Shown here piece after piece: positions 1 through 64,000 of a stretch of DNA of 64,000 nucleotides; position 1 is the stretch's first letter, and each line of letters opens with the position of its first letter. The notes under the pieces are model-generated. The model was given only the letters and a program-made list of their open reading frames with translations. It was not told where the DNA came from and made no database searches. Location of the stretch: the IMG/VR virus record IMGVR_UViG_3300042502_001233, positions 1 to 64,000 of that record; one strand, given 5' to 3'. Both the position numbers and the translations under genes were made by a program.

Positions 1-83
1 TTCGTGATTTGTTGTGCGGCTTGTCCTAAGACGATTTCAGTGCTCACACTTGCTTTCTTTGCGGTTGTTGTTTTTCCAGCCAT
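1..83 (-). CDS. hypothetical protein, 5' part (runs off window)
   Basis: ATG at 83, open frame MAGKTTTAKKASVSTEIVLGQ, promoter motif at 138-145. Confidence 0.6.
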   Translation of the reverse strand, partial: MAGKTTTAKKASVSTEIVLGQAAQQIT

Positions 84-323
84 TTGATTGTTTTTGTTTG
101 TTTGTTATGTTATGATAATTAATCCATTTTTATAATACAAAGATACTAACTTTTAAGTCAAAAGTCAAGTAAAAATTCGTATTTTTAACAACTTTTTTTG
201 CTGTATAAACAACTGATTGTCAATAAGTTAAAGAACTATTTTTAGAAGTCATGAGCCCAGTATTTTTGACCTGTAATATCGCTGGTTCTGGTTCCAACTT
301 GGCTAAGACTGCTCACTCTTCTG

Positions 324-701
324 TTATTCGATTATGTCCCCATCATGAAGGTTCAAAAACAGGTCTTCATCGATGTCTTTTACAATCGTTAAGTACCCGT
401 TTGGTCTTTTGATTGTAACATAATTGTCTTTTGCTTTTTGTTCTGATGTTCCTCTAGAGGCACAATCAGTGGTGTAAACAACACCTTTAGGTAATTTGGT
501 TTCGGTAGATGACCAGTATCTAACTTCTTTAGCTACTAGTGTTTCTTTAGCTACCTCTTCATCTGTTGGTTCATCCTCATCAATATACATTGAGTCTATG
601 GTGATTGTGTAACTCTCAGTTGAAGTTTCATCAACGCTACTTTGTTTTTTGCAACTAAATAAAGTCACCCCTAACAAAGCAACCAAAATGGTTTTCTTCA
701 T
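324..701 (-). CDS. putative lipoprotein
   Basis: signal peptide with lipobox-like LFSC. Confidence 0.7.
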   Translation of the reverse strand: MKKTILVALLGVTLFSCKKQSSVDETSTESYTITIDSMYIDEDEPTDEEVAKETLVAKEVRYWSSTETKLPKGVVYTTDCASRGTSEQKAKDNYVTIKRPNGYLTIVKDIDEDLFLNLHDGDIIE

Positions 702-715
702 ATTTCAATATTTTA

Positions 716-794
716 GTTGACGGGACGGGAGTCGAACCCATCGGCAACTAGTATTCGCCCTCTCAATGGGCTGCCGCACCGTTTCCACCGCCAA
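716..794 (-). ncRNA. tRNA-like RNA (atypical, possible Ser-TGA loop)
   Basis: acceptor TTGGCGG/CCGTCAA and T-arm GATGGG-TTCGACT-CCCGTC; non-canonical D/anticodon region. Confidence 0.4.
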
Positions 795-954
795 GGTTTG
801 TGATTTTGAACCGTATTCTACTTTCGGTTCGGGTCTCTTTCAAGTTATCACAATCACCCCCTTCCTTGACATTGGAACCCTCGCAATCCGAGTGGTCGGC
901 ATCCAACGTCTATCATAGTTTCCCTTGCGGGTGCCACCTGTGTAGAAGGTCGTG

Positions 955-1027
955 TGGTGCGGGCTGGAATCGAACCAGCGACACAAGGATTTTCAGTCCT
1001 TTGCTCTACCAACTGAGCTACCGCACC
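955..1027 (-). tRNA. tRNA-Phe(GAA)
   Basis: canonical cloverleaf, AAGGA-CTGAAAA-TCCTT. Confidence 0.95.
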
Positions 1028-1252
1028 TTGATTGAGTGAATATATTTCCAAGTATTCACTCATATTAGCTTTTTTTACTAGTATAGGAAAGCCACAAACT
1101 ATTCGTTCTTTTCTCTCTTGGAAGAAGGGTGTGACGACAAAAAACCTAGTTGTTCTGGTACAACCTTCAAACCTTGACCTTCAGTAGTCAACACTGAGTC
1201 GAAAGTTCCTTTATAAAGCGTCCTAGGTCTTTATAATCTCACAGTCTAGTCG

Positions 1253-1329
1253 TGGGGGAAGCTGGACTCGAACCAGCGACCTTTCGCCCTCCTAAGACAG
1301 CGACAATCTGCCAACTGAAATATTCCCCC
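1253..1329 (-). tRNA. atypical tRNA (possible TAG anticodon, bulged anticodon arm)
   Basis: GGGGGAA/TTCCCCC acceptor, canonical T arm, irregular anticodon arm. Confidence 0.55.
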
Positions 1330-1537
1330 ATTTGCCTCGGTTTGTAACCGAGGGCTTTTTCCGTGACATATCTGCCCCAGAGATTTACGTCCTTGTGTTT
1401 GATACCACCGTCAGTACTAAGTTTCATTTATCTTTCGATAAAGAGGAGGAACTTCCATCTGACTATACCTCTCAAACACCCTACGATGGTTTTACTTTGC
1501 AAATATACTAACTATTTTTTTATGTTGCAAGTTTTTT

Positions 1538-2026
1538 TTAAACTTTTTTTGCTAACAAATGATAGTAACTTGATTTTGAACTTGATGCAACATCACTTTT
1601 CTTATTGAATATCAAATCACAATGTTTACTTAACGCAAACTCTTTACCATCATTATCATAAAACTCTATAAGACCATAATCAATATAATCACGTTCATTT
1701 TCCACCCAATAAGAATCTATTTCACCAACGGTTAATCGTTCATCACAAACAACCATAACATTACCAATATCTGAATGTTGTTCAAAAGCTTCTAATTGTT
1801 CGTACAATCCTTTTCCAAGTATAATACCTTCTTCACGCCATATAGTATCTGTCGCTGGTACAATAACCATCATGTCACAGTCTAATAATTGTTTGTGGGA
1901 ATAGGTGCCACCTTTGAATTCGACAACCTCGACATCATACTTAGAAAGGGTTTGGCGAACAGAACTTACCACATCTGGGTTGGCTCTGTTTGATTTCGCC
2001 AAATACACTTTCGTTGTTTCTTCCAT
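1538..2026 (-). CDS. hypothetical protein
   Basis: 162-aa ORF in tandem with 2029..2361. Confidence 0.75.
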   Translation of the reverse strand: MEETTKVYLAKSNRANPDVVSSVRQTLSKYDVEVVEFKGGTYSHKQLLDCDMMVIVPATDTIWREEGIILGKGLYEQLEAFEQHSDIGNVMVVCDERLTVGEIDSYWVENERDYIDYGLIEFYDNDGKEFALSKHCDLIFNKKSDVASSSKSSYYHLLAKKV

Positions 2027-2028
2027 GA

Positions 2029-2361
2029 TTACTTGCTTGGTTCTTCTCCGAAGTACTCGTCGTGGATAGCTTGCGCTTCTGCTAATTCAACATCTTTCAA
2101 CGCTAAATCCATACGACATTGGTGTAACTCAGAAACCCATTTTGCGGCATCAAAATCTGGATGACCAGGTCTCAAGGATGTTGTGTTTTCTGGTGCCAAG
2201 TCAGTTAACTTGTTAACCTTGCTTTTTAATTGAGATTTTTCTCTTTTCAAGTTGTTGATGAAAGAGTTTAACTCCAAAGATACTTCTTCGGCTAAGTCGC
2301 TAGCTCTGCTAGCCAATGTAGTTGAATTACTAGCCGAAACCATTTTTTCAAATTTACTCAT
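2029..2361 (-). CDS. hypothetical coiled-coil protein
   Basis: 110-aa ORF behind TAnnTTTG motif at ~2398-2405. Confidence 0.75.
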   Translation of the reverse strand: MSKFEKMVSASNSTTLASRASDLAEEVSLELNSFINNLKREKSQLKSKVNKLTDLAPENTTSLRPGHPDFDAAKWVSELHQCRMDLALKDVELAEAQAIHDEYFGEEPSK

Positions 2362-2431
2362 TTTATTTAAATGTTTTAATTGTTATTAATTACAATGCAA
2401 ATATACGAACAAATTTCAAACGGTGCAACTT

Positions 2432-4774
2432 TTATTTGATTAATTTTTTAAAATTTTTTAAAACTTCAAATAATTTGTAGTTTTTGAAGTACGAAGGAAT
2501 GTCTTTAATGAACATATAACCGTTGTAGGTACTGTTATCTTCTTTGTGAATAACACTGGTATATATCGACCCGTTTGTTTTTATTTTGCTTCTATCAAAC
2601 ACGATACGCACCAATTCATTTTCAATTTCACTAACGTTTTCATCTTGACCTAACCCTTTAAGAGTTTTTTCAAATGCTGTTAGAATATCATATTTGGTTT
2701 TTTTCAAATTTTCAATTTCACCAGTATCGTAATCAGAATATTCTTCATCATCATCGTATATTTTATCATCAATGATTTCGTAAATACTATCTTTAATTCG
2801 CTGAACAATTTTATCTGTATCAACATTCATATTCCCACCTTCCCTAACACTTTCCGATAAGGAATCGTAGCTGCTAGGTAAATCAGCTTGTTCCATCATA
2901 TCTTCCAACAATGACTCAAACGCTGATTCAAAATCTGTTTTATCTTTCGTTAATATGTCAGAATCTGAAATCAACGCACCAATAAAATTTTTAATTTTTA
3001 TTGTTATTTCTTTAAAATTACTACTATTATAACCACCATAATAACTACGGTTACTATCTTCATATTTTATTATATCAGTAAATTTATCATGATACGCATC
3101 AAAAACTTCATCTTCACCTTCAGTCTTAGCTTCAGTAAACAATTCATCGATAAACTCTTTTATTGGTTCACTAAACTTAAATTTCTCTAATAAAGACGCT
3201 ACAATAGTTAGTGTTGGGTTCACTCCGTTTTTTCTTAAGTCTGAAACCAAAGTTTGGTCTGTAAGCGCAGATTCAATAAAACCATTATATTCCTCATCAA
3301 GACCATCTTTCCAACCTTCAAAATAACTATCATTCCATGATTCCCAACTATTACGAGACAAAGTACTCATCAAATCTTCTAAATCATGGTGAAAGTTAAA
3401 ATTATTAGGTAATTCAAATGTTATTTCATCTGAATATCTGCCATACGTAACAGACACACTATCTGGAAGCATTTCATTTAATTGCTCAATAGTTCCATCA
3501 TCTTCCTTATACCTATGTTCTGCGCTGTGTTTTAAACCATCAATAATCGGTTTAATTTCAGAATAGTTATTAACCAATTTACCTGAAGCATGCTTCTCAA
3601 GCATTTCTAATTTATCGGCACCGTTGATTGCGATGAAGTTTCCAATTTGTCTTTTACTTAAACTGCTCATGTATTCTGATATTCTATTGTCTGGCAAAAC
3701 AATCAACTCAGTATACATCATACGTAGTTGTTTTCTAGTGTATCCGTCAACGTTTAAATATGTATCTAGTTTCCTATCACTAATTTGAGCATAACGTTTA
3801 ACTAATTTAGGGTTATTTTTGATACTTTCAAATTGTTCATCATCCAAACCAATACCAAATGATACGTAAAGATTTTTTAAATCTTCTGGTAACATCAAAA
3901 ATTGTTTGGTTGATATTGGTTTTGCTATTGTTGGGTAAATATCCAAATAAGCTTTTTTATCCTCATAACTAAGGTTTTTAAATTCATTATCATTTAAACC
4001 TTTTTTGAATCTCTCATGTTGAGCTCTTTCTTCTTCTGTAAACGGTTTAGGTTTTAACACTTCTTTTATTCCAGCTAATTTAGGACTTATTTTAATGATT
4101 TGATTCCAACTCATTTGGTTATCACCATCATTGTTTGCTGATGTAACAATATATTGAGGTGTTTCATTGTCATCTGGGTTAAGGTTCTTAGGTACTTGAA
4201 TAACGAAAAAGTGATATCTATTTGTAAACCCACCACTAATACTACCTTTTTTAGCAATTGCAGCCAATTCTTGTTCAGTTGCTTTTACATCTTTGACAAA
4301 ATAAAAAGCTGGTTCATATGGTTTAAATCTATATGTGTAGAACATGTTAGAAGAATCGGACCTAGCAACACACCAACTATATGGCATACTACCCTTGTAT
4401 TTGATACATGCTCTTGGGTTATCAGCATAAAACACTTCTATACCATTTTTATTATATACAGCTTCACCAGTAACTTCAATGTCGTTTTGTTTCGACATAG
4501 TGGTTTTAACTGGTCTTTGACCTGACACATAATCAACTAGAGTTTCAAGAGAATTAAACGTTGGGTAAGCATCAATATCAAATCTTTTTTCAACTGGAAC
4601 GTTGATGTTTAAATCAGGGTTAAGCGCCTCACGGTACTTACCATCTCTAATGTATTTGAATTTTTCAATATACGTTCTAACAATTTCTAAATCATAACCT
4701 TGAGAAACAAATTTCTGAGTTTGAGTTTTGAAATCTTCGTTTAATAAATCCTTGAATATGTGTGATAACTTCAT
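2432..4774 (-). CDS. large hypothetical protein, possibly virion-associated
   Basis: long ORF; likely start MKLSHIFKDLLNE at 4774 behind ATATTTAT motif. Confidence 0.75.
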   Translation of the reverse strand: MKLSHIFKDLLNEDFKTQTQKFVSQGYDLEIVRTYIEKFKYIRDGKYREALNPDLNINVPVEKRFDIDAYPTFNSLETLVDYVSGQRPVKTTMSKQNDIEVTGEAVYNKNGIEVFYADNPRACIKYKGSMPYSWCVARSDSSNMFYTYRFKPYEPAFYFVKDVKATEQELAAIAKKGSISGGFTNRYHFFVIQVPKNLNPDDNETPQYIVTSANNDGDNQMSWNQIIKISPKLAGIKEVLKPKPFTEEERAQHERFKKGLNDNEFKNLSYEDKKAYLDIYPTIAKPISTKQFLMLPEDLKNLYVSFGIGLDDEQFESIKNNPKLVKRYAQISDRKLDTYLNVDGYTRKQLRMMYTELIVLPDNRISEYMSSLSKRQIGNFIAINGADKLEMLEKHASGKLVNNYSEIKPIIDGLKHSAEHRYKEDDGTIEQLNEMLPDSVSVTYGRYSDEITFELPNNFNFHHDLEDLMSTLSRNSWESWNDSYFEGWKDGLDEEYNGFIESALTDQTLVSDLRKNGVNPTLTIVASLLEKFKFSEPIKEFIDELFTEAKTEGEDEVFDAYHDKFTDIIKYEDSNRSYYGGYNSSNFKEITIKIKNFIGALISDSDILTKDKTDFESAFESLLEDMMEQADLPSSYDSLSESVREGGNMNVDTDKIVQRIKDSIYEIIDDKIYDDDEEYSDYDTGEIENLKKTKYDILTAFEKTLKGLGQDENVSEIENELVRIVFDRSKIKTNGSIYTSVIHKEDNSTYNGYMFIKDIPSYFKNYKLFEVLKNFKKLIK

Positions 4775-4805
4775 GTCTTTTTTTAATATAAATATCAACA
4801 AAACC

Positions 4806-5305
4806 TTAAACAGAACACCTTTTAATAATTTTTCTGTATATCCTATCTTCAAAATCTTTCATAAGAGAATCTGGTATCTTTATACCCTTGTTTTCAAATT
4901 CCTCAATGATTTCTCTTTTTAAGAAAGTACCTTCAGCAATCCCATCACCCCATTGGTCACACCACAAACCCCAACTCTTTTTCCCAACAATTACAGCCTT
5001 GACTATGTTGGGGTGTCTAGTTACTATGGGTTTACCACCTGAGTATTGCCCGTTATCAAATTTTCTAAATGTGTTTTTACCCTCAGATTCGTTTACATCA
5101 AACTCAACGTTGACAATTGAACCGCAGAAAGTTAATATTCCTTTCCTATAAGAATTAAGGAAAAAACTGAATATTTCATTGAAGTTATCAGAATATCTAG
5201 TTAGCTTTCTGTCTAAGCGGCCACCAGTTTCCTTTTTGCGTAATTCAATACGCTCTAATTTTGTTAGGCTCCCAAGCGGTCACCCCCATTATGTGTGTTT
5301 TTCAT
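4806..5305 (-). pseudogene. frameshifted hypothetical gene
   Basis: protein-like frames GSLTKLERIELRKK...IFSF and FLNSYRKG...KRCSV* joined by a shift in the T7 run (5161-5167); second shift near the start. Confidence 0.5.
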
Positions 5306-5320
5306 AACATTTATGTTTAG

Positions 5321-5393
5321 TTGAGTAAGAGGGTTTCGAACCCTACGCTACCACCCGTCTAGGTGGTCTTCTAACCAATTAAAGTATTACCCA
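5321..5393 (-). tRNA. degenerate tRNA, anticodon uncertain
   Basis: TGGGTAA/TTACTCA acceptor, D and T arms; anticodon loop not 7 nt. Confidence 0.45.
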
Positions 5394-5401
5394 AATTTTT
5401 G

Positions 5402-5474
5402 TGGAGCTGACGGGAGTTGAACCCGCATCCTCTACCGTGCAAGGGTAGCGCTCAGCCAGTTGAGCTACAGCCCC
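5402..5474 (-). tRNA. tRNA-Ala(TGC)
   Basis: cloverleaf, G3:U70, CTACC-CTTGCAC-GGTAG. Confidence 0.95.
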
Positions 5475-5660
5475 TTCCTATGGCGTTGATGCAACTTAAT
5501 AGATTCGTCAATCCATTAGCGGTTACACCAACTAACCATTTCTGTGCGGATATCAGTGGAATCGAACCACAACCTCTTCAGCGTCGAAGAATACTCTCAT
5601 TTAAAACCTATGGTTTACAACACATAAGTTTAACATAAATGATGGTGTGGCCACACCCCA

Positions 5661-6356
5661 TTATACTAATGATACCCATTTTCTTATAGCGTTATCGCTA
5701 ACACCGTATTTACGACCAGTTGCTGAATAACCTAATTCTTCTATTTCTTTTAACAAAACTTCTTTATCAGGTCTTTCAACTTTTCTTTGATTTATTGAAC
5801 TTAGAATTTGTTTATTTGTTTTACCACCATTTTTAGTTCTTTCTAGTATCAATAAATTTTTATTTTCTTTTATCTTATTATGTTTAATTTCATCTATTTT
5901 GTATTTTACAATATTTTTACCACCATGTGTATCTAATGTTGCGTTACAATTTGGACAAACAATTCTAAGATTTTCTAGTCTATTATCATTATGCGTCCCA
6001 TTTTTATGGTCTAATATCAATGACATTTTTTTACCCATCCATTCTTCACCTTGACCGCATAACTCACAACAACGTTGTTTTAACCCTTCATCATATAACT
6101 TGTTTTTTAGACTAGTTGTATGTATGTAGTTAGAATTTTCTATTAAAATTTCATCTAAAGTAAACTTACTTTTTATTTTAACTTTACTAGGTATATAAAA
6201 ATGGTCAATCTGTAAACCATATTCGTTAACATATTTTTTAATAGTGTCTCGGTTACCTTTACCAGTACCAATATTTAATTTTCTACATGCGTCAGTATAA
6301 TTAATACTATTTTTTATAATCTCACTAAAATACTGTTTTTCATATTTATTTTTCAT
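5661..6356 (-). CDS. HNH homing endonuclease
   Basis: CELC...LDHKNG...NLRIVCPNC. Confidence 0.85.
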   Translation of the reverse strand: MKNKYEKQYFSEIIKNSINYTDACRKLNIGTGKGNRDTIKKYVNEYGLQIDHFYIPSKVKIKSKFTLDEILIENSNYIHTTSLKNKLYDEGLKQRCCELCGQGEEWMGKKMSLILDHKNGTHNDNRLENLRIVCPNCNATLDTHGGKNIVKYKIDEIKHNKIKENKNLLILERTKNGGKTNKQILSSINQRKVERPDKEVLLKEIEELGYSATGRKYGVSDNAIRKWVSLV

Positions 6357-6423
6357 AATTTAACTTTTATATAAATATACATCTATATTTAAAAAAGTCA
6401 AGTGTTCGAACTAAATATTTTTG

Positions 6424-6495
6424 TAGCCCGTATGGGGTTCGAACCCATGCCTCCCGATAGAAAGTCGGACGTGTTAACCACTTCACTAACGGGCC
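6424..6495 (-). tRNA. tRNA-Glu(TTC)
   Basis: cloverleaf, TCCGA-CTTTCTA-TCGGG. Confidence 0.9.
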
Positions 6496-6502
6496 ATTTT
6501 TG

Positions 6503-6588
6503 CAGCTACAACGGGAGTCGAACCCGCTACGTGGATAAATCCACACTAGAGTGACAGTCTAGCACACCAACCGTTATGCGCTGTAGCT
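6503..6588 (-). tRNA. tRNA-Asp(GTC) with long variable arm
   Basis: CTAGA-CTGTCAC-TCTAG followed by hairpin GTGGA-TTTA-TCCAC. Confidence 0.85.
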
Positions 6589-6593
6589 ATTTT

Positions 6594-6668
6594 TGGCGGT
6601 CTATGAGGGAATCGAACCCTCATCACAAGCGTGACAAGCTTGCATCCTAGCCGTTGAACGAATAGACC
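6594..6668 (-). tRNA. tRNA-Asp(GTC)
   Basis: cloverleaf with encoded CCA. Confidence 0.93.
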
Positions 6669-6705
6669 ATTTAGATTTTTGATTACTGGAATCTTAACCA
6701 GATTG

Positions 6706-6780
6706 TAGCCCTGACGGGATTCGAACCCGCATTGCGCACCTTGAAAGGGTGGCTTCCTATTCCGTTTAGAAGACGGGGCC
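6706..6780 (-). tRNA. tRNA-Glu(TTC)
   Basis: cloverleaf, CCACC-CTTTCAA-GGTGC. Confidence 0.9.
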
Positions 6781-6786
6781 ATGTTG

Positions 6787-6859
6787 TGGGGACAGAGGGA
6801 GTCGAACCCTCGACACCTGACTCTTCAGGCCAGTGCTCTACCAACTGAGCTACATCCCC
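6787..6859 (-). tRNA. tRNA-Phe(GAA)
   Basis: canonical cloverleaf. Confidence 0.95.
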
Positions 6860-6869
6860 GATTATGTTG

Positions 6870-6940
6870 TGGAACCAACGGGAGTCGACCCCGTGTCTCT
6901 GCGCCTTCAACGCAGTGCTAAACCCCTCAGCTATGGAACC
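6870..6940 (-). tRNA. atypical tRNA-Phe(GAA)
   Basis: CTGCG-TTGAAGG-CGCAG; two U-U mismatches in acceptor; T-loop GTCGACT. Confidence 0.7.
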
Positions 6941-6960
6941 AATTTTTGCTTAATAAAAAA

Positions 6961-7359
6961 CTACATTTTTAAAACTTGATTATAAATTTCATCAATAGTT
7001 AACCCATTTTTATGTAAATTAACAATAAACTCAATATGTTCTTTAGATGTTAACTTAGGTCTCCTATTTTCTAAATTTTCTTTTCTTGTCACAACCCTTA
7101 GATTTATTAATCTATTATCGTCCTTATCTCGGTTAATATGGTCAACTTCTAAACCATCTAATTTATCAGTAATAAAAACTTCAGCTACTAATCTATAAAC
7201 ACTAAACTGATGTCTTTTTTCATCTATTTTTAATTTTATCCTATGATAACCTTTTTTATTTACAAATGGTTTTAAAATTCTATTCGTTAGAATATTTCTA
7301 ATTCTACCTAAATCTGAAATTTCATAAAATGTTTCTCTAAATTTTTTCCAATTTTCCAT
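6961..7359 (-). CDS. NUMOD4-HNH homing endonuclease
   Basis: ENWK..YEISDLGRIR; VDHINRDKDDNRLINL. Confidence 0.85.
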   Translation of the reverse strand: MENWKKFRETFYEISDLGRIRNILTNRILKPFVNKKGYHRIKLKIDEKRHQFSVYRLVAEVFITDKLDGLEVDHINRDKDDNRLINLRVVTRKENLENRRPKLTSKEHIEFIVNLHKNGLTIDEIYNQVLKM

Positions 7360-7373
7360 TTTAATTTTTTAAT

Positions 7374-7405
7374 AAAAAAAGCCTGACATTTTTACTGTCA
7401 GGCTT
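7374..7405 (-). terminator. attenuator terminator of Phe/Glu/Asp/Ala tRNA operon
   Basis: AAGCCTGACA-GTAAAAA-TGTCAGGCTT followed by U tract. Confidence 0.85.
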
Positions 7406-7430
7406 ATCATTTATATCGTTAATTTAAACG

Positions 7431-7520
7431 TTAACTTATGACAGTGTTTGACCTTCCGTAAGAGTAATCCTCCTCGGCTGCGAAAAATGCAAAATCAAAT
7501 ATGTTAGTTAAAGTTCTCAT
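7431..7520 (-). CDS. attenuator leader peptide MRTLTNIFDFAFFAAEEDYSYGRSNTVIS
   Basis: 29-aa ORF between promoter and terminator; 11 consecutive F/D/A/E codons; 3' ACTGTCA complementary to terminator 5' arm. Confidence 0.8.
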   Translation of the reverse strand: MRTLTNIFDFAFFAAEEDYSYGRSNTVIS

Positions 7521-7601
7521 TGTGTTTTCTTTTTGTATTTGTTTATAAATATGCGACTTTTTTTAAAAAGTCATTTTTTTTCTTTGTTTTTAATTATAGT
7601 G

Positions 7602-7633
7602 CAAAGATACGAACTGTTTTAATACATGTCAAG
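7602..7633 (-). promoter_or_regulatory. Bacteroidetes-type housekeeping promoter
   Basis: CTTGAC...TATCTTTG, matches the TAnnTTTG -7 element; same motif recurs upstream of many units. Confidence 0.7.
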
Positions 7634-7747
7634 TTTTTTTGCAACTTTTTTTTGAAATATTTTATATTTCGTTGTTTCTCAATTGATTAAGATAAGGTTT
7701 CATCTCATCTTTTTCTGTGTATTTGAATACTCAGCAAAACATATTTA

Positions 7748-8668
7748 TTATTTGTTGTTTGTTTTTTTAGACCAGTTTGTGTTAGTATCACCTTTTTTAA
7801 ATCCACCTAATGCACCACCTTTATTTATATTTAAAACTTCCCAACCTTCTAACTTTCTATCATCAATTCTTTTATTTTCAATCACACCTATTTGGTTTTC
7901 TGGATAAAATTTATCATCTTCAAACCACTCAAATTCTTCTTTTTTTTCCATTAAATCTCTAACAAACTTATTTGATGATTTGACCATGTGAGATTTTTTT
8001 CTTGTTGTTGGGTCAAAACTTAAACCGATATATATTTTTTTTACGTTATAAAACCTAATTTCATAAATTTTACGTTTACATTTATTACCAACAACCCTAA
8101 AATGTTTACCAACGTCATCTAATAAATTATATCTAACAGCATGACGATACGCTCTACGATATTTTTTTTGAAATTCCCATTTCGTTTCGCATTTTAACGC
8201 TAAATCTTTTACTTCATCATAAGACCAATAATGTTTTACATCCATATGACTAGTAATTTCATCATAAATTTTATGTCTAATAGCATAATCATAGGCGCCA
8301 GGTGCTTCTTTAATAAAATCATTTTTTTTATTATATTTTAAAGCTATTTTTTTCACACTATCGTGACACCATAAATTATTTCCTTTTAATAACGCATAAC
8401 ATTCATCTAAATAACCATGTTTTTTAGCAAATTGAAAAGCACCGCTTTTTCCATGGAAATCTTTTTTATAGTCACAACTTTTAACATATTCTATTAATAA
8501 TTCATATGTCCATTTAAATTTAGCTAAATCTCTGGTAATTTCATGATAAAAACCATGTCTTCTAGCATATTTAACCGCACCACTATATTTACGTTGAAAA
8601 TCATTTTTGGAATCACATTCTAATACCGCTAATCTGACGTTTGTTTCATTCCATCGTCTTTCTTTCAT
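7748..8668 (-). CDS. GIY-YIG-like homing endonuclease with N-terminal repeats
   Basis: 4 repeats W..E.V...A..C..K..F.K; C-terminal KIY..IYIGLS...R...H. Confidence 0.75.
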   Translation of the reverse strand: MKERRWNETNVRLAVLECDSKNDFQRKYSGAVKYARRHGFYHEITRDLAKFKWTYELLIEYVKSCDYKKDFHGKSGAFQFAKKHGYLDECYALLKGNNLWCHDSVKKIALKYNKKNDFIKEAPGAYDYAIRHKIYDEITSHMDVKHYWSYDEVKDLALKCETKWEFQKKYRRAYRHAVRYNLLDDVGKHFRVVGNKCKRKIYEIRFYNVKKIYIGLSFDPTTRKKSHMVKSSNKFVRDLMEKKEEFEWFEDDKFYPENQIGVIENKRIDDRKLEGWEVLNINKGGALGGFKKGDTNTNWSKKTNNK

Positions 8669-8686
8669 AAAAAACATTTTTTTTCG

Positions 8687-8769
8687 TACCGCTGGCGAGA
8701 CTCGAACTCGCACACCCTCACGGGCACCAGATTCTTAGTCTGGCGTGTCTACCATTCCACCACAGCGGC
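8687..8769 (-). tRNA. tRNA-Leu(AAG)
   Basis: CCAGA-CTAAGAA-TCTGG, class II variable arm. Confidence 0.9.
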
Positions 8770-8774
8770 AGGTA

Positions 8775-8863
8775 CAAGATAGTTAATTTTGTGGATTTGA
8801 ACCACTTCGTTCGCATTTTAAGTGTGAATTTTTAACCAGTTTTTGTTTGCTGAAACTATCTTT
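8775..8863 (-). ncRNA. Y-RNA-like/tRNA-mimic RNA (TTCAGCAA-stem family, copy 1)
   Basis: terminal stem AAGATAGTT/AACTATCTT enclosing TCAGCAAAC, an anticodon-like arm and T arm GTGG-TTCAAAT-CCAC. Confidence 0.5.
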
Positions 8864-8866
8864 TAG

Positions 8867-8949
8867 TACGGATAGTCGGACTCGAACCGACACTCATATT
8901 TCAGAACACGGGTCTAAGCCGTGTGTGTCTACCATTCCACCATATCCGC
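8867..8949 (-). tRNA. tRNA-Leu(TAG)
   Basis: CACGG-CTTAGAC-CCGTG. Confidence 0.9.
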
Positions 8950-8958
8950 AAATCTGAA

Positions 8959-9102
8959 TTAGATTTCTTCTAATTCAATATCTTCCAAGTTTTCTTGTTC
9001 TTTATTCTCTTTATTGGCACATGTAATATGCACAAATTTTTTGTCTACTAGTAAAGCAGCTCCGTGGATAATACCACCGCATTCGCAACAACTAAATTTC
9101 AT
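8959..9102 (-). CDS. small putative zinc-binding protein
   Basis: MKFSCCECGG...HITC, acidic tail, 47 aa. Confidence 0.5.
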   Translation of the reverse strand: MKFSCCECGGIIHGAALLVDKKFVHITCANKENKEQENLEDIELEEI

Positions 9103-9132
9103 ACTTCCATAATTTTAAATAACATGTTATTG

Positions 9133-9216
9133 TAGCCAGAGTGGGAATCGAACCCACACGTCCTTGCGGACACAAGATTTTGAGTCTTGCGCGTCTACCT
9201 GTTTCGCCATCTGGCC
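9133..9216 (-). tRNA. tRNA-Leu(CAA)
   Basis: CAAGA-CTCAAAA-TCTTG. Confidence 0.95.
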
Positions 9217-9285
9217 ATGATGTGATTGGCATTTTAACCATTGCATGAATTTAATCAAGTGTGAGTATACGCCTTTCACATTTTG

Positions 9286-9372
9286 TAGCTAGAGTGGGAC
9301 TCGAACCCACATGGACCTTTCGGTCCGCCAGATTTTAAGTCTGGTGCGTATACCTAATTCCGCCATCTAGCC
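9286..9372 (-). tRNA. tRNA-Leu(TAA)
   Basis: CCAGA-CTTAAAA-TCTGG. Confidence 0.95.
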
Positions 9373-9379
9373 ATTATTT

Positions 9380-9904
9380 TTAATTCATCTTCCTAATTGA
9401 ATGATGTCTTAATCTATGACAATTTGAACATAAAACGTCGCATTTATCAATCTCATTTTTTATTGTTTCCCATTTTTGAAATTTTATCTTATTAAAATTA
9501 GGGTCTTTCTCAGACGGGTTTAAGTGATGAAAATCAAAAATACAATAATTATTATCATTTAATTTTATTTTACAATCATTACATTCACCACCTTTATATT
9601 GAACCATTTTAATTTTAACGTTTTTAACTCTTTCCGAATGATAAATATTACTACATTTTTTGCAATAACCGTTATAATCATCTCTATTTGTACGTTTATA
9701 ATATTCGCTTAATGGTTTTAATTTTTGACATTTTGGACATAATTTATCAACAGATGATTTTTTGTTATGTTGATTAAGTTTAGTTTTTAATTCAAATTTT
9801 TTAAGCCAATATTTTACGTTACTTTGAGAACATTTTAATTCATCAGCAATTTCTCTTTGAGATTTACCTAGATTGATAAACTTTATTAATAAATCTTTTT
9901 CCAT
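9380..9904 (-). CDS. HNH endonuclease
   Basis: CPKC, FDFHH...LCSNCHRLRH. Confidence 0.8.
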   Translation of the reverse strand: MEKDLLIKFINLGKSQREIADELKCSQSNVKYWLKKFELKTKLNQHNKKSSVDKLCPKCQKLKPLSEYYKRTNRDDYNGYCKKCSNIYHSERVKNVKIKMVQYKGGECNDCKIKLNDNNYCIFDFHHLNPSEKDPNFNKIKFQKWETIKNEIDKCDVLCSNCHRLRHHSIRKMN

Positions 9905-9967
9905 TTGTGTTTTATATTAAAAATAACTCACTTTTGAAAAAAGTAAATATTAACCAGTGATTTATTG

Positions 9968-10053
9968 TAGGGCTAGCTGGACTCGAACCAGCGTTATACT
10001 TCTCGTCTCCATCTTGTAAGGATGGGATGTTTAACCAACTACACCATAGCCCC
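9968..10053 (-). tRNA. tRNA-Val(TAC) with long variable region
   Basis: CCATC-CTTACAA-GATGG plus 16-nt variable region. Confidence 0.85.
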
Positions 10054-10067
10054 GTTTTTGGTAGGTT

Positions 10068-10367
10068 TTAACCTACCTTGATGAAGTCTTCGTTTTCAAT
10101 GGCTCTTTCAATCCATCTAATCAATTCAGACCCTTTGATTTCAGCATCGAATGTGGTTGTACCCAAGTCCTCAGCCAAAACAAGTGTTGGAATTTTTTCA
10201 ATTTCTCTAGTGTCCATCACATATGATTTTTGAACCGTTTTGATTGGAAATTGATAAGTTCCGTCTAATACTTCAACTTTATAATATAGGTTCCCACCTA
10301 CATAGTGGCTAAATCTAGCCAGATTCTTTGACTTATATAAGTCTTTTTTGATTTCATTTTTTTCCAT
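10068..10367 (-). CDS. hypothetical protein
   Basis: ORF, start reassigned to MEKNEIKK outside tRNA-Cys. Confidence 0.7.
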   Translation of the reverse strand: MEKNEIKKDLYKSKNLARFSHYVGGNLYYKVEVLDGTYQFPIKTVQKSYVMDTREIEKIPTLVLAEDLGTTTFDAEIKGSELIRWIERAIENEDFIKVG

Positions 10368-10388
10368 CGCTTCCTTCTTTATCATTAG

Positions 10389-10459
10389 AGGCGCCGACTG
10401 GATTCGAACCAGTGTACGGGGATTTGCAGTCCCCTGCCTAGCCACTCGGCCACAGCGCC
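10389..10459 (-). tRNA. tRNA-Cys(GCA)
   Basis: canonical, U73. Confidence 0.95.
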
Positions 10460-10471
10460 ATTGTTATCAAT

Positions 10472-10500
10472 AAAAAAACCCATCTGGTTAGGATGGGCTT
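10472..10500 (-). terminator. attenuator terminator of Cys/Val/Leu tRNA operon
   Basis: AAGCCCATC-CTAACCA-GATGGGTTT-TTTT, 12 nt before tRNA-Cys. Confidence 0.85.
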
Positions 10501-10528
10501 TTTGAGAGAGATACTTATCTTATTCAGA

Positions 10529-10612
10529 TTAGTTAACACACAAGAAGCCCAGCTGTGTTTCCACAAGCAAGCATAAGCTTAAAAGGACTAATATGTTAAA
10601 AGTATTTCTCAT
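10529..10612 (-). CDS. attenuator leader peptide MRNTFNILVLLSLCLLVETQLGFLCVN
   Basis: 27-aa ORF rich in L/V/C; TGGGCTT complementary to terminator 5' arm AAGCCCA. Confidence 0.8.
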   Translation of the reverse strand: MRNTFNILVLLSLCLLVETQLGFLCVN

Positions 10613-10653
10613 TTTGTTTTTTTGTTTTCTGTAAGTTAAACTTTGATACAGTG

Positions 10654-10685
10654 CAAATATACTAACTATTTTAATACAAGTCAAG
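10654..10685 (-). promoter_or_regulatory. Bacteroidetes-type promoter
   Basis: CTTGAC...TATATTTG. Confidence 0.7.
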
Positions 10686-10731
10686 TGTTTTGCAATTTTT
10701 TTTATAATAAATATGTAATTTTTTAAAAAAG

Positions 10732-11313
10732 TTATTTTTTTGACCAATCTTTTTTAGATTGTCTAGCAGCTGCTTTTGATATACCACAACTAGTTGCTTT
10801 AAAACTAGGGCCTTGCATTCCATCTAATGCAACATCATCTTGCTTGTTTTGGTTTTTAATATACTTTTGATATTTTTTTAAATTTATTTTTAATTTGGTA
10901 CCATCTTCTAACTCTCTATAGATAATATCTGGCATTTCAAAAGATGTTCCATCTAAATAATCAGCTTCTTGAGCCATAGTTGTATTACAACTTGATTTAA
11001 ACTCTTCTTCGTCTACGACTTCAACAAAGTTTCTAATGTACGCCCCTTTTATAAAATTTTCATAATTCTTTTTACGTTGAGCTTCTCTTTTTTCTTTGGC
11101 AGCAGCTCTTTGTTCTGGTGTACCAAACATTGGTTTTTGAGTTGTTGTTTGAGTTGTTGGTTCAGTCGTTGTTGGTTGAGTTGTTTGACCTTGCGCACCC
11201 AACGTACCAAGCGTCATTGCGGCACCAGCCGCTAAGCCTTTCCAATTAACTTCGTTTAATTGTTCTTCTTCTAATAAAGATTCTCTAAGTTTTTGTTTTA
11301 TAAACGTTTTCAT
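10732..11313 (-). CDS. hypothetical protein, possibly virion-associated
   Basis: N-terminal MKTFIKQKLRE motif, T/Q/P-rich linker. Confidence 0.7.
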   Translation of the reverse strand: MKTFIKQKLRESLLEEEQLNEVNWKGLAAGAAMTLGTLGAQGQTTQPTTTEPTTQTTTQKPMFGTPEQRAAAKEKREAQRKKNYENFIKGAYIRNFVEVVDEEEFKSSCNTTMAQEADYLDGTSFEMPDIIYRELEDGTKLKINLKKYQKYIKNQNKQDDVALDGMQGPSFKATSCGISKAAARQSKKDWSKK

Positions 11314-11335
11314 CAATATTTTTATTATAAATATC

Positions 11336-11935
11336 TTAAAAATCCAATAATTTCAAAACACCTTTAGAATTATAACCAATATTTTCAGAATGAACATCTA
11401 AATCAGAAGCATTTGGTATTTGTTCTTTTATTTTAAGAAAAAAATCAATATAATTTATTGTTACTGTTTTTTCGGATGGTTCTAAATCTTTATCCGTGAT
11501 AACTAACTCACGTAACTTATGCAATAAATTAGGGTTTTTTGTACCTCTCCAAAACATTTCTTCAATAGCAGAACTTACTGTTGTAGAATCTTTAAATAAA
11601 CTTAAATCGTATTTTGAAACCACATCATATAGAATTTCATCATCGTTTTCGATTTCATCCGTATTTAATTTCTCTATGATAGCATATCTATCATTGTGTT
11701 TGTAAACTTTTGGGAATATGTCTGGATAATCTAACATTTTTTCGATATGACTAGCTTTTAAAACACCACTACCAACTGGTTTACCCCATTCACCAACATA
11801 CGCAATTTTGATTACTTTAGAAGGGTCTTTTTCAAAAGGGTATACGATATGGTCTCTACCCATACCTAAGTCACCCTTTTGTCTGATTTCTTCTTCAATA
11901 CTCTCTCTAACCAAAAATTTTATCAATGATTTCAT
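11336..11935 (-). CDS. protein kinase-like protein
   Basis: G-rich loop GMGRDHIVY, KVIK, DVHSENIG, LLDF. Confidence 0.65.
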   Translation of the reverse strand: MKSLIKFLVRESIEEEIRQKGDLGMGRDHIVYPFEKDPSKVIKIAYVGEWGKPVGSGVLKASHIEKMLDYPDIFPKVYKHNDRYAIIEKLNTDEIENDDEILYDVVSKYDLSLFKDSTTVSSAIEEMFWRGTKNPNLLHKLRELVITDKDLEPSEKTVTINYIDFFLKIKEQIPNASDLDVHSENIGYNSKGVLKLLDF

Positions 11936-11991
11936 AGTGTTTTTTACTATAAATATTGACAAAATCTAAAAACTTTCTTATATTTATGATT

Positions 11992-12099
11992 ATGGGATAT
12001 GTATACCTTTTATTACAAATAGATTTTGATGGGAATGAATCCTACAAAATTGGTATTACCAAAAATGACCCAAATAAACGTGTAAAACAACTGCAAACT
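11992..12099 (+). pseudogene. orphaned 5' end of GIY-YIG/T5orf172-like gene
   Basis: MGYVYLLLQIDFDGNESYKIGITKNDPNKRVKQLQT, homologous to the start of 12948..13271. Confidence 0.85.
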
Positions 12100-12136
12100 T
12101 TTTCACAAATCGATATATTTATAATAAATTAAACAC

Positions 12137-12946
12137 ATGAAAAATTATATTTATATTTTGACAGACCCTATTACTAACGATGTTAGATATGTTGGTAAAA
12201 GTATTAACCCAGAAGTTAGAGTTAGAAAACATATTAGCGAAGCTAAAACTGGAAAAAGTAATAATCACAGAATTAATTGGATTAAATCTTTATTAAATAA
12301 AAACCTTAGACCTAACATAGAAATCATAGATGAAACTAACGACGATTGGGTTTTATTAGAAGAATATTGGATTAGTCAATTTACTACATGGGGTTTTAAT
12401 TTAGTTAACGGTACTGACGGTGGTGAAAACCCACCATCATGGAAAGGTAAAACCCATAGTGATGACTATAAAGAAATTAGACGACAAAAATTTTTAACAG
12501 ATAACCCATCTAAAAATATGAACGATAACTGGCGTAAAAATATTAGTTTATCTCATAAGAAAAATAATTTTTTACCAACAAAAGCTATTGAATCTAACAA
12601 AATTAAAGTAAACCAATTTACTTTGGAGGGTGAGTTTGTAAAAACTTGGAATTCGATAACTGAAGCTTCAAAATCGTTAAACTTAAAAAATATTTCTGGT
12701 ATTATTGACGTTTGTTTAGGGAAAAGGTTTAAATCTGCTAATTTTAGATGGTCATACACCGATAAATTACCTAATTATAGGACTAAAACTTTATCTGTTA
12801 AACAATACGATTTGAATGGTAATTTTATCAAAGAATGGGAATCAATTTCTATTGCTTCTAAAACATTAATAATAGATAGTTCTACTATTAGAAAAATTTG
12901 TAATGGTAGAGGTAAAACCGCTGGTGGTTTCAAATGGTCATATTAA
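12137..12946 (+). CDS. GIY-YIG homing endonuclease with NUMOD repeats
   Basis: YIYIL...RYVGKS...R...H; NUMOD1-like repeats. Confidence 0.9.
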   Translation: MKNYIYILTDPITNDVRYVGKSINPEVRVRKHISEAKTGKSNNHRINWIKSLLNKNLRPNIEIIDETNDDWVLLEEYWISQFTTWGFNLVNGTDGGENPPSWKGKTHSDDYKEIRRQKFLTDNPSKNMNDNWRKNISLSHKKNNFLPTKAIESNKIKVNQFTLEGEFVKTWNSITEASKSLNLKNISGIIDVCLGKRFKSANFRWSYTDKLPNYRTKTLSVKQYDLNGNFIKEWESISIASKTLIIDSSTIRKICNGRGKTAGGFKWSY

Positions 12947-12947
12947 A

Positions 12948-13271
12948 ATGGGATACGTGTATTTATTACTTTCAATCGACCCTAATGGTGAAGAGACTTA
13001 TAAAATAGGTATAACTAAAAGGGATATAAAAATTAGAATATCCGAATTGCAAACTGGTAACCCAAATAAAATTAGTCTACATAGAAAATATGAATCTAAA
13101 AACTATTTGAAAGTTGAACGATGGTTGCATAGAAAATATCAAATCAAAACCGAAGCTAAAAATGAATGGAGAACACTTACTGATGAGCAAGTATTCTCCT
13201 TTCTAGATGACTGTAAAACAGCCGATGATAATATACAATTTTTGTTAGACAACAACAGTTTCTTCGAATAA
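12948..13271 (+). CDS. GIY-YIG/T5orf172-like protein
   Basis: YVYLL..YKIGIT..R...LQTGNP...E..LH...NEW. Confidence 0.8.
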   Translation: MGYVYLLLSIDPNGEETYKIGITKRDIKIRISELQTGNPNKISLHRKYESKNYLKVERWLHRKYQIKTEAKNEWRTLTDEQVFSFLDDCKTADDNIQFLLDNNSFFE

Positions 13272-13763
13272 AACTTTATACATATCCAAGAACTCTTTCT
13301 TGGCTCTTGCATGGTCCCAACATTCAAACTCATCATTTTCATTTACAACTAAATTTTCCCATTCATATAACAACATTTCACGGTCAATTGCATGAACATT
13401 ATCAGACAATGGAAACTCAAATTCAAATTTCTCAGCTATTTTAGTCATTAAATTACCTTCATACATTTTGTAATCTGGTAGTTTGGCTTTTATAGGGGTT
13501 GGAATATCTAACATATACGCTTCGCTACCGTCATGTAGCAATGCAGCTTTTTTGTCTTCTAAACTAGTTGCCCTCATAGCGCACATGACGCTATGTTGAG
13601 CTACTGAATAGTGTTGATTCAAATGTCCCCCGAATCTTGGTAATGAAGCTAGCGCATGGGCTATGTCTTCAATTTGTATCATCTCCAATGTTGGTTCAAA
13701 TACGTTCATATAGATACCAGAATTTGTTCTGATACTATCTTTTGGTGCGTCAAATATATTCAT
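13245..13763 (-). CDS. HD-domain 5'-deoxynucleotidase (YfbR/YfdR-like)
   Basis: IEDIAHALA..RFGGH...YSVAQHS, LLHDGSEAY. Confidence 0.85.
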   Translation of the reverse strand: MNIFDAPKDSIRTNSGIYMNVFEPTLEMIQIEDIAHALASLPRFGGHLNQHYSVAQHSVMCAMRATSLEDKKAALLHDGSEAYMLDIPTPIKAKLPDYKMYEGNLMTKIAEKFEFEFPLSDNVHAIDREMLLYEWENLVVNENDEFECWDHARAKKEFLDMYKVLFEETVVV

Positions 13764-13769
13764 ATTATA

Positions 13770-14393
13770 TTAATTAAAAAGGCCAAAAAAAAAGTTGGAG
13801 TTTTTTTCATTAGGGTTATAAAATTTTGTTCTAATACTAACCAATAAGTTATTTACCAAATTCTTATCTACGTTGTTCGGTAGATTAGATTTTTCAAACA
13901 CTTCATCCATATTTTCAATGGCTTTGTCAGCGATTTCAATGAGCGAATCCAAATCAACTTCACCACGTCTAATCGTAAGAAGTTCTTGAGCATCTGGTCG
14001 TCTTACGATGATACCTTTACCTTCACCAATCTCAGTAGCCATTTTAATAAGACGCATACAGTGCATCATATTTTTACCATCAATTTTTTGGTGTTTGGAA
14101 CCATAAACTATTCCTTTTTGTAAACTAGCAACTATCAATTCGTGTTGTTGGTTTCCCGAAACAATTTCTGGTTTATAACCATAAATATCTTCAAACAAGT
14201 TTTTAGCTAATTGATAAGATTCATAATCTTCGTCAAGAGTTTCTTGCTCAAGGTTTTCTTTTTCTACAATATCAATTACTTTAAAAACTATTTCTTTAGG
14301 TGTAAAAAATGTTTTGTGTTCATTATTTTCTGAAACAGATTCTACCCATTCTAGATATTTTTTAAGTATTAATTCTTTATTAGTGTTTTTCAT
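13770..14393 (-). CDS. chimeric ORF carrying C-terminal part of a nucleotidyltransferase
   Basis: DGKNMMHCMRL...ELLTIRRG...SNLP is typical of the C-terminus of YcgL-like NTases. Confidence 0.6.
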   Translation of the reverse strand: MKNTNKELILKKYLEWVESVSENNEHKTFFTPKEIVFKVIDIVEKENLEQETLDEDYESYQLAKNLFEDIYGYKPEIVSGNQQHELIVASLQKGIVYGSKHQKIDGKNMMHCMRLIKMATEIGEGKGIIVRRPDAQELLTIRRGEVDLDSLIEIADKAIENMDEVFEKSNLPNNVDKNLVNNLLVSIRTKFYNPNEKNSNFFFGLFN

Positions 14394-14574
14394 TTTTGTT
14401 TATGTTTTTTAATTTTTATAACTACCCCAACCTATAAAATAACATAGATTAAATAAGTTTTTTATCCCAAAAATGTATTTTTTAAATCCACCAGAATACA
14501 CCCCATCACTTAAAGAAAATAATCCAAAACAATTATGTTCAGCTTTTTTTCCAAATAATAATTTTATTTTCATA

Positions 14575-14778
14575 CTATTTTGAATTATTTCCAATTTGAA
14601 TAATCCCCACTTTCAACATTCGTATTTGTTGGTCTTTTTGTTCCAATACCAATCTTACTAATTTAGCAGGGGCTGTCCCTAACTGTCCGTGTTCTTCAAT
14701 CATCGCTTCTGATAATTCAAGTTCATTAACTACATCTTCAAGCATATTTTCTAATTCTTCTTTTGTCCAACAACTCAT
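14575..14778 (-). CDS. hypothetical protein
   Basis: 67-aa ORF. Confidence 0.55.
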   Translation of the reverse strand: MSCWTKEELENMLEDVVNELELSEAMIEEHGQLGTAPAKLVRLVLEQKDQQIRMLKVGIIQIGNNSK

Positions 14779-14939
14779 TTTATTTTATTTTTTTAGTTAA
14801 CATTTTGTTTGCTATTTACTACATCTGTCATTGATATTAGTTTCATAATTATTTATCGTTTAATTTTGAATTAGCTTTTGAAAATAAATCTTCCAGATGA
14901 TTATTTTCAGGGTGAATAGTCCCTTCTATGGGATTAATT

Positions 14940-15140
14940 TTACCCCATGTAATCCTTATTTACGTTGATTTGTTCTACATAACCAGTACCCAAGATATAA
15001 TCCTCAGGTAGAATGTAGACAAATTTCTTATCTACGTCACTTGTAGGTGTTTGGGTACCGTATGCTTGAGAACCGATAATGGTTTCAAACAAGATAAGTC
15101 CGTTCTCTACAAGAAACTCGTGTGTTAATTGTTTACTCAT
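14940..15140 (-). pseudogene. truncated N-terminus of pol-beta-family nucleotidyltransferase
   Basis: GSQAYGTQTPTSDVD motif, stop after 66 aa. Confidence 0.7.
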
Positions 15141-15206
15141 TTTAAATAATTTTTGCAAATATACTATTTTTATTTCTATTTACCAAATATTTATAAATAA
15201 AAGATT

Positions 15207-15542
15207 ATGTGGAAAGAAATTAAACAATTTTTTAGAGAGGTATTTAAAGATGAACGTGGTCATTATTCGTCTAAACGTCTTATAGGTATTATTGCTGGTT
15301 TAACCTTGTGTGTTACGCTAGTGTTAAATAGTTTTTATAACAAAGATATAAAGCCATCCGATACACTAGTATACGCTGTTGCCATGTTATCTTTTGGTTG
15401 TTTGGGTCTTGCATCAATTGATAAAATTTGGGGAAGAGTTCAAATGCCTTACACTCCTAAAGAATCTGATTTAATCCCAGATACCGATTATGGTACTAGC
15501 GCTGTTCCAGATAGTGACGAACCTCTAATCACACCAGAATAA
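15207..15542 (+). CDS. membrane protein, holin-like
   Basis: SSKR followed by two transmembrane segments. Confidence 0.6.
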   Translation: MWKEIKQFFREVFKDERGHYSSKRLIGIIAGLTLCVTLVLNSFYNKDIKPSDTLVYAVAMLSFGCLGLASIDKIWGRVQMPYTPKESDLIPDTDYGTSAVPDSDEPLITPE

Positions 15543-15550
15543 TTAAAAGG

Positions 15551-16105
15551 CTACTTTATGTAGCCTTTTTTTAATGAATCATGTAAATACTTTGAATGTT
15601 CAATATTCTTTTCGTTAGCGTATCCAAGGCTCATGTGCATCCCAAAGAATGGTCTACCTAACCCTATTTCATTTCTGATGGCTTGCAATCCATCTCGTTC
15701 TTCGTTTGGGATATTCAACCACCAGCTTCTACCGTCGCTTCTAGGGTCCAAATCCAACACTATCTCGATTTTCTTACCGTGCCATTTCTTTTTAGAGGTT
15801 TCCCACGCATTTAGAGCCTCTTCTACAGACTTTTCTCCGTTTTGTGTTAAATCATTCATACTATCATTAATAAACGAAATATGAGCCCCTCTAAGTGGTT
15901 TATTCAACACCAAGTTGTATCTCTTTTTGATGAACCATGCGTAATATTCGCAAATCTCTCCATCTATAAGAACCATAGCCATTTTTTTCCATGCGGCTTG
16001 ATTCATGTGTTTTTTTGTCTTGTCTTCTGGCTCAAACTCAATCTTGCCAGTAAGTATTATTCTATCCTTCACGTCGTAATCCAAATAAATTGTTAAGTAT
16101 TTCAT
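15551..16105 (-). CDS. hypothetical protein, possible 2H-phosphoesterase fold
   Basis: HIS and HMS motifs. Confidence 0.55.
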   Translation of the reverse strand: MKYLTIYLDYDVKDRIILTGKIEFEPEDKTKKHMNQAAWKKMAMVLIDGEICEYYAWFIKKRYNLVLNKPLRGAHISFINDSMNDLTQNGEKSVEEALNAWETSKKKWHGKKIEIVLDLDPRSDGRSWWLNIPNEERDGLQAIRNEIGLGRPFFGMHMSLGYANEKNIEHSKYLHDSLKKGYIK

Positions 16106-16463
16106 TATCTATCTCGTTGGCGATTTCTTGAGACAACAAAGCTGTTAATTCAGCTTCTGCGTCTATGTTATGGAAAGCTTGTAAATCTTGAATCATTTCT
16201 GGTGACCAAGTCACTCTTAAACCTTTCCAATAAGCATCACCCCATTCTTTTTCAGGTAACCCCTTGTTAAGTGCCCACTTTTTTAAACAGTAATCACAAT
16301 ACCATTTACTATACTGAAAAATTATAATTAAGGATTTCGAAACATAATCACCTTTTACTTCGTGTGGGTCATGTATGTCCCAAATCCTATGGTTTTTTAT
16401 CTCATAGTTTTTCGATATGTATTTTAATACTGATTCATATTTCTCTCTGGTTGTCATATACAA
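16062..16463 (-). CDS. hypothetical protein ending in a major-capsid-like segment
   Basis: WSPEMIQDLQAFHNIDAEAELTALLSQEIANEID resembles a conserved T4-like gp23 region. Confidence 0.6.
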   Translation of the reverse strand: MYMTTREKYESVLKYISKNYEIKNHRIWDIHDPHEVKGDYVSKSLIIIFQYSKWYCDYCLKKWALNKGLPEKEWGDAYWKGLRVTWSPEMIQDLQAFHNIDAEAELTALLSQEIANEIDNEILNNLFGLRREG

Positions 16464-16493
16464 TTATACGAAAACCAGAGGAATATGTAAATG

Positions 16494-17219
16494 TTATGCT
16501 AACCTAAGTGGTTTCAAAAACTCTCTTAAGAAAGCATTCTTTGGGCCACCAATCTTTTCAACCCATTTTTGATAGTTGGCTTCGTTTCTTTCTTCCAACT
16601 CAACCTCAACTTTTTTGGATGGTTTGCGAACACCGTATGGTAGTTTTTCTTCCTGAAAATCTGGATACAATTCTCTGTTGAATACTCTCTCGTCAACCAA
16701 GAAAACAAAAGCTGTTAATTGGTCACCCAAATCTGGTTCAAAAAAGATACCTACTTTAACACCCATTTCAGTAATTTGTTTAAGATGTTTATTTAAAGTA
16801 CCCAATCTTTCTCTATTTCTATTTGTTGTACCACCATTAAGGATGATAAACGTTTTGTCTTCTTTAGCCCACTTATTGTATATTTTTTGCATTGGTTCAA
16901 GACCCAACGTATTTTGTTGATATTCTACAACAGCATGACCAAATTGGATACCAGCGTGTATTGTACCGCATAATTGATATGCAACTAAACCATACATACG
17001 ATACTCTAAATATTTATCTGTTTTTCGTTGTAAAGAATTTGATTTAACTTTACATTTACTTAAATGTTTAATAAACTCATCTTTAGTTATTTTTTTCTCA
17101 AAAAAATATTCTTCGGGGGTTAATTGTAAATCTGAATACCATTCACCCACATCTAAAACTCTAATATTACTATTTATACACCAGTTATACGAAGTATTTA
17201 TATTGTTATCATTTTCCAT
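16494..17219 (-). CDS. peptidyl-tRNA hydrolase 2-like protein with N-terminal extension
   Basis: IQFGHAV..W..TFIIL..FFEPDLGDQLTA; similar to 43940..44290. Confidence 0.6.
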   Translation of the reverse strand: MENDNNINTSYNWCINSNIRVLDVGEWYSDLQLTPEEYFFEKKITKDEFIKHLSKCKVKSNSLQRKTDKYLEYRMYGLVAYQLCGTIHAGIQFGHAVVEYQQNTLGLEPMQKIYNKWAKEDKTFIILNGGTTNRNRERLGTLNKHLKQITEMGVKVGIFFEPDLGDQLTAFVFLVDERVFNRELYPDFQEEKLPYGVRKPSKKVEVELEERNEANYQKWVEKIGGPKNAFLREFLKPLRLA

Positions 17220-17965
17220 CCTATTGTATTTTTTGCGTTTATTCTATTACCAATTATTTCTTTATCACTTATAAAAATATTTTGATTGTTTTTTAATACA
17301 TGGTATTGTAATTTATTAATCTTACAAAATTCTTGTAATTTTTTAGCACCTAATATTTTATATTCATCTTTGTTAGGTGAGATTAATAAATAAGTTTTAA
17401 CGTCAGACCTAATCACTGAATTGTTTGAACCTTTTCTTTTTTTACCATTTTCAATTATCTTTTTACGACCTTCATCTGTTAATTTTATTAAACCATTTTT
17501 ATGTAAAATTTTAACAGATTCTTTTTGTTTTAAACTTGTTGTTTTTCCATACATTGGGTTCTTCTCACCTTTTTTAGCTTCGCTTAATTTTTTTCTTGAT
17601 TGTTCGGTTCTTTTATAACCAGCTTCACCACCTTCAGTCATATTACACAATGTACCAGTTTCAATATCAATTCTACCAATTAAATCGATTAATATTTTTT
17701 CATAAACTAAAGATTCATTTTCTGTTATTGATTCGATTAGTTTATATCTAATAGGTTCAAAACCATCGTTTAAAATTTTTCTTAATTTATTATAAAATAA
17801 ACTATTTTTATTTTTATTAATATTAATTAAATGATGATTTATCCTATTTCTAGTTCCTTTACCAATGTACATTGGTTCATAATTAAACTTATATTTACCA
17901 TACACGTATTCACCCTTTTTTCTTGGGTCTAAATAAACATAAACATAGTATTTCTTTTCTTCCAT
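17198..17965 (-). CDS. GIY-YIG homing endonuclease with NUMOD3
   Basis: YYVYVYLDP...YIGKG..R...H; NMTEGG; GEKNPMYG. Confidence 0.88.
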   Translation of the reverse strand: MEEKKYYVYVYLDPRKKGEYVYGKYKFNYEPMYIGKGTRNRINHHLININKNKNSLFYNKLRKILNDGFEPIRYKLIESITENESLVYEKILIDLIGRIDIETGTLCNMTEGGEAGYKRTEQSRKKLSEAKKGEKNPMYGKTTSLKQKESVKILHKNGLIKLTDEGRKKIIENGKKRKGSNNSVIRSDVKTYLLISPNKDEYKILGAKKLQEFCKINKLQYHVLKNNQNIFISDKEIIGNRINAKNTIGWKMITI

Positions 17966-18006
17966 AATATTCTTTTATTATAAATATCACGGTTTTGGTA
18001 AAAACT

Positions 18007-18288
18007 TTAAATAATACAAAAAAAATGTTGAATTGGACTTAAGTTGTAAGGTACAAGTCCATACATTCTGTATTCCAAATACATTTCAGTTTTTCTTGGC
18101 ATCGAGTTGGCTTTTACTTTACATTGTGACAATGCTTCAAGGAATTCATCCTTCGGCATTGTTGGAAATGTAAAATAATGTTTTTCTTTCGACCCATACC
18201 ACTCTAGTGGCCATTCGTTTAGGTCCAAGACCCTAATATTAAGTTCTACACACCATTGATACGGTGTTTTAAATTCCATTTCTTCCAT
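18007..18288 (-). pseudogene. orphaned 5' part of the Pth2-like gene
   Basis: homologous to residues 1-85 of 16494..17219 (YLEYRMYGLV), truncated at YNLSPIQ. Confidence 0.85.
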
Positions 18289-18299
18289 TTGTTTTTATT

Positions 18300-18509
18300 T
18301 TACCAACTATCGTAGTCGGTTATATCTTTTTTAACTTCAAACAATCCTTTTTCTTTGCTTTTTATAATAACTTCAATGTTATCACCAATACCAGTTGGTG
18401 TAAAGCAAAACGTTCTTGTGTAATATGTCTCATGACCGTATAATGTTTTAACAGCGTCTTCAACTTCTTTTAAGTTTTGTTTTTCTTTTTCGTTTAAACT
18501 AAAATCCAT
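18300..18509 (-). CDS. hypothetical protein
   Basis: MDFSLNEKE...DITDYDSW. Confidence 0.6.
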   Translation of the reverse strand: MDFSLNEKEKQNLKEVEDAVKTLYGHETYYTRTFCFTPTGIGDNIEVIIKSKEKGLFEVKKDITDYDSW

Positions 18510-19798
18510 TAGTGTTCCATTTGTATTAAATGAGAAATTGTACATTGTACTGGATTGTAAATGATAAACTCATCATTTCTCAAGTCAGCACCACCGTGAG
18601 CGTATACGCTATCAAAACCATCCTTTTGGATGTTAGAGTAACTCAAACTATAGCATGATGAATCATGTTTATGAATGTGTTTCTCGTTCCCTAAATGTAC
18701 ATCGAACAATGCCAAGAAACCTATTTGAGAATTCCCTCTAGTCCAATGAGAACCTGATAGAGAACTATACCCTAGCGATTTTTGGCTCTTGTTTGCAAAA
18801 TATACACCATCACCGAACATTGAACCAGTATACACCGCGCCAGAAGGTCTAATCATAAGACCAGTCTGAATAATGTTAAACCAGTTCTCGTTACGCGAAC
18901 CATGCCAGTAAAGTCTTTTCTTTTTAACTTTGGCAGTTTTAAAGTGAGCATCAAACTTAGCTTGTGTAGCCAAGTTAACCACTTTGAAAATCTTTTTAGC
19001 TTTGTTGGCGTTATCACCCAATAATTTGGTGATAAGGTTAAGAGTTTCACTGTCTTTTTCAACTTCAACTTTAAGACCCATTTGAGTAAGAATGTCAATG
19101 TCTGACATTTCTTCACCAGTGGTTTCAACAGTTTGTTTTTGTTGTTTGATAAGTTTAACCTGACCAGACATCGTATCTAACGCGCTTTGTTCTTCACCCA
19201 ACAACCTTTGTGCTTTTTCTAATTCAACATCGTCACCCAACCCTTGAACCAAATGGTTTTTAACGTTGTCCATCTTTCTTGGGATGATTGTGTAAAGCTT
19301 CAACAACTCGTTGTTAACGTCTTTAAGGTCACCACCAACTTTCAACATAGCAGTTACTCTTGATAACACTTCTTGAGCCGATTCCACTTGTTGTTCAGAA
19401 ACTGCATCTTGTGTTACTTTGTAGTTTTTCTGGATAGACTTATTCGCGTATGCCATAAGGTCTTGGACCAATTTCTTAACCATTGCGTCTTTGATTGCTT
19501 CAACGGTATTGTTTTTTGATGCACCGTTTGAATCATCAACAACTGGTTCAGCTAACAATTCAGTTACGTCAGTGTAACCTTTGGTTGATGACGTTTTTTC
19601 GCGTAAGATTTTATCCCACTCGTTTTTACTTTTAAACACAGTAGCCATGTTTTTACCCACTCTACCATACTCACATTTTATTCTACCATCTGAAAGTTCT
19701 TCCATGATGTAGACTTTGTTGCTATTGTCTGTTTTACCATTGTCTACCGACACGTGAATCAGTTTAGCATATCTTAACCCGTTTTCTTTTGTAACCAT
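18509..19798 (-). CDS. PARP-like ADP-ribosyltransferase (WGR + regulatory + catalytic)
   Basis: YGRVG; LYTIIP; YWHGSR, GSMFGDGVYFA, KSLGY, NDEFIIY (H-Y-E triad). Confidence 0.9.
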   Translation of the reverse strand: MVTKENGLRYAKLIHVSVDNGKTDNSNKVYIMEELSDGRIKCEYGRVGKNMATVFKSKNEWDKILREKTSSTKGYTDVTELLAEPVVDDSNGASKNNTVEAIKDAMVKKLVQDLMAYANKSIQKNYKVTQDAVSEQQVESAQEVLSRVTAMLKVGGDLKDVNNELLKLYTIIPRKMDNVKNHLVQGLGDDVELEKAQRLLGEEQSALDTMSGQVKLIKQQKQTVETTGEEMSDIDILTQMGLKVEVEKDSETLNLITKLLGDNANKAKKIFKVVNLATQAKFDAHFKTAKVKKKRLYWHGSRNENWFNIIQTGLMIRPSGAVYTGSMFGDGVYFANKSQKSLGYSSLSGSHWTRGNSQIGFLALFDVHLGNEKHIHKHDSSCYSLSYSNIQKDGFDSVYAHGGADLRNDEFIIYNPVQCTISHLIQMEH

Positions 19799-19852
19799 GT
19801 TAAATAATTTTTGACAAATATACCATTATAATTTTAAACCACCAAATATTTT

Positions 19853-20128
19853 TTAAAAACCTTTAAAATCATCTGGAAGTCTTTGACAAATGTTGTTTTT
19901 CCACCATTCGCTAAATATTATCTTGTTAAAATAATATCTCCATAAATGTGTAGCCCATAAAAACACGCATTCAGCTATTAACTCAAGACGAAATAAATCT
20001 TCCAAATCATCAAAAAATTCTGGGTCATTATCAACCATAAAACTCATTTGCAGACCATACATGATTCCTCCGATTAAAATATACGTTAATAGTAAAATCA
20101 TAATAATACTTACCATAGTTATTTCCAT
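19853..20128 (-). CDS. membrane protein
   Basis: hydrophobic N-terminus. Confidence 0.6.
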   Translation of the reverse strand: MEITMVSIIMILLLTYILIGGIMYGLQMSFMVDNDPEFFDDLEDLFRLELIAECVFLWATHLWRYYFNKIIFSEWWKNNICQRLPDDFKGF

Positions 20129-20325
20129 TTTTTAGTTACATCGTCAAATTTTGACTCATTATTTGTCACATAATCCAAAAACAATTTTTGCATTGCTGGT
20201 GGAACTGGATATCCGTTGACATAAACAACGTCCATCACTATTTCGACTTCTTGACCAGCTGGAAGTGGCATATCTTTTGCCACTTCAACACCCTCTTTAA
20301 GTCTGTAAACTTTATTCTGTATCAT
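20119..20325 (-). CDS. hypothetical protein
   Basis: 68-aa ORF. Confidence 0.65.
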   Translation of the reverse strand: MIQNKVYRLKEGVEVAKDMPLPAGQEVEIVMDVVYVNGYPVPPAMQKLFLDYVTNNESKFDDVTKKWK

Positions 20326-20444
20326 TTGAATTCATTCGTTTTTTATTATTAATATACGTTATTTTCTAAAAAAAATAAATAGTTTTCGCTAAAAAACTTT
20401 AATTATTTTTAACTACTAACTCTTTCTTTATCAAATATTTAAGG

Positions 20445-21521
20445 TTATGACAACCCAACTTTTTCGTTTAATCTTTGGGAGAAAAACTTTTTAGAAATTT
20501 CAGAAACATATTTACCAATATCCTTTATTTCTAACCCTTCATCGCTAATAGTTTGAAGCTCTTCTTTTACTATGTCATTCATAACTGATTTTATATATTT
20601 ACCAGTATCTTTAACATCGAAAGTACCACCATTTAACGTGTCAAATGTTTCATTAAGCATTTGTTCAAGTCTCCAAGCTGGGGTGATTTTTTCAGCTAAG
20701 TCTATGCATTTTTGTACCCTCGCATCATCAACTGGTTTGAGTGTTTTAACTTTTGAAACACCAGCGTGTTTCTCACCTTTAGATTTGAAAAAGATTCTAA
20801 CACCATTTTCATCTAAATTTGAAAAAACAATCCCTTCACCTACAGTATTTGGAAAACCAAAGTGTTTAGCCACTGGACATTCGTCTTCAACACTTAAAGT
20901 CATTTCAATCATTTTGTTTTGACTAAGTTCAGGTCTATTAAAATCAATTTCAATTTCATATGTTTGAAAATCTAACATATTGTAAATTCTTTTTTCGTTA
21001 TCCCTGAAACCTGAATAATCGACCCAATAAGCTGGGTTGTTTTTTAATTCTTCTTCATTTTCTACGATAGGTGAAATCTTTATACCATAGATAAACACCG
21101 ATTTTTCAATATTGGTAATACCAACACCTTTTTGAATATTAGAACCAGCCCACTCTGAATAAACACCAATTGTGTTATTATCCAAATCGATACCGTATTT
21201 ATCAGCTATTTCGTTGATGATTCTCAACCAAGATTCTTTTGTTGATTCTGCAAAAAAAGCAAAACCAGCATTGTCGGATTGAGGGGTGATGATATTACCT
21301 CTACTCTGACACCACATACCTGATTTGTTATTAAACAAAACACCAGCTGAAGTACCGTGTAGTTTAACAGTACCAATAAATTTAATAATTGGTTTTGGTT
21401 TAGATGGGTCGTAAATAGGCTCACCATTTTCATCTAAACCACAGAAGTTATGTTTTCTGTTTACATCACTAACAACCTCTCTAAATTGAGGGGTTGATGG
21501 GTATTTTACCATTTTTTTCAT
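20445..21521 (-). CDS. RNA ligase, Rnl2 family
   Basis: KLHGT motif I, GEGIV, FKSK. Confidence 0.8.
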   Translation of the reverse strand: MKKMVKYPSTPQFREVVSDVNRKHNFCGLDENGEPIYDPSKPKPIIKFIGTVKLHGTSAGVLFNNKSGMWCQSRGNIITPQSDNAGFAFFAESTKESWLRIINEIADKYGIDLDNNTIGVYSEWAGSNIQKGVGITNIEKSVFIYGIKISPIVENEEELKNNPAYWVDYSGFRDNEKRIYNMLDFQTYEIEIDFNRPELSQNKMIEMTLSVEDECPVAKHFGFPNTVGEGIVFSNLDENGVRIFFKSKGEKHAGVSKVKTLKPVDDARVQKCIDLAEKITPAWRLEQMLNETFDTLNGGTFDVKDTGKYIKSVMNDIVKEELQTISDEGLEIKDIGKYVSEISKKFFSQRLNEKVGLS

Positions 21522-21653
21522 AGTATAATTTTTTTAGTAGAAAAAATGGGTGTTATCACACACCCATTTTTGTTTTTAATTTTATTGTTATTGTTTTGAA
21601 GTACAAATATACTACTTTATTTTGTAACCTCCAAATTTTTTATTGTTTTTTGA

Positions 21654-23057
21654 TTAATCTACCAATAAGGTTTTAATCATGTTTTCAATTTCTTTTATAG
21701 ACTCCAAGGAATCACACGTGTCTTTGTCGTCTCTAAACCCAGCAAAAGAAGGGTATAACAATGAGTAATTACCATCAACATCGTTTGATAACCCGTTACA
21801 TTTACATTGGATTACAGTACCCAACAAATTCTCTTGGTTTTCTGTGATATAAGCCATCATATCTTCTTTAAGACCTTGTGGTCTTGTTTTAACCAACCCA
21901 TCAGAAGACTCGCAGTTAAAGCTAGAGATTACATTCTCATTCTTTGTTCCTTTGGTTCCGTAGTTGAACCCTACAATACGTAAATCAACATCCATTTCCA
22001 ATTTCATTTTGATTTGCCACGTTGGTTTTCCGTCTTTCCACTCACCATTCCATGCTTTAAGGATTGTACCTTCTTCACCAGCAGCCAATACTTCTTGGAA
22101 GTGGGTCATAGCTTGTGCATAATTGTGAACAATAAGACTTTCAACGATGTTTACATGTGTTGGACCAACTCTTTCGATAGCTCTTTCCAAATATGCTAAA
22201 CGTTCAGCGTATTTAAGTTTTGATGATTTGTTGAAGTATTCATCTACTGTAAGACGGTCCCATACGGTATAACGAATTTTGTCTAGAGCTTCTTCCATCG
22301 AACCATGTTTGTCAGTGAATGCTTTTAATTTTTTCTCATTTTCTTTGTCACTTCTAGAATCTTTTTTACCCAAGATGTCGATAAGTGACGCGATGATACC
22401 GTTAGACTCGTATCTAGGGGTATCAACCATAGTTAACTCTCCGTTAAGAACACAATCTTCAAATGAAGTTAATTCATCTAAGAATTTAGCGCCAGTTAAG
22501 ATTGTTGGTTCACCTTGACGTGATTCCATTTCAACTTCACCACTACGAATAACAGCGTTGCAGTAACGACCATCCATTTTTATTTGTGATATTCCTTTAC
22601 CACCTTTTTCGAAAATTTTACGAGCTTTCTTCTCGTCGAAAGATACAGCACCCATATAAGGTGTGTCTTCAATAAGGTCTTTGAATACTTTATTCATAAA
22701 AGTAGTTCCCATACCAATCTTACAGTCTTTCTCAATGATACGTTCAATGATGTAAGCATCTTCTGGTTGTAAATTAGACAAAACATTTACTAATAAAGTT
22801 AACGCTTCATTACCCGAAACTTCTCTATTTGATATACTTTCTAATATATTTAAACCCCAATTCAAATCTCTTGATGGTTCAAATATTTGTCTTGTGTATT
22901 CAGGAATTCTTTTAATATAGAATTTAACTCGTTTAGAGTTTGCCATGTATAGCACTTTCTTTAGTAACTCGTTATCCGAGTACTTTCTAAGGATATCAAC
23001 CTTAGCGTTGTTACCGCTCTCAGCAGCAATCTCATCAAAAATTTGTTTGATTGTCAT
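21654..23057 (-). CDS. ATP-dependent DNA ligase
   Basis: KMDGR, LNGEL, EGTILK, KMK, OB-fold end. Confidence 0.92.
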   Translation of the reverse strand: MTIKQIFDEIAAESGNNAKVDILRKYSDNELLKKVLYMANSKRVKFYIKRIPEYTRQIFEPSRDLNWGLNILESISNREVSGNEALTLLVNVLSNLQPEDAYIIERIIEKDCKIGMGTTFMNKVFKDLIEDTPYMGAVSFDEKKARKIFEKGGKGISQIKMDGRYCNAVIRSGEVEMESRQGEPTILTGAKFLDELTSFEDCVLNGELTMVDTPRYESNGIIASLIDILGKKDSRSDKENEKKLKAFTDKHGSMEEALDKIRYTVWDRLTVDEYFNKSSKLKYAERLAYLERAIERVGPTHVNIVESLIVHNYAQAMTHFQEVLAAGEEGTILKAWNGEWKDGKPTWQIKMKLEMDVDLRIVGFNYGTKGTKNENVISSFNCESSDGLVKTRPQGLKEDMMAYITENQENLLGTVIQCKCNGLSNDVDGNYSLLYPSFAGFRDDKDTCDSLESIKEIENMIKTLLVD

Positions 23058-23058
23058 A

Positions 23059-23376
23059 TTAATTATTTAATATTATTGAGTCACCTACTTTTTTGTTAAG
23101 GTATAACTCATGAGTTATTGTATAAACGTCTTCACCTTTTTTGGTTTTAATAACCATTTTGTCGTTGGGTAATTTTTTGGTCACTAGACCTTTAGTAGGT
23201 GGTGTTGGTTCTGCGATAGCGATAGCTATAAAGTATATACCAACACCTATCGCTATTAACGCAATTGTAATCATTAAACACCCAATACCAGATTTTTTGT
23301 TGTTAGAACTACCAGCAGCTTCAATACCAATTTCAGCTACCCCTGCTATTAACTCACCAATTATTTCGCCAGCCAT
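23059..23376 (-). CDS. membrane protein
   Basis: single transmembrane segment. Confidence 0.6.
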   Translation of the reverse strand: MAGEIIGELIAGVAEIGIEAAGSSNNKKSGIGCLMITIALIAIGVGIYFIAIAIAEPTPPTKGLVTKKLPNDKMVIKTKKGEDVYTITHELYLNKKVGDSIILNN

Positions 23377-23414
23377 AATGTTTTTGTTTTAGAGTACAAA
23401 TATACTACTTATTT

Positions 23415-23660
23415 TTAATCCTCCAAACTTTTTCCCAATAATTTTTCCAAATGTTCCCACATTGGTTTGGCAGCGATTGGTGTGTTAAGGTACAAAGCAC
23501 CTTTGAACTCCGCGTATTCCTTGGCATACATGTCAATTTTACCACCGTGTTCGATGTTCGCAATTCTATCACCCAACTTAAGAATAATTGCATCTGGGTT
23601 GCTATGCACTTTGATAGCTACCAACTTTGCTTCTTCGTAAGTTTTATCTGTGTAAGTCAT
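23415..23660 (-). pseudogene. internally deleted HD-domain (Mesh1/SpoT-hydrolase-like) gene
   Basis: A..VAIKVH joined directly to SNPDAIILKLGDRIAN; central HD core missing. Confidence 0.5.
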
Positions 23661-24037
23661 TATTCTTTCTCCTTTTCTTTTACGTGGTCATCACATAGTG
23701 TGTATAACCAACCTTTTATTTTTCTGTTTGTACCTTTTTCACCACATTTCTCACACGTTTCGTAAGATAGTTTTTCGTATTTTATGATAACATCAGCAGC
23801 ACCTTCTGGATACGTTTCGATATAGAATCTTAACCCACCAAATTTTTCTTTAACTTGAACAGGTCTTTTATCCCACCCCAATGCGATTAATTCAGTTATT
23901 AGGTCTTTGATAATAGGATACCAACCTTCACCAACACCAAAAGCATATGCATCAACGATTGGTCCTTTATCTTCTCGATATGTTCTTTCTAACCCACCTA
24001 TGGAAACTAGAAATTCATCCATTTCTTTTTTGGTCAT
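23660..24037 (-). CDS. conserved phage protein
   Basis: QVKEKFGGLRFY, CEKCG. Confidence 0.75.
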   Translation of the reverse strand: MTKKEMDEFLVSIGGLERTYREDKGPIVDAYAFGVGEGWYPIIKDLITELIALGWDKRPVQVKEKFGGLRFYIETYPEGAADVIIKYEKLSYETCEKCGEKGTNRKIKGWLYTLCDDHVKEKEKE

Positions 24038-24222
24038 TATCTTCGAATTAAAACGTATTTATAATCTTTTTTTTCTACTGGTTCTGGATAATCAATCTCA
24101 ACACATGGGTTGTATCTTACTGGTGAGTTAGGGTTATAAAAACAAACTGGTAAACCAGTATTCCATCTCATTTCTTGACCGTATTTGTTAATTACCCTGC
24201 CGTATCTATCTAGTTTGTGCAT
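24037..24222 (-). CDS. hypothetical protein
   Basis: ORF ending YKYVLIRR. Confidence 0.55.
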   Translation of the reverse strand: MHKLDRYGRVINKYGQEMRWNTGLPVCFYNPNSPVRYNPCVEIDYPEPVEKKDYKYVLIRR

Positions 24223-24223
24223 A

Positions 24224-24568
24224 TTATCTTCGTATTAAAAGGTATTTATATTCATTTTTTGTTTCTCTTTTTTGGTTCAATTTACCATTAGTTTCGTGTT
24301 CCCAACCGTAGCGTTCAAAATTATGTGGTGCATATTGTCCATTGCATTTTCTCCAAATTTCTTCTGTTGTCGATGTTAAACTAAATTTATTTAAAGAATT
24401 AATATCGCTAATTGTGGATAAACTACCATCATCTCTTTTATTGATATAAACTTTCCAACGACCACCATCACGATAATAATAATACTGTCTACCATCATGC
24501 ATTAACCTTAATGCAGTGCTATTATCCATCAGCACAAACTGTGGGTATAAGGGTGTTATTTTTGCCAT
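24224..24568 (-). CDS. hypothetical protein
   Basis: ORF ending YKYLLIRR. Confidence 0.65.
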   Translation of the reverse strand: MAKITPLYPQFVLMDNSTALRLMHDGRQYYYYRDGGRWKVYINKRDDGSLSTISDINSLNKFSLTSTTEEIWRKCNGQYAPHNFERYGWEHETNGKLNQKRETKNEYKYLLIRR

Positions 24569-24816
24569 TACCAACTAATTTTTAAATAACCACCATCTCT
24601 AAAATCCCCATCAACATACTTGGTTTTAAAACCACGTTTGTTTAACTCTTTGATTGTTAAATCATCTGGATAACATGAAACATCGCAAGAAAATTGATTT
24701 CTTTTTACTGACATTTCTATGGATTCCAAACAAAGTTTTATTTGTTTTTCAACTTTTTCACCTAAAATTGTTTCTGCTGTTTTTCTAGCCCAATCGGCTG
24801 TAATGTTTTCTTTCAT
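24568..24816 (-). CDS. hypothetical protein
   Basis: 82-aa ORF. Confidence 0.65.
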   Translation of the reverse strand: MKENITADWARKTAETILGEKVEKQIKLCLESIEMSVKRNQFSCDVSCYPDDLTIKELNKRGFKTKYVDGDFRDGGYLKISW

Positions 24817-24854
24817 ATATATTATTTTAAAGGTTATGCTCTAACCCATAAGGA

Positions 24855-25805
24855 TTAGAGCATTTTGTATAACAATTTGTCATCGTAGTTAACTATGAAG
24901 TCTTCTACTGAATCAACTTTACCATCAACCAACCCAAAATACAATCCAGTGAATTGTTTTAAGTCGTGTTTTCCACAAACTTCAAAGACAGCCGCAGCGT
25001 ATCTTTTCTTTTCTTCTTTGGTTATGTTTCTTGGTTTACGAGCGCTTAACTCACCCCACATTTCATTTAACTTTACAGTCAATTTGTCGTAGTTCTCTTT
25101 AAGTCTTAACAATTCGTCTTTTCTTTCTGGGAAAGTTGAGGCGAATTCTTCTATCTCGTTAGATTTAACGATAGTTATGATATTGTGTTCAGCAGTTTTA
25201 CCTTTAAGGTGATGTGCGTGTACGTAAGCTGGGTTTTTTATCTTGATACGATTGAAATTAGCGTCTACAACAACGTAACCTTCTTCTGACCATGGCATAC
25301 CCTCAAATGTACGTAACAACGCACCCACATCTTTAGCGTTCAAGTCAAATCTTTTAACCAATGGTAATCTTAAAGATACGGATACCATTTCTAAGTCTTT
25401 CCAAGACAATTCCACTAAAGTCACTCGGTTTCTAACAGTCAACAAAGTTGCTGATGATTCTCCGTGTGGTGCTACAACGATATTGTATGGAGTAGTTAAC
25501 TCAAAAACGTATACGTGGTCTTTATCCAACATACATGGGTTTAACGCGTATTGTTTTGTTACAGTATCCCAAAATAACGAGTTGAATGTTGTTCCCATTT
25601 TGTTGTTTACTTCACCTTCACCTTCGGCTGTACCAGTTGTACCAGCAAACCATTTATTAGCGTGCCAATCCCAATATACTTGGATTAATGAATTATGTAC
25701 TAGAATACCATTAGCGAAAAAATTATTAGTTATTTTGGTTTGAATGTCGTATCTTTTAGATTCACAAGTAATTGATTTGATACTTTTTATTTTAACTATT
25801 TTCAT
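24855..25805 (-). CDS. split intein C-fragment (38 aa) + RNA ligase 1 C-extein
   Basis: ...NNFFANGILVHN|SLI; FELTTPYN, EGYVV, RIKIK. Confidence 0.9.
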   Translation of the reverse strand: MKIVKIKSIKSITCESKRYDIQTKITNNFFANGILVHNSLIQVYWDWHANKWFAGTTGTAEGEGEVNNKMGTTFNSLFWDTVTKQYALNPCMLDKDHVYVFELTTPYNIVVAPHGESSATLLTVRNRVTLVELSWKDLEMVSVSLRLPLVKRFDLNAKDVGALLRTFEGMPWSEEGYVVVDANFNRIKIKNPAYVHAHHLKGKTAEHNIITIVKSNEIEEFASTFPERKDELLRLKENYDKLTVKLNEMWGELSARKPRNITKEEKKRYAAAVFEVCGKHDLKQFTGLYFGLVDGKVDSVEDFIVNYDDKLLYKML

Positions 25806-26719
25806 TTTAATAAATTTATTTGTTCAACAATAAATAACTCCAACTCAATATCATTAAGCGATGATATATCCATTTCCCATAATGTGATAACTTTGTATTG
25901 ATTTTTATATGCAATATCTATTTTTTTTTCATCTTTCTTCCATATAGTTTCAGCTAAGACATGTTTTTTTGGGAATGGTAATATATCACCAATCTTATAT
26001 TTTCTTGGGTTAGCGTGCCAAAAATCACCATTTACTTCAATAAGAATATTAGTATTGTTAATATAGTAATCAAATACTTTACCTTTTAACGTAAATTGTG
26101 GTTCAAATTTAAGTCCGATATCAATCAAAATCTTACCAACTCTTTTTTCCAAAATAGAAGAACCGCCACTACATAGTCTTTTTATTTGATTTAGTTTTTG
26201 TTCTTCGGTATATGAATACCAACCACTAATTCTTTTTACACCATATTTTTTTAACATTAATTCATTAACATTATCTTTAAATTCATCAAGTTTAAAGATA
26301 TTATCAACACCATAATTTTTGATAAAAGTTTTTTGTTTTTTTTCTTTTATTGATTCGTTGTTTGAGACATTATCAACACCAAAACGTTTAAAACAAGTTG
26401 TTTTATATTTATTTCTAACTGATTTTTGATTACTTATTTCTTTTGATGATTTCAACTTAATATTATTTAATTTTAATAGTGAAGTTAAACTTTTATTAGG
26501 TATTTTATATTCTTTAACCAAACTAAAAACAGAACCGTCATTAATATATTTTTTAATAATTTCACCTATTAACACATCAGTTAAACCAAACCTTGTTTTT
26601 AAAACAAACAATTCTAGTTCAGTTTCATTTTTAAATTCACTATTGTGACTATTTTTAACGTGTAATTTAAACATTTTACTATCAAATTCACACTCACATT
26701 TTATACATTTAATCTTCAT
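25802..26719 (-). CDS. free-standing Vsr/DUF559-like endonuclease
   Basis: FDYY..IEVNGDFWH...D..K...LWE; YGVDN repeats. Confidence 0.8.
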   Translation of the reverse strand: MKIKCIKCECEFDSKMFKLHVKNSHNSEFKNETELELFVLKTRFGLTDVLIGEIIKKYINDGSVFSLVKEYKIPNKSLTSLLKLNNIKLKSSKEISNQKSVRNKYKTTCFKRFGVDNVSNNESIKEKKQKTFIKNYGVDNIFKLDEFKDNVNELMLKKYGVKRISGWYSYTEEQKLNQIKRLCSGGSSILEKRVGKILIDIGLKFEPQFTLKGKVFDYYINNTNILIEVNGDFWHANPRKYKIGDILPFPKKHVLAETIWKKDEKKIDIAYKNQYKVITLWEMDISSLNDIELELFIVEQINLLK

Positions 26720-26776
26720 AACTTTTTTTTATTATAAATATCTAGAAATATTAGAAAAGTTAGATTAGTATCAAAT

Positions 26777-27379
26777 TTATTTAGTAATTAATAAAAATTC
26801 ATCTTCTTCTGTTAATTCGCTGACCATTCTATAACAATTTAGTTTAGGTAACCAAACTTTATGATTTCCAGTTAATTTAACGGTAGTCCCATCTTCTAAT
26901 TCAATTTCAAACCAATCGTTAATATTCTTCTTAACTGAATAATCAATAATCTCGTCATACATTGGTTCATTACTTTCTAAATCTAATGATAAAACTTTAC
27001 CAGAATACTTAGTTTCACATATCTCACGAATCGTCATTTCACCATCTTCAGTTATAAGAACAGTGTCCTCATGACAGCAACCATCAAGTTTCTCTAACAC
27101 ATTGGCTGTGTTCCAATCTATTTTAGCAGCGTTTCCTTCTTCAGCGTTGAAGAATTTACGGAACGCCAACGACATAACTTTCCACGTACCTTTTTCAAGA
27201 ATAAGACCACGACAATCTTGCATCTCTGGCAACCCCATAAGAGTTGGTGACGATAATTGGTCATATTTCAAAAGAATCTTGTTATCGTATTCTCTTGATT
27301 TAAGTTTAAAGTCATTTATAGCTTTATCTAGTCCATATTTTTTTATATATGTAACGATAGCTAATTCATTATTTTTCAT
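26777..27379 (-). CDS. RNA ligase 1 N-extein + split intein N-fragment (100 aa)
   Basis: CRGLIL, KFFN, EKLDG|CCHEDT...LTGNHKV. Confidence 0.9.
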   Translation of the reverse strand: MKNNELAIVTYIKKYGLDKAINDFKLKSREYDNKILLKYDQLSSPTLMGLPEMQDCRGLILEKGTWKVMSLAFRKFFNAEEGNAAKIDWNTANVLEKLDGCCHEDTVLITEDGEMTIREICETKYSGKVLSLDLESNEPMYDEIIDYSVKKNINDWFEIELEDGTTVKLTGNHKVWLPKLNCYRMVSELTEEDEFLLITK

Positions 27380-27397
27380 TTTTTTTTTATTTTTAAA

Positions 27398-28243
27398 TTA
27401 AAAAATATACCTGATAGTTTCTAAAGGAAAATACTTAGAATATAAATCTTTAAACTCTAATATTAAACCATGTTTGAAACGTCTTTCATATCTGATGTTA
27501 TCAGCAGCATACTGAGAATCTTTAGCTTCTTGTAACTCAGGAATACTAAGTAGATTATTTACTTCTAAAGTATTTCTTTTAAGTTGAATATTATTGTAAG
27601 TTAAAAAGATACATTCTGATTTAAACTCAATACCTTTCAACATTTCAAACAACTCTTTATAATCATCTAACCAATTTGGATAATATACAATAGGACTAAA
27701 GTTAATATGAACTTCCATTTTTTCTTGAAGAATAGGAATCATTGCAATTCTATCAGCGATACTATCCGTTTTAGGTTCTAAAACATCTGATATTTTTTGA
27801 GGTATTAAACTAATTCTTATTCTATGCTTATTTGCAGCTAAATTATAGTCTTGTATATTAAACTTTGTTGGGTATTTGGTTGCAAAAGTAGTTTTTACTT
27901 TGTCATGTGTGTTGAAAAAATCAAATACTTGTTGCCACTCATAGTGTTTACCATGTAAAGGCACATCAGTACTACACCCTATATCTATACAATAGTAAGT
28001 GTCATCAACTTGATTTGACACTTTAGGCCATGGCTTGGATTCAACCCATTTATTAACGGAAGCTAAGATTTGCTCTGTGTTTTCGTTGATATAAACCTTG
28101 TCAGCATTATATCTACCTACATAACAATATGACTTCATACACCCACCAAGACAACCATATATAAAATTAGGTGAAATAGCGTCACTACTTCTATCATTAT
28201 CTCTGGTTATTAAGGTTTTAGTTTTTTGTTTCTTAATTTCCAT
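27398..28243 (-). CDS. spore photoproduct lyase-like radical SAM protein
   Basis: GCLGGCMKSYCYV, FATKY, RIRISL, NFSP. Confidence 0.75.
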   Translation of the reverse strand: MEIKKQKTKTLITRDNDRSSDAISPNFIYGCLGGCMKSYCYVGRYNADKVYINENTEQILASVNKWVESKPWPKVSNQVDDTYYCIDIGCSTDVPLHGKHYEWQQVFDFFNTHDKVKTTFATKYPTKFNIQDYNLAANKHRIRISLIPQKISDVLEPKTDSIADRIAMIPILQEKMEVHINFSPIVYYPNWLDDYKELFEMLKGIEFKSECIFLTYNNIQLKRNTLEVNNLLSIPELQEAKDSQYAADNIRYERRFKHGLILEFKDLYSKYFPLETIRYIF

Positions 28244-28262
28244 TTTAAATATTAAAGTTTAA

Positions 28263-28622
28263 TTATTGTTCGTCGTCTTCTTCGTTATCATCGTTATCAT
28301 CGAAGCCATCTTCTCTCATGTCTTCAATTGCTCTGATGATATCATCATAAGTTCCGCTGTCTGCTCTCTGTTTCATATCCCTAAGGAAAGATGAATCCGA
28401 TTCATCCAAATTATCAAATAATTTTTTAGCAGAGAACATGGAAACTAGTTCGCTAAATTTGTTTACGTCATTTTCATCGAAAGCTAAACCCCCTAAGAAA
28501 ATTAACATTGTTCCTAATTGTGATATGGTTACATCACCAGTTTCAGAACCTTCGTGCATCAGAGCTTGACCCATTTTCATGAATTTAGTCGTCAGCTCTA
28601 ATCGTCTTTCTACGTTTGCCAT
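28263..28622 (-). CDS. hypothetical protein
   Basis: ORF with acidic tail. Confidence 0.7.
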   Translation of the reverse strand: MANVERRLELTTKFMKMGQALMHEGSETGDVTISQLGTMLIFLGGLAFDENDVNKFSELVSMFSAKKLFDNLDESDSSFLRDMKQRADSGTYDDIIRAIEDMREDGFDDNDDNEEDDEQ

Positions 28623-28669
28623 AATTTTGTGTTTTTTACAAAGATACTATTTTAAACAATACCAAGCAA

Positions 28670-29311
28670 TTATTTTGAATAATAATAACTTGGGATTCTT
28701 ATTTTAACACCGTGTCTAGCACCCAAAGCATCAACACCTTCTGTAAATCTAGTATCAAAACCACAAGTTTCTTCAACGACACCCGTAAGATAAAGAGTAT
28801 ACTGAGCTTTACCCAACCAATCTTTTTCTTTTCTAATATCACTAACACTTACTATTAAACCGTTGAATGTATGGTCTTTCATAAACTCATTCAATTCTTC
28901 TTTAAGGGTTTCTTCATCAATATCCATTTGAAATGGAACACCCATAGATGTTAGTGATTCGCTAACCATTTCGTTGTATCTTCCGAAACTTCCGTTTATT
29001 AAAACTTGGAATGGAACCCATTTAACCACATGTGGTTCATTATGGTTTATTTTACCAGAATACTTGGCTAAATAAGTATAACCCATGTTACCACTTTTAT
29101 GTATCGCAAATACCAATTGTAAATCAGAAATATCCAAACCAGTTTCTTCTTTACATTCTCTTATGGCTGTTACCATAGGGTTTCCGATGTCTTCTATTTC
29201 ACCTTTGCCGCCGATTAACCCAAAATCATTATGATTATCTTTTCTAGAAACACCAAGTATTAACCCGTCTTCATTTATTAATACAACTTGTGACGTATAT
29301 TTTATTTCCAT
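28670..29311 (-). CDS. Nudix hydrolase
   Basis: GGKGE...TAIRECKEETGL Nudix box. Confidence 0.9.
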   Translation of the reverse strand: MEIKYTSQVVLINEDGLILGVSRKDNHNDFGLIGGKGEIEDIGNPMVTAIRECKEETGLDISDLQLVFAIHKSGNMGYTYLAKYSGKINHNEPHVVKWVPFQVLINGSFGRYNEMVSESLTSMGVPFQMDIDEETLKEELNEFMKDHTFNGLIVSVSDIRKEKDWLGKAQYTLYLTGVVEETCGFDTRFTEGVDALGARHGVKIRIPSYYYSK

Positions 29312-29391
29312 TATTTTATTTTTTTACAAAAATACGAATTAATTTTAAACAAAACAAGAACTTTAAAAAATATCTTCATATTTATAGATAT

Positions 29392-29544
29392 ATGAAGAAT
29401 AAATATAAAACGAAAACAAAAGTAAATTATTCTATTAATTCCGAAATAGTTAATAGTTTTAATGATTTAGCTGATAAAAAATCAGTTAATAAATCAAAAT
29501 TAATAGGTCAATTAATACAAAAATGGATAAATGAAAACTTATAA
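29392..29544 (+). CDS. small ribbon-helix-helix-like protein
   Basis: KVNYSI...NKSKLI..LI; similar to ORFs at 49280, 49493, 54207, 54421. Confidence 0.65.
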   Translation: MKNKYKTKTKVNYSINSEIVNSFNDLADKKSVNKSKLIGQLIQKWINENL

Positions 29545-30169
29545 AATTTACACTTTAAACCATCCAATTACTAATGAAATACGTTATGTTGGACAAACTG
29601 TTTATGAACTTAAAATAAGGTTAAGAAAACATTTAGTTTCTAAAGATAAATCATATAGGACAAACTGGATACAATCATTGTTAAAACAAGATTTAAAACC
29701 GATAATAAATTTAGTTTTAGATAATTTATCAAAAGAAGAAAGTAATTACTATGAACAATATTATATACAAAAATATAAAGAAAACGGTGTTAACTTAGTC
29801 AATTTAACAAACGGTGGTGAAGGTAGTAATGGGTTTCGTCATAGTGAAGAGACTAAAAAATTATTATCCAATATTAGAAAAGAACAAAAAGAAAAAAATA
29901 TACTAAAATTTAACTCTATAAATAATAAAATTAGTAAAACTAAAACACCTAAAATTGATATTGAGGTTTATTCCGCTAACGTGATAAATCAAAAAGGTAG
30001 AAGAAATATTAAGCAATTTACATTAGATGGTGAATTTATCCGAGAATTTATCTCATTACGAGAAATAGAACGAGAATTAGGTTATTTTAGAGCAAATATA
30101 ACACCTTGTTTAAAAGGTGAGTTTAAACAGGCTTATAATTTTATATGGAAATACTCTGATGAAACTTAA
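29531..30169 (+). CDS. GIY-YIG homing endonuclease
   Basis: KIYTL..RYVGQT..R..H; NLTNGGEG, HSEETKK. Confidence 0.9.
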   Translation: MKTYKIYTLNHPITNEIRYVGQTVYELKIRLRKHLVSKDKSYRTNWIQSLLKQDLKPIINLVLDNLSKEESNYYEQYYIQKYKENGVNLVNLTNGGEGSNGFRHSEETKKLLSNIRKEQKEKNILKFNSINNKISKTKTPKIDIEVYSANVINQKGRRNIKQFTLDGEFIREFISLREIERELGYFRANITPCLKGEFKQAYNFIWKYSDET

Positions 30170-30420
30170 ATGATTCTATGTTTAATCATTGACGTATCTA
30201 TCCCAGCTTTATTTGCCTTTTCGATAAGTTCTTTAAGCACACATTTACCAACCTCAGTTATTTCTTTAGCTTTATCCATATCATATAACGTATAACCACG
30301 TTCTAATGCGGAAATTTTAACTTTTTCACTAATTGTTAGTTTATCATTGTGGTTATCCTTTCTAGACACCCCAAGTATTAAACCTTCTTCGTTAATCAAT
30401 ACTACTTGTGCTGTTATCAT
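30166..30420 (-). pseudogene. orphaned 5' end of Nudix gene fused to unrelated tail
   Basis: QVVLINEEGLILGVSRKDNHND nearly identical to start of 28670..29311. Confidence 0.8.
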
Positions 30421-30734
30421 TTTTTTCTATTTTTTTTAGGGGTTAAAGTTGTTTTCCTTTTTTGCCATATTTTAAACTTTGTAGCTAACACATTTTGAGT
30501 ATAAGTGTTAAGCGGTTCTTCAAAAGTTTCACATTTTTCATATGATTCTTTATATAATAAATGCATAAGATGAATAGCAGATGTTACATCAACGTGATTT
30601 ATATCGTTTACTATTTTATCAAACCTATTTAATAACCTAGCTGGTTTTCTGGAATCTAAACCCCTTTCATTTATTATATTAACCATGGTTATGGCTGCTG
30701 GTGAATCACCAAATGTTCTTTCATCTAATTTCAT
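30417..30734 (-). CDS. hypothetical protein
   Basis: 105-aa ORF. Confidence 0.65.
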   Translation of the reverse strand: MKLDERTFGDSPAAITMVNIINERGLDSRKPARLLNRFDKIVNDINHVDVTSAIHLMHLLYKESYEKCETFEEPLNTYTQNVLATKFKIWQKRKTTLTPKKNRKK

Positions 30735-30735
30735 G

Positions 30736-31257
30736 TTATATAATTTTAAAATTAATAGCTTGATGGATACTGAGCCTATCCTCTTTTATCGCATCTTCAA
30801 TTGTTTCGTGACCAATGTACCAAAAAGAATCAAATTTACAAAATTTTTCTTTACCCTTTATGTTTCGTTTATAAACCCCATTTGTTTCTGGGAAAATACT
30901 GGACTCAATTTTCATTGTAGGGTGTTTTTTAAGTGACCATTTAATTGGAGTTTTCCAAGTTATAAACAAAGTTTTCGTAACCCCATTTATTGATTTAATT
31001 CTGTGGAAGTCTGTTGGTTTCCTGAATATTACTGAACCAACACTATGTTTTTTAACCTTTATTTTATCACCATCTAAAAATTCTTCAACATAACCATTTT
31101 TAAGGATTACGGATATGAAATAAAAAGGATGGTTATGTAAAAAAGGCGTTTTGTCTTCACTTAAAATTGTGTGAAAACGAACATGTAGTTTTTTATAAGA
31201 CATCAAAGTCTTTCTAATCATATAATTAGGTAAACTATTATACTCCTTAAGTAACAT
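30736..31257 (-). CDS. cupin-fold protein
   Basis: LHNHPF..S.IL..GY.E...FHRI. Confidence 0.65.
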   Translation of the reverse strand: MLLKEYNSLPNYMIRKTLMSYKKLHVRFHTILSEDKTPFLHNHPFYFISVILKNGYVEEFLDGDKIKVKKHSVGSVIFRKPTDFHRIKSINGVTKTLFITWKTPIKWSLKKHPTMKIESSIFPETNGVYKRNIKGKEKFCKFDSFWYIGHETIEDAIKEDRLSIHQAINFKII

Positions 31258-31313
31258 AACTATTTTTTACAAAGATACGATATGTTTTTAATATATGCAA
31301 ATAAAAAGGGGTC

Positions 31314-32252
31314 TTAGGACCCCTTTTTTATTTCAGTTACTATACCTTTAATAGCAAAGTTTTTTATTTTTTGCCATTTGGTGATGTTGTTTGACATCAC
31401 TGGTTTACCACCATCTGGATTTATTGCAATCGTAATGTGTGGTATTGCATTGGCTGATGGATAACCTTCTACTTTGACCGCCATGGCCATATCGCTAAGA
31501 CCTATGGCTTCAACATACAACGTTACCTCTTTACCTAAGTCTTCTTTGTTTGGAACACCTTTACCGAATACAATTGTCATGTGGTGAGCAAATACTTTCC
31601 AACCTTCTGGGATATAATCATCAAGTCTAGATAACAACGCTGCTTTAGAACCATTATCCAATACAACAGCTGAATATAACACATCAGATTCTTTGTACAT
31701 GTCTTTAGACTCCAAAACACTTTTCAATGTTAGCAATCCTTGACCTTTGTGAGATTCAATCAATGATTGAATTTTTTCCAATGGTACACCGTGAGTATTT
31801 CTCTCAGCAAGTATTTCCGCTGGTAACCCGTTGGTACCTATATCAACAAATTTTATGTTGTTATCAGACAAACCTAATTCTAACGCTGCTTTCACATACG
31901 CTTTGGATTCGTTTTGTTTGATGTTCGTGTTATCCACAATAACTGGTGATAATCCTTCTTTCAAAGATTTTATCGCATTTTTCAAGTTTGTTGAGTGCGC
32001 TCTTGACAATGGTGTGAAATCTTTCGACTCAAACATTGCTGCAAAGAATTTGTTGTAATCACCTTGTGACTCAATAACATCGTCTGTGGAGTGTATGATA
32101 CCTTCACCTACTAGTTCTTTAGCTTTTGTGGATTTACCAGAACCTGGTATACCGCGCATAACTATCAGTTCTTGTGTTGGTCTTGTAACTACAACACCCA
32201 ACGCATTTTTTTTCATGTCTTCTCTTAATATTGTTCTTATTTCTTTTTTCAT
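31314..32252 (-). CDS. polynucleotide kinase-like P-loop + 2H cyclic phosphodiesterase (RNA end healing)
   Basis: GIPGSGKS, VDNTN, RNTHGVP; HHMT and HIT motifs. Confidence 0.8.
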   Translation of the reverse strand: MKKEIRTILREDMKKNALGVVVTRPTQELIVMRGIPGSGKSTKAKELVGEGIIHSTDDVIESQGDYNKFFAAMFESKDFTPLSRAHSTNLKNAIKSLKEGLSPVIVDNTNIKQNESKAYVKAALELGLSDNNIKFVDIGTNGLPAEILAERNTHGVPLEKIQSLIESHKGQGLLTLKSVLESKDMYKESDVLYSAVVLDNGSKAALLSRLDDYIPEGWKVFAHHMTIVFGKGVPNKEDLGKEVTLYVEAIGLSDMAMAVKVEGYPSANAIPHITIAINPDGGKPVMSNNITKWQKIKNFAIKGIVTEIKKGS

Positions 32253-32276
32253 TGTGCAAATGTATATATTAGTTTT

Positions 32277-33038
32277 TTAACTAGCAACTTTTTTATATAA
32301 TAATTTTTTAACGTTTGGTGTCAAAGAGAAATTTGGAATTTCTTTTAAACACCATTTAAGATAATGCGGTGCTGTTTTGGCAATCTCTCCAACTGTTTTA
32401 CCTTTGTTCTTACCAAAATTAATCACATCATCTTCATCCAACGCTTTTGATACTTTGGTTGTGGCTGGTTTCTTTTTATCTTCCATTAACATAAGTTTAG
32501 AATCTTTTAAATCAACCATGTGAAGCATAATCTTAGCCTCATCTTTAGCATCAGCGCCAGCTCTATGTTCTTCAACATATACCTCACCGTCCTTCATAAA
32601 GAATTGGTTATAAATCTCTTCCACCGATGGTCTTTTGGTTTTACCATTCTTATCTTTGTATTGTGAGTATTGTGTGGCTGTTTGCATAAGACACTTAACG
32701 TCTTTCATTTCAAACCCAGCAGCTTTCAAGAATCTAAGGTCAAATGATTTGTTATATGCGGTCATTTTGTATTTGTCAAACAATTCTTGGAGTTCTTCTC
32801 TGTAATCATCCAAAGATTTCGCATTTTCAACGTCTTCAACCGTAAGTGTTGTGTTTTGGAATATCCAAGAGTTCTTATGTCTTTTTGAGTTAAACTTATC
32901 GTGTTTAATTACGTTATCGAAAACTATTTCGATTTTTTTGGTTACGGTATCCACTAAGGCAATACCTATTTCTACGATAGCATCAGACTGCGCGTAAAAA
33001 CCTGTTGTTTCAATATCTACTACTAATAATTTCATGTA
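32277..33038 (-). CDS. DEDDh 3'-5' exonuclease
   Basis: DIETTG, YNKSFD, HRAGADA; C-terminal FGKNKG domain. Confidence 0.85.
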   Translation of the reverse strand, partial: YMKLLVVDIETTGFYAQSDAIVEIGIALVDTVTKKIEIVFDNVIKHDKFNSKRHKNSWIFQNTTLTVEDVENAKSLDDYREELQELFDKYKMTAYNKSFDLRFLKAAGFEMKDVKCLMQTATQYSQYKDKNGKTKRPSVEEIYNQFFMKDGEVYVEEHRAGADAKDEAKIMLHMVDLKDSKLMLMEDKKKPATTKVSKALDEDDVINFGKNKGKTVGEIAKTAPHYLKWCLKEIPNFSLTPNVKKLLYKKVAS

Positions 33039-33066
33039 TTTTGTTGTTATAAACAAATATACTAAA

Positions 33067-33999
33067 TTAAGTTTGATTTATCAAGTGAATAATTGAAGGG
33101 TTGTAAACTATTATGTGTTTTATATTTTCATAGTCTTTATTTACTATGATTCCGTCAATACCTAAAGAAACACAATTTCTAACAAATTCAACTGGGTTAT
33201 ATCTGTAAAAATCAATCCATACTTGAAGAATGCAGTCTTTTTCGTTATCATTGAAGTTCATACAACCTTCAACAAATTCTTGCATACCTCTTATTGGATT
33301 TTCGTCCCAATTTTGTGCACTACCTTCCCAATCTTCAGCCATCATAGCTAATTTTTTGATATAAGGTCTTAATTTATTTTTGTTTATTGGAACTTGGTCA
33401 AATAAAACTCTTGGTGTTAGTTTTACACTATAGATATTTTCACCATAACGACCAGCTTCTTCTTTTGATGTGGTGAAGTAAATACCTGGACCTTCTAGGT
33501 CATTGGCTTCTTTACCACCAACAAAATCATCCATAAATTTAGTTATTTTGGTTGGGCTACCGTGAAATACGTAGTATTCACCACCATCGATTGATTCTGG
33601 TAATAAATTTTCCCTAAGCAAAGTCTTAATCAAAAACTTATTCTCGTTTAACGAATTTAACATAAAATTACAGTTTGGAAATAAAATAATTTCATTGGTT
33701 TCACCATCTTTCATTGTGATAATCGCATCATAACCCAAACCCATTAATTTTTTTGTTAATTGTTTACCCTTGGCTTTATATTCTTTAGCCAATTCGTATT
33801 TGTAAGAAATTTGGGTGTCATCGTCAACCTCTATTGTAAGTGGATTTTTTATTACAGCCAAACCAGAAACCCATGGTTCTTTAACTGGTCTATCAGTATC
33901 TTTTTCAATCACATATGTACCAGATGGTTCAACATCTTGACCGAACATAGAACCGTAGTATTGTGCTGGTTCCATGTTTTTCATTATCCTTAATATCAT
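33067..33999 (-). CDS. ADP-ribosyltransferase-like (ART-PolyVal-type) protein
   Basis: FHGS, GPGIYFT..A..Y, GIDGII; second degenerate N-terminal copy (GYDAII). Confidence 0.6.
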   Translation of the reverse strand: MILRIMKNMEPAQYYGSMFGQDVEPSGTYVIEKDTDRPVKEPWVSGLAVIKNPLTIEVDDDTQISYKYELAKEYKAKGKQLTKKLMGLGYDAIITMKDGETNEIILFPNCNFMLNSLNENKFLIKTLLRENLLPESIDGGEYYVFHGSPTKITKFMDDFVGGKEANDLEGPGIYFTTSKEEAGRYGENIYSVKLTPRVLFDQVPINKNKLRPYIKKLAMMAEDWEGSAQNWDENPIRGMQEFVEGCMNFNDNEKDCILQVWIDFYRYNPVEFVRNCVSLGIDGIIVNKDYENIKHIIVYNPSIIHLINQT

Positions 34000-34039
34000 A
34001 TTTTCTTTTTATATAAATATCATGATTCAAGGGAAAATC

Positions 34040-34127
34040 TGGAGGAGAATATGGGATTCGAACCCATGGGCCGAACTAACGGCCACGGTTTAGCAAACCG
34101 CTCCAATAACCACTCTGGCAATTCTCC
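34040..34127 (-). tRNA. tRNA-Ser(GCT)
   Basis: class II cloverleaf with CCA. Confidence 0.93.
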
Positions 34128-34134
34128 AAATTTG

Positions 34135-34170
34135 TACCCCTACAGGGACTCGAACCCCGATTCTAGCCTT
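34135..34170 (-). pseudogene. orphan 3' half of a tRNA
   Basis: GGCTAG-AAT-CGGGG-TTCGAGT-CCCTG-TAGGGGT-A directly after the HNH stop codon; no 5' half. Confidence 0.7.
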
Positions 34171-34771
34171 AATTTTTGTAATTTTTTAAATATCGGTCTT
34201 TTCTAGCTGAGTTTTTATTTTTAGATTTATATGTATCTAATTGTGAATCACAATTATGACATATTAACCTTAAATTATTTCTCATATTATTAGACGCATT
34301 TCCGTTAATATGGTCTAAAATAAAATTCATAGGTTTACCATTCCAAACATTTTTAATATTACATATATCACATTCACAATTTTGTTCTATTAATATATGT
34401 TTTTTCAATGGTGCTAAATCTTTATTAGCGTTACAAAAATCTTCTTGATTACTCAAATAATTTTTATAGTATTCTTCAGTTTTATGTTTTACCCAACATT
34501 CTTTATTACAATATAATTGTTTATCATAAGAAGTGTTAACTTCTTTACCACAACACAAACAATTTATTTTCTTACCCTTACCAGTGTTAACTGGTTTGAA
34601 ATTTTCACCAAATTTTGCTCTGATTGGTAATTCAATTCCTAATCGTTTACATACTTTTTTTATATATGTATCAGAAACACCGTATTTTTCACCAATTTTT
34701 CTATAAGAAATTTTTTGAACAAAAATTAAATCTTCTAGGTCTACTTTTTTATATTTTTCATTATAATCCAT
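34169..34771 (-). CDS. HNH homing endonuclease
   Basis: LDHINGN...NLRLICHNC. Confidence 0.85.
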   Translation of the reverse strand: MDYNEKYKKVDLEDLIFVQKISYRKIGEKYGVSDTYIKKVCKRLGIELPIRAKFGENFKPVNTGKGKKINCLCCGKEVNTSYDKQLYCNKECWVKHKTEEYYKNYLSNQEDFCNANKDLAPLKKHILIEQNCECDICNIKNVWNGKPMNFILDHINGNASNNMRNNLRLICHNCDSQLDTYKSKNKNSARKDRYLKNYKN

Positions 34772-34849
34772 AATATTTTTTTATTATAAATATAATGAAT
34801 TCGAACCAAAAGTCAACTATTTTTAAATTTAATTTTATGTTCAGATTTG

Positions 34850-34922
34850 TGACCTTATCGGGATTCGAACCCAAACGACAAATTTAGAAGATTTGTATGC
34901 TAATCCGTTACATCATAAGGCC
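34850..34922 (-). tRNA. tRNA-Arg(TCT)
   Basis: CAAAT-CTTCTAA-ATTTG. Confidence 0.88.
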
Positions 34923-34940
34923 AGTTATTATTTAATGTTG

Positions 34941-35014
34941 TGGCTCCGACAGGGCTCGAACCTGTGACCCACAGATTAGAAATCTGTTGCTCTGTCCATC
35001 TGAGCTACGGAGCC
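34941..35014 (-). tRNA. tRNA-Arg(TCT)
   Basis: ACAGA-TTTCTAA-TCTGT. Confidence 0.93.
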
Positions 35015-35021
35015 AATTTTT

Positions 35022-35098
35022 TGGTGACCACGGTAGGATTCGAACCTACAACCTCCGCAGTCGTAATGCGGTGCGCTATCCAGTTGCGCCACGTGGCC
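35022..35098 (-). tRNA. tRNA-Arg(ACG)
   Basis: CCGCA-TTACGAC-TGCGG, CCA. Confidence 0.93.
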
Positions 35099-35104
35099 AG
35101 TATT

Positions 35105-35177
35105 TGGTACCGAGTATGGGAGTCGAACCCATGTATTCATCTTTATGAGGGATGAACGTTTTCCTATAACCCTCGGC
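35105..35177 (-). tRNA. atypical tRNA with CAT anticodon (Met/Ile2)
   Basis: short D arm, extended anticodon stem TTCATC/GATGAA, CCA. Confidence 0.65.
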
Positions 35178-35183
35178 ATTTTG

Positions 35184-35257
35184 CGGCCTCGACAGGATTC
35201 GAACCTGTAACCCTTGAGTTAACAACTCACCGCTCTAACCATTATAGCTACGAGGCC
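35184..35257 (-). tRNA. tRNA-Asn(GTT)
   Basis: cloverleaf, G73. Confidence 0.9.
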
Positions 35258-35264
35258 TTTTTTT

Positions 35265-35340
35265 TGGCGGCCTAGGTAGGATTCGAACCTACACGCCTCA
35301 CCTTAACAGGGTGCCGCTCTACCGTTGGAGCTACTAGGCC
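35265..35340 (-). tRNA. tRNA-Asn(GTT)
   Basis: cloverleaf, CCA. Confidence 0.92.
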
Positions 35341-35446
35341 AATTTTATATTTTTATCAATACACCGAGTACCACAATTACGGTGCGCCTCTGGCCTACTC
35401 GCCAGCAATGCTGTTTTTACCCGTGGTTACACCATTTGATAGGGTG

Positions 35447-35520
35447 TGGTCCCCTCGGGACTCGAACCCGAAACCGTCGCGTTATGAGCGCGCTGCGCTA
35501 ACCAATTGCGCCAGAGGACC
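35447..35520 (-). tRNA. tRNA-CAT (Ile2 or elongator Met)
   Basis: GCGCG-CTCATAA-CGCGA. Confidence 0.88.
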
Positions 35521-35763
35521 TTATTTACGTTTTTCAACAAGATAGTTAATGTAATCTTCGTAGCCATCATCATCATCATCATCATCATCATAATCATCAT
35601 CTTCTGGTTCAAAGTCTTCATCTAACATTTTATCCAGAACTTCAAAAGCTATTTTCATTACTTCGTTTTCTTTACCCTTTAATTGTGGGTTAGGAAGCAA
35701 AATGAACAATCCAACTATGGCTTCTACCAATCCTTTTTCATTTTCACTATATTGTCTTTTCAT
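35521..35763 (-). CDS. acidic hypothetical protein
   Basis: poly-Asp encoded by GAT repeat. Confidence 0.6.
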   Translation of the reverse strand: MKRQYSENEKGLVEAIVGLFILLPNPQLKGKENEVMKIAFEVLDKMLDEDFEPEDDDYDDDDDDDDGYEDYINYLVEKRK

Positions 35764-35765
35764 AG

Positions 35766-35849
35766 TTGTGACGGTGGGGCTCGAACCCACATTGTGTTAT
35801 AAACACCCAGCGTATCAGGCTGGTGACTAAACCATTCATCCACATCACA
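35766..35849 (-). tRNA. tRNA-Ile(GAT) with long variable arm
   Basis: CCAGC-CTGATAC-GCTGG + GTGTT-TAT-AACAC hairpin. Confidence 0.8.
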
Positions 35850-35856
35850 GTTTTCG

Positions 35857-35930
35857 TGGGTAACACGGGAGTCGAACCCATAACCTCTCGCGTATCAGGC
35901 GAGTGCTCTAACCAGTTGAGCTAGCTACCC
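35857..35930 (-). tRNA. tRNA-Ile(GAT)
   Basis: canonical. Confidence 0.93.
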
Positions 35931-35938
35931 ATTATTTG

Positions 35939-36011
35939 CACGGACCAAGAGAATCGAACTCTTTCCATTCGAGGTTTTGGAGACCTGATGCATGCCATTA
36001 TGCTGGCCCGT
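35939..36011 (-). tRNA. tRNA-Trp(CCA), slightly atypical
   Basis: AGGT-CTCCAAA-ACCT, G73. Confidence 0.8.
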
Positions 36012-36019
36012 ATTTAATT

Positions 36020-36113
36020 TATCACCAAAGGATTCGAACCTTTACACCCTTCTCGGGTTACCGTTTTCACTACAGCAGTCAGTACCCAGTTTACTCTTTT
36101 GACTCACGTGATA
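36020..36113 (-). tRNA. degenerate tRNA-Ser(TGA)-like
   Basis: acceptor, long variable arm, T arm; enlarged D loop, G33. Confidence 0.45.
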
Positions 36114-36120
36114 AATTTAG

Positions 36121-36207
36121 GGTGAAAAGACGGGACTCGAACCCGCAAGGACATTTCTGTCATCTGGCTCACAACCAGACTCGCTACCGTTACGTACTAC
36201 AATCACC
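36121..36207 (-). tRNA. tRNA-His(GTG) with long variable arm
   Basis: TCTGG-TTGTGAG-CCAGA + GACA-GAAA-TGTC; imperfect acceptor. Confidence 0.75.
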
Positions 36208-36216
36208 ATGTATTTC

Positions 36217-36849
36217 TTATACTCGACCTAATCTCCAATTATCTGGAATTAAATCATCTTTTTTAATCTTTTTATTTTCACTACCATTTGTTACCCATCG
36301 ACTACCAAATTGTGAATTTGTTTCACCAACACCAGTACCTTTTTTTACTTTAGACATTAATTGTTTAGATTCATGACTATGGGTTTCACCTTCCCAATTT
36401 TTAATCCAATTTTTATCTCTAGTACCAGTTAAATATTCTAGTGTTCTAGCTGTTGATATTTTATTACTTTTCTTTTCTACCCATTCTGGGTCTTGTCTTA
36501 AAAGCTTTTGTTTTTCGTTTGATTTAATCGCATTCAATTTTTGTTGTTCCGAGCTAAACCCACCAGTACCACCTTCTCTAAGATTCATACACATAGGGTT
36601 TTCCACCAACTCTTTAGTAACAATTTCAATCTCTCTAAGAACCATTTCTTCTCTTGTAGGTAAAAATTCAAGTATTTCTTTTGTATGGTTTTCCACACCA
36701 TGTTTTCTAATTGAATACCTAAGTCTTTTACCACTCCCCATATAACCATCTTCCAGGTTATATGCACTATGCATTCCTACATAATATCTTCCCGTTACAT
36801 TACATGTTGTTTTATATATGTAATGTATGTTTCTTTGTTTTCTTGCCAT
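36217..36849 (-). CDS. GIY-YIG (Seg-like) homing endonuclease
   Basis: YIYKTT..YYVGMH..DGYMGSG; paralog of 57153..57812. Confidence 0.88.
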   Translation of the reverse strand: MARKQRNIHYIYKTTCNVTGRYYVGMHSAYNLEDGYMGSGKRLRYSIRKHGVENHTKEILEFLPTREEMVLREIEIVTKELVENPMCMNLREGGTGGFSSEQQKLNAIKSNEKQKLLRQDPEWVEKKSNKISTARTLEYLTGTRDKNWIKNWEGETHSHESKQLMSKVKKGTGVGETNSQFGSRWVTNGSENKKIKKDDLIPDNWRLGRV

Positions 36850-36908
36850 TTCTCTTTCTTTCTAAATAAATATCTTAAGAAAGAGAAAAGTACAAAAAAG
36901 TTTAAGAG

Positions 36909-36983
36909 GGTGGTATATCGGGTTCGAACCGATGACCCTCGACACCACAAGCCGATGCTCTAACCAACTGAGCTAATACCACC
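36909..36983 (-). tRNA. tRNA-His(GTG)
   Basis: canonical, G-1:C73. Confidence 0.93.
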
Positions 36984-37076
36984 ATGTTTAATTTACATTC
37001 ACCGCATTTTTGCGGCGATTATCACCGTTAACTTTAAAAATTATAAACTATGCGGTGATAATATTGTCTATTCGCC

Positions 37077-37511
37077 TTATTTTTGCGGTGAATATTTTTC
37101 TATATAATTTATTAAATTATTCAAATAATTAATATCTTCTTTTACATTACCCAACAATTTATTACATTTGTCACATAAAATATCTCTAACAACACCAGTT
37201 AAATGACAATGGTCCACATGTGTGTTTTTATCATTTTTTAGAACATCACTACAGATAGAACATTTATTATCTTGTTTATCTAATTTTAAAAAATATTCTT
37301 CTTTTGTAAGACCATAATTTCTTAAAATTGAATTATATTTTATTTTTTCTTTCTGAATAGGGTTTTGATATCTAATCTTAGTCCTATTATTTTCACACTC
37401 TTTACAATAATGATTTAAACCATCTTTATTATAATTCTTAATACCAAATAAATCAATACTTTTTACTTCTTGACATTTGGAACATCTTTTTACGTTCGTA
37501 TTTATTTCCAT
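37077..37511 (-). CDS. endonuclease VII-like HNH protein
   Basis: YGLT...QDNKCSIC..VDHCH..G.VR.ILC..CN. Confidence 0.85.
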   Translation of the reverse strand: MEINTNVKRCSKCQEVKSIDLFGIKNYNKDGLNHYCKECENNRTKIRYQNPIQKEKIKYNSILRNYGLTKEEYFLKLDKQDNKCSICSDVLKNDKNTHVDHCHLTGVVRDILCDKCNKLLGNVKEDINYLNNLINYIEKYSPQK

Positions 37512-37580
37512 ACTAATAAATATCTAACATTTTGTAAAAGTGCGGATAATTTTTAATATTCACCGCATTTGTAAACTTTG

Positions 37581-37668
37581 CGGAGATAGTAGGATTCGAA
37601 CCCACAAGCCGTTTCCGACCACAGTTTTCAAGACCGCCAAGCTTAGTCCACACTGCTCTTATTCTTCC
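37581..37668 (-). tRNA. tRNA-Ser(TGA)
   Basis: GCGGT-CTTGAAA-ACTGT, long variable arm, G73. Confidence 0.8.
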
Positions 37669-37850
37669 AATTCATCGTCCTTTTTAATCTCTACAAAGAT
37701 TACGGTGAACCCACCTTCTTTATGAAATCTTAGCTCTCCGTGATATCCACTGGCATCAGCTATCTTTCTGTACTTATCGACTATCAGGTCGAAATCTTTT
37801 GTAAGGTTTACAGTTTTCTCTGTTCCTAATTTTCTCACCAACTCACCCAT
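37659..37850 (-). CDS. hypothetical protein
   Basis: 63-aa ORF, first cistron after attenuator. Confidence 0.6.
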   Translation of the reverse strand: MGELVRKLGTEKTVNLTKDFDLIVDKYRKIADASGYHGELRFHKEGGFTVIFVEIKKDDELEE

Positions 37851-37861
37851 AGTCTTAAAAT

Positions 37862-37896
37862 AAAAAAACCCGATTAAGTTTTCACTCATCGGGTTG
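37862..37896 (-). terminator. attenuator terminator of Ser/His/Trp/Ile/Met/Asn/Arg tRNA operon
   Basis: AACCCGAT-GAG...CTTA-ATCGGGTT + U tract. Confidence 0.85.
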
Positions 37897-37921
37897 TATA
37901 TTGTTATCTTTTGAATTCTTA

Positions 37922-38020
37922 CTAGAACTCTATGATGTCACAATTAGACATACCCGACACTTGGTGACTATTGCGTCTCCAATTCGAAATCGAAATCATA
38001 TGTATGTTAATTGTTCTCAT
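37922..38020 (-). CDS. attenuator leader peptide MRTINIHMISISNWRRNSHQVSGMSNCDIIEF
   Basis: 16 consecutive I/N/H/M/S/W/R codons; GTCGGGT complementary to terminator arm ACCCGAT. Confidence 0.8.
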   Translation of the reverse strand: MRTINIHMISISNWRRNSHQVSGMSNCDIIEF

Positions 38021-38056
38021 TTTGTTTTATTTTTAATGTTGTTTTTAAATTCTTTG

Positions 38057-38088
38057 CAAATATACGAACTTATTTAATACAAGTCAAG
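38057..38088 (-). promoter_or_regulatory. Bacteroidetes-type promoter
   Basis: CTTGAC...TATATTTG. Confidence 0.7.
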
Positions 38089-38108
38089 TTTTTTGCAACT
38101 TTTTTTTT

Positions 38109-38222
38109 CTATTTTTTTCTTTTTACTGTTGTTCTTGATACTTGGACTGTTTTTCTACTGTTTGTAGTACCTTTTCTTGTTTCAATAACTCTAGAATGTG
38201 CTTTCCTTTTATGTGATGGCAT
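38109..38222 (-). CDS. small basic peptide
   Basis: MPSHKRKAHSRVIETRKG...VKRKK, 37 aa. Confidence 0.5.
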   Translation of the reverse strand: MPSHKRKAHSRVIETRKGTTNSRKTVQVSRTTVKRKK

Positions 38223-38282
38223 ATCTTTTATTATTAAATATGTGCAAAGATACAAAAAGTTAAAATACTGTGCAAGTTTTTT

Positions 38283-38723
38283 TTAAAAAATTTCAGCTGT
38301 TATATAAACTTCTGATGTTGTAGCTACCAATTCTCTGCGTTTTAACCAATCGTCAAGATTTTTTAAACCTTTGAATTGTTGACCCCAAATATAGTCAACA
38401 CCTAGTGTTTTTGGATAATCTTTTAATTTGTTTCCGTAACCCATACCTCTTATACTAGAGTCTGTCGCCAACAGCACACCTTCAACACCTACTAGGTCAT
38501 CATATTTTGATGCTGTTACAAAATCTGTTATTTGATGGTTACCTAATAAATAAACACCTAATATTTTTCCATCTTCATTAAGCAGCAAAGCTGATATATC
38601 CCAATTAGTTACTGACTTCAAATATTCTTCGAAGCTGTATTTGCTCATAAGATGGTTAAAGTATGAGTATGGAAACTCCAATACGTTATCTCTTAATTCT
38701 TGTGGTATTCCTTTTTTAATCTG
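38283..38723 (-). CDS. GNAT-like acetyltransferase
   Basis: L...SSIRGMGYG motif A. Confidence 0.65.
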   Translation of the reverse strand, partial: QIKKGIPQELRDNVLEFPYSYFNHLMSKYSFEEYLKSVTNWDISALLLNEDGKILGVYLLGNHQITDFVTASKYDDLVGVEGVLLATDSSIRGMGYGNKLKDYPKTLGVDYIWGQQFKGLKNLDDWLKRRELVATTSEVYITAEIF

Positions 38724-39192
38724 CATCTGTAATAATTTCAAAAAATTGATAGTCTCTGACCATCCAAATATCGTTAAGTTGTTTTGGTGTATATTTGATT
38801 ATTCCTTGCCATGGGTCTAATATGTCGAAGTGTTGTTCACTGTATCCGTTTACTATTATCCAATGTGGGACACCGTGTGTTATTGTTCTAACAATTGGTA
38901 TGTTATCTGAGTCGATAACTTGTTTAAGTAAATCAAAAGGTCTTGGAGAGTGAATGTATTCAATGTATTTTAAGTTACACGCTTCGAATCCTTTAATCAT
39001 TTTATCTGGTGGTGTTCCTACCACCCAATCGGTGCCGCATGCTTCAGCAATTTTCTCTACTGTGTCTGAAATTTCAACATCAAACGGTAAATCGTTTGGT
39101 TTGTTCATAACATATCTTAAAGCCATGTATATACAAGTTGGACCGCATGTATTTCCAGTAGGTTGTTGTTTATAACTAATAGTTATCATCAT
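38716..39192 (-). CDS. C39-like cysteine peptidase
   Basis: QQ...TCGPTC, HWIIV.G, DPW. Confidence 0.8.
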   Translation of the reverse strand: MMITISYKQQPTGNTCGPTCIYMALRYVMNKPNDLPFDVEISDTVEKIAEACGTDWVVGTPPDKMIKGFEACNLKYIEYIHSPRPFDLLKQVIDSDNIPIVRTITHGVPHWIIVNGYSEQHFDILDPWQGIIKYTPKQLNDIWMVRDYQFFEIITDAD

Positions 39193-39562
39193 CGTCTTCG
39201 TCCCCGTAGTTGTCGTATAAGTTGTCTATATCTTCATCATCATCATCAAAATCTATTTCGTCTTCGTCCCCGATAACTTCTTCTAAGAAAGATTCTGTGA
39301 TAAAAATACCAAATTCGTTGTTAAATAATCTTTTAAATGTTTTTGCTTCTTCGTTTGTGATTTCTTTGAATTCGATTCTACCTAATAAATCTTCACCGCT
39401 TGAGTATTCTAATTCATCAGCACCCATCTTGTAAACAAATGGCCAATTGATGCTGGCGGCTAATTCTTCGAAGTTTTCAACTTCTTTGTCGCTCATTACT
39501 GTAAAACCGTTGATTTCAATTTCGTCCAACGTATCTGTGAACGTTACTAAAAATTTTGCCAT
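39176..39562 (-). CDS. acidic hypothetical protein
   Basis: 128-aa ORF. Confidence 0.7.
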   Translation of the reverse strand: MAKFLVTFTDTLDEIEINGFTVMSDKEVENFEELAASINWPFVYKMGADELEYSSGEDLLGRIEFKEITNEEAKTFKRLFNNEFGIFITESFLEEVIGDEDEIDFDDDDEDIDNLYDNYGDEDDDDNY

Positions 39563-39607
39563 AATATAAAGTATTTTTACATAAATATATTATGGCAAAG
39601 TAATAAA

Positions 39608-40801
39608 TCAAGATAATCCTAATAATTTTTTAAATTTATCAGTTTCCATTTTTTGAATGGCTTTTCCAAGTTCAGGTCCAGGACCTATATTGAATTTTTC
39701 CATCGCTTCTGGACCAGTAACTGTTAGTCTGAACTCTTCAAAAGCATCTAGCAATTGTGATGATATACCTTCGTTGCTACCAAAATTTCTAATTTGGTCG
39801 TTGGATACTCCAGAAGTTTGTTGTACTTTCTTTAATAAGTAAGCAGTGTCAACATCTAACTTCAATAATGAAATTAAAAACACAATGGCTTTAATCTCAT
39901 CCGATGAGTATTTTAAATCATTTAGTTTTTTTCTCAATACATCAACGTTGTTACCTTTTAACAACCTAGCTAACAATACTATGTAATCATCAGCTTTGTA
40001 ATCAGAGTTTCTTCTAAATACTCTTGTGTCTACATCCAAATTAGGAAATATCCAATCAAACAATTTGTATTTGTCTAACATCAACAAGTAAGCGTCGGTT
40101 GATTTAGCTGATATAAGCCCTTTGATAAATTCATCTCTAATACGTTCACCAGAAATACCTTCAAGACTAGCATCTTGTTGTAACGCAGCATCTACGTCAG
40201 GGTCCAACCCACTACCAAATCTACCAGCCAGTCTTATACCTCTAAGTTTACGTAATTTATCTTCACTAAACCTGTCTTCTGATTTACCAACAGTGCGTAT
40301 AACAGAATTTTTTAAATCAACGATACCACCTACTAAATCTACTACTTCTTGGGTGTCCATATCATAAAACAAAGCATTTACACTAAAATCTCTTCTTAAA
40401 ACATCAGATTTTATATCTGAAAATTCAACGTAATCTGGTCGTCTACCATCACTACTACCGATATCTTTACGCATAGTAGCTATCTCATATTCACCATCTG
40501 TAGTTATAACATTAACCACACCAAACGCTTTACCTGTTTCCAATATATTTGTAACAAATTCTTGATTTTTTAATAAATTTATTACGTTATCTGGTGTGGC
40601 ATTTGTTACTAAATCAAAATCTTTTGGTGTTACATTAAGTAACATATCACGAACTGACCCACCAATAGGGTATAATTCAAAACCATTTTTTTTAAAAATT
40701 GAATGAATTTTATTAACATTTGTCGGAAATTTAAAATAAATTTTTAATCTCTTCTCTGATGTTAAATTTTTTTTTAAAATTTCCTTTATAATTGTTTTCA
40801 T
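39608..40801 (-). CDS. cca: CCA-adding tRNA nucleotidyltransferase (class II)
   Basis: GGSVRD..DFD, EIAT.R, RRDFSVNA, EDKLR.LR; most tRNAs here lack an encoded CCA. Confidence 0.88.
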   Translation of the reverse strand: MKTIIKEILKKNLTSEKRLKIYFKFPTNVNKIHSIFKKNGFELYPIGGSVRDMLLNVTPKDFDLVTNATPDNVINLLKNQEFVTNILETGKAFGVVNVITTDGEYEIATMRKDIGSSDGRRPDYVEFSDIKSDVLRRDFSVNALFYDMDTQEVVDLVGGIVDLKNSVIRTVGKSEDRFSEDKLRKLRGIRLAGRFGSGLDPDVDAALQQDASLEGISGERIRDEFIKGLISAKSTDAYLLMLDKYKLFDWIFPNLDVDTRVFRRNSDYKADDYIVLLARLLKGNNVDVLRKKLNDLKYSSDEIKAIVFLISLLKLDVDTAYLLKKVQQTSGVSNDQIRNFGSNEGISSQLLDAFEEFRLTVTGPEAMEKFNIGPGPELGKAIQKMETDKFKKLLGLS

Positions 40802-41673
40802 ATTTTATTATCATTTAAAATGTTTAATAACATTTTTTTAACAACATCAAATTTATTTTTAATATCAAATTCCCAAAATCTAATTATTTTAATATTATTG
40901 TCTTTTAACATTATTTCTTTTCTTTTATCTCTATCTATATTTTTAAGTTGAATGGAATCTAGGGTTTTATCTTTATAGACCAATGGGTTTGCATGCCAAT
41001 AATCACCATCACATTCCACCACTAAGTTATACTTAGGTAAATAAAAATCAACTAAAAAATTATTTATTCTATGATTTTTAATAAAATCTATTGATTCATC
41101 AATTAATAAATCTTTAATTTTTAATTCAATAATAGTTGGTTTTCTATTTTGAATCATCGCTTTATTTAAACGATTAATTATTATTTGTTTTTCTTCATCT
41201 GTTTTTTTAGACCAATTTAACTTAGCCTTTTCCGATAATTTCTCAGAATATTTTAAAATTCTTTCATCATTAAATTTAGTTTTCCCATTATTCCAAGCTG
41301 TTGAACCATACATAGGGTTATTTTCGCCACTTAAGCTTGGTAAGGTACCAGATTTAAACATATCAATTCTAGTTTTAGCTAACTTCTCAGATTTTATTCT
41401 AACTATTTGTGAATTTTCTTTAGTTTTACCTTTTAACGGTGAAACTTTACCAAACATTGCATTGTTTTCACCACTATTTAATCTAGATTTTATTTGATAT
41501 GTTTGTTCTTTAGAGTGTTTCAATTTTAATTTACCTATTTTAACACTAATCGCTTCTAATGTTCTATTATATTTCGAATTAAACAATGGATATATCTCAC
41601 TTACAGAAAAACCGTTATTTTCATATAATTCTCTTAAATACCTAACTTCTTCTTCAGACCAATATTTTCTCAT
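40798..41673 (-). CDS. Vsr/DUF559-like homing endonuclease with NUMOD3
   Basis: GENNPMYG; VDFY..VECDGDYWH..RFWE. Confidence 0.8.
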   Translation of the reverse strand: MRKYWSEEEVRYLRELYENNGFSVSEIYPLFNSKYNRTLEAISVKIGKLKLKHSKEQTYQIKSRLNSGENNAMFGKVSPLKGKTKENSQIVRIKSEKLAKTRIDMFKSGTLPSLSGENNPMYGSTAWNNGKTKFNDERILKYSEKLSEKAKLNWSKKTDEEKQIIINRLNKAMIQNRKPTIIELKIKDLLIDESIDFIKNHRINNFLVDFYLPKYNLVVECDGDYWHANPLVYKDKTLDSIQLKNIDRDKRKEIMLKDNNIKIIRFWEFDIKNKFDVVKKMLLNILNDNKI

Positions 41674-41747
41674 AAATTTAATTTTATAATAAATATCTCT
41701 TAATATCCTAAAAGTGTCTTGTTATTTTGCAAAGATACTACTATTTT

Positions 41748-42974
41748 TTAATTAAACAAATTAGTTCTTAATATTTTTTTTATTTCGTTTAAATCCAAGG
41801 CTAATTGATTAGGGTCAACAAATTTTTGTTTCTTCTTTTTCTCTTTTGGTGGTTGAATACCAAAATTCATCACTTTCATTGCTGTTGGTAAATCTAAGTA
41901 AGTTTCAATCATTCTATTAATATAACTACCATAAATTTCATCTTCATCATCACCAGAATCGCCCATATCTCTGTTGGCCATATTGTATAATCTTTCAGAA
42001 TCGCCTCTATAATCTGAATAATCATATAATAATGGTTTTGTAAGTACGTGCATGAAATCTTCAGAATCTGAAGCTTGCGAAAAATCTATAATTATGTAAC
42101 AATACCCGTTAGTAGAATTGTTGTACCAATCATTCCAATTTGTATCACCACCTTTTCTATTATAAGTAAAACACCACAATGAATTACAACCAATTAGTTT
42201 AATACCTTCTGGACCAGAAACTTCAATAATCATTATGTTACCTTTATTATATTTAACCTTTAACTCATCATAATTTTCTTTATCGTATTTAAGTATTTGC
42301 CCTACTTGTTTTCTGGTCATATCGACACCACCCAAAAGACTTTCTTTGTCGTAAAGAAAATCCATAACGTTATCCAAGGTTGTATTTTTTGTAAAAATTT
42401 TAGCTAGAATACTACGTTTAGCTTCTTCGTTTCTATTGTTTAACATGGACATATAAGCGTCAGCATTTTCTAATGAATCTCTATAATGATTCATTTCACT
42501 ACTATCTCTTTCTCTTCTAATATCATCCTTCATATTTCGTTTTGCTATTGAAGGCCATTCGTTAAATATGTTAAGTATTTTTTCACGCTGAGTCAAAGCT
42601 CTGATTAAGTCATTTACGTTTTCAACACCGTTGATATTAAAACCTTTGATTGGGAATACGTTTTTGTTGTATTCTTTTAATTGATTGTATAATGGTCTTA
42701 GTTTTTTCAAATCATCCATACCCATAACGTCATTCTCAGGTTTTTCAGTTTCTTGATGTTCTGGGTCTATTTGTTTTAACACCCAATTACCTGTTCTATG
42801 ACCATCCATTAACATAATGTAGTATATGTCAGTCATAATTTTGGTATATGGGTCACCATTGGTGACATGTGTGATTATTTCTCTAACTCTAGGTGATAAT
42901 TTTCCAGAATTGAAATAAACTTTGTCAGCCAATTGTAGGTTTTCTCTAAGTAATTGTTTTATAAAATCCTTCAT
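41748..42974 (-). CDS. hypothetical protein, possibly virion-associated
   Basis: MKDFIKQLLRE start; SLWC region resembles 2432..4774. Confidence 0.7.
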   Translation of the reverse strand: MKDFIKQLLRENLQLADKVYFNSGKLSPRVREIITHVTNGDPYTKIMTDIYYIMLMDGHRTGNWVLKQIDPEHQETEKPENDVMGMDDLKKLRPLYNQLKEYNKNVFPIKGFNINGVENVNDLIRALTQREKILNIFNEWPSIAKRNMKDDIRRERDSSEMNHYRDSLENADAYMSMLNNRNEEAKRSILAKIFTKNTTLDNVMDFLYDKESLLGGVDMTRKQVGQILKYDKENYDELKVKYNKGNIMIIEVSGPEGIKLIGCNSLWCFTYNRKGGDTNWNDWYNNSTNGYCYIIIDFSQASDSEDFMHVLTKPLLYDYSDYRGDSERLYNMANRDMGDSGDDEDEIYGSYINRMIETYLDLPTAMKVMNFGIQPPKEKKKKQKFVDPNQLALDLNEIKKILRTNLFN

Positions 42975-43025
42975 ACCTATAAATATCCTATAAAATAAAA
43001 AAGGGCCTCAGTGGGCCCTAATTTA

Positions 43026-43439
43026 TTATACTACATGTAGCTTTTCAATCAAATCTTTTTTGTATTGTTCCATAACTTTGTAATTTACGTCTGGAGCATC
43101 CATTGAAGCTATGATTTCTTTCAAACCATCAATTATAGGTTGTGTTTTTCTTTTAAGTCTAACACTCATGTAACCTTGGTCCAAAAACATAAGATGTTTA
43201 AGACCATTCTTAGCGTTAGGGCTTGACCAACCGTCAATGTTGAATTGGATGTTGATTCTGTTGGGTGTTAAATCTTCATTTAACAATATTCCCATCCAAT
43301 ATGTTTTACCATCTTTGGTTTTAGCGTCAAAAAGTCTAAAAGCTACTTTTTTATCGTTGATTGTTTTTACAAATACATGTTCTGATGTTTTGTTTAAATA
43401 TGTGTTCAATTCTTGTTGAACTTGTTCTAATGTTTTCAT
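43026..43439 (-). CDS. hypothetical protein
   Basis: 137-aa ORF downstream of RAPP minigene. Confidence 0.7.
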   Translation of the reverse strand: MKTLEQVQQELNTYLNKTSEHVFVKTINDKKVAFRLFDAKTKDGKTYWMGILLNEDLTPNRINIQFNIDGWSSPNAKNGLKHLMFLDQGYMSVRLKRKTQPIIDGLKEIIASMDAPDVNYKVMEQYKKDLIEKLHVV

Positions 43440-43556
43440 TTTTTTTTCTTTTTAAGTTTATTATTTTTATGTTTTGTCCAAGAACATAGACACGATGTCT
43501 ATGTTGATGTCTATGTTGGACATGTTGTCCAAGATAGTGTCCAAGTTATAATAAAC

Positions 43557-43586
43557 TTAAGGCGGTGCTCTGATAATCTATTTCAT
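43557..43586 (-). promoter_or_regulatory. amber-containing leader minigene M-K-(TAG)-I-I-R-A-P-P-stop
   Basis: ATG AAA TAG ATT ATC AGA GCA CCG CCT TAA. Confidence 0.55.
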
Positions 43587-43608
43587 AGTTTCTATTATTT
43601 AAAGTTTG

Positions 43609-43683
43609 AGGTCGGAGAGAGATTTGAACTCCCACCGTAAAGGTTCTTGCGGAACCAGTGCCTTACCATTCGACCATCCGACC
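43609..43683 (-). tRNA. atypical tRNA-Cys(GCA)-like
   Basis: GGTCGGA/TCCGACC, U73, GGTT-CCGCAAG-AACC. Confidence 0.6.
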
Positions 43684-43689
43684 CTGTTA

Positions 43690-43947
43690 TTACGGATAAA
43701 TCCTTGCGGTTATACCTTCATCCGTAGTTGTTATTTGTATCTTGCCTTTGAATTTCAACGACCCTTTGGTACTTGGGTTATCTGGCGTTTCTTTGGTTGA
43801 AAATCCTATACCAGAATCCATAACCAAGTGGTCCACATAATAGGTTTGACCTTTGGCTTTTATTACCCACATCGGAATGCTAGGTTCTTGCAAATGCATT
43901 TTGTTGAAATGAAATATAATCTCGGTTCTTTTATCTATGTTAAGCAT
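43690..43947 (-). CDS. hypothetical protein
   Basis: 85-aa ORF coupled to Pth2-like gene. Confidence 0.7.
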   Translation of the reverse strand: MLNIDKRTEIIFHFNKMHLQEPSIPMWVIKAKGQTYYVDHLVMDSGIGFSTKETPDNPSTKGSLKFKGKIQITTTDEGITARIYP

Positions 43948-44290
43948 ATTGAACCTCCTTTCCCATTAACGGACATGAGCTCGTTAATTTTTTGGCAGCA
44001 TCGGTTGGCTCAAAAGCAACAGCCGTTATTTCGTTACCCAAGTCAGGTTCACGGAAAATTGTGTGTTTGATACCCATAAAGATAGCTTTGGTAATCAATT
44101 TGATTAGCGCTTCTTCATCAGCGACAGTTAATAATGCTAAATAGTTTGATTTTGTTTGCCATTCGGTAGCTTCAACAGGGTGTTGATATTGGAAATCTAC
44201 CAAGGCATGAGCTGATTGAACAGCTTGTTGTGAAGGTGTTAAGTCACGTCTTGTGACAACTCTTAATTTTTGATTGTTAATCTAAGTCAT
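43940..44290 (-). CDS. peptidyl-tRNA hydrolase 2-like protein with in-frame TAG at codon 3
   Basis: ATG ACT TAG ATT... continues in frame: KLRVVTRRDL..QQAVQSAHA...FREPDLGNEITA. Confidence 0.75.
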
Positions 44291-44350
44291 AATTTCTAAT
44301 TTTTTGTTTATTATAAATATACCACACTTTTAAAAAATGTAAAGTGTTTG

Positions 44351-44423
44351 TAGTTCTAATCGGACTCGAACCGATATCTCTCCGTTTTAGAGGCGGGTGT
44401 ATTCACGTTAATACTATAGAACC
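44351..44423 (-). tRNA. amber suppressor tRNA (anticodon CTA)
   Basis: GGTTCTA/TAGAACT acceptor, loop CT-CTA-AA, canonical T arm; weak anticodon stem. Confidence 0.8.
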
Positions 44424-44473
44424 TTATTGTGGTACAAAGATACCACAAGTTTTTTAATTGTACAACTTTTTTT

Positions 44474-44686
44474 CTAACTTTTTTTCAAAAATTTTCCAAG
44501 TCTTAAAACTTTCTCTTTAAATTCCTCAAAAGTTCCGTTGTTTTCAATGATGATATCAGCACATGTTTTGTCAATATCAAACGATGATGGGTCTTCCAAC
44601 GGAAGTCTTTCAGACGCATCAACCCAAATGATTATATCAAATAAACCTTGTCTCATACACTCGTTGATTTCAGCTCTATCTCGCAT
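44474..44686 (-). pseudogene. 3' half of interrupted dNMP kinase-like gene
   Basis: continues 50297..50590 at YVG|MRD; IIWVDA, ADIIIENNG. Confidence 0.75.
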
Positions 44687-45302
44687 CTAAAGATAATTCA
44701 ATAATTAAATCGTTAACAACTTTTTTTAACGCTTTAATGTCTTTTTTATCATTATAAATAACTTTACTAAAGTTAGTATAATCATCTAGATTAGTTTCTG
44801 AGATATGGTTTAAATCACGTAAGCTGTTCTCTCTAACACCCATTGGGTCGCCTTCCAGTCGAATTAAATAACCACCTTCTTTAAGGATATAGTCAGCTTC
44901 ATTAACAAATCTAACATCTGGTATCACAATAATTTTACCATTATTTAACTTAGTATCTAATTCTTCATTAAAGAATGATTTAACCCAAATATCAGTATCA
45001 TAATTATCTCTAAATAAATCAGTACCAACTAATTGTAATGTTTCACCAATAGTTTTATCAAATTGTTTAATAACTATATTTTTTTGGTCTTGAGTATAAT
45101 TACGAATCTCATTGCAGAATGGTTTATTAGCTTCATGAGTTGTCGTCATACGTATACCACTAATTATTTCCGTAATTAACCTTAATTTATCAGCCAATGC
45201 ATGTCTTTCTACTTTACCATGTAATTGCTCAGCTAATAATTCAGCAAAGGTATCTTTACCACTACCTATTTTTCCACTAATACCTATAATTTTTTTTTTC
45301 AT
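44676..45302 (-). CDS. deoxynucleoside monophosphate kinase (element-borne replacement)
   Basis: GISGKIGSGKDT, LQ.VGT..R, DVRF.NE, HISE. Confidence 0.85.
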   Translation of the reverse strand: MKKKIIGISGKIGSGKDTFAELLAEQLHGKVERHALADKLRLITEIISGIRMTTTHEANKPFCNEIRNYTQDQKNIVIKQFDKTIGETLQLVGTDLFRDNYDTDIWVKSFFNEELDTKLNNGKIIVIPDVRFVNEADYILKEGGYLIRLEGDPMGVRENSLRDLNHISETNLDDYTNFSKVIYNDKKDIKALKKVVNDLIIELSLDAR

Positions 45303-45305
45303 ATT

Positions 45306-48300
45306 TTACATTTTAAATGCTGTAACATAAATAAATTTATCACTTTCTCTTAAAACCAAGTTATCAAAACCTATTTCTAAAAGTATTCTTTTAAATTCAT
45401 CTTCATTATCTTTCCATTGATTGGCTGTTTCTGCAATCATGATTGGTTGCATAGTTCTCAATACTCTGTAAGCTTCTTTTAAATAATCTTCATAATTGCT
45501 ACCCATAAGTGATAAACTAAAAACAACAACATCTATAGATTCATCGTCTAAAGGTAATTTTGAAATATCACAAGCTATTACTGAATCATCAATGGCTACG
45601 TGGTCAAATGATAACACTTTGTTGGGTATTTCAGTTTTTAAAAGGTTTTCACCACATCCAAAATCACCAACAATATAATCTTTACGTTTAATTTGTTTAG
45701 CGATTTCTTTATATGGTATTTCTGACCAAGTTTTTCTAGCTTCACGATACAAAGTATGATACTGATACCACTCAGTTGGGTCCTCGGTTAATCGTTTGTT
45801 AGTTGTAATAGAATTTGATACACCCCAGCGTTTATTCATTTGACTGAACTCACCATATTTAGGTAGGTTATGATTAACATAATTTGGATTCAAAGGTATT
45901 TTAAATTCTTCTCTATCAAACGTGATAATCTCACCGTTGTTTAAACGATTAACCCATTCGGCCAACTCTTGTTGTGCTTCAAACACTAATCGTTCTCTTG
46001 AAGGTAGGAGATTTCTAGGAACACGCCCATCAATTGCTAAATCACCCAAAGTTGCTTTAAATCTAATTATATTATGTCTACGTCTGTCCCAACTCCAAAT
46101 ATGTTCGCCAGCTGGTATAATAACTTGTGGAATATAAATGTTAACTTTATCAAATTTAGAACCTTGTCTATTAACACGACCAACTAATTGGTCATATTCA
46201 GAACTGGTCCATGGAAGTACTATTGGTATCAATGTGTCACACACATATTGAATACCGTCTACACCAGTACCAACTGGTGCCGAACCAATTAAAACATCTA
46301 ATTTACCCTTTTTAAAAGCTTCTAAACCACTTTTATCGTCACCAGTATAAAATCCTATACTAAAACCTAAATCTTTTACGAATTTACCTATAATATCGGT
46401 TAATTCAGTAACATAATATGTGTATATTAAAGTCCCCCTTTTTATTTTATCTTTAACAGAATCAAGTTTAGTATTAATTAAAACTTTTTCGAACTCGCTA
46501 ACAGCACCTTTAGGTATTGCTATGATTTCATTAAACAAATGACTACCATCAGATTCTATGATTTCTTCGTTAACTGAAATACCATAATTAGGTTTATAAC
46601 GAAGACCATATCTTGTTAATGCTTTATACATTTCAATACCATTTACAATGTTTTCTTTGGTTTCTAATTCGTTATGAGATTCACCTGTTAACAATTCAAT
46701 TAATTTTTTAGGTTCTGTTAAATTGTTAATAATTGGTGTTGCCGACATAGCCATAACTAATAAATTTTCATTATCTTCTTTAGAGTTTATTATTAGTTTT
46801 TTAACAACATTCCTTCTAATAGATTCTTCGTTATCACGCTGCTTAACATTTTGAACTTCATCTAAAATTATGTAATCAATCTGATTATATTTTAACAATT
46901 CAGAAACAATATATTCACCATCTTCTAACTGAAACGTTTCATAATTTAATACTAAATAATTATAAACATTTTCTTTTAATTTTATGTTATGTTTATGAAC
47001 TAAATTATAATTAGAATTAACACCTTCTAATTCTTTCTTAACGTAAATCTGATTGTTAGTGAAATATTCATTTATGGACTCAACCCAGCCCTCAACAGTT
47101 GCATTATTACAAATTATTATAGTGTTTTTAGCACCAGCTAACCTACCAGCAAATATTGCAGATAAAGTTTTACCAGCACCAGTTCCAGACCAGTTACCGT
47201 ATTTTTTCTCTTTAATTAAACGATAACTAATTAGTTTTTGCATTAAGTTTGGCTGATGTTGAAAAATGTAATCACTTGGGGCGACTATTTTACAAACTTC
47301 TTCGTATTCACTAAAAAACCAGTCTTTAATTATTGTAAACCTTTCACCACCAGTTTCACCTCTTAAAGTATCAACATCTATTTGATTGTTAAGAACTTTA
47401 TTCCACAATTTTTTTAATTGATTCTTTAACAAGAAATCAATATTTTCATCATCCAAAGAAGCGGTAACCATTGTATTATCATACATATGTAATTCTTTAA
47501 TTGGGTCTAAAGGTGCTAATGACTCTGGTTCTTCTTCAGTAATTTCATCAACATTACCCTCAACTAAATCAACTTCTAAATTAGTTGGTTCGTTTAGAAT
47601 AGAATCATTGTTGGTGTCATCGTCAGACTCATCGTTTTCTAACGTATCTAATATATCGTGAATTAATCTTTCTCTTTCCTCCGAACCAGCTTCAGAAGAA
47701 GTTAAAGAATCTAATGACCCTATTTGTTGTATTTTTTTAGCGAGATTGTTTGAATTTATTATGGTTATTAGTTCAACTGAGTCCATATAAATTAAATCTT
47801 TTTCTAAAGATTTAATAAAGTCTAACATATAACGTTTATTCCAATAGTGACCATCACCTAAAGAACCTAACCAATCACCCATAGAAACCCACCCAGAATA
47901 TTTGTATGTTTTTTCTGGCATTGCTGGGATGTTGTCTGGTTTTTTTATGTTTTTCCATTCACTATAAGATTTAAGACCTAAAGTTCTAGCATATTCTCTA
48001 GCTTCTTCAAATGGTAAAAACTCCCTAAAATTTGATAACTTACCATGACCTAACCAATCACTCCAAGATACCCAACCAGATTCTTTATAAACTTGAGATG
48101 GTGATGCTGGAATTTCATCTGGTTTAGCTGAAGATTTAGAAAACAACCTCCATTCTTTTTCACCAGTTAATTTTAAACTTCTAGCATATTCTCTAGCTTC
48201 TTCAAATGGTAGATAATCTCTTTTGTTACATGATATGTAATTAGTTCCTAACCAATCACCCAGCGACACCCAACCAGAATCTTTATAAACCCTATCTGGG

Positions 48301-49202
48301 GCACTAGGTATATTATTTGGTCTTAATTCAGATTTAATAAATTCAACCCATTCCTTTTGTCGGGTTATATTTAATTTTCTAACATATTCTCTAGCCTCTT
48401 CAAACTGTAAAAATTTTTTATCAAAATTTGATAACTTACCGTGACCTAACCAATCAACCCAAGATACCCAACCAGAATCTTTATATGTTTTATTTGGTGA
48501 TTTAGGAATTTTAACATCATAATCGGTAGATTTTAAATATGTTCTAAACTCATTAGTGTTATTTAATTTTAAATTATGTATTATTTTCCTAGCTTCTTTA
48601 AAATCATAAAACTCATCAAAATCTTTTTTATAACCTAAAAAATCACCCCAAGATTTCCACCCATAATTTTTATACATTACGTGAGGTGAATAAGGTAAAC
48701 CATTCACATTTGTTTTGTTTAAATATTCATGATATTTAGTTTGTGATGTTAAACCTAAAATTTTAACTACGTTTTTGGCCTCTTCAAAGGATAAATAATT
48801 TCTATTTTTTAAAGCAACGTAATTAGTTCCTAACCAATCACCCAGCGACACCCAACCAGAATCTTTATATATTTTATCTGGCGATGTAGGTATGTTGTGA
48901 GGCCTTAATTCAGACTTATAAAAATTTTTCCAATCTTGTTGTGTTTTTAATCCTAAACTCTTAACAAAATTTTTAGCAATTTCAAAAGGTAGGTAACCGT
49001 CTTTTAGATTCACCGATGAACATTTAGTTTTATTTAACAAAGCATATGGTGTTATTAAATGTTCTGTATTAAACTTTTTATCAATAACCACCACTTTTTG
49101 GTTAGTATTGACATATTCGACTTTGGAATAATCATAATTATCGTTCCAATTACCACTATCTCTTAATTTTTGTAAAAACTCTTTTGTTTTATCAGTCATC
49201 AT
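45306..49202 (-). CDS. repeat-containing SF2 helicase fused to SAM methyltransferase
   Basis: 6 repeats PFEEAR...GWVSWGDWLG; GTGAGKT, DEVQ, SAT; DFGCGE, FSLSLMG. Confidence 0.8.
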   Translation of the reverse strand: MMTDKTKEFLQKLRDSGNWNDNYDYSKVEYVNTNQKVVVIDKKFNTEHLITPYALLNKTKCSSVNLKDGYLPFEIAKNFVKSLGLKTQQDWKNFYKSELRPHNIPTSPDKIYKDSGWVSLGDWLGTNYVALKNRNYLSFEEAKNVVKILGLTSQTKYHEYLNKTNVNGLPYSPHVMYKNYGWKSWGDFLGYKKDFDEFYDFKEARKIIHNLKLNNTNEFRTYLKSTDYDVKIPKSPNKTYKDSGWVSWVDWLGHGKLSNFDKKFLQFEEAREYVRKLNITRQKEWVEFIKSELRPNNIPSAPDRVYKDSGWVSLGDWLGTNYISCNKRDYLPFEEAREYARSLKLTGEKEWRLFSKSSAKPDEIPASPSQVYKESGWVSWSDWLGHGKLSNFREFLPFEEAREYARTLGLKSYSEWKNIKKPDNIPAMPEKTYKYSGWVSMGDWLGSLGDGHYWNKRYMLDFIKSLEKDLIYMDSVELITIINSNNLAKKIQQIGSLDSLTSSEAGSEERERLIHDILDTLENDESDDDTNNDSILNEPTNLEVDLVEGNVDEITEEEPESLAPLDPIKELHMYDNTMVTASLDDENIDFLLKNQLKKLWNKVLNNQIDVDTLRGETGGERFTIIKDWFFSEYEEVCKIVAPSDYIFQHQPNLMQKLISYRLIKEKKYGNWSGTGAGKTLSAIFAGRLAGAKNTIIICNNATVEGWVESINEYFTNNQIYVKKELEGVNSNYNLVHKHNIKLKENVYNYLVLNYETFQLEDGEYIVSELLKYNQIDYIILDEVQNVKQRDNEESIRRNVVKKLIINSKEDNENLLVMAMSATPIINNLTEPKKLIELLTGESHNELETKENIVNGIEMYKALTRYGLRYKPNYGISVNEEIIESDGSHLFNEIIAIPKGAVSEFEKVLINTKLDSVKDKIKRGTLIYTYYVTELTDIIGKFVKDLGFSIGFYTGDDKSGLEAFKKGKLDVLIGSAPVGTGVDGIQYVCDTLIPIVLPWTSSEYDQLVGRVNRQGSKFDKVNIYIPQVIIPAGEHIWSWDRRRHNIIRFKATLGDLAIDGRVPRNLLPSRERLVFEAQQELAEWVNRLNNGEIITFDREEFKIPLNPNYVNHNLPKYGEFSQMNKRWGVSNSITTNKRLTEDPTEWYQYHTLYREARKTWSEIPYKEIAKQIKRKDYIVGDFGCGENLLKTEIPNKVLSFDHVAIDDSVIACDISKLPLDDESIDVVVFSLSLMGSNYEDYLKEAYRVLRTMQPIMIAETANQWKDNEDEFKRILLEIGFDNLVLRESDKFIYVTAFKM

Positions 49203-49279
49203 TTATAAAATTTCTACAAAGATACGAATTAAAATTTACTTATTAAAGAAAAAGTCATATATTTATAATAAAAATTATT

Positions 49280-49420
49280 ATGAAGAAAGAAAATAAAATT
49301 ATTGGAATTGCTGTTGATAAAGAATTACTTAAAAAAGTTGACGCTGGAAACTATAACCGTTCTAAACTTATCGATGATTTGTTGACCAAACACTACGAAG
49401 AAAAAAAAGTTAAAAAATAA
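49280..49420 (+). CDS. small RHH-like protein
   Basis: MKKENKIIGIAV...NRSKLIDDLL; paralog of 54207..54347. Confidence 0.7.
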   Translation: MKKENKIIGIAVDKELLKKVDAGNYNRSKLIDDLLTKHYEEKKVKK

Positions 49421-49492
49421 TTCATAAATTTATGACTTTTTTAAATTTCCACGATATTTATAAGTATATAACATTTATTAATACTCATTATC

Positions 49493-49654
49493 ATGGGAAG
49501 AAAAGCAAAAATACAAGAAGAAAAGAAAGATAAAATTAGTATCTCTATCTCAAAAGAAAACTACGAAGCAATGGCTTCAGAAGGTATCAATAAGTCACAA
49601 CTAATCAATTGGTTGTTAGAACAACACTTTAATTTATTAAATTATGGAAAGTAA
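49493..49654 (+). CDS. small RHH-like protein
   Basis: MGRKAKIQEEKK...NKSQLINWLLEQHF; paralog of 54421..54588. Confidence 0.7.
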   Translation: MGRKAKIQEEKKDKISISISKENYEAMASEGINKSQLINWLLEQHFNLLNYGK

Positions 49655-50309
49655 AATTTGTAATACGTGTAATACTGAATTACCATTAGATAATTTTTCT
49701 AAAGACAATGCAACTAAAGATAAATTAAAAAATACATGTAAAAAATGTTCCTCAATTAAAAACGCTGAATGGAGAAAAAATAATAAAGAAAAAAGAAAAC
49801 AATACCATAAAGAATATCATAATAAAAATAAAGAAAAATTAAAAGAGTATAATAAAAAGATTAACAATGAATTTAAAAAAACACATGGTATATCTAGACA
49901 TACTTTATGGGATAGAGAGAATAAAGATAGACGTAAAGAATTATTGAAAATTAGACTAAAAAATCCAGTAGAGGCTTTAAAGTATAAATTAAGGAGTTCT
50001 TTAAATGCAATTTTTAGATATAACGGTTATACTAAAAAACATAAATCACACGATATTATAGGTTGTTCATATGAAGAATTTAAACAACACCTTGAATCTC
50101 AATTTGAACCTTGGATGAATTGGGATAATCGTGGGTTATATAATGGTGAGTTTAACTATGGTTGGGATATTGACCATATGGTACCATTATCAACGGCAAC
50201 AACTGAAGAAGAGTTAATTAATTTATGTCACTACACAAACACACAACCATTATGTAGTAAAGTTAATAGGGATATAAAGAAAAATAAAGTTGATTTTTAT
50301 CCAACATAA
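49644..50309 (+). CDS. HNH homing endonuclease
   Basis: WDIDHMVP...HYTNTQPLC..N. Confidence 0.85.
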   Translation: MESKICNTCNTELPLDNFSKDNATKDKLKNTCKKCSSIKNAEWRKNNKEKRKQYHKEYHNKNKEKLKEYNKKINNEFKKTHGISRHTLWDRENKDRRKELLKIRLKNPVEALKYKLRSSLNAIFRYNGYTKKHKSHDIIGCSYEEFKQHLESQFEPWMNWDNRGLYNGEFNYGWDIDHMVPLSTATTEEELINLCHYTNTQPLCSKVNRDIKKNKVDFYPT

Positions 50310-50590
50310 CAGTCAGAATGTTCCAAGATACCTTTGGCTAGTTTGGCTCTGTCATCTTTGTTGTAATCACAAATAAGTTCTTTCCATTCAGCTCTGTGGT
50401 TAACTCTATCCTCAAAACATTCTTCTGGTGTTGTATAACCATATTTGTCTTTAAGTGTGTTGTATAGAAATATATCAGCAGCGGCTTGTGATGATGATTT
50501 GAATGTTAACCCATAATTATCTCGCCATATTTCAGCTAACGTATCTTTCGCGTGGCGAGCGTGTCCGATTACCAGAATTTTTTTAAGCAT
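50297..50590 (-). pseudogene. 5' half of interrupted dNMP kinase-like gene
   Basis: P-loop GHARHAKDT; ends at the insertion junction. Confidence 0.75.
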
Positions 50591-50644
50591 AATTTTATTT
50601 TTTATTAGAAGAAACCCTACCTTTTACAGTAGAGTTCCTTGGTT

Positions 50645-51583
50645 TTATTTAAGTTGGTTTAGCACTGCTGTGCTACCCACAACTTGTGGAACCCTTGGTG
50701 TGTTAGGGTCAACATCAATCCATTTTAAATATTCAATATACAACGGAGTGATTTCTCTTTTTCTAATTTGCATCGCTTCAGCTTGCGCTTTAGCTTCGAT
50801 AATTGTTTGTTGTGCGTTACCGTTAGCAATTGCCACTTTCTTTCTAGCTTCGGCCTCAGCTGTAAGCGCTTTTTGGTCTTCCGCTTGTGCTTGTTGAATG
50901 GCTTTGGTTTTTGCAATAATGGTTTCTTGTAACGATTGTGGTGGAACGATGTTAGTCCTTAACTGTGACACAGTAAACCACTTGGATAAACGTTTGTTAC
51001 ATTCTGTTTTGATAGCAGCTTCAAATAATTCACGTTCGTTGAAGATTTTGTCAACTTCCCATTTGTTAGCTACGTCATTTATAGCACCTACTATGGCTGT
51101 TTGTAACCAACCTTGTTCTACCGATTTAATATCCAATCTTAAGTTTTGGAACATATCACCAACAGCACCAGCTTTTAATGAATAGTTAAAACTAGGGTGA
51201 ATCGTAGCTGGGAAACCACCTTTGGTTATGACTTGTTGTTTTTCGTAACCAATTGTTTGTTGGAAGGTTGGGAATTCATAAAGCTGTTCAGCCCATGTGT
51301 TGAATACAACCCAACCAGTTTTGTATTCATACTTTGACACACCACGTGCATCTCCAGTTAAGTTTACTTTGATACCTACGTTACCAGCGTCAACTCTACT
51401 TAATTTGTAAGGTTGTATAAACCCTACTACAAGGCCAATTACAAAAATGCTTATTGGTTTGATTAACCAACCGCTGTTGAACTCTGGTCCCCATTGTGTT
51501 TGTTTTGTGCTATTTTCCCTCGTGGAAAGAGCAATTACTATCGCTACTATTAGCGATAAGACAATAATAATTGTTGAAATCAT
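50645..51583 (-). CDS. SPFH/band 7 membrane protein
   Basis: TM segments, VDAGNVGIKV, A/E-rich coiled coil. Confidence 0.85.
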   Translation of the reverse strand: MISTIIIVLSLIVAIVIALSTRENSTKQTQWGPEFNSGWLIKPISIFVIGLVVGFIQPYKLSRVDAGNVGIKVNLTGDARGVSKYEYKTGWVVFNTWAEQLYEFPTFQQTIGYEKQQVITKGGFPATIHPSFNYSLKAGAVGDMFQNLRLDIKSVEQGWLQTAIVGAINDVANKWEVDKIFNERELFEAAIKTECNKRLSKWFTVSQLRTNIVPPQSLQETIIAKTKAIQQAQAEDQKALTAEAEARKKVAIANGNAQQTIIEAKAQAEAMQIRKREITPLYIEYLKWIDVDPNTPRVPQVVGSTAVLNQLK

Positions 51584-51588
51584 AAAAT

Positions 51589-51783
51589 TTATTTGTTTAA
51601 GTTATTAATTACGTATTTGTGTGTTTTGCTAATCATGTAAACCGTTGCTATTAGCGCTCCAATTGTGGTTATAAATTGGGTAGTTTCATTCATTGGTCTG
51701 GAGATTATGTATTCGGCAAGAATATTCATACCTATTACCCATAATACCCAACCTAGAATCAATGTTAAAGGTGTTGTTTTCAT
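51589..51783 (-). CDS. small membrane protein
   Basis: two transmembrane segments. Confidence 0.6.
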   Translation of the reverse strand: MKTTPLTLILGWVLWVIGMNILAEYIISRPMNETTQFITTIGALIATVYMISKTHKYVINNLNK

Positions 51784-51859
51784 ATTTTTAAGTTTTTTTT
51801 ACAAATATACTAAATCTTTTTCATATATGCAAATAAAAAAGGGGCAAATGCCCCTCTTA

Positions 51860-52183
51860 TTATGATAGAAGTTCGATTCTTCCTCTGGATATATCTTTAA
51901 GACTTGCAGTCTTGTTGGTTATGTGGTCAACTACCACCCCATCCTTGACTCTGTACGTTCTTCGTTTGTCGCTTCTGTCACCTTTACCGATTTGTTCACG
52001 TCTCTCGTCAACGCTTTCTTGTATGTGACCAGTTCTGTAATATTCGTTCACACGCTTTTTAAGCTCTTTTAAGGCATCTTCTTTGTTCTGGTGTTGATTC
52101 CTTCCATCTCGAACTACTTTGAGCCCTGTGGCCGCGTGTGTGACTACTACACATGAATCTGTGGTATTTTTGTGCTGACCACC
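51860..52183 (-). pseudogene. orphaned 3' part of release factor gene starting at GGQ
   Basis: GGQHKNTTDSCVVVTH...KRRTYRVKD...IELLS homologous to the end of 55208..55891. Confidence 0.88.
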
Positions 52184-52186
52184 AAA

Positions 52187-52510
52187 TTAAACGGCACGAT
52201 ATTCATTAAGCATTTTTTTAATATATTCCCAACAAATATTTGCGTTTTTAAATTCAACATCACCAAATTGACATAATCTCGTGTATTCTTCATCAATTTC
52301 ATTGGAAAATTTAGTGCTATATTTTTTCACATCATCTTTTGATAATTCGTAAAAACTAGGTAAACCATTTTTAACTAAAATATTAGAAAACGCTTCAATT
52401 CTAGTATCTTTATCACCACTATAAAAATGGTCAATCATCTGACAACGACTAGAAATAAGTTCTTCAACTACTTCTAAAGCTTTTATTTTATTTTTAATAT
52501 CTTTTTTCAC
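52187..52510 (-). CDS. hypothetical cargo protein
   Basis: 107-aa ORF following the GHKL gene. Confidence 0.6.
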   Translation of the reverse strand: MKKDIKNKIKALEVVEELISSRCQMIDHFYSGDKDTRIEAFSNILVKNGLPSFYELSKDDVKKYSTKFSNEIDEEYTRLCQFGDVEFKNANICWEYIKKMLNEYRAV

Positions 52511-52512
52511 GA

Positions 52513-54051
52513 TTAATAAATTATAAATTTTCGTAACCTTTCACTAACTTTAATGAAATATTCGGTTAACATTATTTCTTTTTCAGTATCATTATAATAC
52601 TCAATATCAGCTAAAGCCAACCCTAATGAAGCTAATAACTTAAAAGCTACATCTTTAGTTTCAAAGTTAGTTTTACTCATAAATTTAGACCAAAAAGGAT
52701 GTTCTTGATTTATTTCTAAAATATATAGACCTTGTTCTTTAACCGTTTTAAACATCAAACCATTTTCACCTAATTTAATAAATCTATAATCAAAAAATTT
52801 ATCATCTCTGACTCTAGTTTGATTTGGTTTACTTCCTGGTTTAACCGTTTCTTTCTTTTCAACTGGTGTCTCACGTTTTGTGTTCATACCCCTTTCTTTT
52901 TTAATATCAATAAAACGGTTATTATTGATACTTTTAGTTGACTCATCTAACTCTTTTTTAACATCCTCAGTCAACTCTATATTCAATGTTTGGTCTTCTC
53001 TACTTCTGATTGTTTTAATATAAGGTTGGATAGCATTTCTACAAATATCTTTAAACCCTTGGTCAATATCATTTTTATCCTTTTCATGTATCATTTTATT
53101 GAAAGTTGACCCGAATAAGTCATCACCACTACCATTAACAAATAATTCAATTCTAACACCATTAGAATACCCATCACCTATTTTACCCACAATACCTAAA
53201 TCCAAACCAGCCCCAACTAAACGTTTATTTCTATAAATATAAAGGCCAGCATTACTACTATTTCTACCAATTTTTGTTGATAATGAAGTACTAACACCTT
53301 CTAAATTATAAACACTAAATTTAATTTCATTCTCACCATAAACTATTTTTTCATTTGATGTGAGACATTTGGAGTAAAATTCTTTACGAAACATTGGGTC
53401 GAAAGATTCAACTAACTCATCGTTAACAAATAATTTAACATTTAATTCATCAATAAAATATTTGAAATATAAACTAAGTTTACTTTTTAAAATATCTTTA
53501 AAAATAGAAGGGTTTGAATTTGATACTTTATCAAGTTTATATAATTTAATAATAGTACCTGTATCAGAACCAACGTCTTCTTTAAACGATTCTAATTCTT
53601 CTGGAGTACCAGTTCTAATAGGAATAATAAAAGTATTTTGGTCTAACAAAACCTCTAAATCATAAGTGGCAATATATAATGAACCATTTTCACTTTTTGT
53701 TATCACATCAAAAGCTTTACCGATAGATAAGGCAGCAGCTTTAAGACCAGTACCATATGAACCTAAATCGAACTCTCTGTTTTTACCAGTTAAAGCACCA
53801 AGTTTAAATGCTTCTTTTAACGTTTCTAAATCCATACCACAACCATCATCACAAATTTTAATGTGGTCATACTCATCTTTGATTTTCTTAATTGTAATTT
53901 TAACGTTTTTTGAGTTAACGTTTGTGTCTAGTGAATTATCAATAATATCAGCAATTGCCGCATAATTATTGTAACCAGAATTTCTTAAAGTCGCTAAGAA
54001 ATTGACATTTGGAGTTACATCCAAACCATTTGTTTCGTTTAATTTTTCCAT
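52513..54051 (-). CDS. MORC-like GHKL ATPase
   Basis: AIADIIDNSLD, DDGCGM, GSYGTGLK, GT. Confidence 0.85.
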   Translation of the reverse strand: MEKLNETNGLDVTPNVNFLATLRNSGYNNYAAIADIIDNSLDTNVNSKNVKITIKKIKDEYDHIKICDDGCGMDLETLKEAFKLGALTGKNREFDLGSYGTGLKAAALSIGKAFDVITKSENGSLYIATYDLEVLLDQNTFIIPIRTGTPEELESFKEDVGSDTGTIIKLYKLDKVSNSNPSIFKDILKSKLSLYFKYFIDELNVKLFVNDELVESFDPMFRKEFYSKCLTSNEKIVYGENEIKFSVYNLEGVSTSLSTKIGRNSSNAGLYIYRNKRLVGAGLDLGIVGKIGDGYSNGVRIELFVNGSGDDLFGSTFNKMIHEKDKNDIDQGFKDICRNAIQPYIKTIRSREDQTLNIELTEDVKKELDESTKSINNNRFIDIKKERGMNTKRETPVEKKETVKPGSKPNQTRVRDDKFFDYRFIKLGENGLMFKTVKEQGLYILEINQEHPFWSKFMSKTNFETKDVAFKLLASLGLALADIEYYNDTEKEIMLTEYFIKVSERLRKFIIY

Positions 54052-54206
54052 AAATAAAAATTATTTTATATTTAATCGTATTATTTTACGCATTCTAAAT
54101 TTTTCAATTTAAAATACATGCAAAGATACTAACAATATCATCGCTTGTCAAGTTTTTTTCTATTTATTTTTAATTAATTTTCAATATATTTATTAAAAAC
54201 AAAACT

Positions 54207-54347
54207 ATGGACCAGAAAAAAATAAGCGTAGCATTATCACCAGAAGTTCTAAAACAATTAGAAGATAGTAACTATAATAAATCAAAATTAATCGATTCTT
54301 TATTAACTGAACACTTTAAAAAAGAAAATGAAAAAAAGTTAAAATAA
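54207..54347 (+). CDS. small RHH-like protein
   Basis: MDQKKISVAL...NKSKLIDSLL. Confidence 0.7.
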   Translation: MDQKKISVALSPEVLKQLEDSNYNKSKLIDSLLTEHFKKENEKKLK

Positions 54348-54420
54348 AAATCGCACTGGTACGACTTTTTTCTAATTTCTAGATATTTATAGATATAACA
54401 ATTATCTAACACAAAATATC

Positions 54421-54588
54421 ATGGGAAGAAAAGCAAAACTACAAGAAGAGAAAAAAGGTAAACTATCAATCACCATCTCATCCGATAACTATGAAATACT
54501 AGTTAATGAAAACATCAATAAATCTAAATTAATCGATTGGTTATTAGAACAACATTTTAACTCTTTAAACAATGGGAAGGGTGCTTAA
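54421..54588 (+). CDS. small RHH-like protein
   Basis: MGRKAKLQEEKK...NKSKLIDWLLEQHF. Confidence 0.7.
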   Translation: MGRKAKLQEEKKGKLSITISSDNYEILVNENINKSKLIDWLLEQHFNSLNNGKGA

Positions 54589-55195
54589 TGATGAACAGAA
54601 AAAAGCTAGAGCTGAATACCAAAAAGCTTGGCGAGAAGCTAATAAAGAACGTTTAGCTGAATGGCATAGAGAATATAGAAAGAATAACCCAGAAAAGAAC
54701 AAAACCAACACTAAAGCGTATAGAGAGCGTCACCCAGAAAAAGCAAAAGAATCAACTAAAAAATATAAAGCGAATAATCAAGACAAAATTAAAGCTGCAT
54801 CAATAGTGTATAGAGGTAGAAAACTTGAATTACATAATATCAAAAAAGCTAATGACCCAGTGTATAATTTAAAATGTACTGTTAGAAGCGGTATATTAAA
54901 ATCTTTCTCCAGAATCAACGCTAAGAAAAACAATAAAACAGTTGAAATTCTAGGATGTTCTTATGAGTTTTTAAAAGAACATATTGAATCAAAATTTGAA
55001 CCATGGATGACTTGGGGCAACAAAGGTCTTTATAATGGTGAATTAAACTACGGTTGGGATGTAGACCACATCATACCACTGGATACAGCGGTGACCGAAG
55101 AAGATGTGATTAGACTTAACCATTATACCAACCTACAACCACTTTGTAGTAAAATCAATCGAGATATTAAAAAAAATAACCCTAGTTACTACTAG
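54572..55195 (+). CDS. HNH homing endonuclease
   Basis: WDVDHIIP...HYTNLQPLC; close paralog of 49644..50309. Confidence 0.85.
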   Translation: MGRVLNDEQKKARAEYQKAWREANKERLAEWHREYRKNNPEKNKTNTKAYRERHPEKAKESTKKYKANNQDKIKAASIVYRGRKLELHNIKKANDPVYNLKCTVRSGILKSFSRINAKKNNKTVEILGCSYEFLKEHIESKFEPWMTWGNKGLYNGELNYGWDVDHIIPLDTAVTEEDVIRLNHYTNLQPLCSKINRDIKKNNPSYY

Positions 55196-55207
55196 GGTTA
55201 TTTATTA

Positions 55208-55891
55208 TTATGAAAGAAGCTCTATTTTACCTCTTAATATGTCTTTTAGACTAGCAGTCTTATTAGTGATATGGTCTACAACCATATCATCCTTTACACG
55301 ATAAGTCCTTCTTTTATCGGCACGACCACCTTCACCAATTTGTTCATTACGGTTTTCAATGGTTAATGAATCATGACCTGTTTTATAAAAGTTATTAACC
55401 CTTTGAGTTAATTCAGCAATCGCTGCTTCTTTATTTTGGTGTTGACTTCGACTATCACGTCTAACTTTAATCCCAGTTGCTATATGAGTTACAACAACAC
55501 ATGATTCAGTTTTATTCCTTTTTTGCCCACCGTTCCCAGTTCCTCTGGTTGTTTCCAAACGATATTCACTAGGATGTAATTCTACTTCCTTATAATCGTT
55601 TTCTTCCATAAGTGCTACGGTGATTGAACTTGTATGAACCCTACCTTTTCTTTCGGTTGGTGGTACTCTTTGCCACCTATGTGAACCTACATGGTTTAAG
55701 AACACATTTTTAACATTATATCCAGATATTCAGATAGTTATCATACCATCTTTCTCATCAATAACTTTAGCTTCAAATGAATAATTTTTGCAAGCTTTTA
55801 AAAAAATATCTCGCATATCTTTAATTAATAATTTTGAATCATCACCGCCTTCTGACGCTCTTAATTCTAATAAAATTTTATTTGTTTTCAT
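55208..55891 (-). CDS. class I peptide chain release factor-like protein (no domain 1) with in-frame TGA at codon 54
   Basis: LELRASEGG..., HRWQRVPPTERKGRVHTS, GGQ; frame continuous across TGA 55730-55732. Confidence 0.85.
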
Positions 55892-56669
55892 TGTATTTTG
55901 GTCTATTTAAATTGCCTTCATATATAACACCGTTTATTTCCCTTGTTGTTCCCCACATTGGTCTAAGATTCGATAAAGCGTTTACCACACTGGCTGGAGT
56001 TTCTGGTGGAAAACTAATAATTTGTTTTATATGGTCTATGTGCCATTCTCCATAATTATCCCATGTCATTCCGTCAGTAAATAAGTTTGTGATATGTTCT
56101 TTAAATTCTAAAGCTGAATAGCCTAACATATCTATGGTCTTACCAGTTTTTTTGTTATGTAAATCACGTAGCGAATTTTTTAATATTCGCCTCCAAGCTA
56201 TTACGTGTGGGTTTTTTTGATTATATAATTTAGCGTTTTCTTTTATTTTTTCTTTATTATTTTTTCTATATTCTTTACCGTAAGCTGATTTTTTTTCACG
56301 ATTATCTATTAAATATTGTTTGTCATACGCTTTTTTCTTTTCTTTATTTAACGCAACGTATTCTTTATTTTTTTGTTTAACATATTCAATATTTTCTTTA
56401 CGATATTCTTTTTGATAATTATTTCGTTTATCTTTATTTTCCAAACGGTGGTTAATAAAATACTCATTTAACTTTTCTTTATTCTTTTCCCTATACTTTG
56501 CATCGAGTAACTTCTTTTTTTGTAAAGAAACATCACTATGGATTTTCACATCAGGATATAACTCCCTTAACTGTTTAACCGTTAAATTGTGTGATTTTAA
56601 ATGTTTGGTCGATAATGAAGATAAATCTTTTCCACATACTGGACAAGTTACAAATGAAGATGGTTCCAT
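55878..56669 (-). CDS. HNH homing endonuclease
   Basis: CPVC..HL..H, K/E repeats, WHIDHI...NLRPMW..N. Confidence 0.85.
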   Translation of the reverse strand: MEPSSFVTCPVCGKDLSSLSTKHLKSHNLTVKQLRELYPDVKIHSDVSLQKKKLLDAKYREKNKEKLNEYFINHRLENKDKRNNYQKEYRKENIEYVKQKNKEYVALNKEKKKAYDKQYLIDNREKKSAYGKEYRKNNKEKIKENAKLYNQKNPHVIAWRRILKNSLRDLHNKKTGKTIDMLGYSALEFKEHITNLFTDGMTWDNYGEWHIDHIKQIISFPPETPASVVNALSNLRPMWGTTREINGVIYEGNLNRPKYNENK

Positions 56670-56731
56670 AATATTCTTTTATAATAAATATCACAAATAA
56701 TTAAAAAAACCACAAATGGCAAAGAATTCCA

Positions 56732-56926
56732 TTCGTTCTTAAAGATTTCTTTTGCGTTTTTACCCGTTAGTCAGATGCTAACAAATCCTAACCTATCTTC
56801 GGTTATTATTCAGTCGATGTTATTGTTCTTCGCTGTTTTAATGTAAATGTCGCGCATTTCACAAACCAACAGCTTCGCATCGGTTCCACCTTCTGCGTCT
56901 CGGATTTCTAAATTAATTTTTCCCAT
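56732..56926 (-). pseudogene. orphaned original 5' part of release factor gene (two in-frame TGA)
   Basis: MGKINLEIRDAEGGTDAK...ID*II...FVSI*LTGKNAKEIFKNE. Confidence 0.85.
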
Positions 56927-56962
56927 TGGTTTTGTTTTTTGTTGTTTGTTATTAGTTTTAAT

Positions 56963-56989
56963 AAAAAACCCCATATTGCTATGGGGTTT
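56963..56989 (-). terminator. intrinsic terminator
   Basis: CCCCAT-AGCAAT-ATGGGG-TTTTTT. Confidence 0.75.
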
Positions 56990-56998
56990 AGTATTTTA

Positions 56999-57053
56999 CA
57001 GAATAGTTTTTGTTTTTTTTTCCTTAAAAATTTCAATTGCTGAATCTATTCTT
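56999..57053 (-). ncRNA. TTCAGCAA-stem RNA, copy 2
   Basis: AGAATAG-ATTCAGCAA...CTATTCTG. Confidence 0.45.
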
Positions 57054-57057
57054 CTAG

Positions 57058-57145
57058 TTGCGGAAGTAGGACTCGAACCTACAACACAGTGTTACTGCTC
57101 CTCTAGGTTATGAGCCTAGCATGTTTCCATTTCCACCATTCCGCG
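57058..57145 (-). tRNA. tRNA-Met(CAT), initiator-like C1:A72, long variable arm
   Basis: CTAGG-CTCATAA-CCTAG + 20-nt variable arm. Confidence 0.8.
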
Positions 57146-57152
57146 ATGTATT

Positions 57153-57812
57153 TTATTTTCTACCCTTAACCCAACCTTCGTTCAGATAAGTTTCAAGGTT
57201 TTCTTTTTTTATCTTTTTGTTAGCACCGTCTCTGGTTATCCAACACGTACCGTATTGACTATTTGTTTCACCAATACCAGTACCTTTTCTTTTTTCAGAG
57301 ATTAAACGTTTAGATTCTTCAGCATGATTTTTACCAGTCCAATCTAGATTTTTTAATTTATTCTGTCTGTATTCTTCATTTTCCCAAGCTATTTTATTAA
57401 CATGAGAATTGAATCTACTTAACCAGTTTTCATCACCACCGAACTTTTCTTTTAAAACTTCGTCAGTTTTTTTTCTACCAGCTTTAACACATTTAAACAT
57501 ATGTTCTTCATTGATAAAACCACCACCTTCACCACCAAGAGCCAAATTCATACATTTGGAATCTGAAATTAATTCTTTATTAACAATTTCTTTTTCTCTT
57601 TTAGCTAATTCTTCTCTATTTTCTAAAAATTCTAGAATCTCTTTTGTGTGATTTTCTTTACCGTATTTTCTAATAGAACGTCTTAATGTTTTACCACTAC
57701 CTATATAACCATCTTCTAAGTTATACGTGCTATGCATTCCGATGTACCATCGTCCTGTTATATTACACGTTGTTTTATAAATGTAGTGTATGTTTTTTTC
57801 TTTTCTTGCCAT
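57153..57812 (-). CDS. GIY-YIG (Seg-like) homing endonuclease
   Basis: paralog of 36217..36849. Confidence 0.88.
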   Translation of the reverse strand: MARKEKNIHYIYKTTCNITGRWYIGMHSTYNLEDGYIGSGKTLRRSIRKYGKENHTKEILEFLENREELAKREKEIVNKELISDSKCMNLALGGEGGGFINEEHMFKCVKAGRKKTDEVLKEKFGGDENWLSRFNSHVNKIAWENEEYRQNKLKNLDWTGKNHAEESKRLISEKRKGTGIGETNSQYGTCWITRDGANKKIKKENLETYLNEGWVKGRK

Positions 57813-57870
57813 TTCAATTTCTTTAATAATAAATATCTCAGAAAACTGAAAAGTACAAAAAAGTCTCCAG

Positions 57871-57943
57871 TTGCGGGGGCACGACTCGAACGTGCGACCT
57901 CAAGGTTATGAGCCTTGCGAGCTACCTACTGCTCTACCCCGCG
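57871..57943 (-). tRNA. tRNA-fMet(CAT)
   Basis: CGCGGGG start, C1:A72. Confidence 0.92.
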
Positions 57944-57950
57944 ATGTTAG

Positions 57951-58030
57951 TGCGGTAGGCTGGAGTGACCCAGCTATCTTAGTGAATGCTGTGAAGCAAT
58001 CGTTCAGATAAAAACTTAATTTCTACCGCG
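57951..58030 (-). ncRNA. tRNA-like RNA, possible TCA loop
   Basis: GCGGTAG/CTACCGC stem, GCTGG-GTCACT-CCAGC arm, central CTTCACA. Confidence 0.35.
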
Positions 58031-58036
58031 TGTGGC

Positions 58037-58105
58037 CAGAATCTCTGTTTTGCTTGTTTTTTCTCAAATGTAAAATTGCTTTTTTATTTGCTGAAAAGAT
58101 TCTTT
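58037..58105 (-). ncRNA. TTCAGCAA-stem RNA, copy 3
   Basis: AGAATCT-TTTCAGCAAAT...AGAGATTCTG. Confidence 0.45.
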
Positions 58106-58122
58106 AACCATATAATGTATCT

Positions 58123-58323
58123 CAAGATGATAGTTCGCCTTGTTTTACGTTACTAACGTGCTCACGGCAGTGGATTTAAAGTGCCCTCACAACACTTCCA
58201 GTTTTATTCACTTTCGTGTGACTTTAAGAACTCATGATATTTCAATGTGGTTATTAAAATCTATGGGAGACCAGTTACTCCCTCTCTTAAATTTGTAGTT
58301 TTCTGTTTGCAGAAATCATCTTT
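58123..58323 (-). ncRNA. TTC(T)GCAA-stem RNA, copy 4 (multi-hairpin)
   Basis: AAGATGAT-TTCTGCAAAC...ATCATCTTG enclosing 4 hairpins. Confidence 0.5.
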
Positions 58324-58436
58324 CTAGATATAATGTCTATGAACGTATTGTAATAAATATATGCAAAGATACTAATATTTCACTCTCATGTCAAGTTTTT
58401 TTTTAACTTTTTTAAATTTTTTTTATAAACCCTTGA

Positions 58437-58646
58437 TTATGAGGGTAATTTGTCACCAAATTGTTCTACAATTAGATACGTACCTTGTTTATTATCTGTA
58501 GAATGTACCACGTTAAGAACTCTATAATAAACATTTATATGCCAAACGTATTCATCGCGTCTTGGTATTGATGATAATTTTATGTTGGATTTTATAATAT
58601 TCCATTTACTATCTAACAGACTTACTGTATATTTTTTACTAAACAT
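58437..58646 (-). CDS. hypothetical protein
   Basis: 69-aa ORF. Confidence 0.6.
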   Translation of the reverse strand: MFSKKYTVSLLDSKWNIIKSNIKLSSIPRRDEYVWHINVYYRVLNVVHSTDNKQGTYLIVEQFGDKLPS

Positions 58647-58772
58647 ATTAATAATTTATTTTTATTGATATTTATATTTGTTATAACACTTTAAATAATT
58701 CTACAAAATCATGAAAAACAAAGGATGCGGTTGCAAACCACCTAAAAGATAATCAAATTATCTTAAAAAATT

Positions 58773-58807
58773 AAACCCCACGTAAAGCGATTTACAGTGG
58801 GGTTTTT
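58773..58807. terminator. bidirectional intrinsic terminator
   Basis: AAACCCCAC...GTGGGGTTT between a convergent small ORF and tmRNA. Confidence 0.7.
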
Positions 58808-58849
58808 ATTTCTCACTCATTGGTTTATTTTGAGCAGAATCATTACTGA

Positions 58850-59227
58850 TGGTGGAGTTATGGGGAATCGAACCCCAGTGTTGCATATTCTTCAAAAGCT
58901 TTCTACATGTTTATCTAGTTTCTAATTCTAGCAAAGTTGTGCTGCGTTATTTATCCCGATGGAAGTGCAGCGACCATCGTTCCTTTTTTTACAACTAGGA
59001 AGTTGGTTCTTGGTGATTTATCACCATCAAGTGGAATTACCACTATTAGCTATAATTAGGCTACAGCTACCTCTCCTGCGAAACTGAATGCAGCTTCGTT
59101 AAGGAAATTTTCAGAAACGATGAAATCGTTGTCAATTCAATTTTTTAATAGACAGATTAAAGTGCTTCCAATCTAGCACTACATGCTTACGATTTACGAC
59201 TATATCCAGTCAATACCGTTTAACCCC
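58850..59227 (-). ncRNA. ssrA: tmRNA
   Basis: GGGGTTA/TAACTCC-A-CCA acceptor with G3:U70, T arm, tag ORF DNDFIVSENFLNEAAFSFAGEVAVA*. Confidence 0.9.
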
Positions 59228-59325
59228 AATAATTTAAAGAACTTATGTATATAAATATACGTATTTTTTATTTTTTACAAATATACTACATATTTTATCA
59301 AAATGCAAGTTTATTTTAAAATATT

Positions 59326-59637
59326 TTATTTTTCTTTTTCTTGAAACGAAGATGGTAATATGTACTTGTTAAGTTTTAAATACTTGGTAAGTATAAAGAA
59401 TATCGTACCACCAGGCAACAATGCAATACCAACCAACCCCGTAGTCTTCAACACATCTTTCAGTTGCTCACCAACCTTGTTCTTTTCCTCTTGAGTCAAT
59501 TTTTTACCTTCTTTGACCGAGTCAACAATCAACATGAAAGCCTCTTTGGTTTCGAGGCTTTCTTGTTCAGTGTTTTTTATAAAGTCTTTGGCGTTAACCT
59601 TAAGTTCTTTATAATATTTTTGAATGGTTGAAAACAT
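59326..59637 (-). CDS. hypothetical protein
   Basis: 103-aa ORF, ALLPGG. Confidence 0.65.
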   Translation of the reverse strand: MFSTIQKYYKELKVNAKDFIKNTEQESLETKEAFMLIVDSVKEGKKLTQEEKNKVGEQLKDVLKTTGLVGIALLPGGTIFFILTKYLKLNKYILPSSFQEKEK

Positions 59638-60356
59638 TATTTCTTTCTGTTTATGATTATATCATCAACAATACCGTAAGCTTTAGCTTCTTCTGCATTT
59701 AACCATAAATCTCTGTCAGCATCTATTTTAACTTGTGCTGGGTCTTTGTCAGTATATTGACCTAACAAACCAAACAAAAGTTCGTTGTATTTCCTAGCTT
59801 CTGCCAATGAGATTTCAATGTCTTGAATAGTACCTTGTGCACCACTTGATACTTGGTGTAACATTACTCGACTGAAATTCAATGTAAATCTCTTGCCTTT
59901 GGTTCCAGCACCCAAAAGGATACTACCCATACTAGCAGCCATACCAGTGTTGATTGTGATGATATCGGACTTAACGTAGTTCATAATGTCTACGATTGAC
60001 AAACCTGATTTAACGGAACCACCTGGACTGTCTACGTGCAAGGTGATGTCTTTCAATTCTAAATTGTCCAAGAACAATAACTGTGCTTGTACTACAGTGC
60101 TCATTCTATCGTTAACTGGACCAGCCAACCAAATGATTCTATCCATCATCATTCTGGAAAAGATATCCATTTGAGTTACCCTCAATTCTCTTTCTTCAAG
60201 GATATATGGTGTCAAAGATGCTGACGGACCAGTTGTAATCAAAGGAGCTTGCGCACCATAGATTTTTTCTTGAAGTTGTTCCCAATTGTGGAAATCTATC
60301 CCAGATATCCCCATATGCTTAATAGCATAGTCTTTAAATTCTTGCGTGTAATTCAT
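59637..60356 (-). CDS. clpP: ATP-dependent Clp protease proteolytic subunit
   Basis: DIFSR..DRII, SPGGSV, GMAASMG, MLHQ, DRD. Confidence 0.95.
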   Translation of the reverse strand: MNYTQEFKDYAIKHMGISGIDFHNWEQLQEKIYGAQAPLITTGPSASLTPYILEERELRVTQMDIFSRMMMDRIIWLAGPVNDRMSTVVQAQLLFLDNLELKDITLHVDSPGGSVKSGLSIVDIMNYVKSDIITINTGMAASMGSILLGAGTKGKRFTLNFSRVMLHQVSSGAQGTIQDIEISLAEARKYNELLFGLLGQYTDKDPAQVKIDADRDLWLNAEEAKAYGIVDDIIINRKK

Positions 60357-60373
60357 ATTTTTGTTTTGTTATT

Positions 60374-60796
60374 TTATTCTGTTTCTTCTATAAACAAATG
60401 CAACGGTGTGTAATCTCCAACAAATGCTCCAGCCACATTATAACCGAAATACTCCAAAGCCATCATATAAGCAGCGTCATCTCGTGTCATACCATCTTCA
60501 ACATCGTCGTCAGATACTTCCATGTCGTTCATTAATATTTTAATCGCTTTTTCAACATCGTAAGCTACTAGACCTTCAAAACTTGGTCTATCCCAATTAT
60601 CTATTGAGTCAAATTCATCATATTCTTCAAAACCCTCATAAAAGTTTGGGTCTAATTTAATATTTACAATACCGTTAGAATTATAGATAACTAGGGGACC
60701 AAAATCTTCTTTTTTGGCCAAACCTATGATTGCCTCATCTAAACCATCCCACACAATAGCGTTTGGACTTAATAAAGCTATTTCATCCCTAGTCAT
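60374..60796 (-). CDS. conserved phage protein
   Basis: DGLDEAIIG, EYFGYNV.GA.VG..TP. Confidence 0.7.
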   Translation of the reverse strand: MTRDEIALLSPNAIVWDGLDEAIIGLAKKEDFGPLVIYNSNGIVNIKLDPNFYEGFEEYDEFDSIDNWDRPSFEGLVAYDVEKAIKILMNDMEVSDDDVEDGMTRDDAAYMMALEYFGYNVAGAFVGDYTPLHLFIEETE

Positions 60797-61230
60797 TATT
60801 TTATTATAGCTTCTGTTTCATCTTCTTGTTGCTTCTCAGCTTGTTGAAGAGTTATGATTGACTCTCTCATCACATTCCATTTATCGAAACCGTATTTAGC
60901 CAAGACACCACTGTATGTGATTACATCTGGGTTAGTCATTTCTAATTTGTCTTTTTCGGTGTTGTAATGGATACCAGCCAAGGATTCTTCCATTACGATT
61001 TGAATTTGGTCTGGTTGTAATTGGTCCAAAATAGTTTGGTTGATGATAATGTTTACATCATCACCCGTTTTGAACTTTTCAAGTTCTGTACATTTTTTAA
61101 CAACAAAGATTTTCTTTTGTTTGTTGTCAGATAAGATTGTGATGTTTAAGTAGTTTGATAACCCAGCTCTATCGATTAATTGGTTATACAAATCTAGTGT
61201 GTCGTCATACGGAGCTTCGTATTTTGCCAT
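60796..61230 (-). CDS. hypothetical protein
   Basis: 144-aa ORF. Confidence 0.7.
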   Translation of the reverse strand: MAKYEAPYDDTLDLYNQLIDRAGLSNYLNITILSDNKQKKIFVVKKCTELEKFKTGDDVNIIINQTILDQLQPDQIQIVMEESLAGIHYNTEKDKLEMTNPDVITYSGVLAKYGFDKWNVMRESIITLQQAEKQQEDETEAIIK

Positions 61231-61280
61231 TCGTTTAATGTTTTTATTTTTGTTATGTTATTTTTACAAATATACTAATA

Positions 61281-62300
61281 TTATCCTTTATTTGCAAGTT
61301 TTTCTTTAAGATTTATCACAGCTTCTTTAGCTTCATCATCCAAAACTTTAGGTATTTCAATACCTAACGTAACTATAAGGTCACCTCTACCATCTTTACC
61401 GTATACACTAACACCTTTAAACGGAACTCTAAGGTTAGTACCAACGTCGCTATACTCTGGAACACTCATTCTTATTTTGTTACCTTCAATTGTGTCTATT
61501 TCTACTTTGTCACCCAAAACCAATTGTGGATAAGATAGTTTAAGATTCATCTTTAAATCAGGACCTATTCTAGTAAAGACTTTATGTGGTAACTCAATAA
61601 TTTTTATGTGTAAATCACCATTGTTTCCTGATTTAACACCTTGACCTTTACCCTCCATTACAAATGTCATCCCATTTTGAATACCAGCTGGAACTGTAAC
61701 TTGTACAGTTTCTTTTATGTTTGTTAACCCACTACCACTACATGTGTTACAAGGAGTTCTATGTTTGGTCCCAGTAGCGTCACATGAAGGGCAAGGTTGT
61801 GTTGTTTGAAAAACACCCATTGGAGTTCTGGTAAGACTTGTTACCATACCGCTACCATTACAAGATGGACAATCATATGGGTCAGTACCACCGTGACCTT
61901 CGCAGTCTGTACAACTAACATTTCTGTTGTAGTTATAGGTTTTATTCACCCCAGAGAATATTTCTTCAAGGGTTAATTTAACAGTTAAGCTAAGAGTTTC
62001 ACCAACCCTAACTTGTTTATGACCTTGGTTGAAATGACGACCAAAGATATCATGAAAACCTCTAAACATATCATCTGGGTTGCCTCTGTTATCTGAATTG
62101 TGTCCAAATCTGTCATATTTTGCTTTTTTATCATCATCGGACAAAACTTCATAAGCTTCAGACACTTCTTTGAACTTATCTTCATCACCACCCTTATCTG
62201 GGTGTAACTCTTTGGCTAGCTTTCTATAAGCTTTCTTGATTTCATCTTGTGAAGCGCCTTTGGCTAACCCTAAAACCTCATAATAATCTCTTTTACTCAT
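61281..62300 (-). CDS. dnaJ: DnaJ chaperone
   Basis: J domain HPD, four CxxCxGxG repeats. Confidence 0.95.
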
Positions 62301-62358
62301 GTGTAATCTTTATTTTTATGCAAATATACTTAAATTTATAATATAAAACAAATAATTT

Positions 62359-63012
62359 ATGAAATACCGCGTAATTTTAACATCCAATGGTGAATACAAG
62401 AAAACTCTACATATAAGTAAGACCAGAGAAACAGCCTTTAAGAACTTTCACAAGATAAAAGATGAAAACAAAGTGTATTTTCCTAAAAAATTCATAAATA
62501 GCCATGGTATTAGACCAGTTAAATATGAAATATGTATCACTAAACCAACTGAAGAAGGTGATGTGTTTAGAACGCGTAGAGATGACTATGGAAAATTGTA
62601 TACTGAACCACCATTGGGTGATTGGACTATTCTACATTCTGATAATTTTGAAATAGAAGAAACATTTTACATATATGGTTACGAAGAAAAAGAAAGACCT
62701 ACTATTACTGAAATAGTTAAACGTCTTATGGTTAACGCTCACTCGAAAAAGATTGTGAAACAAGTTATCGTGGTTTATAATAAGTTAATCATATACAATG
62801 AAGAACAATTTGATTTGGTTTTGTGTAAAAACCTAGAAGAAGCTCAAAGATTGCACCATACACTAGCCAAAATAGTAAAAAAGCAAAAGATTAAAAGTTT
62901 ATTGTTTATGGGCACCGCTTCAAAAGCGAATATAGGGCGTTTATACGATTTAATTCACGATGAAACAGGTTGGTCGTACAGAAAGATAAGAAGAACCAGT
63001 ACAAAACCTTAA
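62359..63012 (+). CDS. hypothetical protein
   Basis: 217-aa ORF. Confidence 0.75.
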   Translation: MKYRVILTSNGEYKKTLHISKTRETAFKNFHKIKDENKVYFPKKFINSHGIRPVKYEICITKPTEEGDVFRTRRDDYGKLYTEPPLGDWTILHSDNFEIEETFYIYGYEEKERPTITEIVKRLMVNAHSKKIVKQVIVVYNKLIIYNEEQFDLVLCKNLEEAQRLHHTLAKIVKKQKIKSLLFMGTASKANIGRLYDLIHDETGWSYRKIRRTSTKP

Positions 63013-63638
63013 AAAAGTAAAATACAACTAGTTGGTCTAATGGTTAGTTTTATATCCATCAATTCATCTGATGAGTAATCTAACTCACCAAAATCTATTC
63101 GACTAACAAAACCTCTGATAACCCATTCTTCAACCAAGTCACCAACTGGACCCAATAATTGTATTCTATATTCAAATTCTCTATTGGTGTAAGAACTACC
63201 AACTCTCAAAAATAGTTCGTGCATTCTTTCAGCCATTGATGGTCCGATTGGGTCTCTAAAAATTATTTCGATATCTTCCCATTCCACTCTACCATTATTA
63301 AACGTAACACTAGGCCTAACAGTTGTTTTTACAACTTGATGAGGAATTTCAAATTCGTCTGGGAATAACAACATAAATCTATTAGGTCTTTTAGGTTCAT
63401 AAAAACTAGCTAGGTTAGGTTTGCTCCAAAATTTATCTAGGTTTTCTAAATCATCAATTTTGTTTGAAATCCATTGTTTAACTACTTGTTCAGAAATAGA
63501 TAATTCTACAGAAAAAATAAGTGTAATCTCTTCTGCAATATGTCTACCATAATCTTTACCACCAAAATGAGTGTGAACTATGTTTGAATCACCCAACACA
63601 TAGTTCATATCCATATAATCAAACAATCTTTTTTCCAT
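63009..63638 (-). CDS. N-terminal domain fused to tail-tube (gp19)-like domain
   Basis: YEPKRPNRF...WEDI.I.FRDPI...EEW.I.G...DFGELDYS. Confidence 0.65.
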   Translation of the reverse strand: MEKRLFDYMDMNYVLGDSNIVHTHFGGKDYGRHIAEEITLIFSVELSISEQVVKQWISNKIDDLENLDKFWSKPNLASFYEPKRPNRFMLLFPDEFEIPHQVVKTTVRPSVTFNNGRVEWEDIEIIFRDPIGPSMAERMHELFLRVGSSYTNREFEYRIQLLGPVGDLVEEWVIRGFVSRIDFGELDYSSDELMDIKLTIRPTSCILLF

Positions 63639-63826
63639 TATTTAAACAAACCTTCAAGTTTTCCAACTAGTACCGAAATCCTAGCATCATTTTTTCTTAT
63701 TTGTTCTTCTAAGTGTGGTGGTATGTTACCAGCAAATTCAGATTTTATTTTAGAGTTTTGTCTTTGAAGCGCATCGCTTTCTCTAAGACATTCTTCATAT
63801 ATCGCAGCTTTTTGGTCGTTATTCAT
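63638..63826 (-). CDS. hypothetical protein
   Basis: MNNDQKAAIYEE... ORF. Confidence 0.6.
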   Translation of the reverse strand: MNNDQKAAIYEECLRESDALQRQNSKIKSEFAGNIPPHLEEQIRKNDARISVLVGKLEGLFK

Positions 63827-64000
63827 TTTTATCACATTTACAGTTACCACCGCATTCGCATGGTTTATTTTCAGTTTCTTCGTCTTCAACATCGATATCA
63901 GTATCTATTGAAAATTGTTCTTTTATATCTTCAACCATTTGGTTAATTTTTGCCATATCAGCCTCAGCTATGATTGATGGGTTGATACATTCTACTCTTT

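What the first reader, a model, noticed from the sequence alone, without database searches (positions are those of the whole stretch)
5321..38088. Phage tRNA operons controlled by codon-matched leader-peptide attenuators (three instances)
Seen: three tRNA clusters share one 5' layout: host-type promoter, a 27-32 aa leader starting ATGAGAA (MR...), a segment late in the leader complementary to the 5' arm of a strong intrinsic terminator, the terminator, then the tRNAs. Each leader's control stretch is made of codons for the amino acids of its own operon's tRNAs: FDFAFFAAEED for Phe/Glu/Asp/Ala; LVLLSLCLLV for Cys/Val/Leu; INIHMISISNWRRNSH for Ser/His/Trp/Ile/Met/Asn/Arg. Established: trp/his/leu/ilv-type attenuation works by ribosome stalling on such codons, but it controls amino-acid biosynthesis or synthetase genes. 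Inference: the phage senses depletion or cleavage of specific host tRNAs (starvation or anticodon-nuclease defence) and switches on the matching set of replacement tRNAs. I know of no description of this for phage tRNA arrays.
Basis: partly seen in the sequence, partly recalled or inferred. Interest (0 to 1): 0.97.

Follow-up and report, generated by a model that had tools for sequence, protein, structure and literature searches.

The report
Codon-matched leader attenuators of phage tRNA operons
A 362-kb lake-water phage puts a short, probably translated "test" ORF and a terminator in front of each tRNA operon, and the ORF is written in exactly the codons that operon's tRNAs read, so the phage most likely makes replacement tRNAs only when those codons become slow to decode, a use of attenuation I found described nowhere.

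Summary
All three modules are at the stated places: promoter, a 27-32 aa leader ORF, an intrinsic terminator, then a tRNA operon.

- **A fourth module lies outside the window** at genome position 357,990-357,730. Its leader is rich in T, Y, Q, P, K and G, and it sits before the Pro/Gln/Lys/Gly/Tyr/Thr tRNAs.
- **The four operons split all 20 amino acids.** Every anticodon species has a matching codon in its own leader.
- **The design is conserved.** About 30 related metagenomic phages carry it. Two distant 635-642 kb uncultured phages carry it with different amino-acid groupings, and their leaders change to match (Gln-only, Glu+Tyr, Arg+Ser, Pro+Asp). One such leader, rich in N and R, precedes an AsnRS gene and an ArgRS-like gene.
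- **The alternative pairing co-varies.** Terminator stems differ between relatives, and a leader segment at about codons 21-25 changes with them so that it stays complementary to the terminator's 5' arm.

Best explanation: classical ribosome-mediated attenuation applied to tRNA genes, forming a negative-feedback loop on tRNA supply. No experiment has been done, and the trigger (codon demand, tRNA loss or host defence) is open. The weak points are the module-1 antiterminator and gene-by-gene tracking among close relatives. I found no prior description. Verdict: a new variant of a known kind, of high interest.

The parts
7602..7646 (-). Module 1 promoter: GTTGCAAAAAAAC, then TTGACA-17-TATCTT, which also reads as TTG-N20-TAnnTTTG
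   Evidence: The same 40-nt promoter block occurs before all four leaders.
7431..7520 (-). Module 1 leader ORF, 29 aa. Control codons 8-18 encode FDFAFFAAEED.
   Evidence: All four anticodon species of the operon are represented.
7372..7405 (-). Module 1 intrinsic terminator: 10-bp stem, 7-nt loop, T-run
   Evidence: The proposed antiterminator partner at 7433-7443 is weak (P = 0.58).
5320..6940 (-). tRNA operon 1: Phe, Phe, Glu, Asp, Asp, Glu, an HNH ORF at 5661-6356, Ala, and one unclassified tRNA
6961..7359 (-). NUMOD4/HNH homing-type endonuclease gene inserted between the module 1 terminator and the first tRNA
10654..10696 (-). Module 2 promoter
10529..10612 (-). Module 2 leader ORF, 27 aa. 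Control codons encode LVLLSLCLLV.
10542..10551 (-). Module 2 antiterminator segment UGGGCUUCUU (codons 21-24). It is complementary to the terminator 5' arm and is held in the leader hairpin when no ribosome is stalled.
   Evidence: P = 0.02
10472..10503 (-). Module 2 intrinsic terminator: 12-bp stem and T-run, ending 10 nt before tRNA-Cys
8686..10459 (-). tRNA operon 2: Cys, Val, Leu(UAA), Leu(CAA), Leu(UAG), Leu(AAG)
38057..38099 (-). Module 3 promoter
37922..38020 (-). Module 3 leader ORF, 32 aa. Control codons encode INIHMISISNWRRNSH. The stop codon is TAG, followed directly by TAA.
38002..38013 (-). Module 3 segment 1, the 5' strand of leader helix P1 (CAAUUAACAUAC, codons 3-7)
37941..37958 (-). 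Module 3 segment 2. GUCGGGU pairs with the terminator 5' arm as the antiterminator. The overlapping GUAUGUCUAAUUG pairs with segment 1.
   Evidence: P = 0.003
37860..37895 (-). Module 3 intrinsic terminator: arms AACCCGAU and AUCGGGUU, extended into the loop, plus a T-run
34040..36982 (-). tRNA operon 3: His, His, Trp, Ile, Ile, Met/Ile2(CAU), Asn, Asn, Arg(ACG), Arg(UCU) twice, an ORF, Ser(GCU)
37580..37660 (-). Decayed tRNA-Ser(UGA) copy. It is intact and the first tRNA of the operon in relatives. It is the cognate of the TCG control codons.

Best explanation
These are ribosome-mediated (leader-peptide) transcription attenuators placed in front of phage tRNA operons.

Proposed sequence of events:
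1. A host-type promoter starts a transcript that first encodes a 27-33 aa leader.
2. Codons about 5-19 of the leader are the codons read by the tRNAs of the operon behind it, down to individual isoacceptors. For example AGA then CGY matches tRNA-Arg UCU and ACG, and TCG plus AGY matches tRNA-Ser UGA and GCU.
3. When those codons are decoded quickly, the ribosome runs on. The leader hairpin re-forms, segment 1 at codons 3-10 with segment 2 at codons 20-27, or the ribosome itself covers segment 2. The terminator then forms about 25 nt past the stop codon and transcription ends.
4. When any of those aminoacyl-tRNAs is scarce, the ribosome stalls on the control codons and holds segment 1 open. Segment 2 pairs with the terminator's 5' arm, and RNA polymerase reads through into the tRNA genes.
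5. The product is the molecule being sensed, so each operon is under negative feedback: tRNA supply on demand.

Shown here: the architecture, its conservation, the codon-anticodon matching, the co-variation of leader content with operon content, and the co-variation of segment 2 with the terminator.

Inferred: that the leader is translated, the direction of the switch, and the physiological trigger.
For: - Four modules in the genome share one layout, and their operons partition all 20 amino acids.
- The run matrix is strictly diagonal and extreme against 2,166 genomic small ORFs.
- Every anticodon species has a codon in its own leader.
- In 29 of 29 distinct relatives the Arg pair is AGA followed by CGY or CGA.
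- 29 operon-3-type, 4 operon-2-type, 3 operon-1-type and 3 operon-4-type modules were found in related contigs. The stop codon always lies 21-34 nt before the terminator stem.
- LR745206 and LR756502 carry the design with other groupings and matching leaders. The true assignment is the best of 5,040 permutations.
- A leader rich in N and R precedes an AsnRS gene (asnS equivalog, 394 bits) and an ArgRS-like gene.
- Cognate leader-terminator complementarity beats shuffled assignments across 17 terminator families (P = 2e-5; 0 of 100,000 on duplex energy). Across 12 modules it beats shuffled leaders (Fisher P = 4e-8).
- Leader transcripts are unusually structured, with z-scores of -3.1 to -5.6.
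- The same leader hairpin is predicted independently in 25 relatives, and 70% of cells are paired against 32-42% in slid controls.
- Ribosome-mask folding gives the expected switch.
- In this genome the combination of promoter, small ORF and terminator is essentially confined to the tRNA operons.
- A lake metatranscriptome contig covers the leader at depth 18.5 against 2-4 over the operon body. This is weak evidence.
Against: - There is no experimental evidence of translation, stalling or read-through.
- The module 1 antiterminator is no better than chance.
- For modules 1, 3 and 4, equilibrium folding also allows the antiterminator with no ribosome or with the ribosome at the stop codon. The off state therefore depends on folding kinetics that I could not model.
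- Among close relatives the leader is more conserved than the operon. Extra Pro, Thr, Asp or Leu tRNAs are not reflected in the leader, and reduced operons keep Ile, Trp and Ser codons.
- Promoter-like sites inside operons, and one between terminator and tRNA-Phe in L017, could bypass the attenuator.
- The RNA depth comes from assembler contigs and may pool related strains or DNA.
Confidence: 0.82

Rival explanations
1. The small ORF is translated, but the terminator is a fixed, leaky attenuator or a transcript-end or processing signal. The codon bias would then serve something other than switching the terminator, for example checking newly made tRNAs or setting leader mRNA stability.
For: Equilibrium folds do not give a clean off state for modules 1, 3 and 4. 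The module 1 antiterminator is not significant. Internal promoter-like sites exist.
Against: Segment 2 co-varies with very different terminator stems. The constant spacing of control codons, segment 2, stop codon and terminator has no purpose without a switch. The same design precedes aaRS genes with matching codons.
Confidence: 0.08
2. The leader is not translated. The codon-like triplets would bind tRNA anticodons directly, as in a T-box-like RNA sensor.
For: The triplets are complementary to the operon's anticodons by definition, and no Shine-Dalgarno sequence precedes the ATG.
Against: No T-box or other riboswitch match appears even at relaxed thresholds. The triplets form an ATG-to-stop frame whose length and stop position are conserved. 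The A-rich, Shine-Dalgarno-free start context is the rule for all genes of this phage. Third-base drift stays within one tRNA's decoding range, CGT, CGC and CGA. Eleven to seventeen different specifiers in a row fit no known tRNA-binding RNA.
Confidence: 0.04
3. The ORFs encode small functional peptides, such as membrane peptides, or the match is a compositional accident of an AT-rich genome.
For: The module 2 leader looks hydrophobic. Small ORFs are common in AT-rich DNA.
Against: The empirical null and the diagonal matrix argue against accident, as do the permutation tests in two genomes and the isoacceptor-level matching. Four quite different peptide chemistries each fit their own operon.
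Confidence: 0.02

Closest known systems
Leader-peptide attenuators of enterobacterial amino-acid operons (trpL, hisL, leuL, thrL, ilvL, pheL; Rfam RF00513 and relatives)
   Same: Both have a promoter-proximal short ORF with clustered regulatory codons, a leader hairpin, an antiterminator that excludes an intrinsic terminator, and a stop codon shortly before the terminator. Multi-amino-acid leaders are already known for thr and ilv (my own knowledge).
   Different: Here the controlled genes are tRNAs, so the sensed molecule is the product. The leaders carry 3-7 amino acids with isoacceptor-specific codons. The context is a phage with Bacteroidota-type promoter and start signals. There is no sequence homology: the best Rfam hit is Trp_leader at 23.3 bits against a cutoff of 41, and nothing significant matches modules 1 and 2.
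pheST (pheM leader) attenuation of phenylalanyl-tRNA synthetase in E. coli (my own knowledge)
   Same: A translation-supply gene is controlled by a leader rich in the cognate codons. This directly parallels the N/R-rich leader before the AsnRS and ArgRS-like genes in LR745206.
   Different: That is a cellular, single-amino-acid case. It is not known for tRNA genes.
T-box riboswitches
   Same: They sense tRNA status and choose between a terminator and an antiterminator upstream of aaRS and amino-acid genes.
   Different: A T-box binds one uncharged tRNA directly and needs no translation. No T-box motifs or Rfam hits occur here.
tRNA gene clusters of phages T5 and T4, and the counter-defence view of phage tRNAs (PMC10264068)
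   Same: Both are dense tRNA arrays interspersed with homing endonuclease genes and small ORFs. Phage tRNAs are thought to replace depleted or cleaved host tRNAs.
   Different: In T5 the promoters sit directly before the tRNAs, and the small ORFs are not codon-matched and have no leader-terminator layout. Seven literature searches found no regulatory leader described for phage tRNAs.

Membership tests
Ribosome-mediated (leader-peptide) transcription attenuator | Short ORF between promoter and terminator, with conserved start and stop | tested here: met
   Leaders of 27-33 aa. The stop codon lies 21-34 nt before the terminator stem in 39 distinct modules. The start context matches that of the phage's other genes.
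Ribosome-mediated (leader-peptide) transcription attenuator | Clustered regulatory codons cognate to the controlled genes | tested here: met
   Runs of 11, 10, 16 and 17 residues from the operon's own amino-acid set. All anticodon species are represented. Permutation tests give 1 of 24 and 1 of 5,040.
Ribosome-mediated (leader-peptide) transcription attenuator | Intrinsic terminator between the leader and the structural genes | tested here: met
   Hairpins of 8-12 bp followed by T-runs. In modules 2 and 4 the first tRNA starts 10-25 nt later.
Ribosome-mediated (leader-peptide) transcription attenuator | Antiterminator pairing that excludes the terminator | tested here: met
   Modules 2-4 give P = 0.02, 0.003 and 0.003, and 12 modules give Fisher P = 4e-8. 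The pairing co-varies across 17 terminator families. Module 1 alone is not significant.
Ribosome-mediated (leader-peptide) transcription attenuator | Leader hairpin (1:2) that overlaps the control codons and sequesters the antiterminator strand | tested here: met
   The same hairpin is predicted independently in 25 relatives. 69.8% of cells are paired against 32-42% in slid controls, and one helix pair shows AU to GC changes. Covariation support is modest.
Ribosome-mediated (leader-peptide) transcription attenuator | Read-through that depends on ribosome stalling at the control codons | not testable with these tools
   Only in-silico ribosome masking was possible, plus a weak metatranscriptome depth difference.
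Rfam amino-acid operon leader families (Trp_leader RF00513, Thr_leader, Phe_leader and others) | Covariance-model score at or above the gathering threshold | tested here: not met
   Trp_leader 23.3 bits against 41, E = 0.18. Thr_leader and Phe_leader 21.3 bits against 55.
T-box riboswitch | Stem I with specifier loop and the conserved T-box antiterminator sequence | tested here: not met
   No T-box match at the gathering threshold over the window, nor at E up to 1-5 over the leader regions.

The most novel reading that the evidence does not exclude
The leaders are isoacceptor-resolved decoding-speed sensors. With them a huge phage detects which host tRNAs have been lost, whether to anticodon nucleases or other tRNA-targeting defences, to phage-induced decay of host tRNAs, or to the shift to the phage's AT-rich codon demand. 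It then switches on only the matching replacement operon, and in relatives the matching aminoacyl-tRNA synthetase. This would be a closed-loop translation-supply and counter-defence circuit encoded by a virus.
Probability: 0.3. Interest if true: 0.95.

Novelty: new variant of a known kind. Interest (0 to 1): 0.88.

Why it matters
**tRNA regulation.** tRNA genes are normally treated as growth-rate-regulated or constitutive. I know of no case, and found none in the searchable literature, where tRNA genes are controlled by translation of a leader written in their own codons.

**Why phages carry tRNAs.** If the mechanism holds, it bears on this 50-year-old question. The phage itself would be reporting which codons it expects to become limiting, and that it supplies tRNAs on demand.

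**Practical uses.**
- The leaders give a compact natural sensor for the availability of individual aminoacyl-tRNAs.
- They give a direct handle on the arms race between tRNA-cleaving defences and phage tRNA arrays.
- They are a diagnostic feature for annotating huge-phage genomes: the leader predicts the content of the operon behind it.

**Breadth.** The system is widespread. It occurs in dozens of lake, marine and wastewater contigs and in two 0.64-Mb phages, and it also controls synthetase genes. It is a general regulatory strategy of this phage group rather than an oddity of one genome.

Tried and rejected
- **Promoter pattern in IMG/VR.** Only unrelated hits and one similar promoter before an ordinary gene.
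- **Flanking proteins as anchors.** The 321-aa and 167-aa proteins next to modules 1 and 4 found no relatives. The CCA-adding enzyme and a 493-aa protein worked.
- **RNAalifold on the MAFFT alignment.** It recovered only the base of the terminator, because arms of different sequence and length are misaligned. I replaced it with register-free complementarity tests.
- **Rank-based swap test.** It was confounded by cross-pairing between similar stems (CCCGA and CCUGA). I replaced it with a family-level permutation test.
- **Stop-codon recoding.** A CUA-anticodon tRNA suggested it, but the standard code already gives about 95% coding density.
- **Phage T5 as a precedent.** Its small ORFs in the tRNA region are not codon-matched.
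- **Rfam.** No leader, T-box or riboswitch family reaches threshold.
- **Cultured relatives.** None were found. The best GenBank hits are uncultured, at 36% identity or less in the CCA-adding enzyme.
- **Fine-scale tracking of single tRNA gains and losses among operon-3 relatives.** No clear signal. ARAGORN and Rfam also miss some odd tRNAs there.
- **Literature.** Seven full-text searches found nothing on leader-controlled phage tRNA genes.

Full report
**Setting.** The window is the first 64 kb of a 362,018-bp IMG/VR phage record. It has about 31% G+C, nearly all genes lie on the minus strand, and it fits the standard genetic code. Lake-water metagenomes hold it almost completely. Its genes lack Shine-Dalgarno sequences: 2% have one, against 6% for the same test inside genes. 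Start codons sit in an A-rich context, with A at position -3 in 69% of genes. The motif TTG-N18-21-TAnnTTTG occurs 121 times on the coding strand against about 20 in shuffles. These are Bacteroidota-type expression signals (my own knowledge), so the host is probably a freshwater member of that phylum. The region also encodes a CCA-adding enzyme, a tmRNA and several homing-type nucleases.

**Checking the observation.** ARAGORN and Rfam place all tRNA genes on the minus strand in clusters.
- A roughly 40-nt promoter block is shared by all modules. It matches sigma-70 hexamers at 10 of 12 positions and also the Bacteroidota -33/-7 pattern.
- An A-rich untranslated stretch follows, then an ATG-initiated ORF of 29, 27 or 32 codons.
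- The stop codon lies 25-26 nt before a G+C-rich hairpin followed by a T-run.
- The control stretches read FDFAFFAAEED, LVLLSLCLLV and INIHMISISNWRRNSH, as reported.

In modules 1 and 3 nuclease genes, and in module 3 also a decayed tRNA-Ser copy, lie between the terminator and the first tRNA. Only in module 2 does the first tRNA follow directly.

**An out-of-sample prediction.** The whole genome holds a fourth tRNA cluster at 357,705-354,351, encoding Pro, Gln, Lys, Gly, Tyr and Thr, which are exactly the amino acids missing from the first three. Upstream lie the same promoter block, a 33-codon leader whose codons 2-18 encode only T, Y, Q, P, K and G, a terminator, and then tRNA-Pro about 25 nt later. 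The four leader-controlled operons therefore partition all 20 amino acids.

**Is it more than chance?**
- Against all 2,166 small ATG-ORFs of the genome, each leader is the top or near-top scorer for the longest run of residues from its own operon's amino-acid set. The runs are 11, 10 (one mismatch), 16 and 17.
- The 4x4 matrix of leaders against operon sets is strictly diagonal, with off-diagonal runs of 3 or less.
- At codon level, every anticodon species of each operon has a cognate codon in its own leader. Both Gly codons, both Arg codons, both Ser codon families and ATT plus ATA for Ile are all present.
- The only unmatched control codon, TCG, corresponds to a tRNA-Ser(UGA) that has decayed in this genome. 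In relatives it is intact and is the first gene of the operon.
- In this genome the combination of promoter motif, small ORF and terminator is almost confined to the tRNA operons, out of 86 terminator-like sites.

**Relatives.**
- Using the neighbouring CCA-adding enzyme as an anchor, IMG/VR and JGI metagenome scans returned about 90 loci at 48-78% identity.
- A simple pipeline found 29 distinct operon-3-type modules, plus operon-1, operon-2 and operon-4 homologues.
- The control stretch is strongly conserved at the nucleotide level.
- The Arg pair is AGA followed by CGT, CGC or CGA in 29 of 29 leaders. These are the codons of the two Arg isoacceptors UCU and ACG, and third-base drift stays within what an inosine-bearing ACG tRNA reads.

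**The alternative RNA structure.**
- Full leader transcripts fold into a long leader hairpin plus the terminator, with energies 3-5.6 standard deviations below shuffles.
- The hairpin pairs codons about 3-10 (including a conserved UUAACAUA) with codons about 20-27. It encloses the control codons. The same fold is predicted independently for 25 relatives.
- On the alignment 69.8% of cells are paired against 32-42% when partners are slid, and one helix position switches between A-U and G-C. That support is moderate, and the structure was derived from one of the aligned sequences.
- When the terminator's 3' arm is left out, mimicking the moment before it is transcribed, the 5' arm pairs with leader codons about 21.7-24.3 in modules 2, 3 and 4. 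This holds with a ribosome masked onto control codons 5-17 and disappears with the ribosome at codons 19-29.
- Ten further modules behave alike. In two 16-codon leaders the antiterminator overlaps the stop codon, the textbook arrangement.
- The key evidence is co-variation. Terminator stems differ widely among relatives (CCCGAU, CCCGACU, CCUGAC, CCUUGA, CUUCUGA and others). The leader segment just before a conserved AUG changes with them (GUCGGG, AGUCGGG, GCAGG, GUCAAGG and so on).
- Across 17 terminator families, the cognate leader-terminator pairing beats shuffled assignments: P = 2e-5 for ungapped complementarity and 0 of 100,000 for duplex energy.
- Against shuffled leaders, modules 2, 3 and 4 are individually significant and 12 modules together give Fisher P = 4e-8. 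Module 1 is not significant (P = 0.58).

**Does leader content track operon content?**
- Among close relatives the tracking is coarse. The four classes always match, but single extra tRNAs (Pro, Thr, Asp, Leu) are not mirrored, and shrunken operons keep Ile, Trp and Ser codons.
- The decisive test came from distant genomes. The nearest GenBank phages are uncultured 635-kb and 642-kb genomes, at 36% and 32% identity in the CCA-adding enzyme.
- Both carry the same promoter-leader-terminator-tRNA design, but group the amino acids differently, and the leaders differ to match:
  - a Q-run leader before three or four tRNA-Gln genes;
  - Y/E-rich leaders before Glu+Tyr operons;
  - S/R-rich leaders before Arg+Ser operons;
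  - P/D-rich leaders before Pro+Asp operons;
  - I/G/A-rich leaders before Ile+Gly+Ala operons;
  - H/K/F/W-rich leaders before His+Phe+Trp+Lys operons;
  - N/L/T/V/I/M-rich leaders before the corresponding large operon.
- In LR745206 the true assignment of seven leaders to seven gene sets scores best of all 5,040 permutations. In this genome it is best of 24.
- One LR745206 leader, whose control codons are Asn and Arg, is followed by a terminator and then by protein genes rather than tRNAs: an asparagine-tRNA ligase (asnS equivalog above its cutoff) and a weakly ArgRS-like ORF. The same device therefore also works as a conventional amino-acid-specific attenuator of synthetase genes, which independently supports the functional reading.

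**Mechanism and its status.** The most likely mechanism is classical attenuation. Stalling on the control codons keeps the 5' strand of the leader hairpin occupied, which frees the 3' strand to pair with the terminator's 5' arm, and transcription continues into the tRNAs. Smooth translation allows the leader hairpin and the terminator to form. Because the operon's products relieve the stall, this is a feedback loop on tRNA supply. It makes biological sense for tRNA depletion or codon-demand shifts. It makes less sense for amino-acid starvation, where extra tRNA would not help (my inference).

Shown: anatomy, statistics, conservation and co-variation. Inferred: translation of the leader, the direction of the switch, the kinetics and the trigger. 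Equilibrium folding does not by itself give a clean off state for modules 1, 3 and 4.

The only expression data are assembler contigs of a lake metatranscriptome. There a piece covering the leader (37938-38023) has depth 18.5, against 2-4 for pieces over the operon body. This is compatible with attenuation but weak, because the depth may pool related strains or DNA.

**Comparison with known systems.**
- It works like the trp, his, leu, thr, ilv and pheST leader-peptide attenuators, and it meets every sequence-level defining feature I could test.
- It is not a homologue of any Rfam leader family. The best hit is Trp_leader at 23.3 bits against a cutoff of 41.
- It is not a T-box.
- Phage T5, the classic phage tRNA cluster with small ORFs, lacks the arrangement.
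- Seven full-text searches found no description of leader-peptide control of phage tRNA genes or of any tRNA genes. The library misses many subscription-journal papers, so absence of prior work is probable but not proven.

**Verdict.** It is a new variant of a known mechanism class, with a new kind of target, and is widespread in a clade of huge aquatic phages.

Noticed in passing
window 58850-59227 (-), with tRNA-Met genes at 57870-57943 and 57057-57145: The phage encodes a tmRNA (Rfam 63 bits) directly upstream of two tRNA-Met genes. Relatives have a Met-Met cluster behind a similar promoter block.
   Followed up: no
window 44350-44423 (-): A tRNA with a CUA anticodon (amber suppressor, labelled Pyl by ARAGORN) is conserved in several relatives, yet the genome reads well with the standard code. 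The module 3 leader ends in TAG followed immediately by TAA.
   Followed up: partly
window 6961-7359, 5661-6356 and 37077-37511 (-): Homing-type nuclease genes (NUMOD4+HNH, HNH, endonuclease VII) sit inside the tRNA operons. In modules 1 and 3 they separate the attenuator from the first tRNA. Promoter-like sites precede some of them (6401-6374, 34816-34789).
   Followed up: partly
window 37580-37660 (-): A decayed tRNA-Ser(UGA) copy with acceptor-stem mismatches, not found by ARAGORN or by Rfam at E up to 1, overlaps the end of a conserved 76-aa ORF. The gene is intact in relatives.
   Followed up: partly
window 5320-5393 and 1252-1329 (-): Two unusual tRNAs: one that ARAGORN calls with a four-base anticodon (agac), and a tRNA-Pro with an AGG anticodon. 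A further tRNA-like hit lies at 35108-35177 (26.6 bits).
   Followed up: no
L111 223-2599 (LR745206.1 about 390,522-392,898): A huge uncultured phage encodes an asparagine-tRNA ligase and an ArgRS-like ORF behind an N/R-rich leader and a terminator of the same design.
   Followed up: yes
L017 6150-6228: In a 137-kb relative, a second TTG...TAnnTTTG promoter-like site lies between the operon-1 terminator and tRNA-Phe. It could give attenuator-independent expression.
   Followed up: no
window 39608-40801, 18509-19798 and 45306-49202 (-): Three protein genes of note: a CCA-adding enzyme 1.6 kb upstream of module 3, a PARP-domain protein, and a 1,298-aa SNF2-helicase/methyltransferase fusion.
   Followed up: no
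window 37860-37987 (-): A sub-threshold, full-length match of the module 3 leader and terminator to Rfam Trp_leader (23.3 bits, E = 0.18). This is a resemblance of architecture, not membership.
   Followed up: yes

What the first reader, a model, noticed from the sequence alone, without database searches (positions are those of the whole stretch)
6503..57145. Class I tRNAs with long variable arms, usually paired with a canonical isoacceptor
Asp(GTC) 6503, Val(TAC) 9968, Ile(GAT) 35766, His(GTG) 36121 and Met(CAT) 57058 carry 16-20 nt variable regions, normally restricted to Leu/Ser/Tyr/Sec. Asp, Ile, His and Met each have a normal twin immediately upstream; Phe, Glu, Arg and Asn are also doubled. 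Inference: structurally altered back-ups that evade host tRNA nucleases, decoys, or tRNAs with swapped identity.
Basis: partly seen in the sequence, partly recalled or inferred. Interest (0 to 1): 0.68.

Follow-up and report, generated by a model that had tools for sequence, protein, structure and literature searches.

The report
Extra-armed tRNAs of huge phages
A 362-kb lake-water phage carries tRNAs for Asp, Val, Ile, His and initiator Met with an extra hairpin arm that textbooks reserve for Leu/Ser/Tyr, and these are conserved tRNA families shared by many huge phages, not broken copies.

Summary
ARAGORN finds all five long-variable-arm tRNAs at the stated places, and Rfam finds four of them. 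The window is the first 64 kb of a complete 362-kb IMG/VR phage with 45 tRNAs.

The five are not pseudogenes. Each belongs to a family present in other huge-phage contigs:
- Ile: 9 distinct sequences.
- Val: 22, including the published 735-kb phage.
- Met: 10.
- His: 6.
- Asp: 2.

Compensatory base changes occur in the stems, including the extra arm. Identity marks fit the anticodon: G73 for Asp, A73 for Val and Ile, G-1/C73 for His, and a 1:72 mismatch with G2-C71/C3-G70/A73 for initiator Met. Swapped identity is therefore unlikely.

The arm is a 3-5 bp hairpin, often with a GNRA or UUCG loop, inserted in the variable loop. It leaves at least 3 unpaired bases on its 3' side, unlike Ser (1) or Leu (2). 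Short-loop relatives exist for His, Met and Asp.

In neighbouring arrays, 51 of 330 class-I tRNAs of isotypes I did not search for are also long. Two bait patterns found no such tRNA in prokaryote genomes outside MAG contigs dense with tRNA genes.

Paralogous GIY-YIG homing endonucleases sit between the His and Met twins. What the arm is for, and whether these tRNAs are expressed, remain untested. I found no prior description.

The parts
6502..6588 (-). tRNA-Asp(GTC) with an 18-nt variable region forming a 5-6 bp hairpin, G73 and C38 (Asp-v)
   Evidence: ARAGORN. Rfam 43.5 bits. MFE five-arm cloverleaf. Homologue L065:1112-1197 has compensatory changes in the acceptor, anticodon and V stems.
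6594..6668 (-). Canonical tRNA-Asp(GTC) twin, 5 nt upstream of Asp-v, with CCA encoded
   Evidence: ARAGORN. Rfam 59.2 bits. Its sequence is unrelated to Asp-v beyond the tRNA consensus.
9967..10053 (-). tRNA-Val(TAC) with a 16-nt variable region (motif AGACGAGAAGTATAAC). It is the only Val-TAC tRNA of the genome (Val-v).
   Evidence: ARAGORN. Rfam 55.5 bits. The family has 22 distinct sequences; all acceptor and anticodon-stem pairs covary, and the 15:48 Levitt pair covaries. Also present in LR756501.
35765..35849 (-). tRNA-Ile(GAT) with a 16-nt variable region forming a 4-bp hairpin, and A73 (Ile-v)
   Evidence: ARAGORN. Rfam 50.2 bits. Nine distinct homologues, with 12 of 24 pairs changed on both sides, including 3 of 4 V-stem pairs. 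RNAalifold predicts the V stem independently.
35856..35930 (-). Canonical tRNA-Ile(GAT) twin, 6 nt upstream of Ile-v
   Evidence: ARAGORN. Rfam 67 bits.
36120..36207 (-). tRNA-His(GTG) variant (His-v). G-1 is at 36207 and the discriminator is C73. The V arm is a 4-bp stem with a GAAA loop. The acceptor stem has U-U mismatches plus one extra U.
   Evidence: ARAGORN, with the register corrected by alignment. Not reported by Rfam. Homologues in L065, L024, L034, L013 and L031 have covarying V stems. A relative's copy lies on a wastewater RNA-library contig.
36217..36849 (-). GIY-YIG-type homing endonuclease ORF (210 aa) inserted between the canonical His tRNA and His-v
   Evidence: Weak SegE_GIY-YIG Pfam match. 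Paralogue of 57153-57812 at 51% identity, E 1e-72. A related contig joins the two His tRNAs with 3 nt and lacks this ORF (joint 36211/36907).
36908..36983 (-). Canonical tRNA-His(GTG) twin, including encoded G-1 at 36983
   Evidence: ARAGORN. The base immediately upstream is g. Rfam 63.1 bits.
57057..57145 (-). Initiator-type tRNA-Met(CAT) with a 20-nt variable region. It has a C1-A72 mismatch, G2-C71, C3-G70, G4-C69 and A73 (Met-v).
   Evidence: ARAGORN. Rfam 53.2 bits. In a family of 10 distinct sequences, position 1:72 is always mismatched and the stems covary.
57153..57812 (-). GIY-YIG-type homing endonuclease ORF (219 aa) inserted between the canonical initiator tRNA and Met-v
   Evidence: In L067, L069 and L071 the two Met genes are 6 nt apart, with no ORF between them.
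57870..57943 (-). Canonical initiator tRNA-Met(CAT) twin, with C1-A72 and A11-U24
   Evidence: ARAGORN. Rfam 63.5 bits. Sequence.
39608..40801 (-). Context: phage CCA-adding enzyme. Most of the tRNA genes, including all five variants, lack an encoded CCA.
   Evidence: Pfam PolyA_pol head domain, 6.7e-35. 3' ends of the tRNA genes.
31314..32252 (-). Context: polynucleotide kinase / cyclic phosphodiesterase-like tRNA healing enzyme
   Evidence: Pfam AAA_33 and tRNA_lig_CPD.
20445..21521 (-). Context: RNA ligase (tRNA sealing)
   Evidence: Pfam RNA_ligase, 6e-09.

Best explanation
The five genes are working tRNAs of phage-specific lineages. Each is an ordinary 7/5 cloverleaf for the amino acid its anticodon names. 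A short, stable hairpin has been inserted into its variable loop on the 5' side, leaving three or more loop nucleotides, including the Levitt partner 48.

Shown here:
- The families are conserved across many huge phages.
- The stems, including the extra arm, evolve by compensatory change.
- Identity nucleotides match the anticodon.
- Short-loop relatives of the same lineages exist.
- The arm geometry differs from that of Ser and Leu tRNAs.

Inferred:
- The genes are transcribed within the tRNA arrays and receive CCA from the phage enzyme.
- Host synthetases charge them with the cognate amino acid, since the genome encodes no synthetase of the relevant families.
- They decode normally, and the Met variant is formylated and initiates.
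- The arm escapes SerRS and LeuRS because of its short stem and its three or more unpaired 3' bases.

Most likely purpose of the arm (inference only): it alters the core and variable-loop face of the tRNA. Host tRNA-directed enzymes (defence nucleases or transferases, turnover enzymes, some modification enzymes) would then handle these tRNAs differently from host-like ones. That would give the phage a second, insulated supply beside its canonical copies.

The genes also move between phages in tRNA cassettes that carry homing endonucleases.
For: Structure and conservation:
- Ile-v: 9 distinct sequences, 99% of cells paired, 12 of 24 pairs with double changes, V stem 3 of 4. RNAalifold predicts the same arm.
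- Val-v: 22 distinct sequences plus a Gln relative. All 7 acceptor pairs and all 5 anticodon-stem pairs covary. G15 goes with C48 in 3 sequences and A15 with U48 in 20, with no exception.
- Met-v: 10 sequences with covarying stems.
- His-v: the V stem appears as GACA/TGTC, GAAC/GTTC, GGGA/TTCC, CCTT/AAGG and GTGA/TCAC.
- Asp-v: three double changes against L065.

Identity:
- A73 is invariant in Ile-v and Val-v.
- G-1 is present in 6 of 6 His-v and C73 in 5 of 6.
- G73 and C38 are present in both Asp-v sequences.
- In Met-v, 1:72 is a non-Watson-Crick pair in 9 of 9 alignable sequences. G2-C71, C3-G70 and G4-C69 are kept, A73 is present in 8 of those 9, and some members have GGG/CCC in the anticodon stem.

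Insertion model:
- L030 is the His lineage with a 5-nt loop TCCTT, which matches the 3' end of the long region.
- L004 is a short-loop relative of Met-v.
- L068 is a short-loop Asp tRNA with the same AGCT acceptor stem.

Geometry: unpaired bases 3' of the arm number 1 in Ser (27 of 44), 2 in Leu (30 of 32), and 3 or more in the variants (Ile 12 of 12). Loops are often GAAA, GCAA, GTAA or UUCG.

Not just back-ups: Val-v is the only Val-TAC tRNA in this genome. The variants stand alone in L013, L022, L065 and L070.

Breadth: 51 of 330 class-I tRNAs of isotypes not used as search bait are 80 nt or longer in the fetched phage loci.

Phage specificity: the Ile-v pattern has 0 hits in 185,579 species genomes. 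The Val/Gln motif occurs in tRNAs only on MAG contigs dense with tRNA genes.

Charging: no synthetase of PF00133, PF00587 or PF00152 in the genome.

Context and mobility: tRNA repair enzymes and a CCA-adding enzyme lie in the window. The endonucleases between the His and Met twins are paralogues, and those sites are empty in relatives. Met-v differs by 1 nt from the L003 copy, while the neighbouring CCA enzyme is only 69% identical.
Against: - No expression, processing or aminoacylation data. The RNA-library contigs that touch the region cannot show transcription.
- The window's His-v has an extra U in the acceptor stem and falls below Rfam's threshold, so it may be impaired.
- The anticodon loops of twin and variant are nearly the same, so the known route of escape from anticodon nucleases (loop mutations) does not apply.
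- A long arm is a positive determinant for SerRS, and apparently for MenT3- and AbiEii-type toxins. It could therefore be a liability rather than a shield.
- The arms differ in sequence between families, which argues against one common protein partner.
- The families were found with sequence patterns, which inflates apparent conservation of the baited segments: the Ile D-arm, the Val V motif, and the Met V loop.
- Ile-v, Val-v and Met-v carry A73 and mostly A15-U48, two E. coli leucine determinants.
Confidence: 0.6

Rival explanations
1. The arm itself has no adaptive role. The variable loop is the one place where a tRNA tolerates insertions. Huge phages carry redundant tRNA sets, so hairpin insertions get fixed. 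They may help by breaking a homing-endonuclease target in the tRNA gene, or they may hitchhike in endonuclease-driven cassettes. Afterwards they are kept as compact hairpins only so that they do no harm. The tRNAs still work as cognate tRNAs.
For: - Endonuclease ORFs pervade the arrays.
- Paralogous GIY-YIG genes sit exactly between canonical and long-arm twins, at sites that are empty in relatives.
- The variants are patchily distributed among close relatives. G001 has Ile-v but not Asp-v, Val-v or His-v.
- Near-identical variants occur in phages whose proteins are only about 70% identical.
- The arms differ between families.
- The converse also occurs: Leu tRNAs with short loops.
Against: - Redundant tRNA genes are common in bacteria, yet long-arm class-I tRNAs were not found there with two family patterns.
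- The arms arose in at least 14 isotypes and persist over deep divergence.
- In the Val/Gln family the D-arm and arm motif are invariant while every other stem covaries. That looks like constraint on the arm itself.
- Asp-v and Ile-v have no adjacent endonuclease.
Confidence: 0.25
2. The tRNAs have swapped or dual identity. The long arm, or A73 together with A15-U48, lets SerRS or LeuRS charge them. Ile, Val, Met, Asp or His codons would then be partly read as Ser or Leu.
For: - Bacterial SerRS reads the arm and not the anticodon. E. coli LeuRS reads A73, A15-U48 and G18G19 and not the anticodon (review text).
- Ile-v, Met-v and most Val-v have A73 and A15-U48.
- Allo-tRNAs set a precedent.
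Against: - Discriminators and other identity marks follow the anticodon in every family (G73 Asp, G-1/C73 His, initiator marks for Met) rather than a uniform Ser or Leu set.
- The arm has 3 or more unpaired 3' bases and a 3-5 bp stem, against 1 unpaired base and 5-7 bp in the same phages' Ser tRNAs.
- The variants lack A20a.
- In some phages the variant is the only tRNA for that anticodon, so mischarging there would recode the proteome.
Confidence: 0.06
3. The tRNAs are decoys or have a non-translational use. They could act as sponges for host toxins that recognise long-arm tRNAs (MenT3 or AbiEii type), or as donors or handles for a phage enzyme, rather than as decoders.
For: - Some abortive-infection and TA nucleotidyltransferases prefer class-II tRNAs.
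- The invariant D-arm plus arm motif of the Val/Gln family looks like a binding module.
Against: - A decoy has no need of a strictly conserved anticodon, discriminator, G-1, a 1:72 mismatch, or Levitt-pair covariation.
- Fourteen or more isotypes are involved.
- No AbiEii, PIN, Schlafen or PrrC-type gene is present in the phage itself. That only shows the phage does not supply the toxin.
Confidence: 0.07
4. The genes are decaying pseudogenes or software artefacts.
For: - His-v fails Rfam's threshold and has a flawed acceptor stem.
- The Met-v MFE fold is not a cloverleaf.
Against: Conservation with compensatory changes in all five families, and presence in several independent lake metagenomes.
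Confidence: 0.02

Closest known systems
Class II (type 2) tRNAs: bacterial Leu, Ser, Tyr and Sec
   Same: Five-arm cloverleaf with a stem-loop in the variable region. Some variants (Ile-v, Met-v, His-v) also have a 3-bp D stem. The ribosome and EF-Tu are known to accept this shape.
   Different: The amino acids are Asp, Val, Ile, His and fMet, and in relatives also Thr, Asn, Cys, Lys, Gln, Pro, Gly, Trp and Glu. The arm is shorter than in Ser tRNAs and has 3 or more unpaired 3' bases, closest to the bacterial Tyr geometry. The lineages have short-loop relatives, so the arm is a secondary insertion and not inherited from Leu, Ser or Tyr tRNAs.
allo-tRNAs and related irregular tRNAs (Mukai et al. 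2017, PMC5389517)
   Same: [quoted passage not shown] Some occur in phages and in tRNA polycistrons.
   Different: Allo-tRNAs have an 8/4 or 9/3 acceptor/T architecture, a long D stem, G73 or U73, and a predicted serine identity. Many are inactive or linked to toxin-antitoxin loci. The tRNAs here are 7/5, and their identity nucleotides match the anticodon.
selC* tRNA-Cys and (8/4) tRNA-His of phages (same paper)
   Same: Cys or His tRNAs with non-standard structure. The selC* Cys tRNAs have a long arm. Some of these tRNAs are phage-encoded.
   Different: They are 8/4, and the (8/4) His tRNAs lack G-1 and have A73. His-v here is 7/5, with G-1 and mostly C73.
Phage tRNAs that bypass tRNA-targeting defences (T5 tRNAs against PARIS, retron Eco7 and PrrC-like nucleases; PMC10264068, PMC11464382, PMC11555353)
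   Same: Phage-encoded isoacceptors that duplicate host functions, in genomes that also carry tRNA repair enzymes.
   Different: Known escape works through anticodon-loop or stem changes, or through overexpression. Here the anticodon loops of twin and variant are nearly identical, and the difference lies in the variable region. No defence system has been tested.
T4 SegB and the T4 tRNA gene region (from memory, not re-read here)
   Same: A GIY-YIG homing endonuclease embedded in a phage tRNA cluster, favouring inheritance of the neighbouring tRNA genes.
   Different: Here there are two paralogues, each inserted between a canonical tRNA and its long-arm twin. Their targets are unknown.

Membership tests
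tRNA (Rfam RF00005, canonical L-shaped adaptor) | Cloverleaf with a 7-bp acceptor stem, 5-bp T stem, GG in the D loop, a TTCRA T loop and a 7-nt anticodon loop | tested here: met
   ARAGORN cloverleaves. Rfam scores of 43-55 bits for four of the five; His-v is below threshold. Stems are supported by covariation.
tRNA (Rfam RF00005, canonical L-shaped adaptor) | Tertiary Levitt pair 15:48 | tested here: met
   In Val-v, G15 pairs with C48 in 3 sequences and A15 with U48 in 20, with no exception. In Ile-v and Met-v, A15 pairs with U48 (C48 in two Ile-v sequences).
Class II tRNA | Variable region longer than 10 nt that forms a stem-loop | tested here: met
   Variable regions of 16-20 nt. V stems are supported by covariation for Ile, His, Met and Asp. 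The Val arm is a short conserved hairpin.
Class II tRNA | Amino acid is Leu, Ser, Tyr (bacteria) or Sec | tested here: not met
   The anticodons are GTC, TAC, GAT, GTG and CAT, and the discriminator and identity marks match them.
allo-tRNA (Mukai 2017) | 8/4 or 9/3 acceptor/T-stem composition | tested here: not met
   7/5 in all five and in their families.
allo-tRNA (Mukai 2017) | Serine identity set (long arm of Ser geometry, G73 or U73) | tested here: not met
   A73 in Ile, Val and Met and C73 in His. Only Asp has G73, which is also the Asp determinant. Three or more unpaired bases lie 3' of the arm, against 1 in Ser tRNAs of the same loci.
Bacterial initiator tRNA (for Met-v) | Mismatch at 1:72 with G2-C71, C3-G70 and A73 (formylation determinants, from established knowledge) | tested here: met
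   C-A in the window; C-U, U-C, A-A and U-U in relatives; never a Watson-Crick pair.
Bacterial initiator tRNA (for Met-v) | Three consecutive G-C pairs 29-31:39-41, and A11-U24 | tested here: inconclusive
   The window's copy has two G-C pairs (like its canonical twin) and U11-A24. L068, L072 and L075 have GGG/CCC.
tRNA-His identity (for His-v) | Genome-encoded G-1 opposite C73 | tested here: met
   G at 36207. G-1 in 6 of 6 family members and C73 in 5 of 6.
Functional, expressed tRNA | Mature transcript with CCA, aminoacylated with the cognate amino acid | not testable with these tools
   Only contigs of RNA libraries were available, and these cannot show transcription.
Nuclease-evading phage tRNA | Resistance to a defined host tRNA nuclease to which the host or canonical isoacceptor is sensitive | not testable with these tools
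The anticodon loops of twin and variant are nearly identical.

The most novel reading that the evidence does not exclude
Huge phages maintain a second tRNA architecture of their own: class-I identities on a five-arm body. The inserted arm would be a functional 'self' feature. It would either block host tRNA-directed immunity or turnover enzymes, or serve as a handle for a phage factor. The Val/Gln module, with its invariant D-arm and GNGAA hairpin, is the best candidate binding site. Under this reading the phage runs a partly insulated translation supply, including its own long-arm initiator tRNA.
Probability: 0.25. Interest if true: 0.85.

Novelty: new variant of a known kind. Interest (0 to 1): 0.72.

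Why it matters
That only Leu, Ser, Tyr and Sec tRNAs carry a long variable arm is one of the most stable rules of tRNA biology, and synthetases and annotation software rely on it. Here it is broken in a conserved way for at least 14 other isotypes, including the initiator, in a widespread group of huge phages.

If the arm is functional, it points to a layer of phage-host conflict or phage-controlled translation that acts on the tRNA core rather than on the anticodon loop.

Either way, these natural sequences show which hairpins class-I tRNAs tolerate, which is useful for tRNA engineering. They also need correct handling in phage annotation, where several score poorly or are mis-registered.

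Tried and rejected
1. **Origin from Leu, Ser or Tyr tRNAs by anticodon mutation.** The Leu-like D-arms of Ile-v and Met-v suggested this. I rejected it as the main origin for three reasons. The same D-arm type occurs in short-loop class-I tRNAs of these phages (L030 His, L002 Ile). Nearest-neighbour scores do not favour class II. Short-loop relatives of the His, Met and Asp lineages exist.

2. **An internal sigma-70 promoter in the Val arm** (CTTACA, 17 nt, TATAAT in many relatives). The window's copy reads TATAAC. The scan shows no promoter excess (26 found against 23.4 expected) and none at Val-v.

3. **Phage-encoded synthetases that might read the arm.** None of PF00133, PF00587 or PF00152 is present.

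4. **A phage-encoded tRNA nuclease or transferase that would make the arm a self-mark.** No PIN, AbiEii, Schlafen or AAA_13/PrrC match.

5. **Close relatives among cultured phages.** None found. Only the uncultured 735-kb genome matched Val-v.

6. **Expression.** RNA-library runs hold only small parts as contigs, so this is inconclusive.

7. **First metagenome scan with the Met-v D-arm pattern.** It found nothing. The second scan, with the arm pattern, found 12 contigs.

8. **Literature.** Eight full-text searches found no description of long-arm class-I tRNAs in phages.

The large protein searches, structure prediction and complex prediction were not used.

Full report
**What the window is.** The window is the first 64 kb of a 362,018-bp IMG/VR virus record that CheckV rates as complete. 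Its G+C content is about 31%. ARAGORN finds 32 tRNA genes in the window and 45 in the genome, all on the minus strand. Rfam adds a tmRNA. The same sequence occurs in lake-water metagenomes: 7 runs from 7 studies hold more than half of the sampled words. INPHARED holds no close relative.

The tRNA arrays are interspersed with homing-endonuclease ORFs of HNH, NUMOD4/HNH_3 and GIY-YIG types. The window also encodes an RNA ligase, a kinase/phosphodiesterase healing enzyme and a CCA-adding enzyme.

**The observation.**
- Asp-GTC 6502-6588
- Val-TAC 9967-10053
- Ile-GAT 35765-35849
- His-GTG 36120-36208
- Met-CAT 57057-57145

They are 85-89 nt long, with variable regions of 16-20 nt. Rfam's tRNA model scores four of them at 43-55 bits, against 59-67 bits for their canonical twins. 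It does not report the His variant. Four of the five fold on their own into a five-arm cloverleaf, and the Met variant at least forms the extra hairpin.

The twins of Asp and Ile lie 5-6 nt upstream. Those of His and Met lie about 700 nt upstream, with an ORF in between. Val has no twin in the whole genome. Phe, Glu, Arg-TCT, Asn and Cys are also duplicated. Beyond the window, the genome has Thr-TGT and Pro-TGG variants with 11- and 20-nt variable regions.

**Are they maintained genes?** I found relatives in two ways: through neighbouring proteins, and through DNA patterns taken from each variant.

- **Ile-v** occurs in 13 viral contigs as 9 distinct sequences. On my cloverleaf, 99% of cells pair and 12 of 24 pairs show changes on both sides. 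Three of the four pairs of the extra arm covary (GTGT/ACAC, GTGC/GCAC, ATTC/GAAT, GTTC/GAAC, GTC/GAC), and the loops include GCAA and UUCG. No shuffle and no slid register comes close. RNAalifold finds the same arm unaided.
- **Val-v** occurs in 30 viral contigs as 22 distinct sequences. It is also in LR756501, the 735-kb genome of Al-Shayeb et al. 2020, which carries a long Thr-TGT as well. Every acceptor and anticodon-stem pair covaries. The tertiary Levitt pair covaries too: G15 with C48 in 3 sequences and A15 with U48 in 20.
- **Met-v** has 10 distinct sequences, taken from viral contigs and 12 metagenome contigs, with covarying stems.
- **His-v** has five homologues whose arm reads GACA/TGTC, GAAC/GTTC, GGGA/TTCC, CCTT/AAGG or GTGA/TCAC, mostly capped by GNRA loops.
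- **Asp-v** has one homologue, with three compensatory double changes.

Decay is therefore excluded. One caveat applies: the segments used as bait (the Ile D-arm, the Val arm motif, the Met arm loop) are conserved by construction.

**What identity do they have?** In every family the nucleotides that synthetases are known to read agree with the anticodon:
- A73 is invariant in Ile-v and Val-v.
- Both Asp-v sequences have G73, C38 and G10.
- His-v has an encoded G-1 in 6 of 6 and C73 in 5 of 6, once the register is corrected. In the window, G-1 is at 36207.
- In Met-v, position 1:72 is C-A, C-U, U-C, A-A or U-U and never a Watson-Crick pair. G2-C71, C3-G70 and G4-C69 are kept and A73 is nearly invariant. 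Several relatives have the GGG/CCC anticodon stem of initiators.

The identity sets themselves come from established knowledge. I re-read those for Leu and Ser in the Giegé and Eriani review.

The genome has no synthetase of the families that serve these amino acids, so host enzymes must charge them.

A uniform Ser or Leu identity, as proposed for allo-tRNAs, does not fit. Ile-v, Val-v and Met-v do carry A73 and A15-U48, two of the E. coli leucine determinants, so some cross-charging cannot be ruled out.

**What the arm is.** Three lineages have members with an ordinary loop. L030 is a His tRNA of the same lineage, and its 5-nt loop TCCTT equals the 3' end of the long region. L004 is a short-loop relative of Met-v. 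L068 is a short-loop Asp tRNA with the same AGCT acceptor stem. The arm is therefore a hairpin inserted into the 5' part of the variable loop of a class-I tRNA. It is not an inheritance from Leu, Ser or Tyr tRNAs.

Across all fetched loci, the number of unpaired bases between the arm and the T stem is 1 in Ser (27 of 44) and 2 in Leu (30 of 32). It is 3 in Tyr, and 3 or more in the class-I variants (Ile 12 of 12). The stems are 3-5 bp, against 5-7 bp in Ser. GAAA, GCAA, GTAA and UUCG loops are common. This keeps positions 46-48 in place and gives a geometry unlike that read by SerRS. That last step is inference.

**How general it is.** The genome and the viral loci together hold 582 distinct tRNAs. 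Of the 490 that are not Leu, Ser, Tyr or Sec, 105 are 80 nt or longer. Among isotypes that I never used as bait, the figure is 51 of 330: Thr 14 of 44, Asn 10 of 33, Cys 8 of 24, plus Lys, Gly, Pro, Trp, Gln and Glu. Arg has 1 of 52, Ala 0 of 20 and Phe 0 of 27. The loci were reached through long-arm tRNAs, so these are not population frequencies.

The Ile-v pattern is absent from 185,579 prokaryotic species genomes. The Val motif occurs in tRNAs there only on five MAG contigs that are dense tRNA arrays, for example 21 tRNAs in 8 kb.

A Gln-TTG tRNA in the closest relative and in two MAG contigs carries the same D-arm and arm motif as Val-v, on a Gln-type acceptor stem. The D-arm/arm module has therefore moved between isotypes.

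The variants are not mere back-ups. In L013, L022, L065 and L070 they are the only Ile-GAT, His, Asp or initiator tRNA in the array.

**Mobility.** The ORFs at 36217-36849 and 57153-57812 are paralogous GIY-YIG endonucleases (51% identity). Each lies exactly between a canonical tRNA and its long-arm twin. A contig from a wastewater RNA library joins His to His-v with 3 nt and lacks the ORF. L067, L069 and L071 have the two Met genes 6 nt apart. So the twins came first and the endonucleases invaded the spacers.

Met-v in L003 differs from the window's copy by 1 nt, although the nearby CCA enzyme is only 69% identical. Ile-v in L015 and L018 also differs by 1 nt. The closest relative, G001, shares Ile-v but not Asp-v, Val-v or His-v. 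This pattern fits cassette exchange between phages, as is known for the SegB region of T4. I cite that precedent from memory.

**Mechanism and rivals.** I conclude that these are functional, cognately charged tRNAs of phage-specific five-arm lineages. I put that part at about 0.8.

The purpose of the arm is unresolved. My preferred reading is that it changes how host tRNA-directed enzymes see the tRNA core, so that the phage has an insulated supply beside its host-like copies. It fits the repair genes and the many duplicated isoacceptors, but nothing here tests it. There are also points against it. Twin and variant share nearly the same anticodon loop. And a long arm is known to attract SerRS and, apparently, MenT3/AbiEii-type toxins.

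The main rival is that the arm is a tolerated insertion, possibly fixed because it breaks an endonuclease target or rides with the cassettes. Identity swap, decoy and pseudogene readings rank lower, for the reasons given under each.

**Novelty.** Eight full-text searches found allo-tRNAs, selC* Cys tRNAs and 8/4 His tRNAs as the nearest precedents. I found no paper that links variable arms with huge or jumbo phages. The huge-phage paper does not mention them. The library is incomplete, so earlier mention elsewhere cannot be excluded.

I file this as a new variant of a known kind: tRNA, with class-II architecture on class-I identities.

Noticed in passing
window 44350-44423 (-); also L001:7731-7803, L003:5678-5749, L005:7400-7471: A tRNA with anticodon CTA (amber suppressor type; ARAGORN labels it 'Pyl') is conserved in relatives. 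ORFs in the window tile well under code 11, so any TAG reading would concern other parts of the genome.
   Followed up: no
window 58850-59227 (-): A phage-encoded tmRNA (Rfam RF00023, 63 bits). Relatives L004, L006 and L008 also have tmRNAs, with different tag peptides.
   Followed up: no
window 5320-5393 (-): A tRNA-like gene for which ARAGORN reports a 4-base anticodon (agac) and an 8-nt anticodon loop. It may be a Val-GAC tRNA with an odd loop, or a frameshift-type tRNA.
   Followed up: no
window 35108-35177 (-): A weak tRNA-like match (Rfam 26.6 bits, not called by ARAGORN) between Arg-ACG and Asn. It has a CAT anticodon-like loop and a degenerate D-arm.
   Followed up: partly
own genome G000:C1:304704-304802 and 360750-360864 (outside the window): Two tRNA-model matches of 99 and 115 nt. 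With introns allowed, ARAGORN reads them as tRNAs with 16- and 44-nt inserts next to the anticodon.
   Followed up: partly
window 1252-1329 (-); L009:14221-14298: A 78-nt tRNA read as Pro-AGG, with a poor D-arm and a 4-bp anticodon stem, is conserved nearly unchanged in the closest relative.
   Followed up: no
L068:134-208, L070:1235-1309, L075:1004-1078, L089 (metagenome and MAG contigs): The converse anomaly: Leu-TAG and Leu-TAA tRNAs of 74-75 nt with a short variable loop, in the same kind of phage tRNA arrays. L070 also has a TTA-anticodon (ochre suppressor type) tRNA of 85 nt.
   Followed up: no
window 18509-19798 (-) and 33067-33999 (-): Two ADP-ribosyltransferase-type genes (PARP catalytic domain 1.9e-24; ART-PolyVal 3.8e-11). 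The second lies directly beside the tRNA array.
   Followed up: no
window 45306-49202 (-): A 1298-aa fusion of an SNF2/DEAD-type helicase with a C-terminal methyltransferase domain (Methyltransf_8, 1.7e-37).
   Followed up: no
window 6423-6940, 34849-35340, 10388-10459 / 43608-43683: The duplicated isoacceptors without long arms (Phe, Glu, Arg-TCT, Cys) also come as one high-scoring canonical copy and one divergent copy, for example Rfam 64 vs 42 bits for Glu and 62 vs 39 for Cys. Asn is the exception (60 vs 60 bits). The genome seems to carry two parallel tRNA sets.
   Followed up: partly
window 61281-62300 (-): A full-length DnaJ homologue (J domain, CXXCXGXG zinc-finger domain and C-terminal domain) encoded by the phage.
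   Followed up: no

Follow-up and report, generated by a model that had tools for sequence, protein, structure and literature searches.

Attenuation by leader peptides belongs to textbook knowledge; it is known to control amino-acid biosynthesis and one synthetase operon. In the enterobacterial trp, his, leu, thr and ilvGMEDA leaders, a short ORF close to the promoter carries the regulatory codons in a run, four RNA segments can pair as 1:2, 2:3 or 3:4, an intrinsic terminator stands before the regulated genes, and multivalent leaders exist, as in ilv (Leu/Val/Ile) and thr (Thr/Ile). The nearest functional precedent for the locus described here is the attenuator of the E. coli pheST operon, in which the Phe-codon-rich pheM leader controls a component of the translation apparatus for Phe. 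T-box riboswitches likewise sense tRNA status and switch between terminator and antiterminator ahead of translation-related genes, but they need no translation, since a specifier codon and the T-box sequence bind one uncharged tRNA directly.

In the Bacteroidetes, the presumed host phylum in our case, the Bacteroid-trp motif (RF01692) is a candidate cis-regulatory leader upstream of trp genes (PMC2864571). It provides a precedent for such control in this phylum, although its sequence and target genes differ from those of our locus, and Rfam gave no match to it in the window, by which we mean the whole 64,000-nt stretch of DNA that was analysed. The motif has reportedly been interpreted as an attenuator that uses Trp codons. 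Phage tRNA arrays (T4, mycobacteriophages, and the huge phages of PMC7162821) are, as here, clustered and accompanied by homing endonucleases, tRNA repair enzymes and CCA-adding enzymes. The terms 'attenuat', 'leader' and 'terminator' occur nowhere in the text of the huge-phage paper PMC7162821. In the literature searched, we found no dedicated regulatory leader described for phage tRNA arrays and no report of attenuators before tRNA genes; the attenuator type is a known one, and it is its use for tRNA genes that we did not find described.

The locus considered here, unit A, is probably a transcription attenuator of the ribosome-mediated, leader-peptide type, placed before a phage tRNA operon that it would gate. 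Enterobacterial attenuators respond to an amino acid by way of tRNA charging and have biosynthetic enzymes as their targets, whereas the phage units regulate the very tRNAs by which their control codons are decoded; the phage units would, moreover, sense up to nine tRNA species per leader and are phage-borne, and they show no relationship to the enterobacterial leaders in sequence or in Rfam. The pheST attenuator differs in its synthetase target, in serving one amino acid and in being chromosomal.

Organisation of unit A and its paralogues

Unit A lies on the minus strand, and all coordinates given for it in the earlier note were verified, including those of the leader (7520-7431), its 11-codon F/D/A/E run and the Phe, Phe, Glu, Asp, Asp, Glu and Ala tRNAs downstream; the observation proved stronger than the note had put it. 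The order on this strand is promoter, leader ORF, intrinsic terminator and then tRNA genes, with the short promoter-proximal ORF of the attenuator design:

7599..7643, minus strand: unit A promoter, with TTGACA at 7632-7627 and the -7 box TATCTTTG at 7609-7602
7539..7552, minus strand: ATATTTATAAACAA box in the 5' UTR, 19 nt upstream of the leader A ATG
7431..7520, minus strand: leader ORF A, 29 codons plus TAA, peptide MRTLTNIFDFAFFAAEEDYSYGRSNTVIS (ATG 7520-7518, TAA 7433-7431)
7467..7499, minus strand: control codons 8-18, FDFAFFAAEED (TTT GAT TTT GCA TTT TTC GCA GCC GAG GAG GAT)
7449..7454, minus strand: AGGTCA, codons 23-24, at the position homologous to the antiterminator strand of relatives
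7439..7445, minus strand: ACTGTCA, codons 26-28, the antiterminator strand here, with its complement TGACAGT at 7400-7394
7374..7405, minus strand: intrinsic terminator with a 10-bp stem, composed of the 5' arm AAGCCTGACA (7405-7396), the loop GTAAAAA (7395-7389), the 3' arm TGTCAGGCTT (7388-7379) and T7 (T-run 7380-7374)

The terminator hairpin folds at -15.8 kcal/mol (z = -5.6) and is the top minus-strand terminator-like site within the first 12 kb; a terminator is seen in all units. A 45-nt promoter motif is common to units A, B and C (3 matches in a motif search of the window versus 0 expected) and is found upstream of leaders at 14 viral-contig loci, and a loose promoter pattern gave matches that were mostly due to chance. 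We take the unit A promoter to be of the Bacteroidetes type, according to the published consensus. The ATATTTATAAACAA box has 21 matches with up to 2 mismatches versus 7.4 expected, most of them 2-10 nt upstream of ORF starts, and in relatives it also precedes leaders A, C and D; it could serve as an initiation signal or as an additional promoter of the phage type. RNA runs (metatranscriptomes) yielded only low-depth contigs, which carry no 3'-end information.

The genes downstream of terminator A are as follows:

6961..7359, minus strand: NUMOD4 + HNH_3 homing endonuclease ORF (Pfam E = 2e-11 and 1.5e-10)
6423..6940, minus strand: first six tRNAs of array A, Phe(gaa), Phe(gaa), Glu(ttc), Asp(gtc), Asp(gtc) and Glu(ttc), by ARAGORN and Rfam
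6356-5661, minus strand: HNH ORF, upstream of tRNA-Ala and the odd tRNA
5474-5401, minus strand: tRNA-Ala(tgc)
5393-5320, minus strand: odd tRNA with an 8-nt anticodon loop containing AGAC, kept in a relative

The NUMOD4/HNH ORF, overlooked in the earlier note, sits between terminator A and the first tRNA. This insertion is specific to the present genome, being absent in relatives L005, L007, L148, L149 and L150, and in relatives without it tRNA-Phe begins about 20 nt past the T-run.

Four paralogous units (A, B, C and D) are present on one 362-kb phage contig, A-C in the window and D outside it. The two further units of the window and their arrays are:

10472..10695, minus strand: unit B (10.6 kb), promoter 10695-10651, leader 10612-10529 with peptide MRNTFNILVLLSLCLLVETQLGFLCVN
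Elements of unit B, minus strand: control codons 10591-10562, antiterminator strand TGGGCTT 10551-10545, terminator 10503-10472
8686..10459, minus strand: array B, tRNAs Cys(gca), Val(tac), Leu(taa), Leu(caa), Leu(tag) and Leu(aag), with inserted ORFs among them
37862..38098, minus strand: unit C (38.0 kb), promoter 38098-38054, leader 38020-37922 with peptide MRTINIHMISISNWRRNSHQVSGMSNCDIIEF
Elements of unit C, minus strand: control codons 38011-37964, antiterminator strand TCGGGT 37957-37952, terminator 37895-37862
34040..37850, minus strand: array C, with a conserved 63-aa ORF (37850-37659), a divergent tRNA-Ser(tga) (~37664-37582) and further tRNAs
Remaining tRNAs of array C, minus strand: His, His, Trp, Ile, Ile, Met, Asn, Asn, Arg(acg), Arg(tct) x2 and Ser(gct)

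Leader B is of the L/V/C type and lies upstream of Cys, Val and four Leu tRNAs; the I/N/H/M/S/W/R leader of unit C and the T/Y/Q/P/K/G leader of unit D each lie upstream of tRNAs for those amino acids, so that all 20 amino acids are partitioned among leaders A-D. Endonuclease VII, GIY-YIG and HNH insertions occur in array C. The same island also encodes a CCA-adding enzyme, a kinase/CPD protein and an RNA ligase, and it includes a tmRNA. A poly-ATG run (~35600) upstream of tRNA-Met was considered as a Met leader and rejected; the run belongs to a 79-aa ORF, which ends at tRNA-Met in a poly-Asp tail, and no terminator follows the run. Reading through TAG merged 0 ORFs within the window, which gives no sign of TAG recoding. 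Blastn of region 5000-11000 against GenBank phages returned tRNA similarity only and no close cultured relative, and in tblastn the CCA-adding enzyme and the RNA ligase reached at most 36-42% identity.

Codon content and conservation of the leaders

Since 22% of the residues in the long ORFs of the window are F, D, A or E, an 11-codon run of them has P = 6e-8 per position; the run in leader A is the longest of its type across the six frames of the window, and a chance origin of it is excluded. All control codons 8-18 are decoded by the anticodons of array A (gaa, gtc, tgc and ttc). When codons 8-17 of leaders A-D are compared with the four tRNA sets, 39/40 belong to the leader's own array (leader by tRNA-set matrix 10/0/0/0, 0/9/1/0, 0/0/10/0 and 0/0/0/10). 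Within codons 2-20, a readable codon is present in the own leader for 52 of 56 anticodon species, versus 33 of 138 in non-cognate leaders. The match is imperfect in that codons 2-7 of leaders A and B and one Ser codon in B fall out of set, the C arrays of some relatives include additional tRNAs (Thr, Tyr or Pro) without a counterpart in the leader, and no obvious codon exists for the odd tRNA at 5393-5320.

AT-rich DNA has many small ORFs, and the short ORFs could accordingly be small peptides or chance, with a hairpin that ends a short transcript and tRNAs expressed from elsewhere. We regard this as very improbable: the composition match has a joint probability of ~1e-23, the leader ORF co-varies with the terminator, a motif search found no further consensus promoter inside arrays A, B and C, and huge phages that are unrelated show the same design again, each with amino-acid sets of its own.

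Relatives were located by degenerate DNA patterns together with the neighbouring 63-aa ORF. Leader A stays an ORF in 8 distinct variants from IMG/VR contigs, and more than 60 C-type leaders are likewise kept as ORFs. Marine, lake and sediment metagenomes yielded 53 distinct C-type leaders; at L140 and L142, two loci that carry the 63-aa ORF, no leader was found. Across the eight A-family variants, control codons 8-18 contain 7 synonymous and 0 non-synonymous variant codons, while the amino acid is changed at 10 of 11 positions of the distal ORF. In the C family, Ser12 passes from TCG to AGC or AGT, and 6/7 non-synonymous variants remain in set. Control residues are preserved through synonymous changes in dozens of relatives.

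The trailing codons, on the other hand, are free to vary among relatives (YSYG, YSFG, FTLG, CSKG and CSSG). The earlier note had seen in YSYG a hint of lost or degenerate Tyr and Gly tRNAs, with the odd tRNA at 5393-5320 as an example; this suggestion is not supported, as Tyr and Gly tRNAs stand behind leader D, the trailing codons are unconstrained, and the odd tRNA, with AGAC in its 8-nt loop, is retained in a relative.

Conservation at the level of codons also bears on the idea of a sensor made of RNA only, T-box-like or protein-binding, that would respond to uncharged tRNA or another factor without translation, the codons being an RNA motif. The leader segment is indeed structured, the full leader A folding at -36.7 kcal/mol (z = -3.7). 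However, the variation of phage leaders is codon-wise, with control-run changes that are synonymous or in-set and include the three-base Ser switches, and pairing by one RNA could not specify 4-9 tRNAs. At E ≤ 10, region 7300-7700 gave only terminator-driven sub-threshold Rfam matches and neither a T-box nor another family of this kind; among leader families, Thr_leader (RF00506) scored 21.3 bits and Phe_leader (RF01859) 16.6 bits versus the 55-bit gathering score, and at the gathering score the whole window yielded tRNAs and tmRNA only. A sensor of this type is therefore highly unlikely.

Alternative pairings and the proposed switch

Besides anatomy, codon-to-tRNA match and codon-level conservation, the computations show that the 1:2, 2:3 and 3:4 pairings co-vary. 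In the A family, the terminator and the distal ORF diverge among relatives and their complementarity remains, with the antiterminator pairs GTGGTCGG/CCGACCAC, GGTCGA/TCGACC, AGGTCA/TGACCT and ACTGTCA/TGACAGT. In a MAFFT alignment, a column-wise count found 80% of pairs intact, and the number of double changes was matched in 9/500 shuffles; this signal is weak because divergent terminators are mis-registered in the alignment, and alignment-free tests of cognate versus swapped duplexes were used instead. For 2:3, the cognate duplex energies sum to -195.2 versus -135.9 +/- 8.9 for swapped ones (15 classes, 0/200,000 permutations), and for the C-family metagenome units to -323.0 versus -235.4 +/- 12.6 (25 classes, 0/200,000 permutations); for 1:2, the values are -526.6 versus -438.2 +/- 12.8 (0/100,000 permutations).

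The 1:2 pairing is present in minimum-energy folds. In the C family, GUAUGU of the 1:2 segment is preserved in two reading frames, and GGGCTT of unit B is retained in a relative in another reading frame. The antiterminator strand occupies codons 22-24 in every relative, where this genome has AGGTCA, which in the untranslated fold pairs with control codons F8-F10 (segments 1:2). The earlier note had proposed ACTGTCA with TGACAGT as the antiterminator. These strands are complementary at the positions listed above, but only this genome uses codons 26-28, and no pairing in the family is weaker (7 bp, -9.9 kcal/mol; segment fold z = -1.2).

When codons 9-12 were masked as by a ribosome and the 3' arm was absent, the distal ORF paired with the 5' arm in the minimum-energy fold of 9/9 units folded. 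Every full-length minimum-energy fold, with or without the masked ribosome, retained the terminator, which means that any switch has to be a kinetic one, like that of trp. The stop codons of leaders C and D are found 27-30 nt past the antiterminator strand, so that in these units a terminating ribosome would not cover the strand and termination would depend on 1:2.

From these pairings we can outline the following model, in which translation of the leader, ribosome stalling, the polarity of the switch and its physiological signal are all predicted. Host RNA polymerase would initiate at the unit A promoter, and the 29-codon leader would be translated by a ribosome, transcription-translation coupling in Bacteroidetes hosts being an assumption of the model. 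With plentiful charged tRNA-Phe, -Asp, -Ala and -Glu, the ribosome would pass codons 8-18 and reach the stop codon, where it would cover the distal ORF, or the latter would re-pair with the proximal ORF (1:2); segments 3:4 would then form the terminator, and transcription would stop upstream of the tRNA genes. If any of these tRNAs is scarce, which amounts to OR-logic across the tRNA species of one array, the ribosome would stall in the control run and mask segment 1, leaving the distal ORF free. The freed distal segment (ACTGTCA here; codons 22-24 in relatives) would pair with the terminator 5' arm (2:3) before the 3' arm exists, and the polymerase would read through and transcribe the array. 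A giant lake-water phage would, in this way, probably turn on array A only during shortage of those tRNAs. Since the array tRNAs decode the control codons of their own leader, the circuit would be a negative feedback that fits tRNA supply to demand.

This reading, in essence that of the earlier note (tRNA-matched control codons, an antiterminator set against the terminator 5' arm, and the position of the ribosome deciding), draws comparative support from the synonymous-only changes in the control codons, from the preserved complementarity, and from units B, C and D and the analogous units of other huge phages, which obey the same rule with other amino-acid sets.

The folds also speak to a switch of opposite polarity, in which stalling would favour termination and a shortage of its tRNAs would turn an array off. 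In all units folded, the complement of the 5' arm is set free when a ribosome sits on codons 9-12; the 1:2 plus 3:4 combination, in turn, fits a ribosome that has come to the stop codon, and positive feedback on scarcity would be maladaptive; we consider this polarity extremely unlikely.

A different question is what the attenuator reports. Charged tRNA is what attenuators sense, and a missing amino acid and a missing tRNA are indistinguishable to them, as established for trp, his and pheST. The same mechanism could thus respond to the amino-acid or charging status of the cell instead of the tRNA pool, the leaders timing the array and co-transcribed genes (63-aa ORF, bL12) to starvation or to a stage of infection; some units do co-transcribe protein genes. 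Extra tRNA, however, gives no relief from amino-acid starvation, and the first tRNA follows directly after the terminator in most relatives. The match at the level of isoacceptors would also be pointless for such a signal: leader B contains TTA, TTG, CTT and CTG, four Leu codon types, leader C contains both AGA and CGC (Arg) and both TCG and AGT (Ser), and leader D contains GGC and GGG (Gly). We therefore judge an amino-acid signal unlikely. With tRNA supply as the signal, the regulated products themselves read the sensor, which would provide direct feedback on tRNA availability with isoacceptor resolution.

Possible deployment of the tRNA arrays, and leaders in other huge phages

Large phages may carry near-complete tRNA sets to suit their codon usage, to cope with host shut-off or to evade defences directed at tRNAs, all three being candidate reasons. 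If the model is correct, phage tRNA arrays are inducible and not constitutive. It is quite possible, although we would not yet assert it, that Bacteroidetes huge phages operate a demand-driven tRNA network, in which a complete complement is split into operons gated by multivalent stall-reporting leaders and deployed only on depletion or cleavage of host tRNAs, triggered, for example, by host shut-off or by anticodon-nuclease defence systems; the leaders would then act as a counter-defence sensor alongside the tRNA-repair genes. Each unit, at about 270 nt, would be a compact, portable sensor with a specificity that is legible in its sequence, and a potential part for synthetic biology.

Judged by sequence signatures, the leader/array design is widespread and has so far gone unnoticed in published phage genomes of 595-735 kb, which contain analogous leaders with other amino-acid groupings, each fitting its own array. 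The tRNA array of the huge phage LR756504 gave no leader. In LR756511, SLRLSSYSLSSLLYS lies upstream of Ser x4, Leu and Tyr tRNAs, and only a 5-bp alternative hairpin adjoins the terminator. LR756501 has SKHSKHFSSSSKWF upstream of Trp/His/Phe/Lys/Ser tRNAs, a leader with six Leu codons upstream of five Leu tRNAs, YNDYCIND upstream of Ile/Cys/Asp/Asn/Tyr tRNAs, and MIQEQMQQIQ upstream of Met/Gln/Ile/Glu tRNAs; an antiterminator complement of 8-9 bp is present in 4/4 units of this phage.

Four leaders and the tRNA sets behind them

Three copies of a 45-nt promoter motif were found in the window where none is expected, and every copy has a short ORF, a terminator and a tRNA array downstream. We refer to these promoter–leader–terminator units as A, B and C; a fourth, D, lies outside the window on the same 362-kb contig, IMGVR_UViG_3300042502_001233, which comes from lake-water metagenomes and whose bases 1–64000 make up the window.

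Leader units and their arrays
7632–7627 and 7609–7602, minus strand: unit A promoter, TTGACA and TATCTTTG
7520–7431, minus strand: leader ORF A, peptide MRTLTNIFDFAFFAAEEDYSYGRSNTVIS
7405–7374, minus strand: unit A intrinsic terminator, AAGCCTGACA-GTAAAAA-TGTCAGGCTT followed by T7
7359–6961, minus strand: NUMOD4/HNH homing endonuclease, downstream of the unit A terminator
6940–6423, minus strand: tRNAs Phe, Phe, Glu, Asp, Asp, Glu of array A
between these six tRNAs and tRNA-Ala, minus strand: second HNH gene
5474–5401, minus strand: tRNA-Ala of array A
10612–10529, minus strand: leader B, MRNTFNILVLLSLCLLVETQLGFLCVN, before Cys, Val, Leu(taa), Leu(caa), Leu(tag), Leu(aag)
38020–37922, minus strand: leader C, MRTINIHMISISNWRRNSHQVSGMSNCDIIEF
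37659–37850, minus strand: 63-aa ORF after the unit C terminator
same contig, outside the window: leader D, MTTTTTYQTQYQPKGGKPFKVTGYVKLLDLTTI, before Pro, Gln, Lys, Gly, Tyr, Thr tRNAs

The element at 7609–7602 fits what we take to be the Bacteroidetes −7 box, TAnnTTTG, and an A-rich 5′ UTR separates the unit A promoter from the leader ORF. The terminator folds at −15.8 kcal/mol (z = −5.6). The control run of leader A, that is, the codons matching the tRNAs of the downstream array (codons 8–18), is unmatched in length by any other F/D/A/E run in the window, whichever frame is read; with these four amino acids making up 22% of the residues in its long ORFs, the probability of an 11-codon run is 6 × 10−8 per position.

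All 20 amino acids are split among the four leaders: F, D, A and E in A; L, V and C in B; I, N, H, M, S, W and R in C; and T, Y, Q, P, K and G in D. At the fixed codon positions 8–17 of leaders A–D, 39 of the 40 codons belong to the leader's own array and to no other, the sole off-set codon being a Ser in B, which counts for set C. The Leu codons of leader B are TTA, TTG, CTT and CTG, and leader C carries TCG and AGT as well as AGA and CGC ahead of a divergent Ser(tga), then His, Trp, Ile, Met, Asn, Arg(acg), Arg(tct) and Ser(gct). Across nine units taken together, codons 2–20 of the cognate leader include a readable codon for 52 of the 56 anticodon species; with non-cognate leaders from the same genome, the figure drops to 33 of 138. 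The earlier note took the trailing YSYG of leader A as a hint of lost Tyr and Gly tRNAs, but both are present behind leader D; the YSYG positions vary freely among relatives and belong to the RNA switch region.

Ser(tga) (37582–37664, minus strand) was found only at a relaxed ARAGORN threshold, whereas its counterpart in relatives is an ordinary tRNA; the gene may be undergoing decay here, even though leader C retains two TCG codons. The 63-aa ORF, which has no Pfam or PHROG match and would be co-regulated with array C, takes up the same position after the terminator in 16 of the 18 related loci (L127–L145; 49–100% identity).

Control codons and the proposed RNA switch

Relatives were retrieved by promoter and degenerate-codon patterns, by the 63-aa ORF, a search blind to leader sequence, and by a metagenome scan. 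Among eight A-family variants, all seven variant codons of the control run are synonymous, while the amino acid changes at 10 of the eleven positions after it. In codons 4–18 of the C family, six of seven non-synonymous variants remain in the C set (I-to-N, N-to-I or M-to-I), and Ser12 alternates between TCG and AGC or AGT. Variation of this kind fits if what is constrained is the tRNA decoding each position, and does not fit if it is an RNA motif or a peptide.

We number the proximal ORF, the distal ORF and the terminator 5′ and 3′ arms as segments 1–4. The pairing proposed in the earlier note, ACTGTCA (7445–7439) with TGACAGT (7400–7394), was confirmed as complementary on the minus strand. 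Full-length minimum-energy folds always retain the terminator, so any switch must be kinetic, as in the trp operon. When transcripts ended before the terminator 3′ arm and 30 nt were masked by a ribosome with its A site on codons 9–12, the distal ORF paired with the 5′ arm in all nine units tested; in the same truncated folds without a ribosome, B, D and one C variant paired the proximal with the distal ORF.

From unit to unit and from relative to relative the terminator sequences diverge widely, with matching changes in the distal ORF. The A-family pairs are GTGGTCGG/CCGACCAC, GGTCGA/TCGACC, GGGTCG/TGACCC, AGGTCA/TGACCT and, in the window, ACTGTCA/TGACAGT; those of the C family include TCGGGT/ACCCGA, CAGGT/ACCTG, GGTCAAGG/CCTTGACC and GAATTCGG/CCGAATTC. 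In one B-family relative, GGGCTT is retained in a different reading frame. In an alignment-free test, each distal ORF was paired with the 5′ arm of its own unit and with those of other units, and the duplex energies were compared; an analogous test was applied to 1:2 pairing.

Cognate against permuted duplex energies (± sd; last figure, permutations reaching the cognate sum)
2:3, units A–D, 15 classes: −195.2 against −135.9 ± 8.9 kcal/mol; 0/200,000
2:3, C-family metagenome units, 25 classes: −323.0 against −235.4 ± 12.6 kcal/mol; 0/200,000
1:2, codons 2–10 with distal ORF, 46 classes: −526.6 against −438.2 ± 12.8 kcal/mol; 0/100,000

A column count on a MAFFT alignment, in which the most divergent terminators are mis-registered, was weaker: 80% of cells were paired, and four pairs carried changes in both partners, a number matched in 9 of 500 shuffles.

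The antiterminator strand begins 8–13 nt past the last control codon (codons 19–22) in all four families, except in the window's unit A, where the terminator loop is altered and the best pairing comes from another GTCA-containing copy, at codons 26–28. The resulting antiterminator (7 bp, −9.9 kcal/mol) is the weakest of the A family, and the isolated segment folds unremarkably (z = −1.2). The leader A stop codon lies 5 nt past ACTGTCA, so that a terminating ribosome would cover it, consistent with the earlier proposal; in C and D the stop is 27–30 nt beyond the antiterminator strand, and termination must therefore rely on 1:2 pairing.

Proposed mechanism and analogous units in huge phages

The model best supported by the sequences is classical four-segment ribosome-mediated attenuation. 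A ribosome stalled in the control run would mask segment 1 and release segment 2, which would capture the terminator 5′ arm and allow the array to be transcribed; unimpeded translation, or none, would lead to 1:2 and 3:4 pairing and termination. Leader translation, stalling, polarity and physiology are what we infer here. Since the array products decode the sensor, the circuit would feed back negatively on the supply of tRNA, with OR-logic across the tRNA species of one array. The attenuator is formally blind to the difference between tRNA availability and amino-acid supply; the match of leader and array at the isoacceptor level argues for the former as the selected signal.

A tRNA/translation maintenance island surrounds the arrays.

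18512–19798, 20448–21521, 31317–32252, 39611–40801, 58850–59227 and 61284–62300, all minus strand: island encoding a PARP-like protein, RNA ligase, a kinase/tRNA-ligase-CPD-like protein, CCA-adding enzyme, tmRNA and DnaJ

In T4, Pnk/Rnl1 acts against PrrC; by analogy, the RNA ligase, kinase/CPD protein, CCA-adding enzyme and tmRNA of the island point to tRNA damage or depletion as a selective pressure.

Unit A would work like the trp, his, leu, thr and ilv attenuators and the pheST (pheM) attenuator, and every sequence-testable defining feature of the leader-peptide class is found in it. No Rfam leader family includes it, since scores of 21 and 17 bits fall short of the 55-bit threshold; nor is it a T-box, the Rfam model giving no match in 7300–7700 even at E = 10. 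Full-text searches turned up no description of leader-peptide attenuators before tRNA genes, in phages or cells, and "attenuat", "leader" and "terminator" are absent from the huge-phage paper (PMC7162821).

The metagenome scan gave 72 C-type loci with 53 distinct peptides, from lakes, sediments and one TARA marine sample. His, Trp, Ser, Ile, Met, Asn and Arg tRNAs follow most of them where downstream DNA is present; a few arrays deviate or hold extra species. Some C arrays carry additional Thr, Tyr or Pro tRNAs with no counterpart in the leader. Published huge phages, LR756501.1 (735 kb) and LR756511.1 (PMC7162821), contain analogous units with amino acids grouped differently.

Leaders in published huge-phage genomes
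LR756501.1: MLQTSKHSKHFSSSSKWF..., before Trp, His, Phe, Lys, Ser tRNAs
LR756501.1: MNNILHINLLNSLCLLGIKLIG, six different Leu codons, before Leu(tag, gag, caa, taa)
LR756501.1: MKNMVRKYNDYCINDKLKMLIG, before the bL12 gene, then Ile, Cys, Asp, Asn, Tyr tRNAs
LR756501.1: MNFRIINMIQEQMQQIQNLIGG..., before Met, Gln(ttg), Gln(ctg), Ile(tat), Glu tRNAs
LR756511.1: ...SASLRLSSYSLSSLLYS..., GTG start, before four Ser isoacceptors and Leu, Tyr tRNAs

All four LR756501.1 units have a terminator and an 8–9-bp complement to its 5′ arm near the ORF end. The LR756511.1 leader contains the Ser codons TCT, TCC, TCA, TCG, AGC and AGT, and its sole candidate antiterminator is a 5-bp hairpin (CGGGT/ACCCG) directly upstream of the terminator. 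When array composition shifts, the leader shifts too: in the window's phage Phe is grouped with D/A/E and Cys with L/V, and in LR756501 Phe joins W/H/K/S and Cys joins I/D/N/Y. The design is not universal; one array of the published genome LR756504 and two loci carrying the 63-aa ORF have no recognisable leader. The ribosomal protein bL12 homologue of LR756501 occupies a place corresponding to that of the 63-aa ORF of unit C.

Neighbouring elements

Further elements in and around the arrays
7539–7552, 11321–11334, 17974–17987, 26728–26741, 34007–34020 and 34780–34793, minus strand, and 12115–12128, plus strand: ATATTTATAA(A/T)(C/A)AA sites
6961–7359, 5661–6356, 7748–8713, 9380–9904, 34169–34771, 36217–36849 and 37077–37511, all minus strand: homing endonucleases in arrays
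5393–5320, minus strand: odd tRNA-like gene, 8-nt anticodon loop cuAGACgg
44350–44423, minus strand: suppressor-type tRNA, anticodon cta
1417–1458, minus strand: 13-codon ORF MEVPPLYRKINET with CCT CCT, upstream of tRNA-Pro(agg) (1252–1329)
35521–35760, minus strand: 79-aa ORF with acidic tail DDDYDDDDDDDDGYEDY, between tRNA-Ile and tRNA-Met, ending exactly at the tRNA

The ATATTTATAA(A/T)(C/A)AA motif is over-represented in the window (21 matches against 7.4 expected) and lies 2–10 nt upstream of many ORF starts; for leader A the distance to the ATG is 19 nt. Its probable role is that of a phage-specific promoter or an initiation signal, which may give the leaders a second promoter; a similar box, AATATATAAAACAAAG, stands ahead of the LR756501 leaders.

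The tRNA-like gene at 5393–5320 scores below the Rfam tRNA threshold, yet is conserved in a relative (L147), and may be a quadruplet or frameshift decoder; another tRNA of this kind, with ttcg, occurs in locus L014. Reading TAG as sense merges no ORFs within the window. The leader C stop (37922–37924) and those of the D leaders of loci L010 and L125 are TAG followed at once by an in-frame TAA, so these leaders would stop even if TAG were suppressed. A tRNA with anticodon tca occurs inside array A of relatives.

Ahead of the 13-codon ORF is a consensus promoter (~1530–1498); after it come a GC-rich hairpin lacking a T-run, then tRNA-Pro(agg) and, beyond ~220 nt of GC-richer sequence, tRNA-Phe. 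The region may be a leader of a different type or a structured RNA. A poly-Met run in another frame of the 79-aa ORF was rejected as a leader, being the repeat that encodes the acidic tail.

The array endonucleases are of the HNH, GIY-YIG and Endonuclease VII types, and the variation of tRNA order and copy number between close relatives suggests that they shuffle the tRNAs. The RNA runs yielded contigs of low depth only; among them, wastewater metatranscriptome contigs from two runs join 6497 to 6670 exactly, omitting both Asp tRNAs. The junction could reflect a variant genome that lacks the Asp duplication, or recombination between the repeats.
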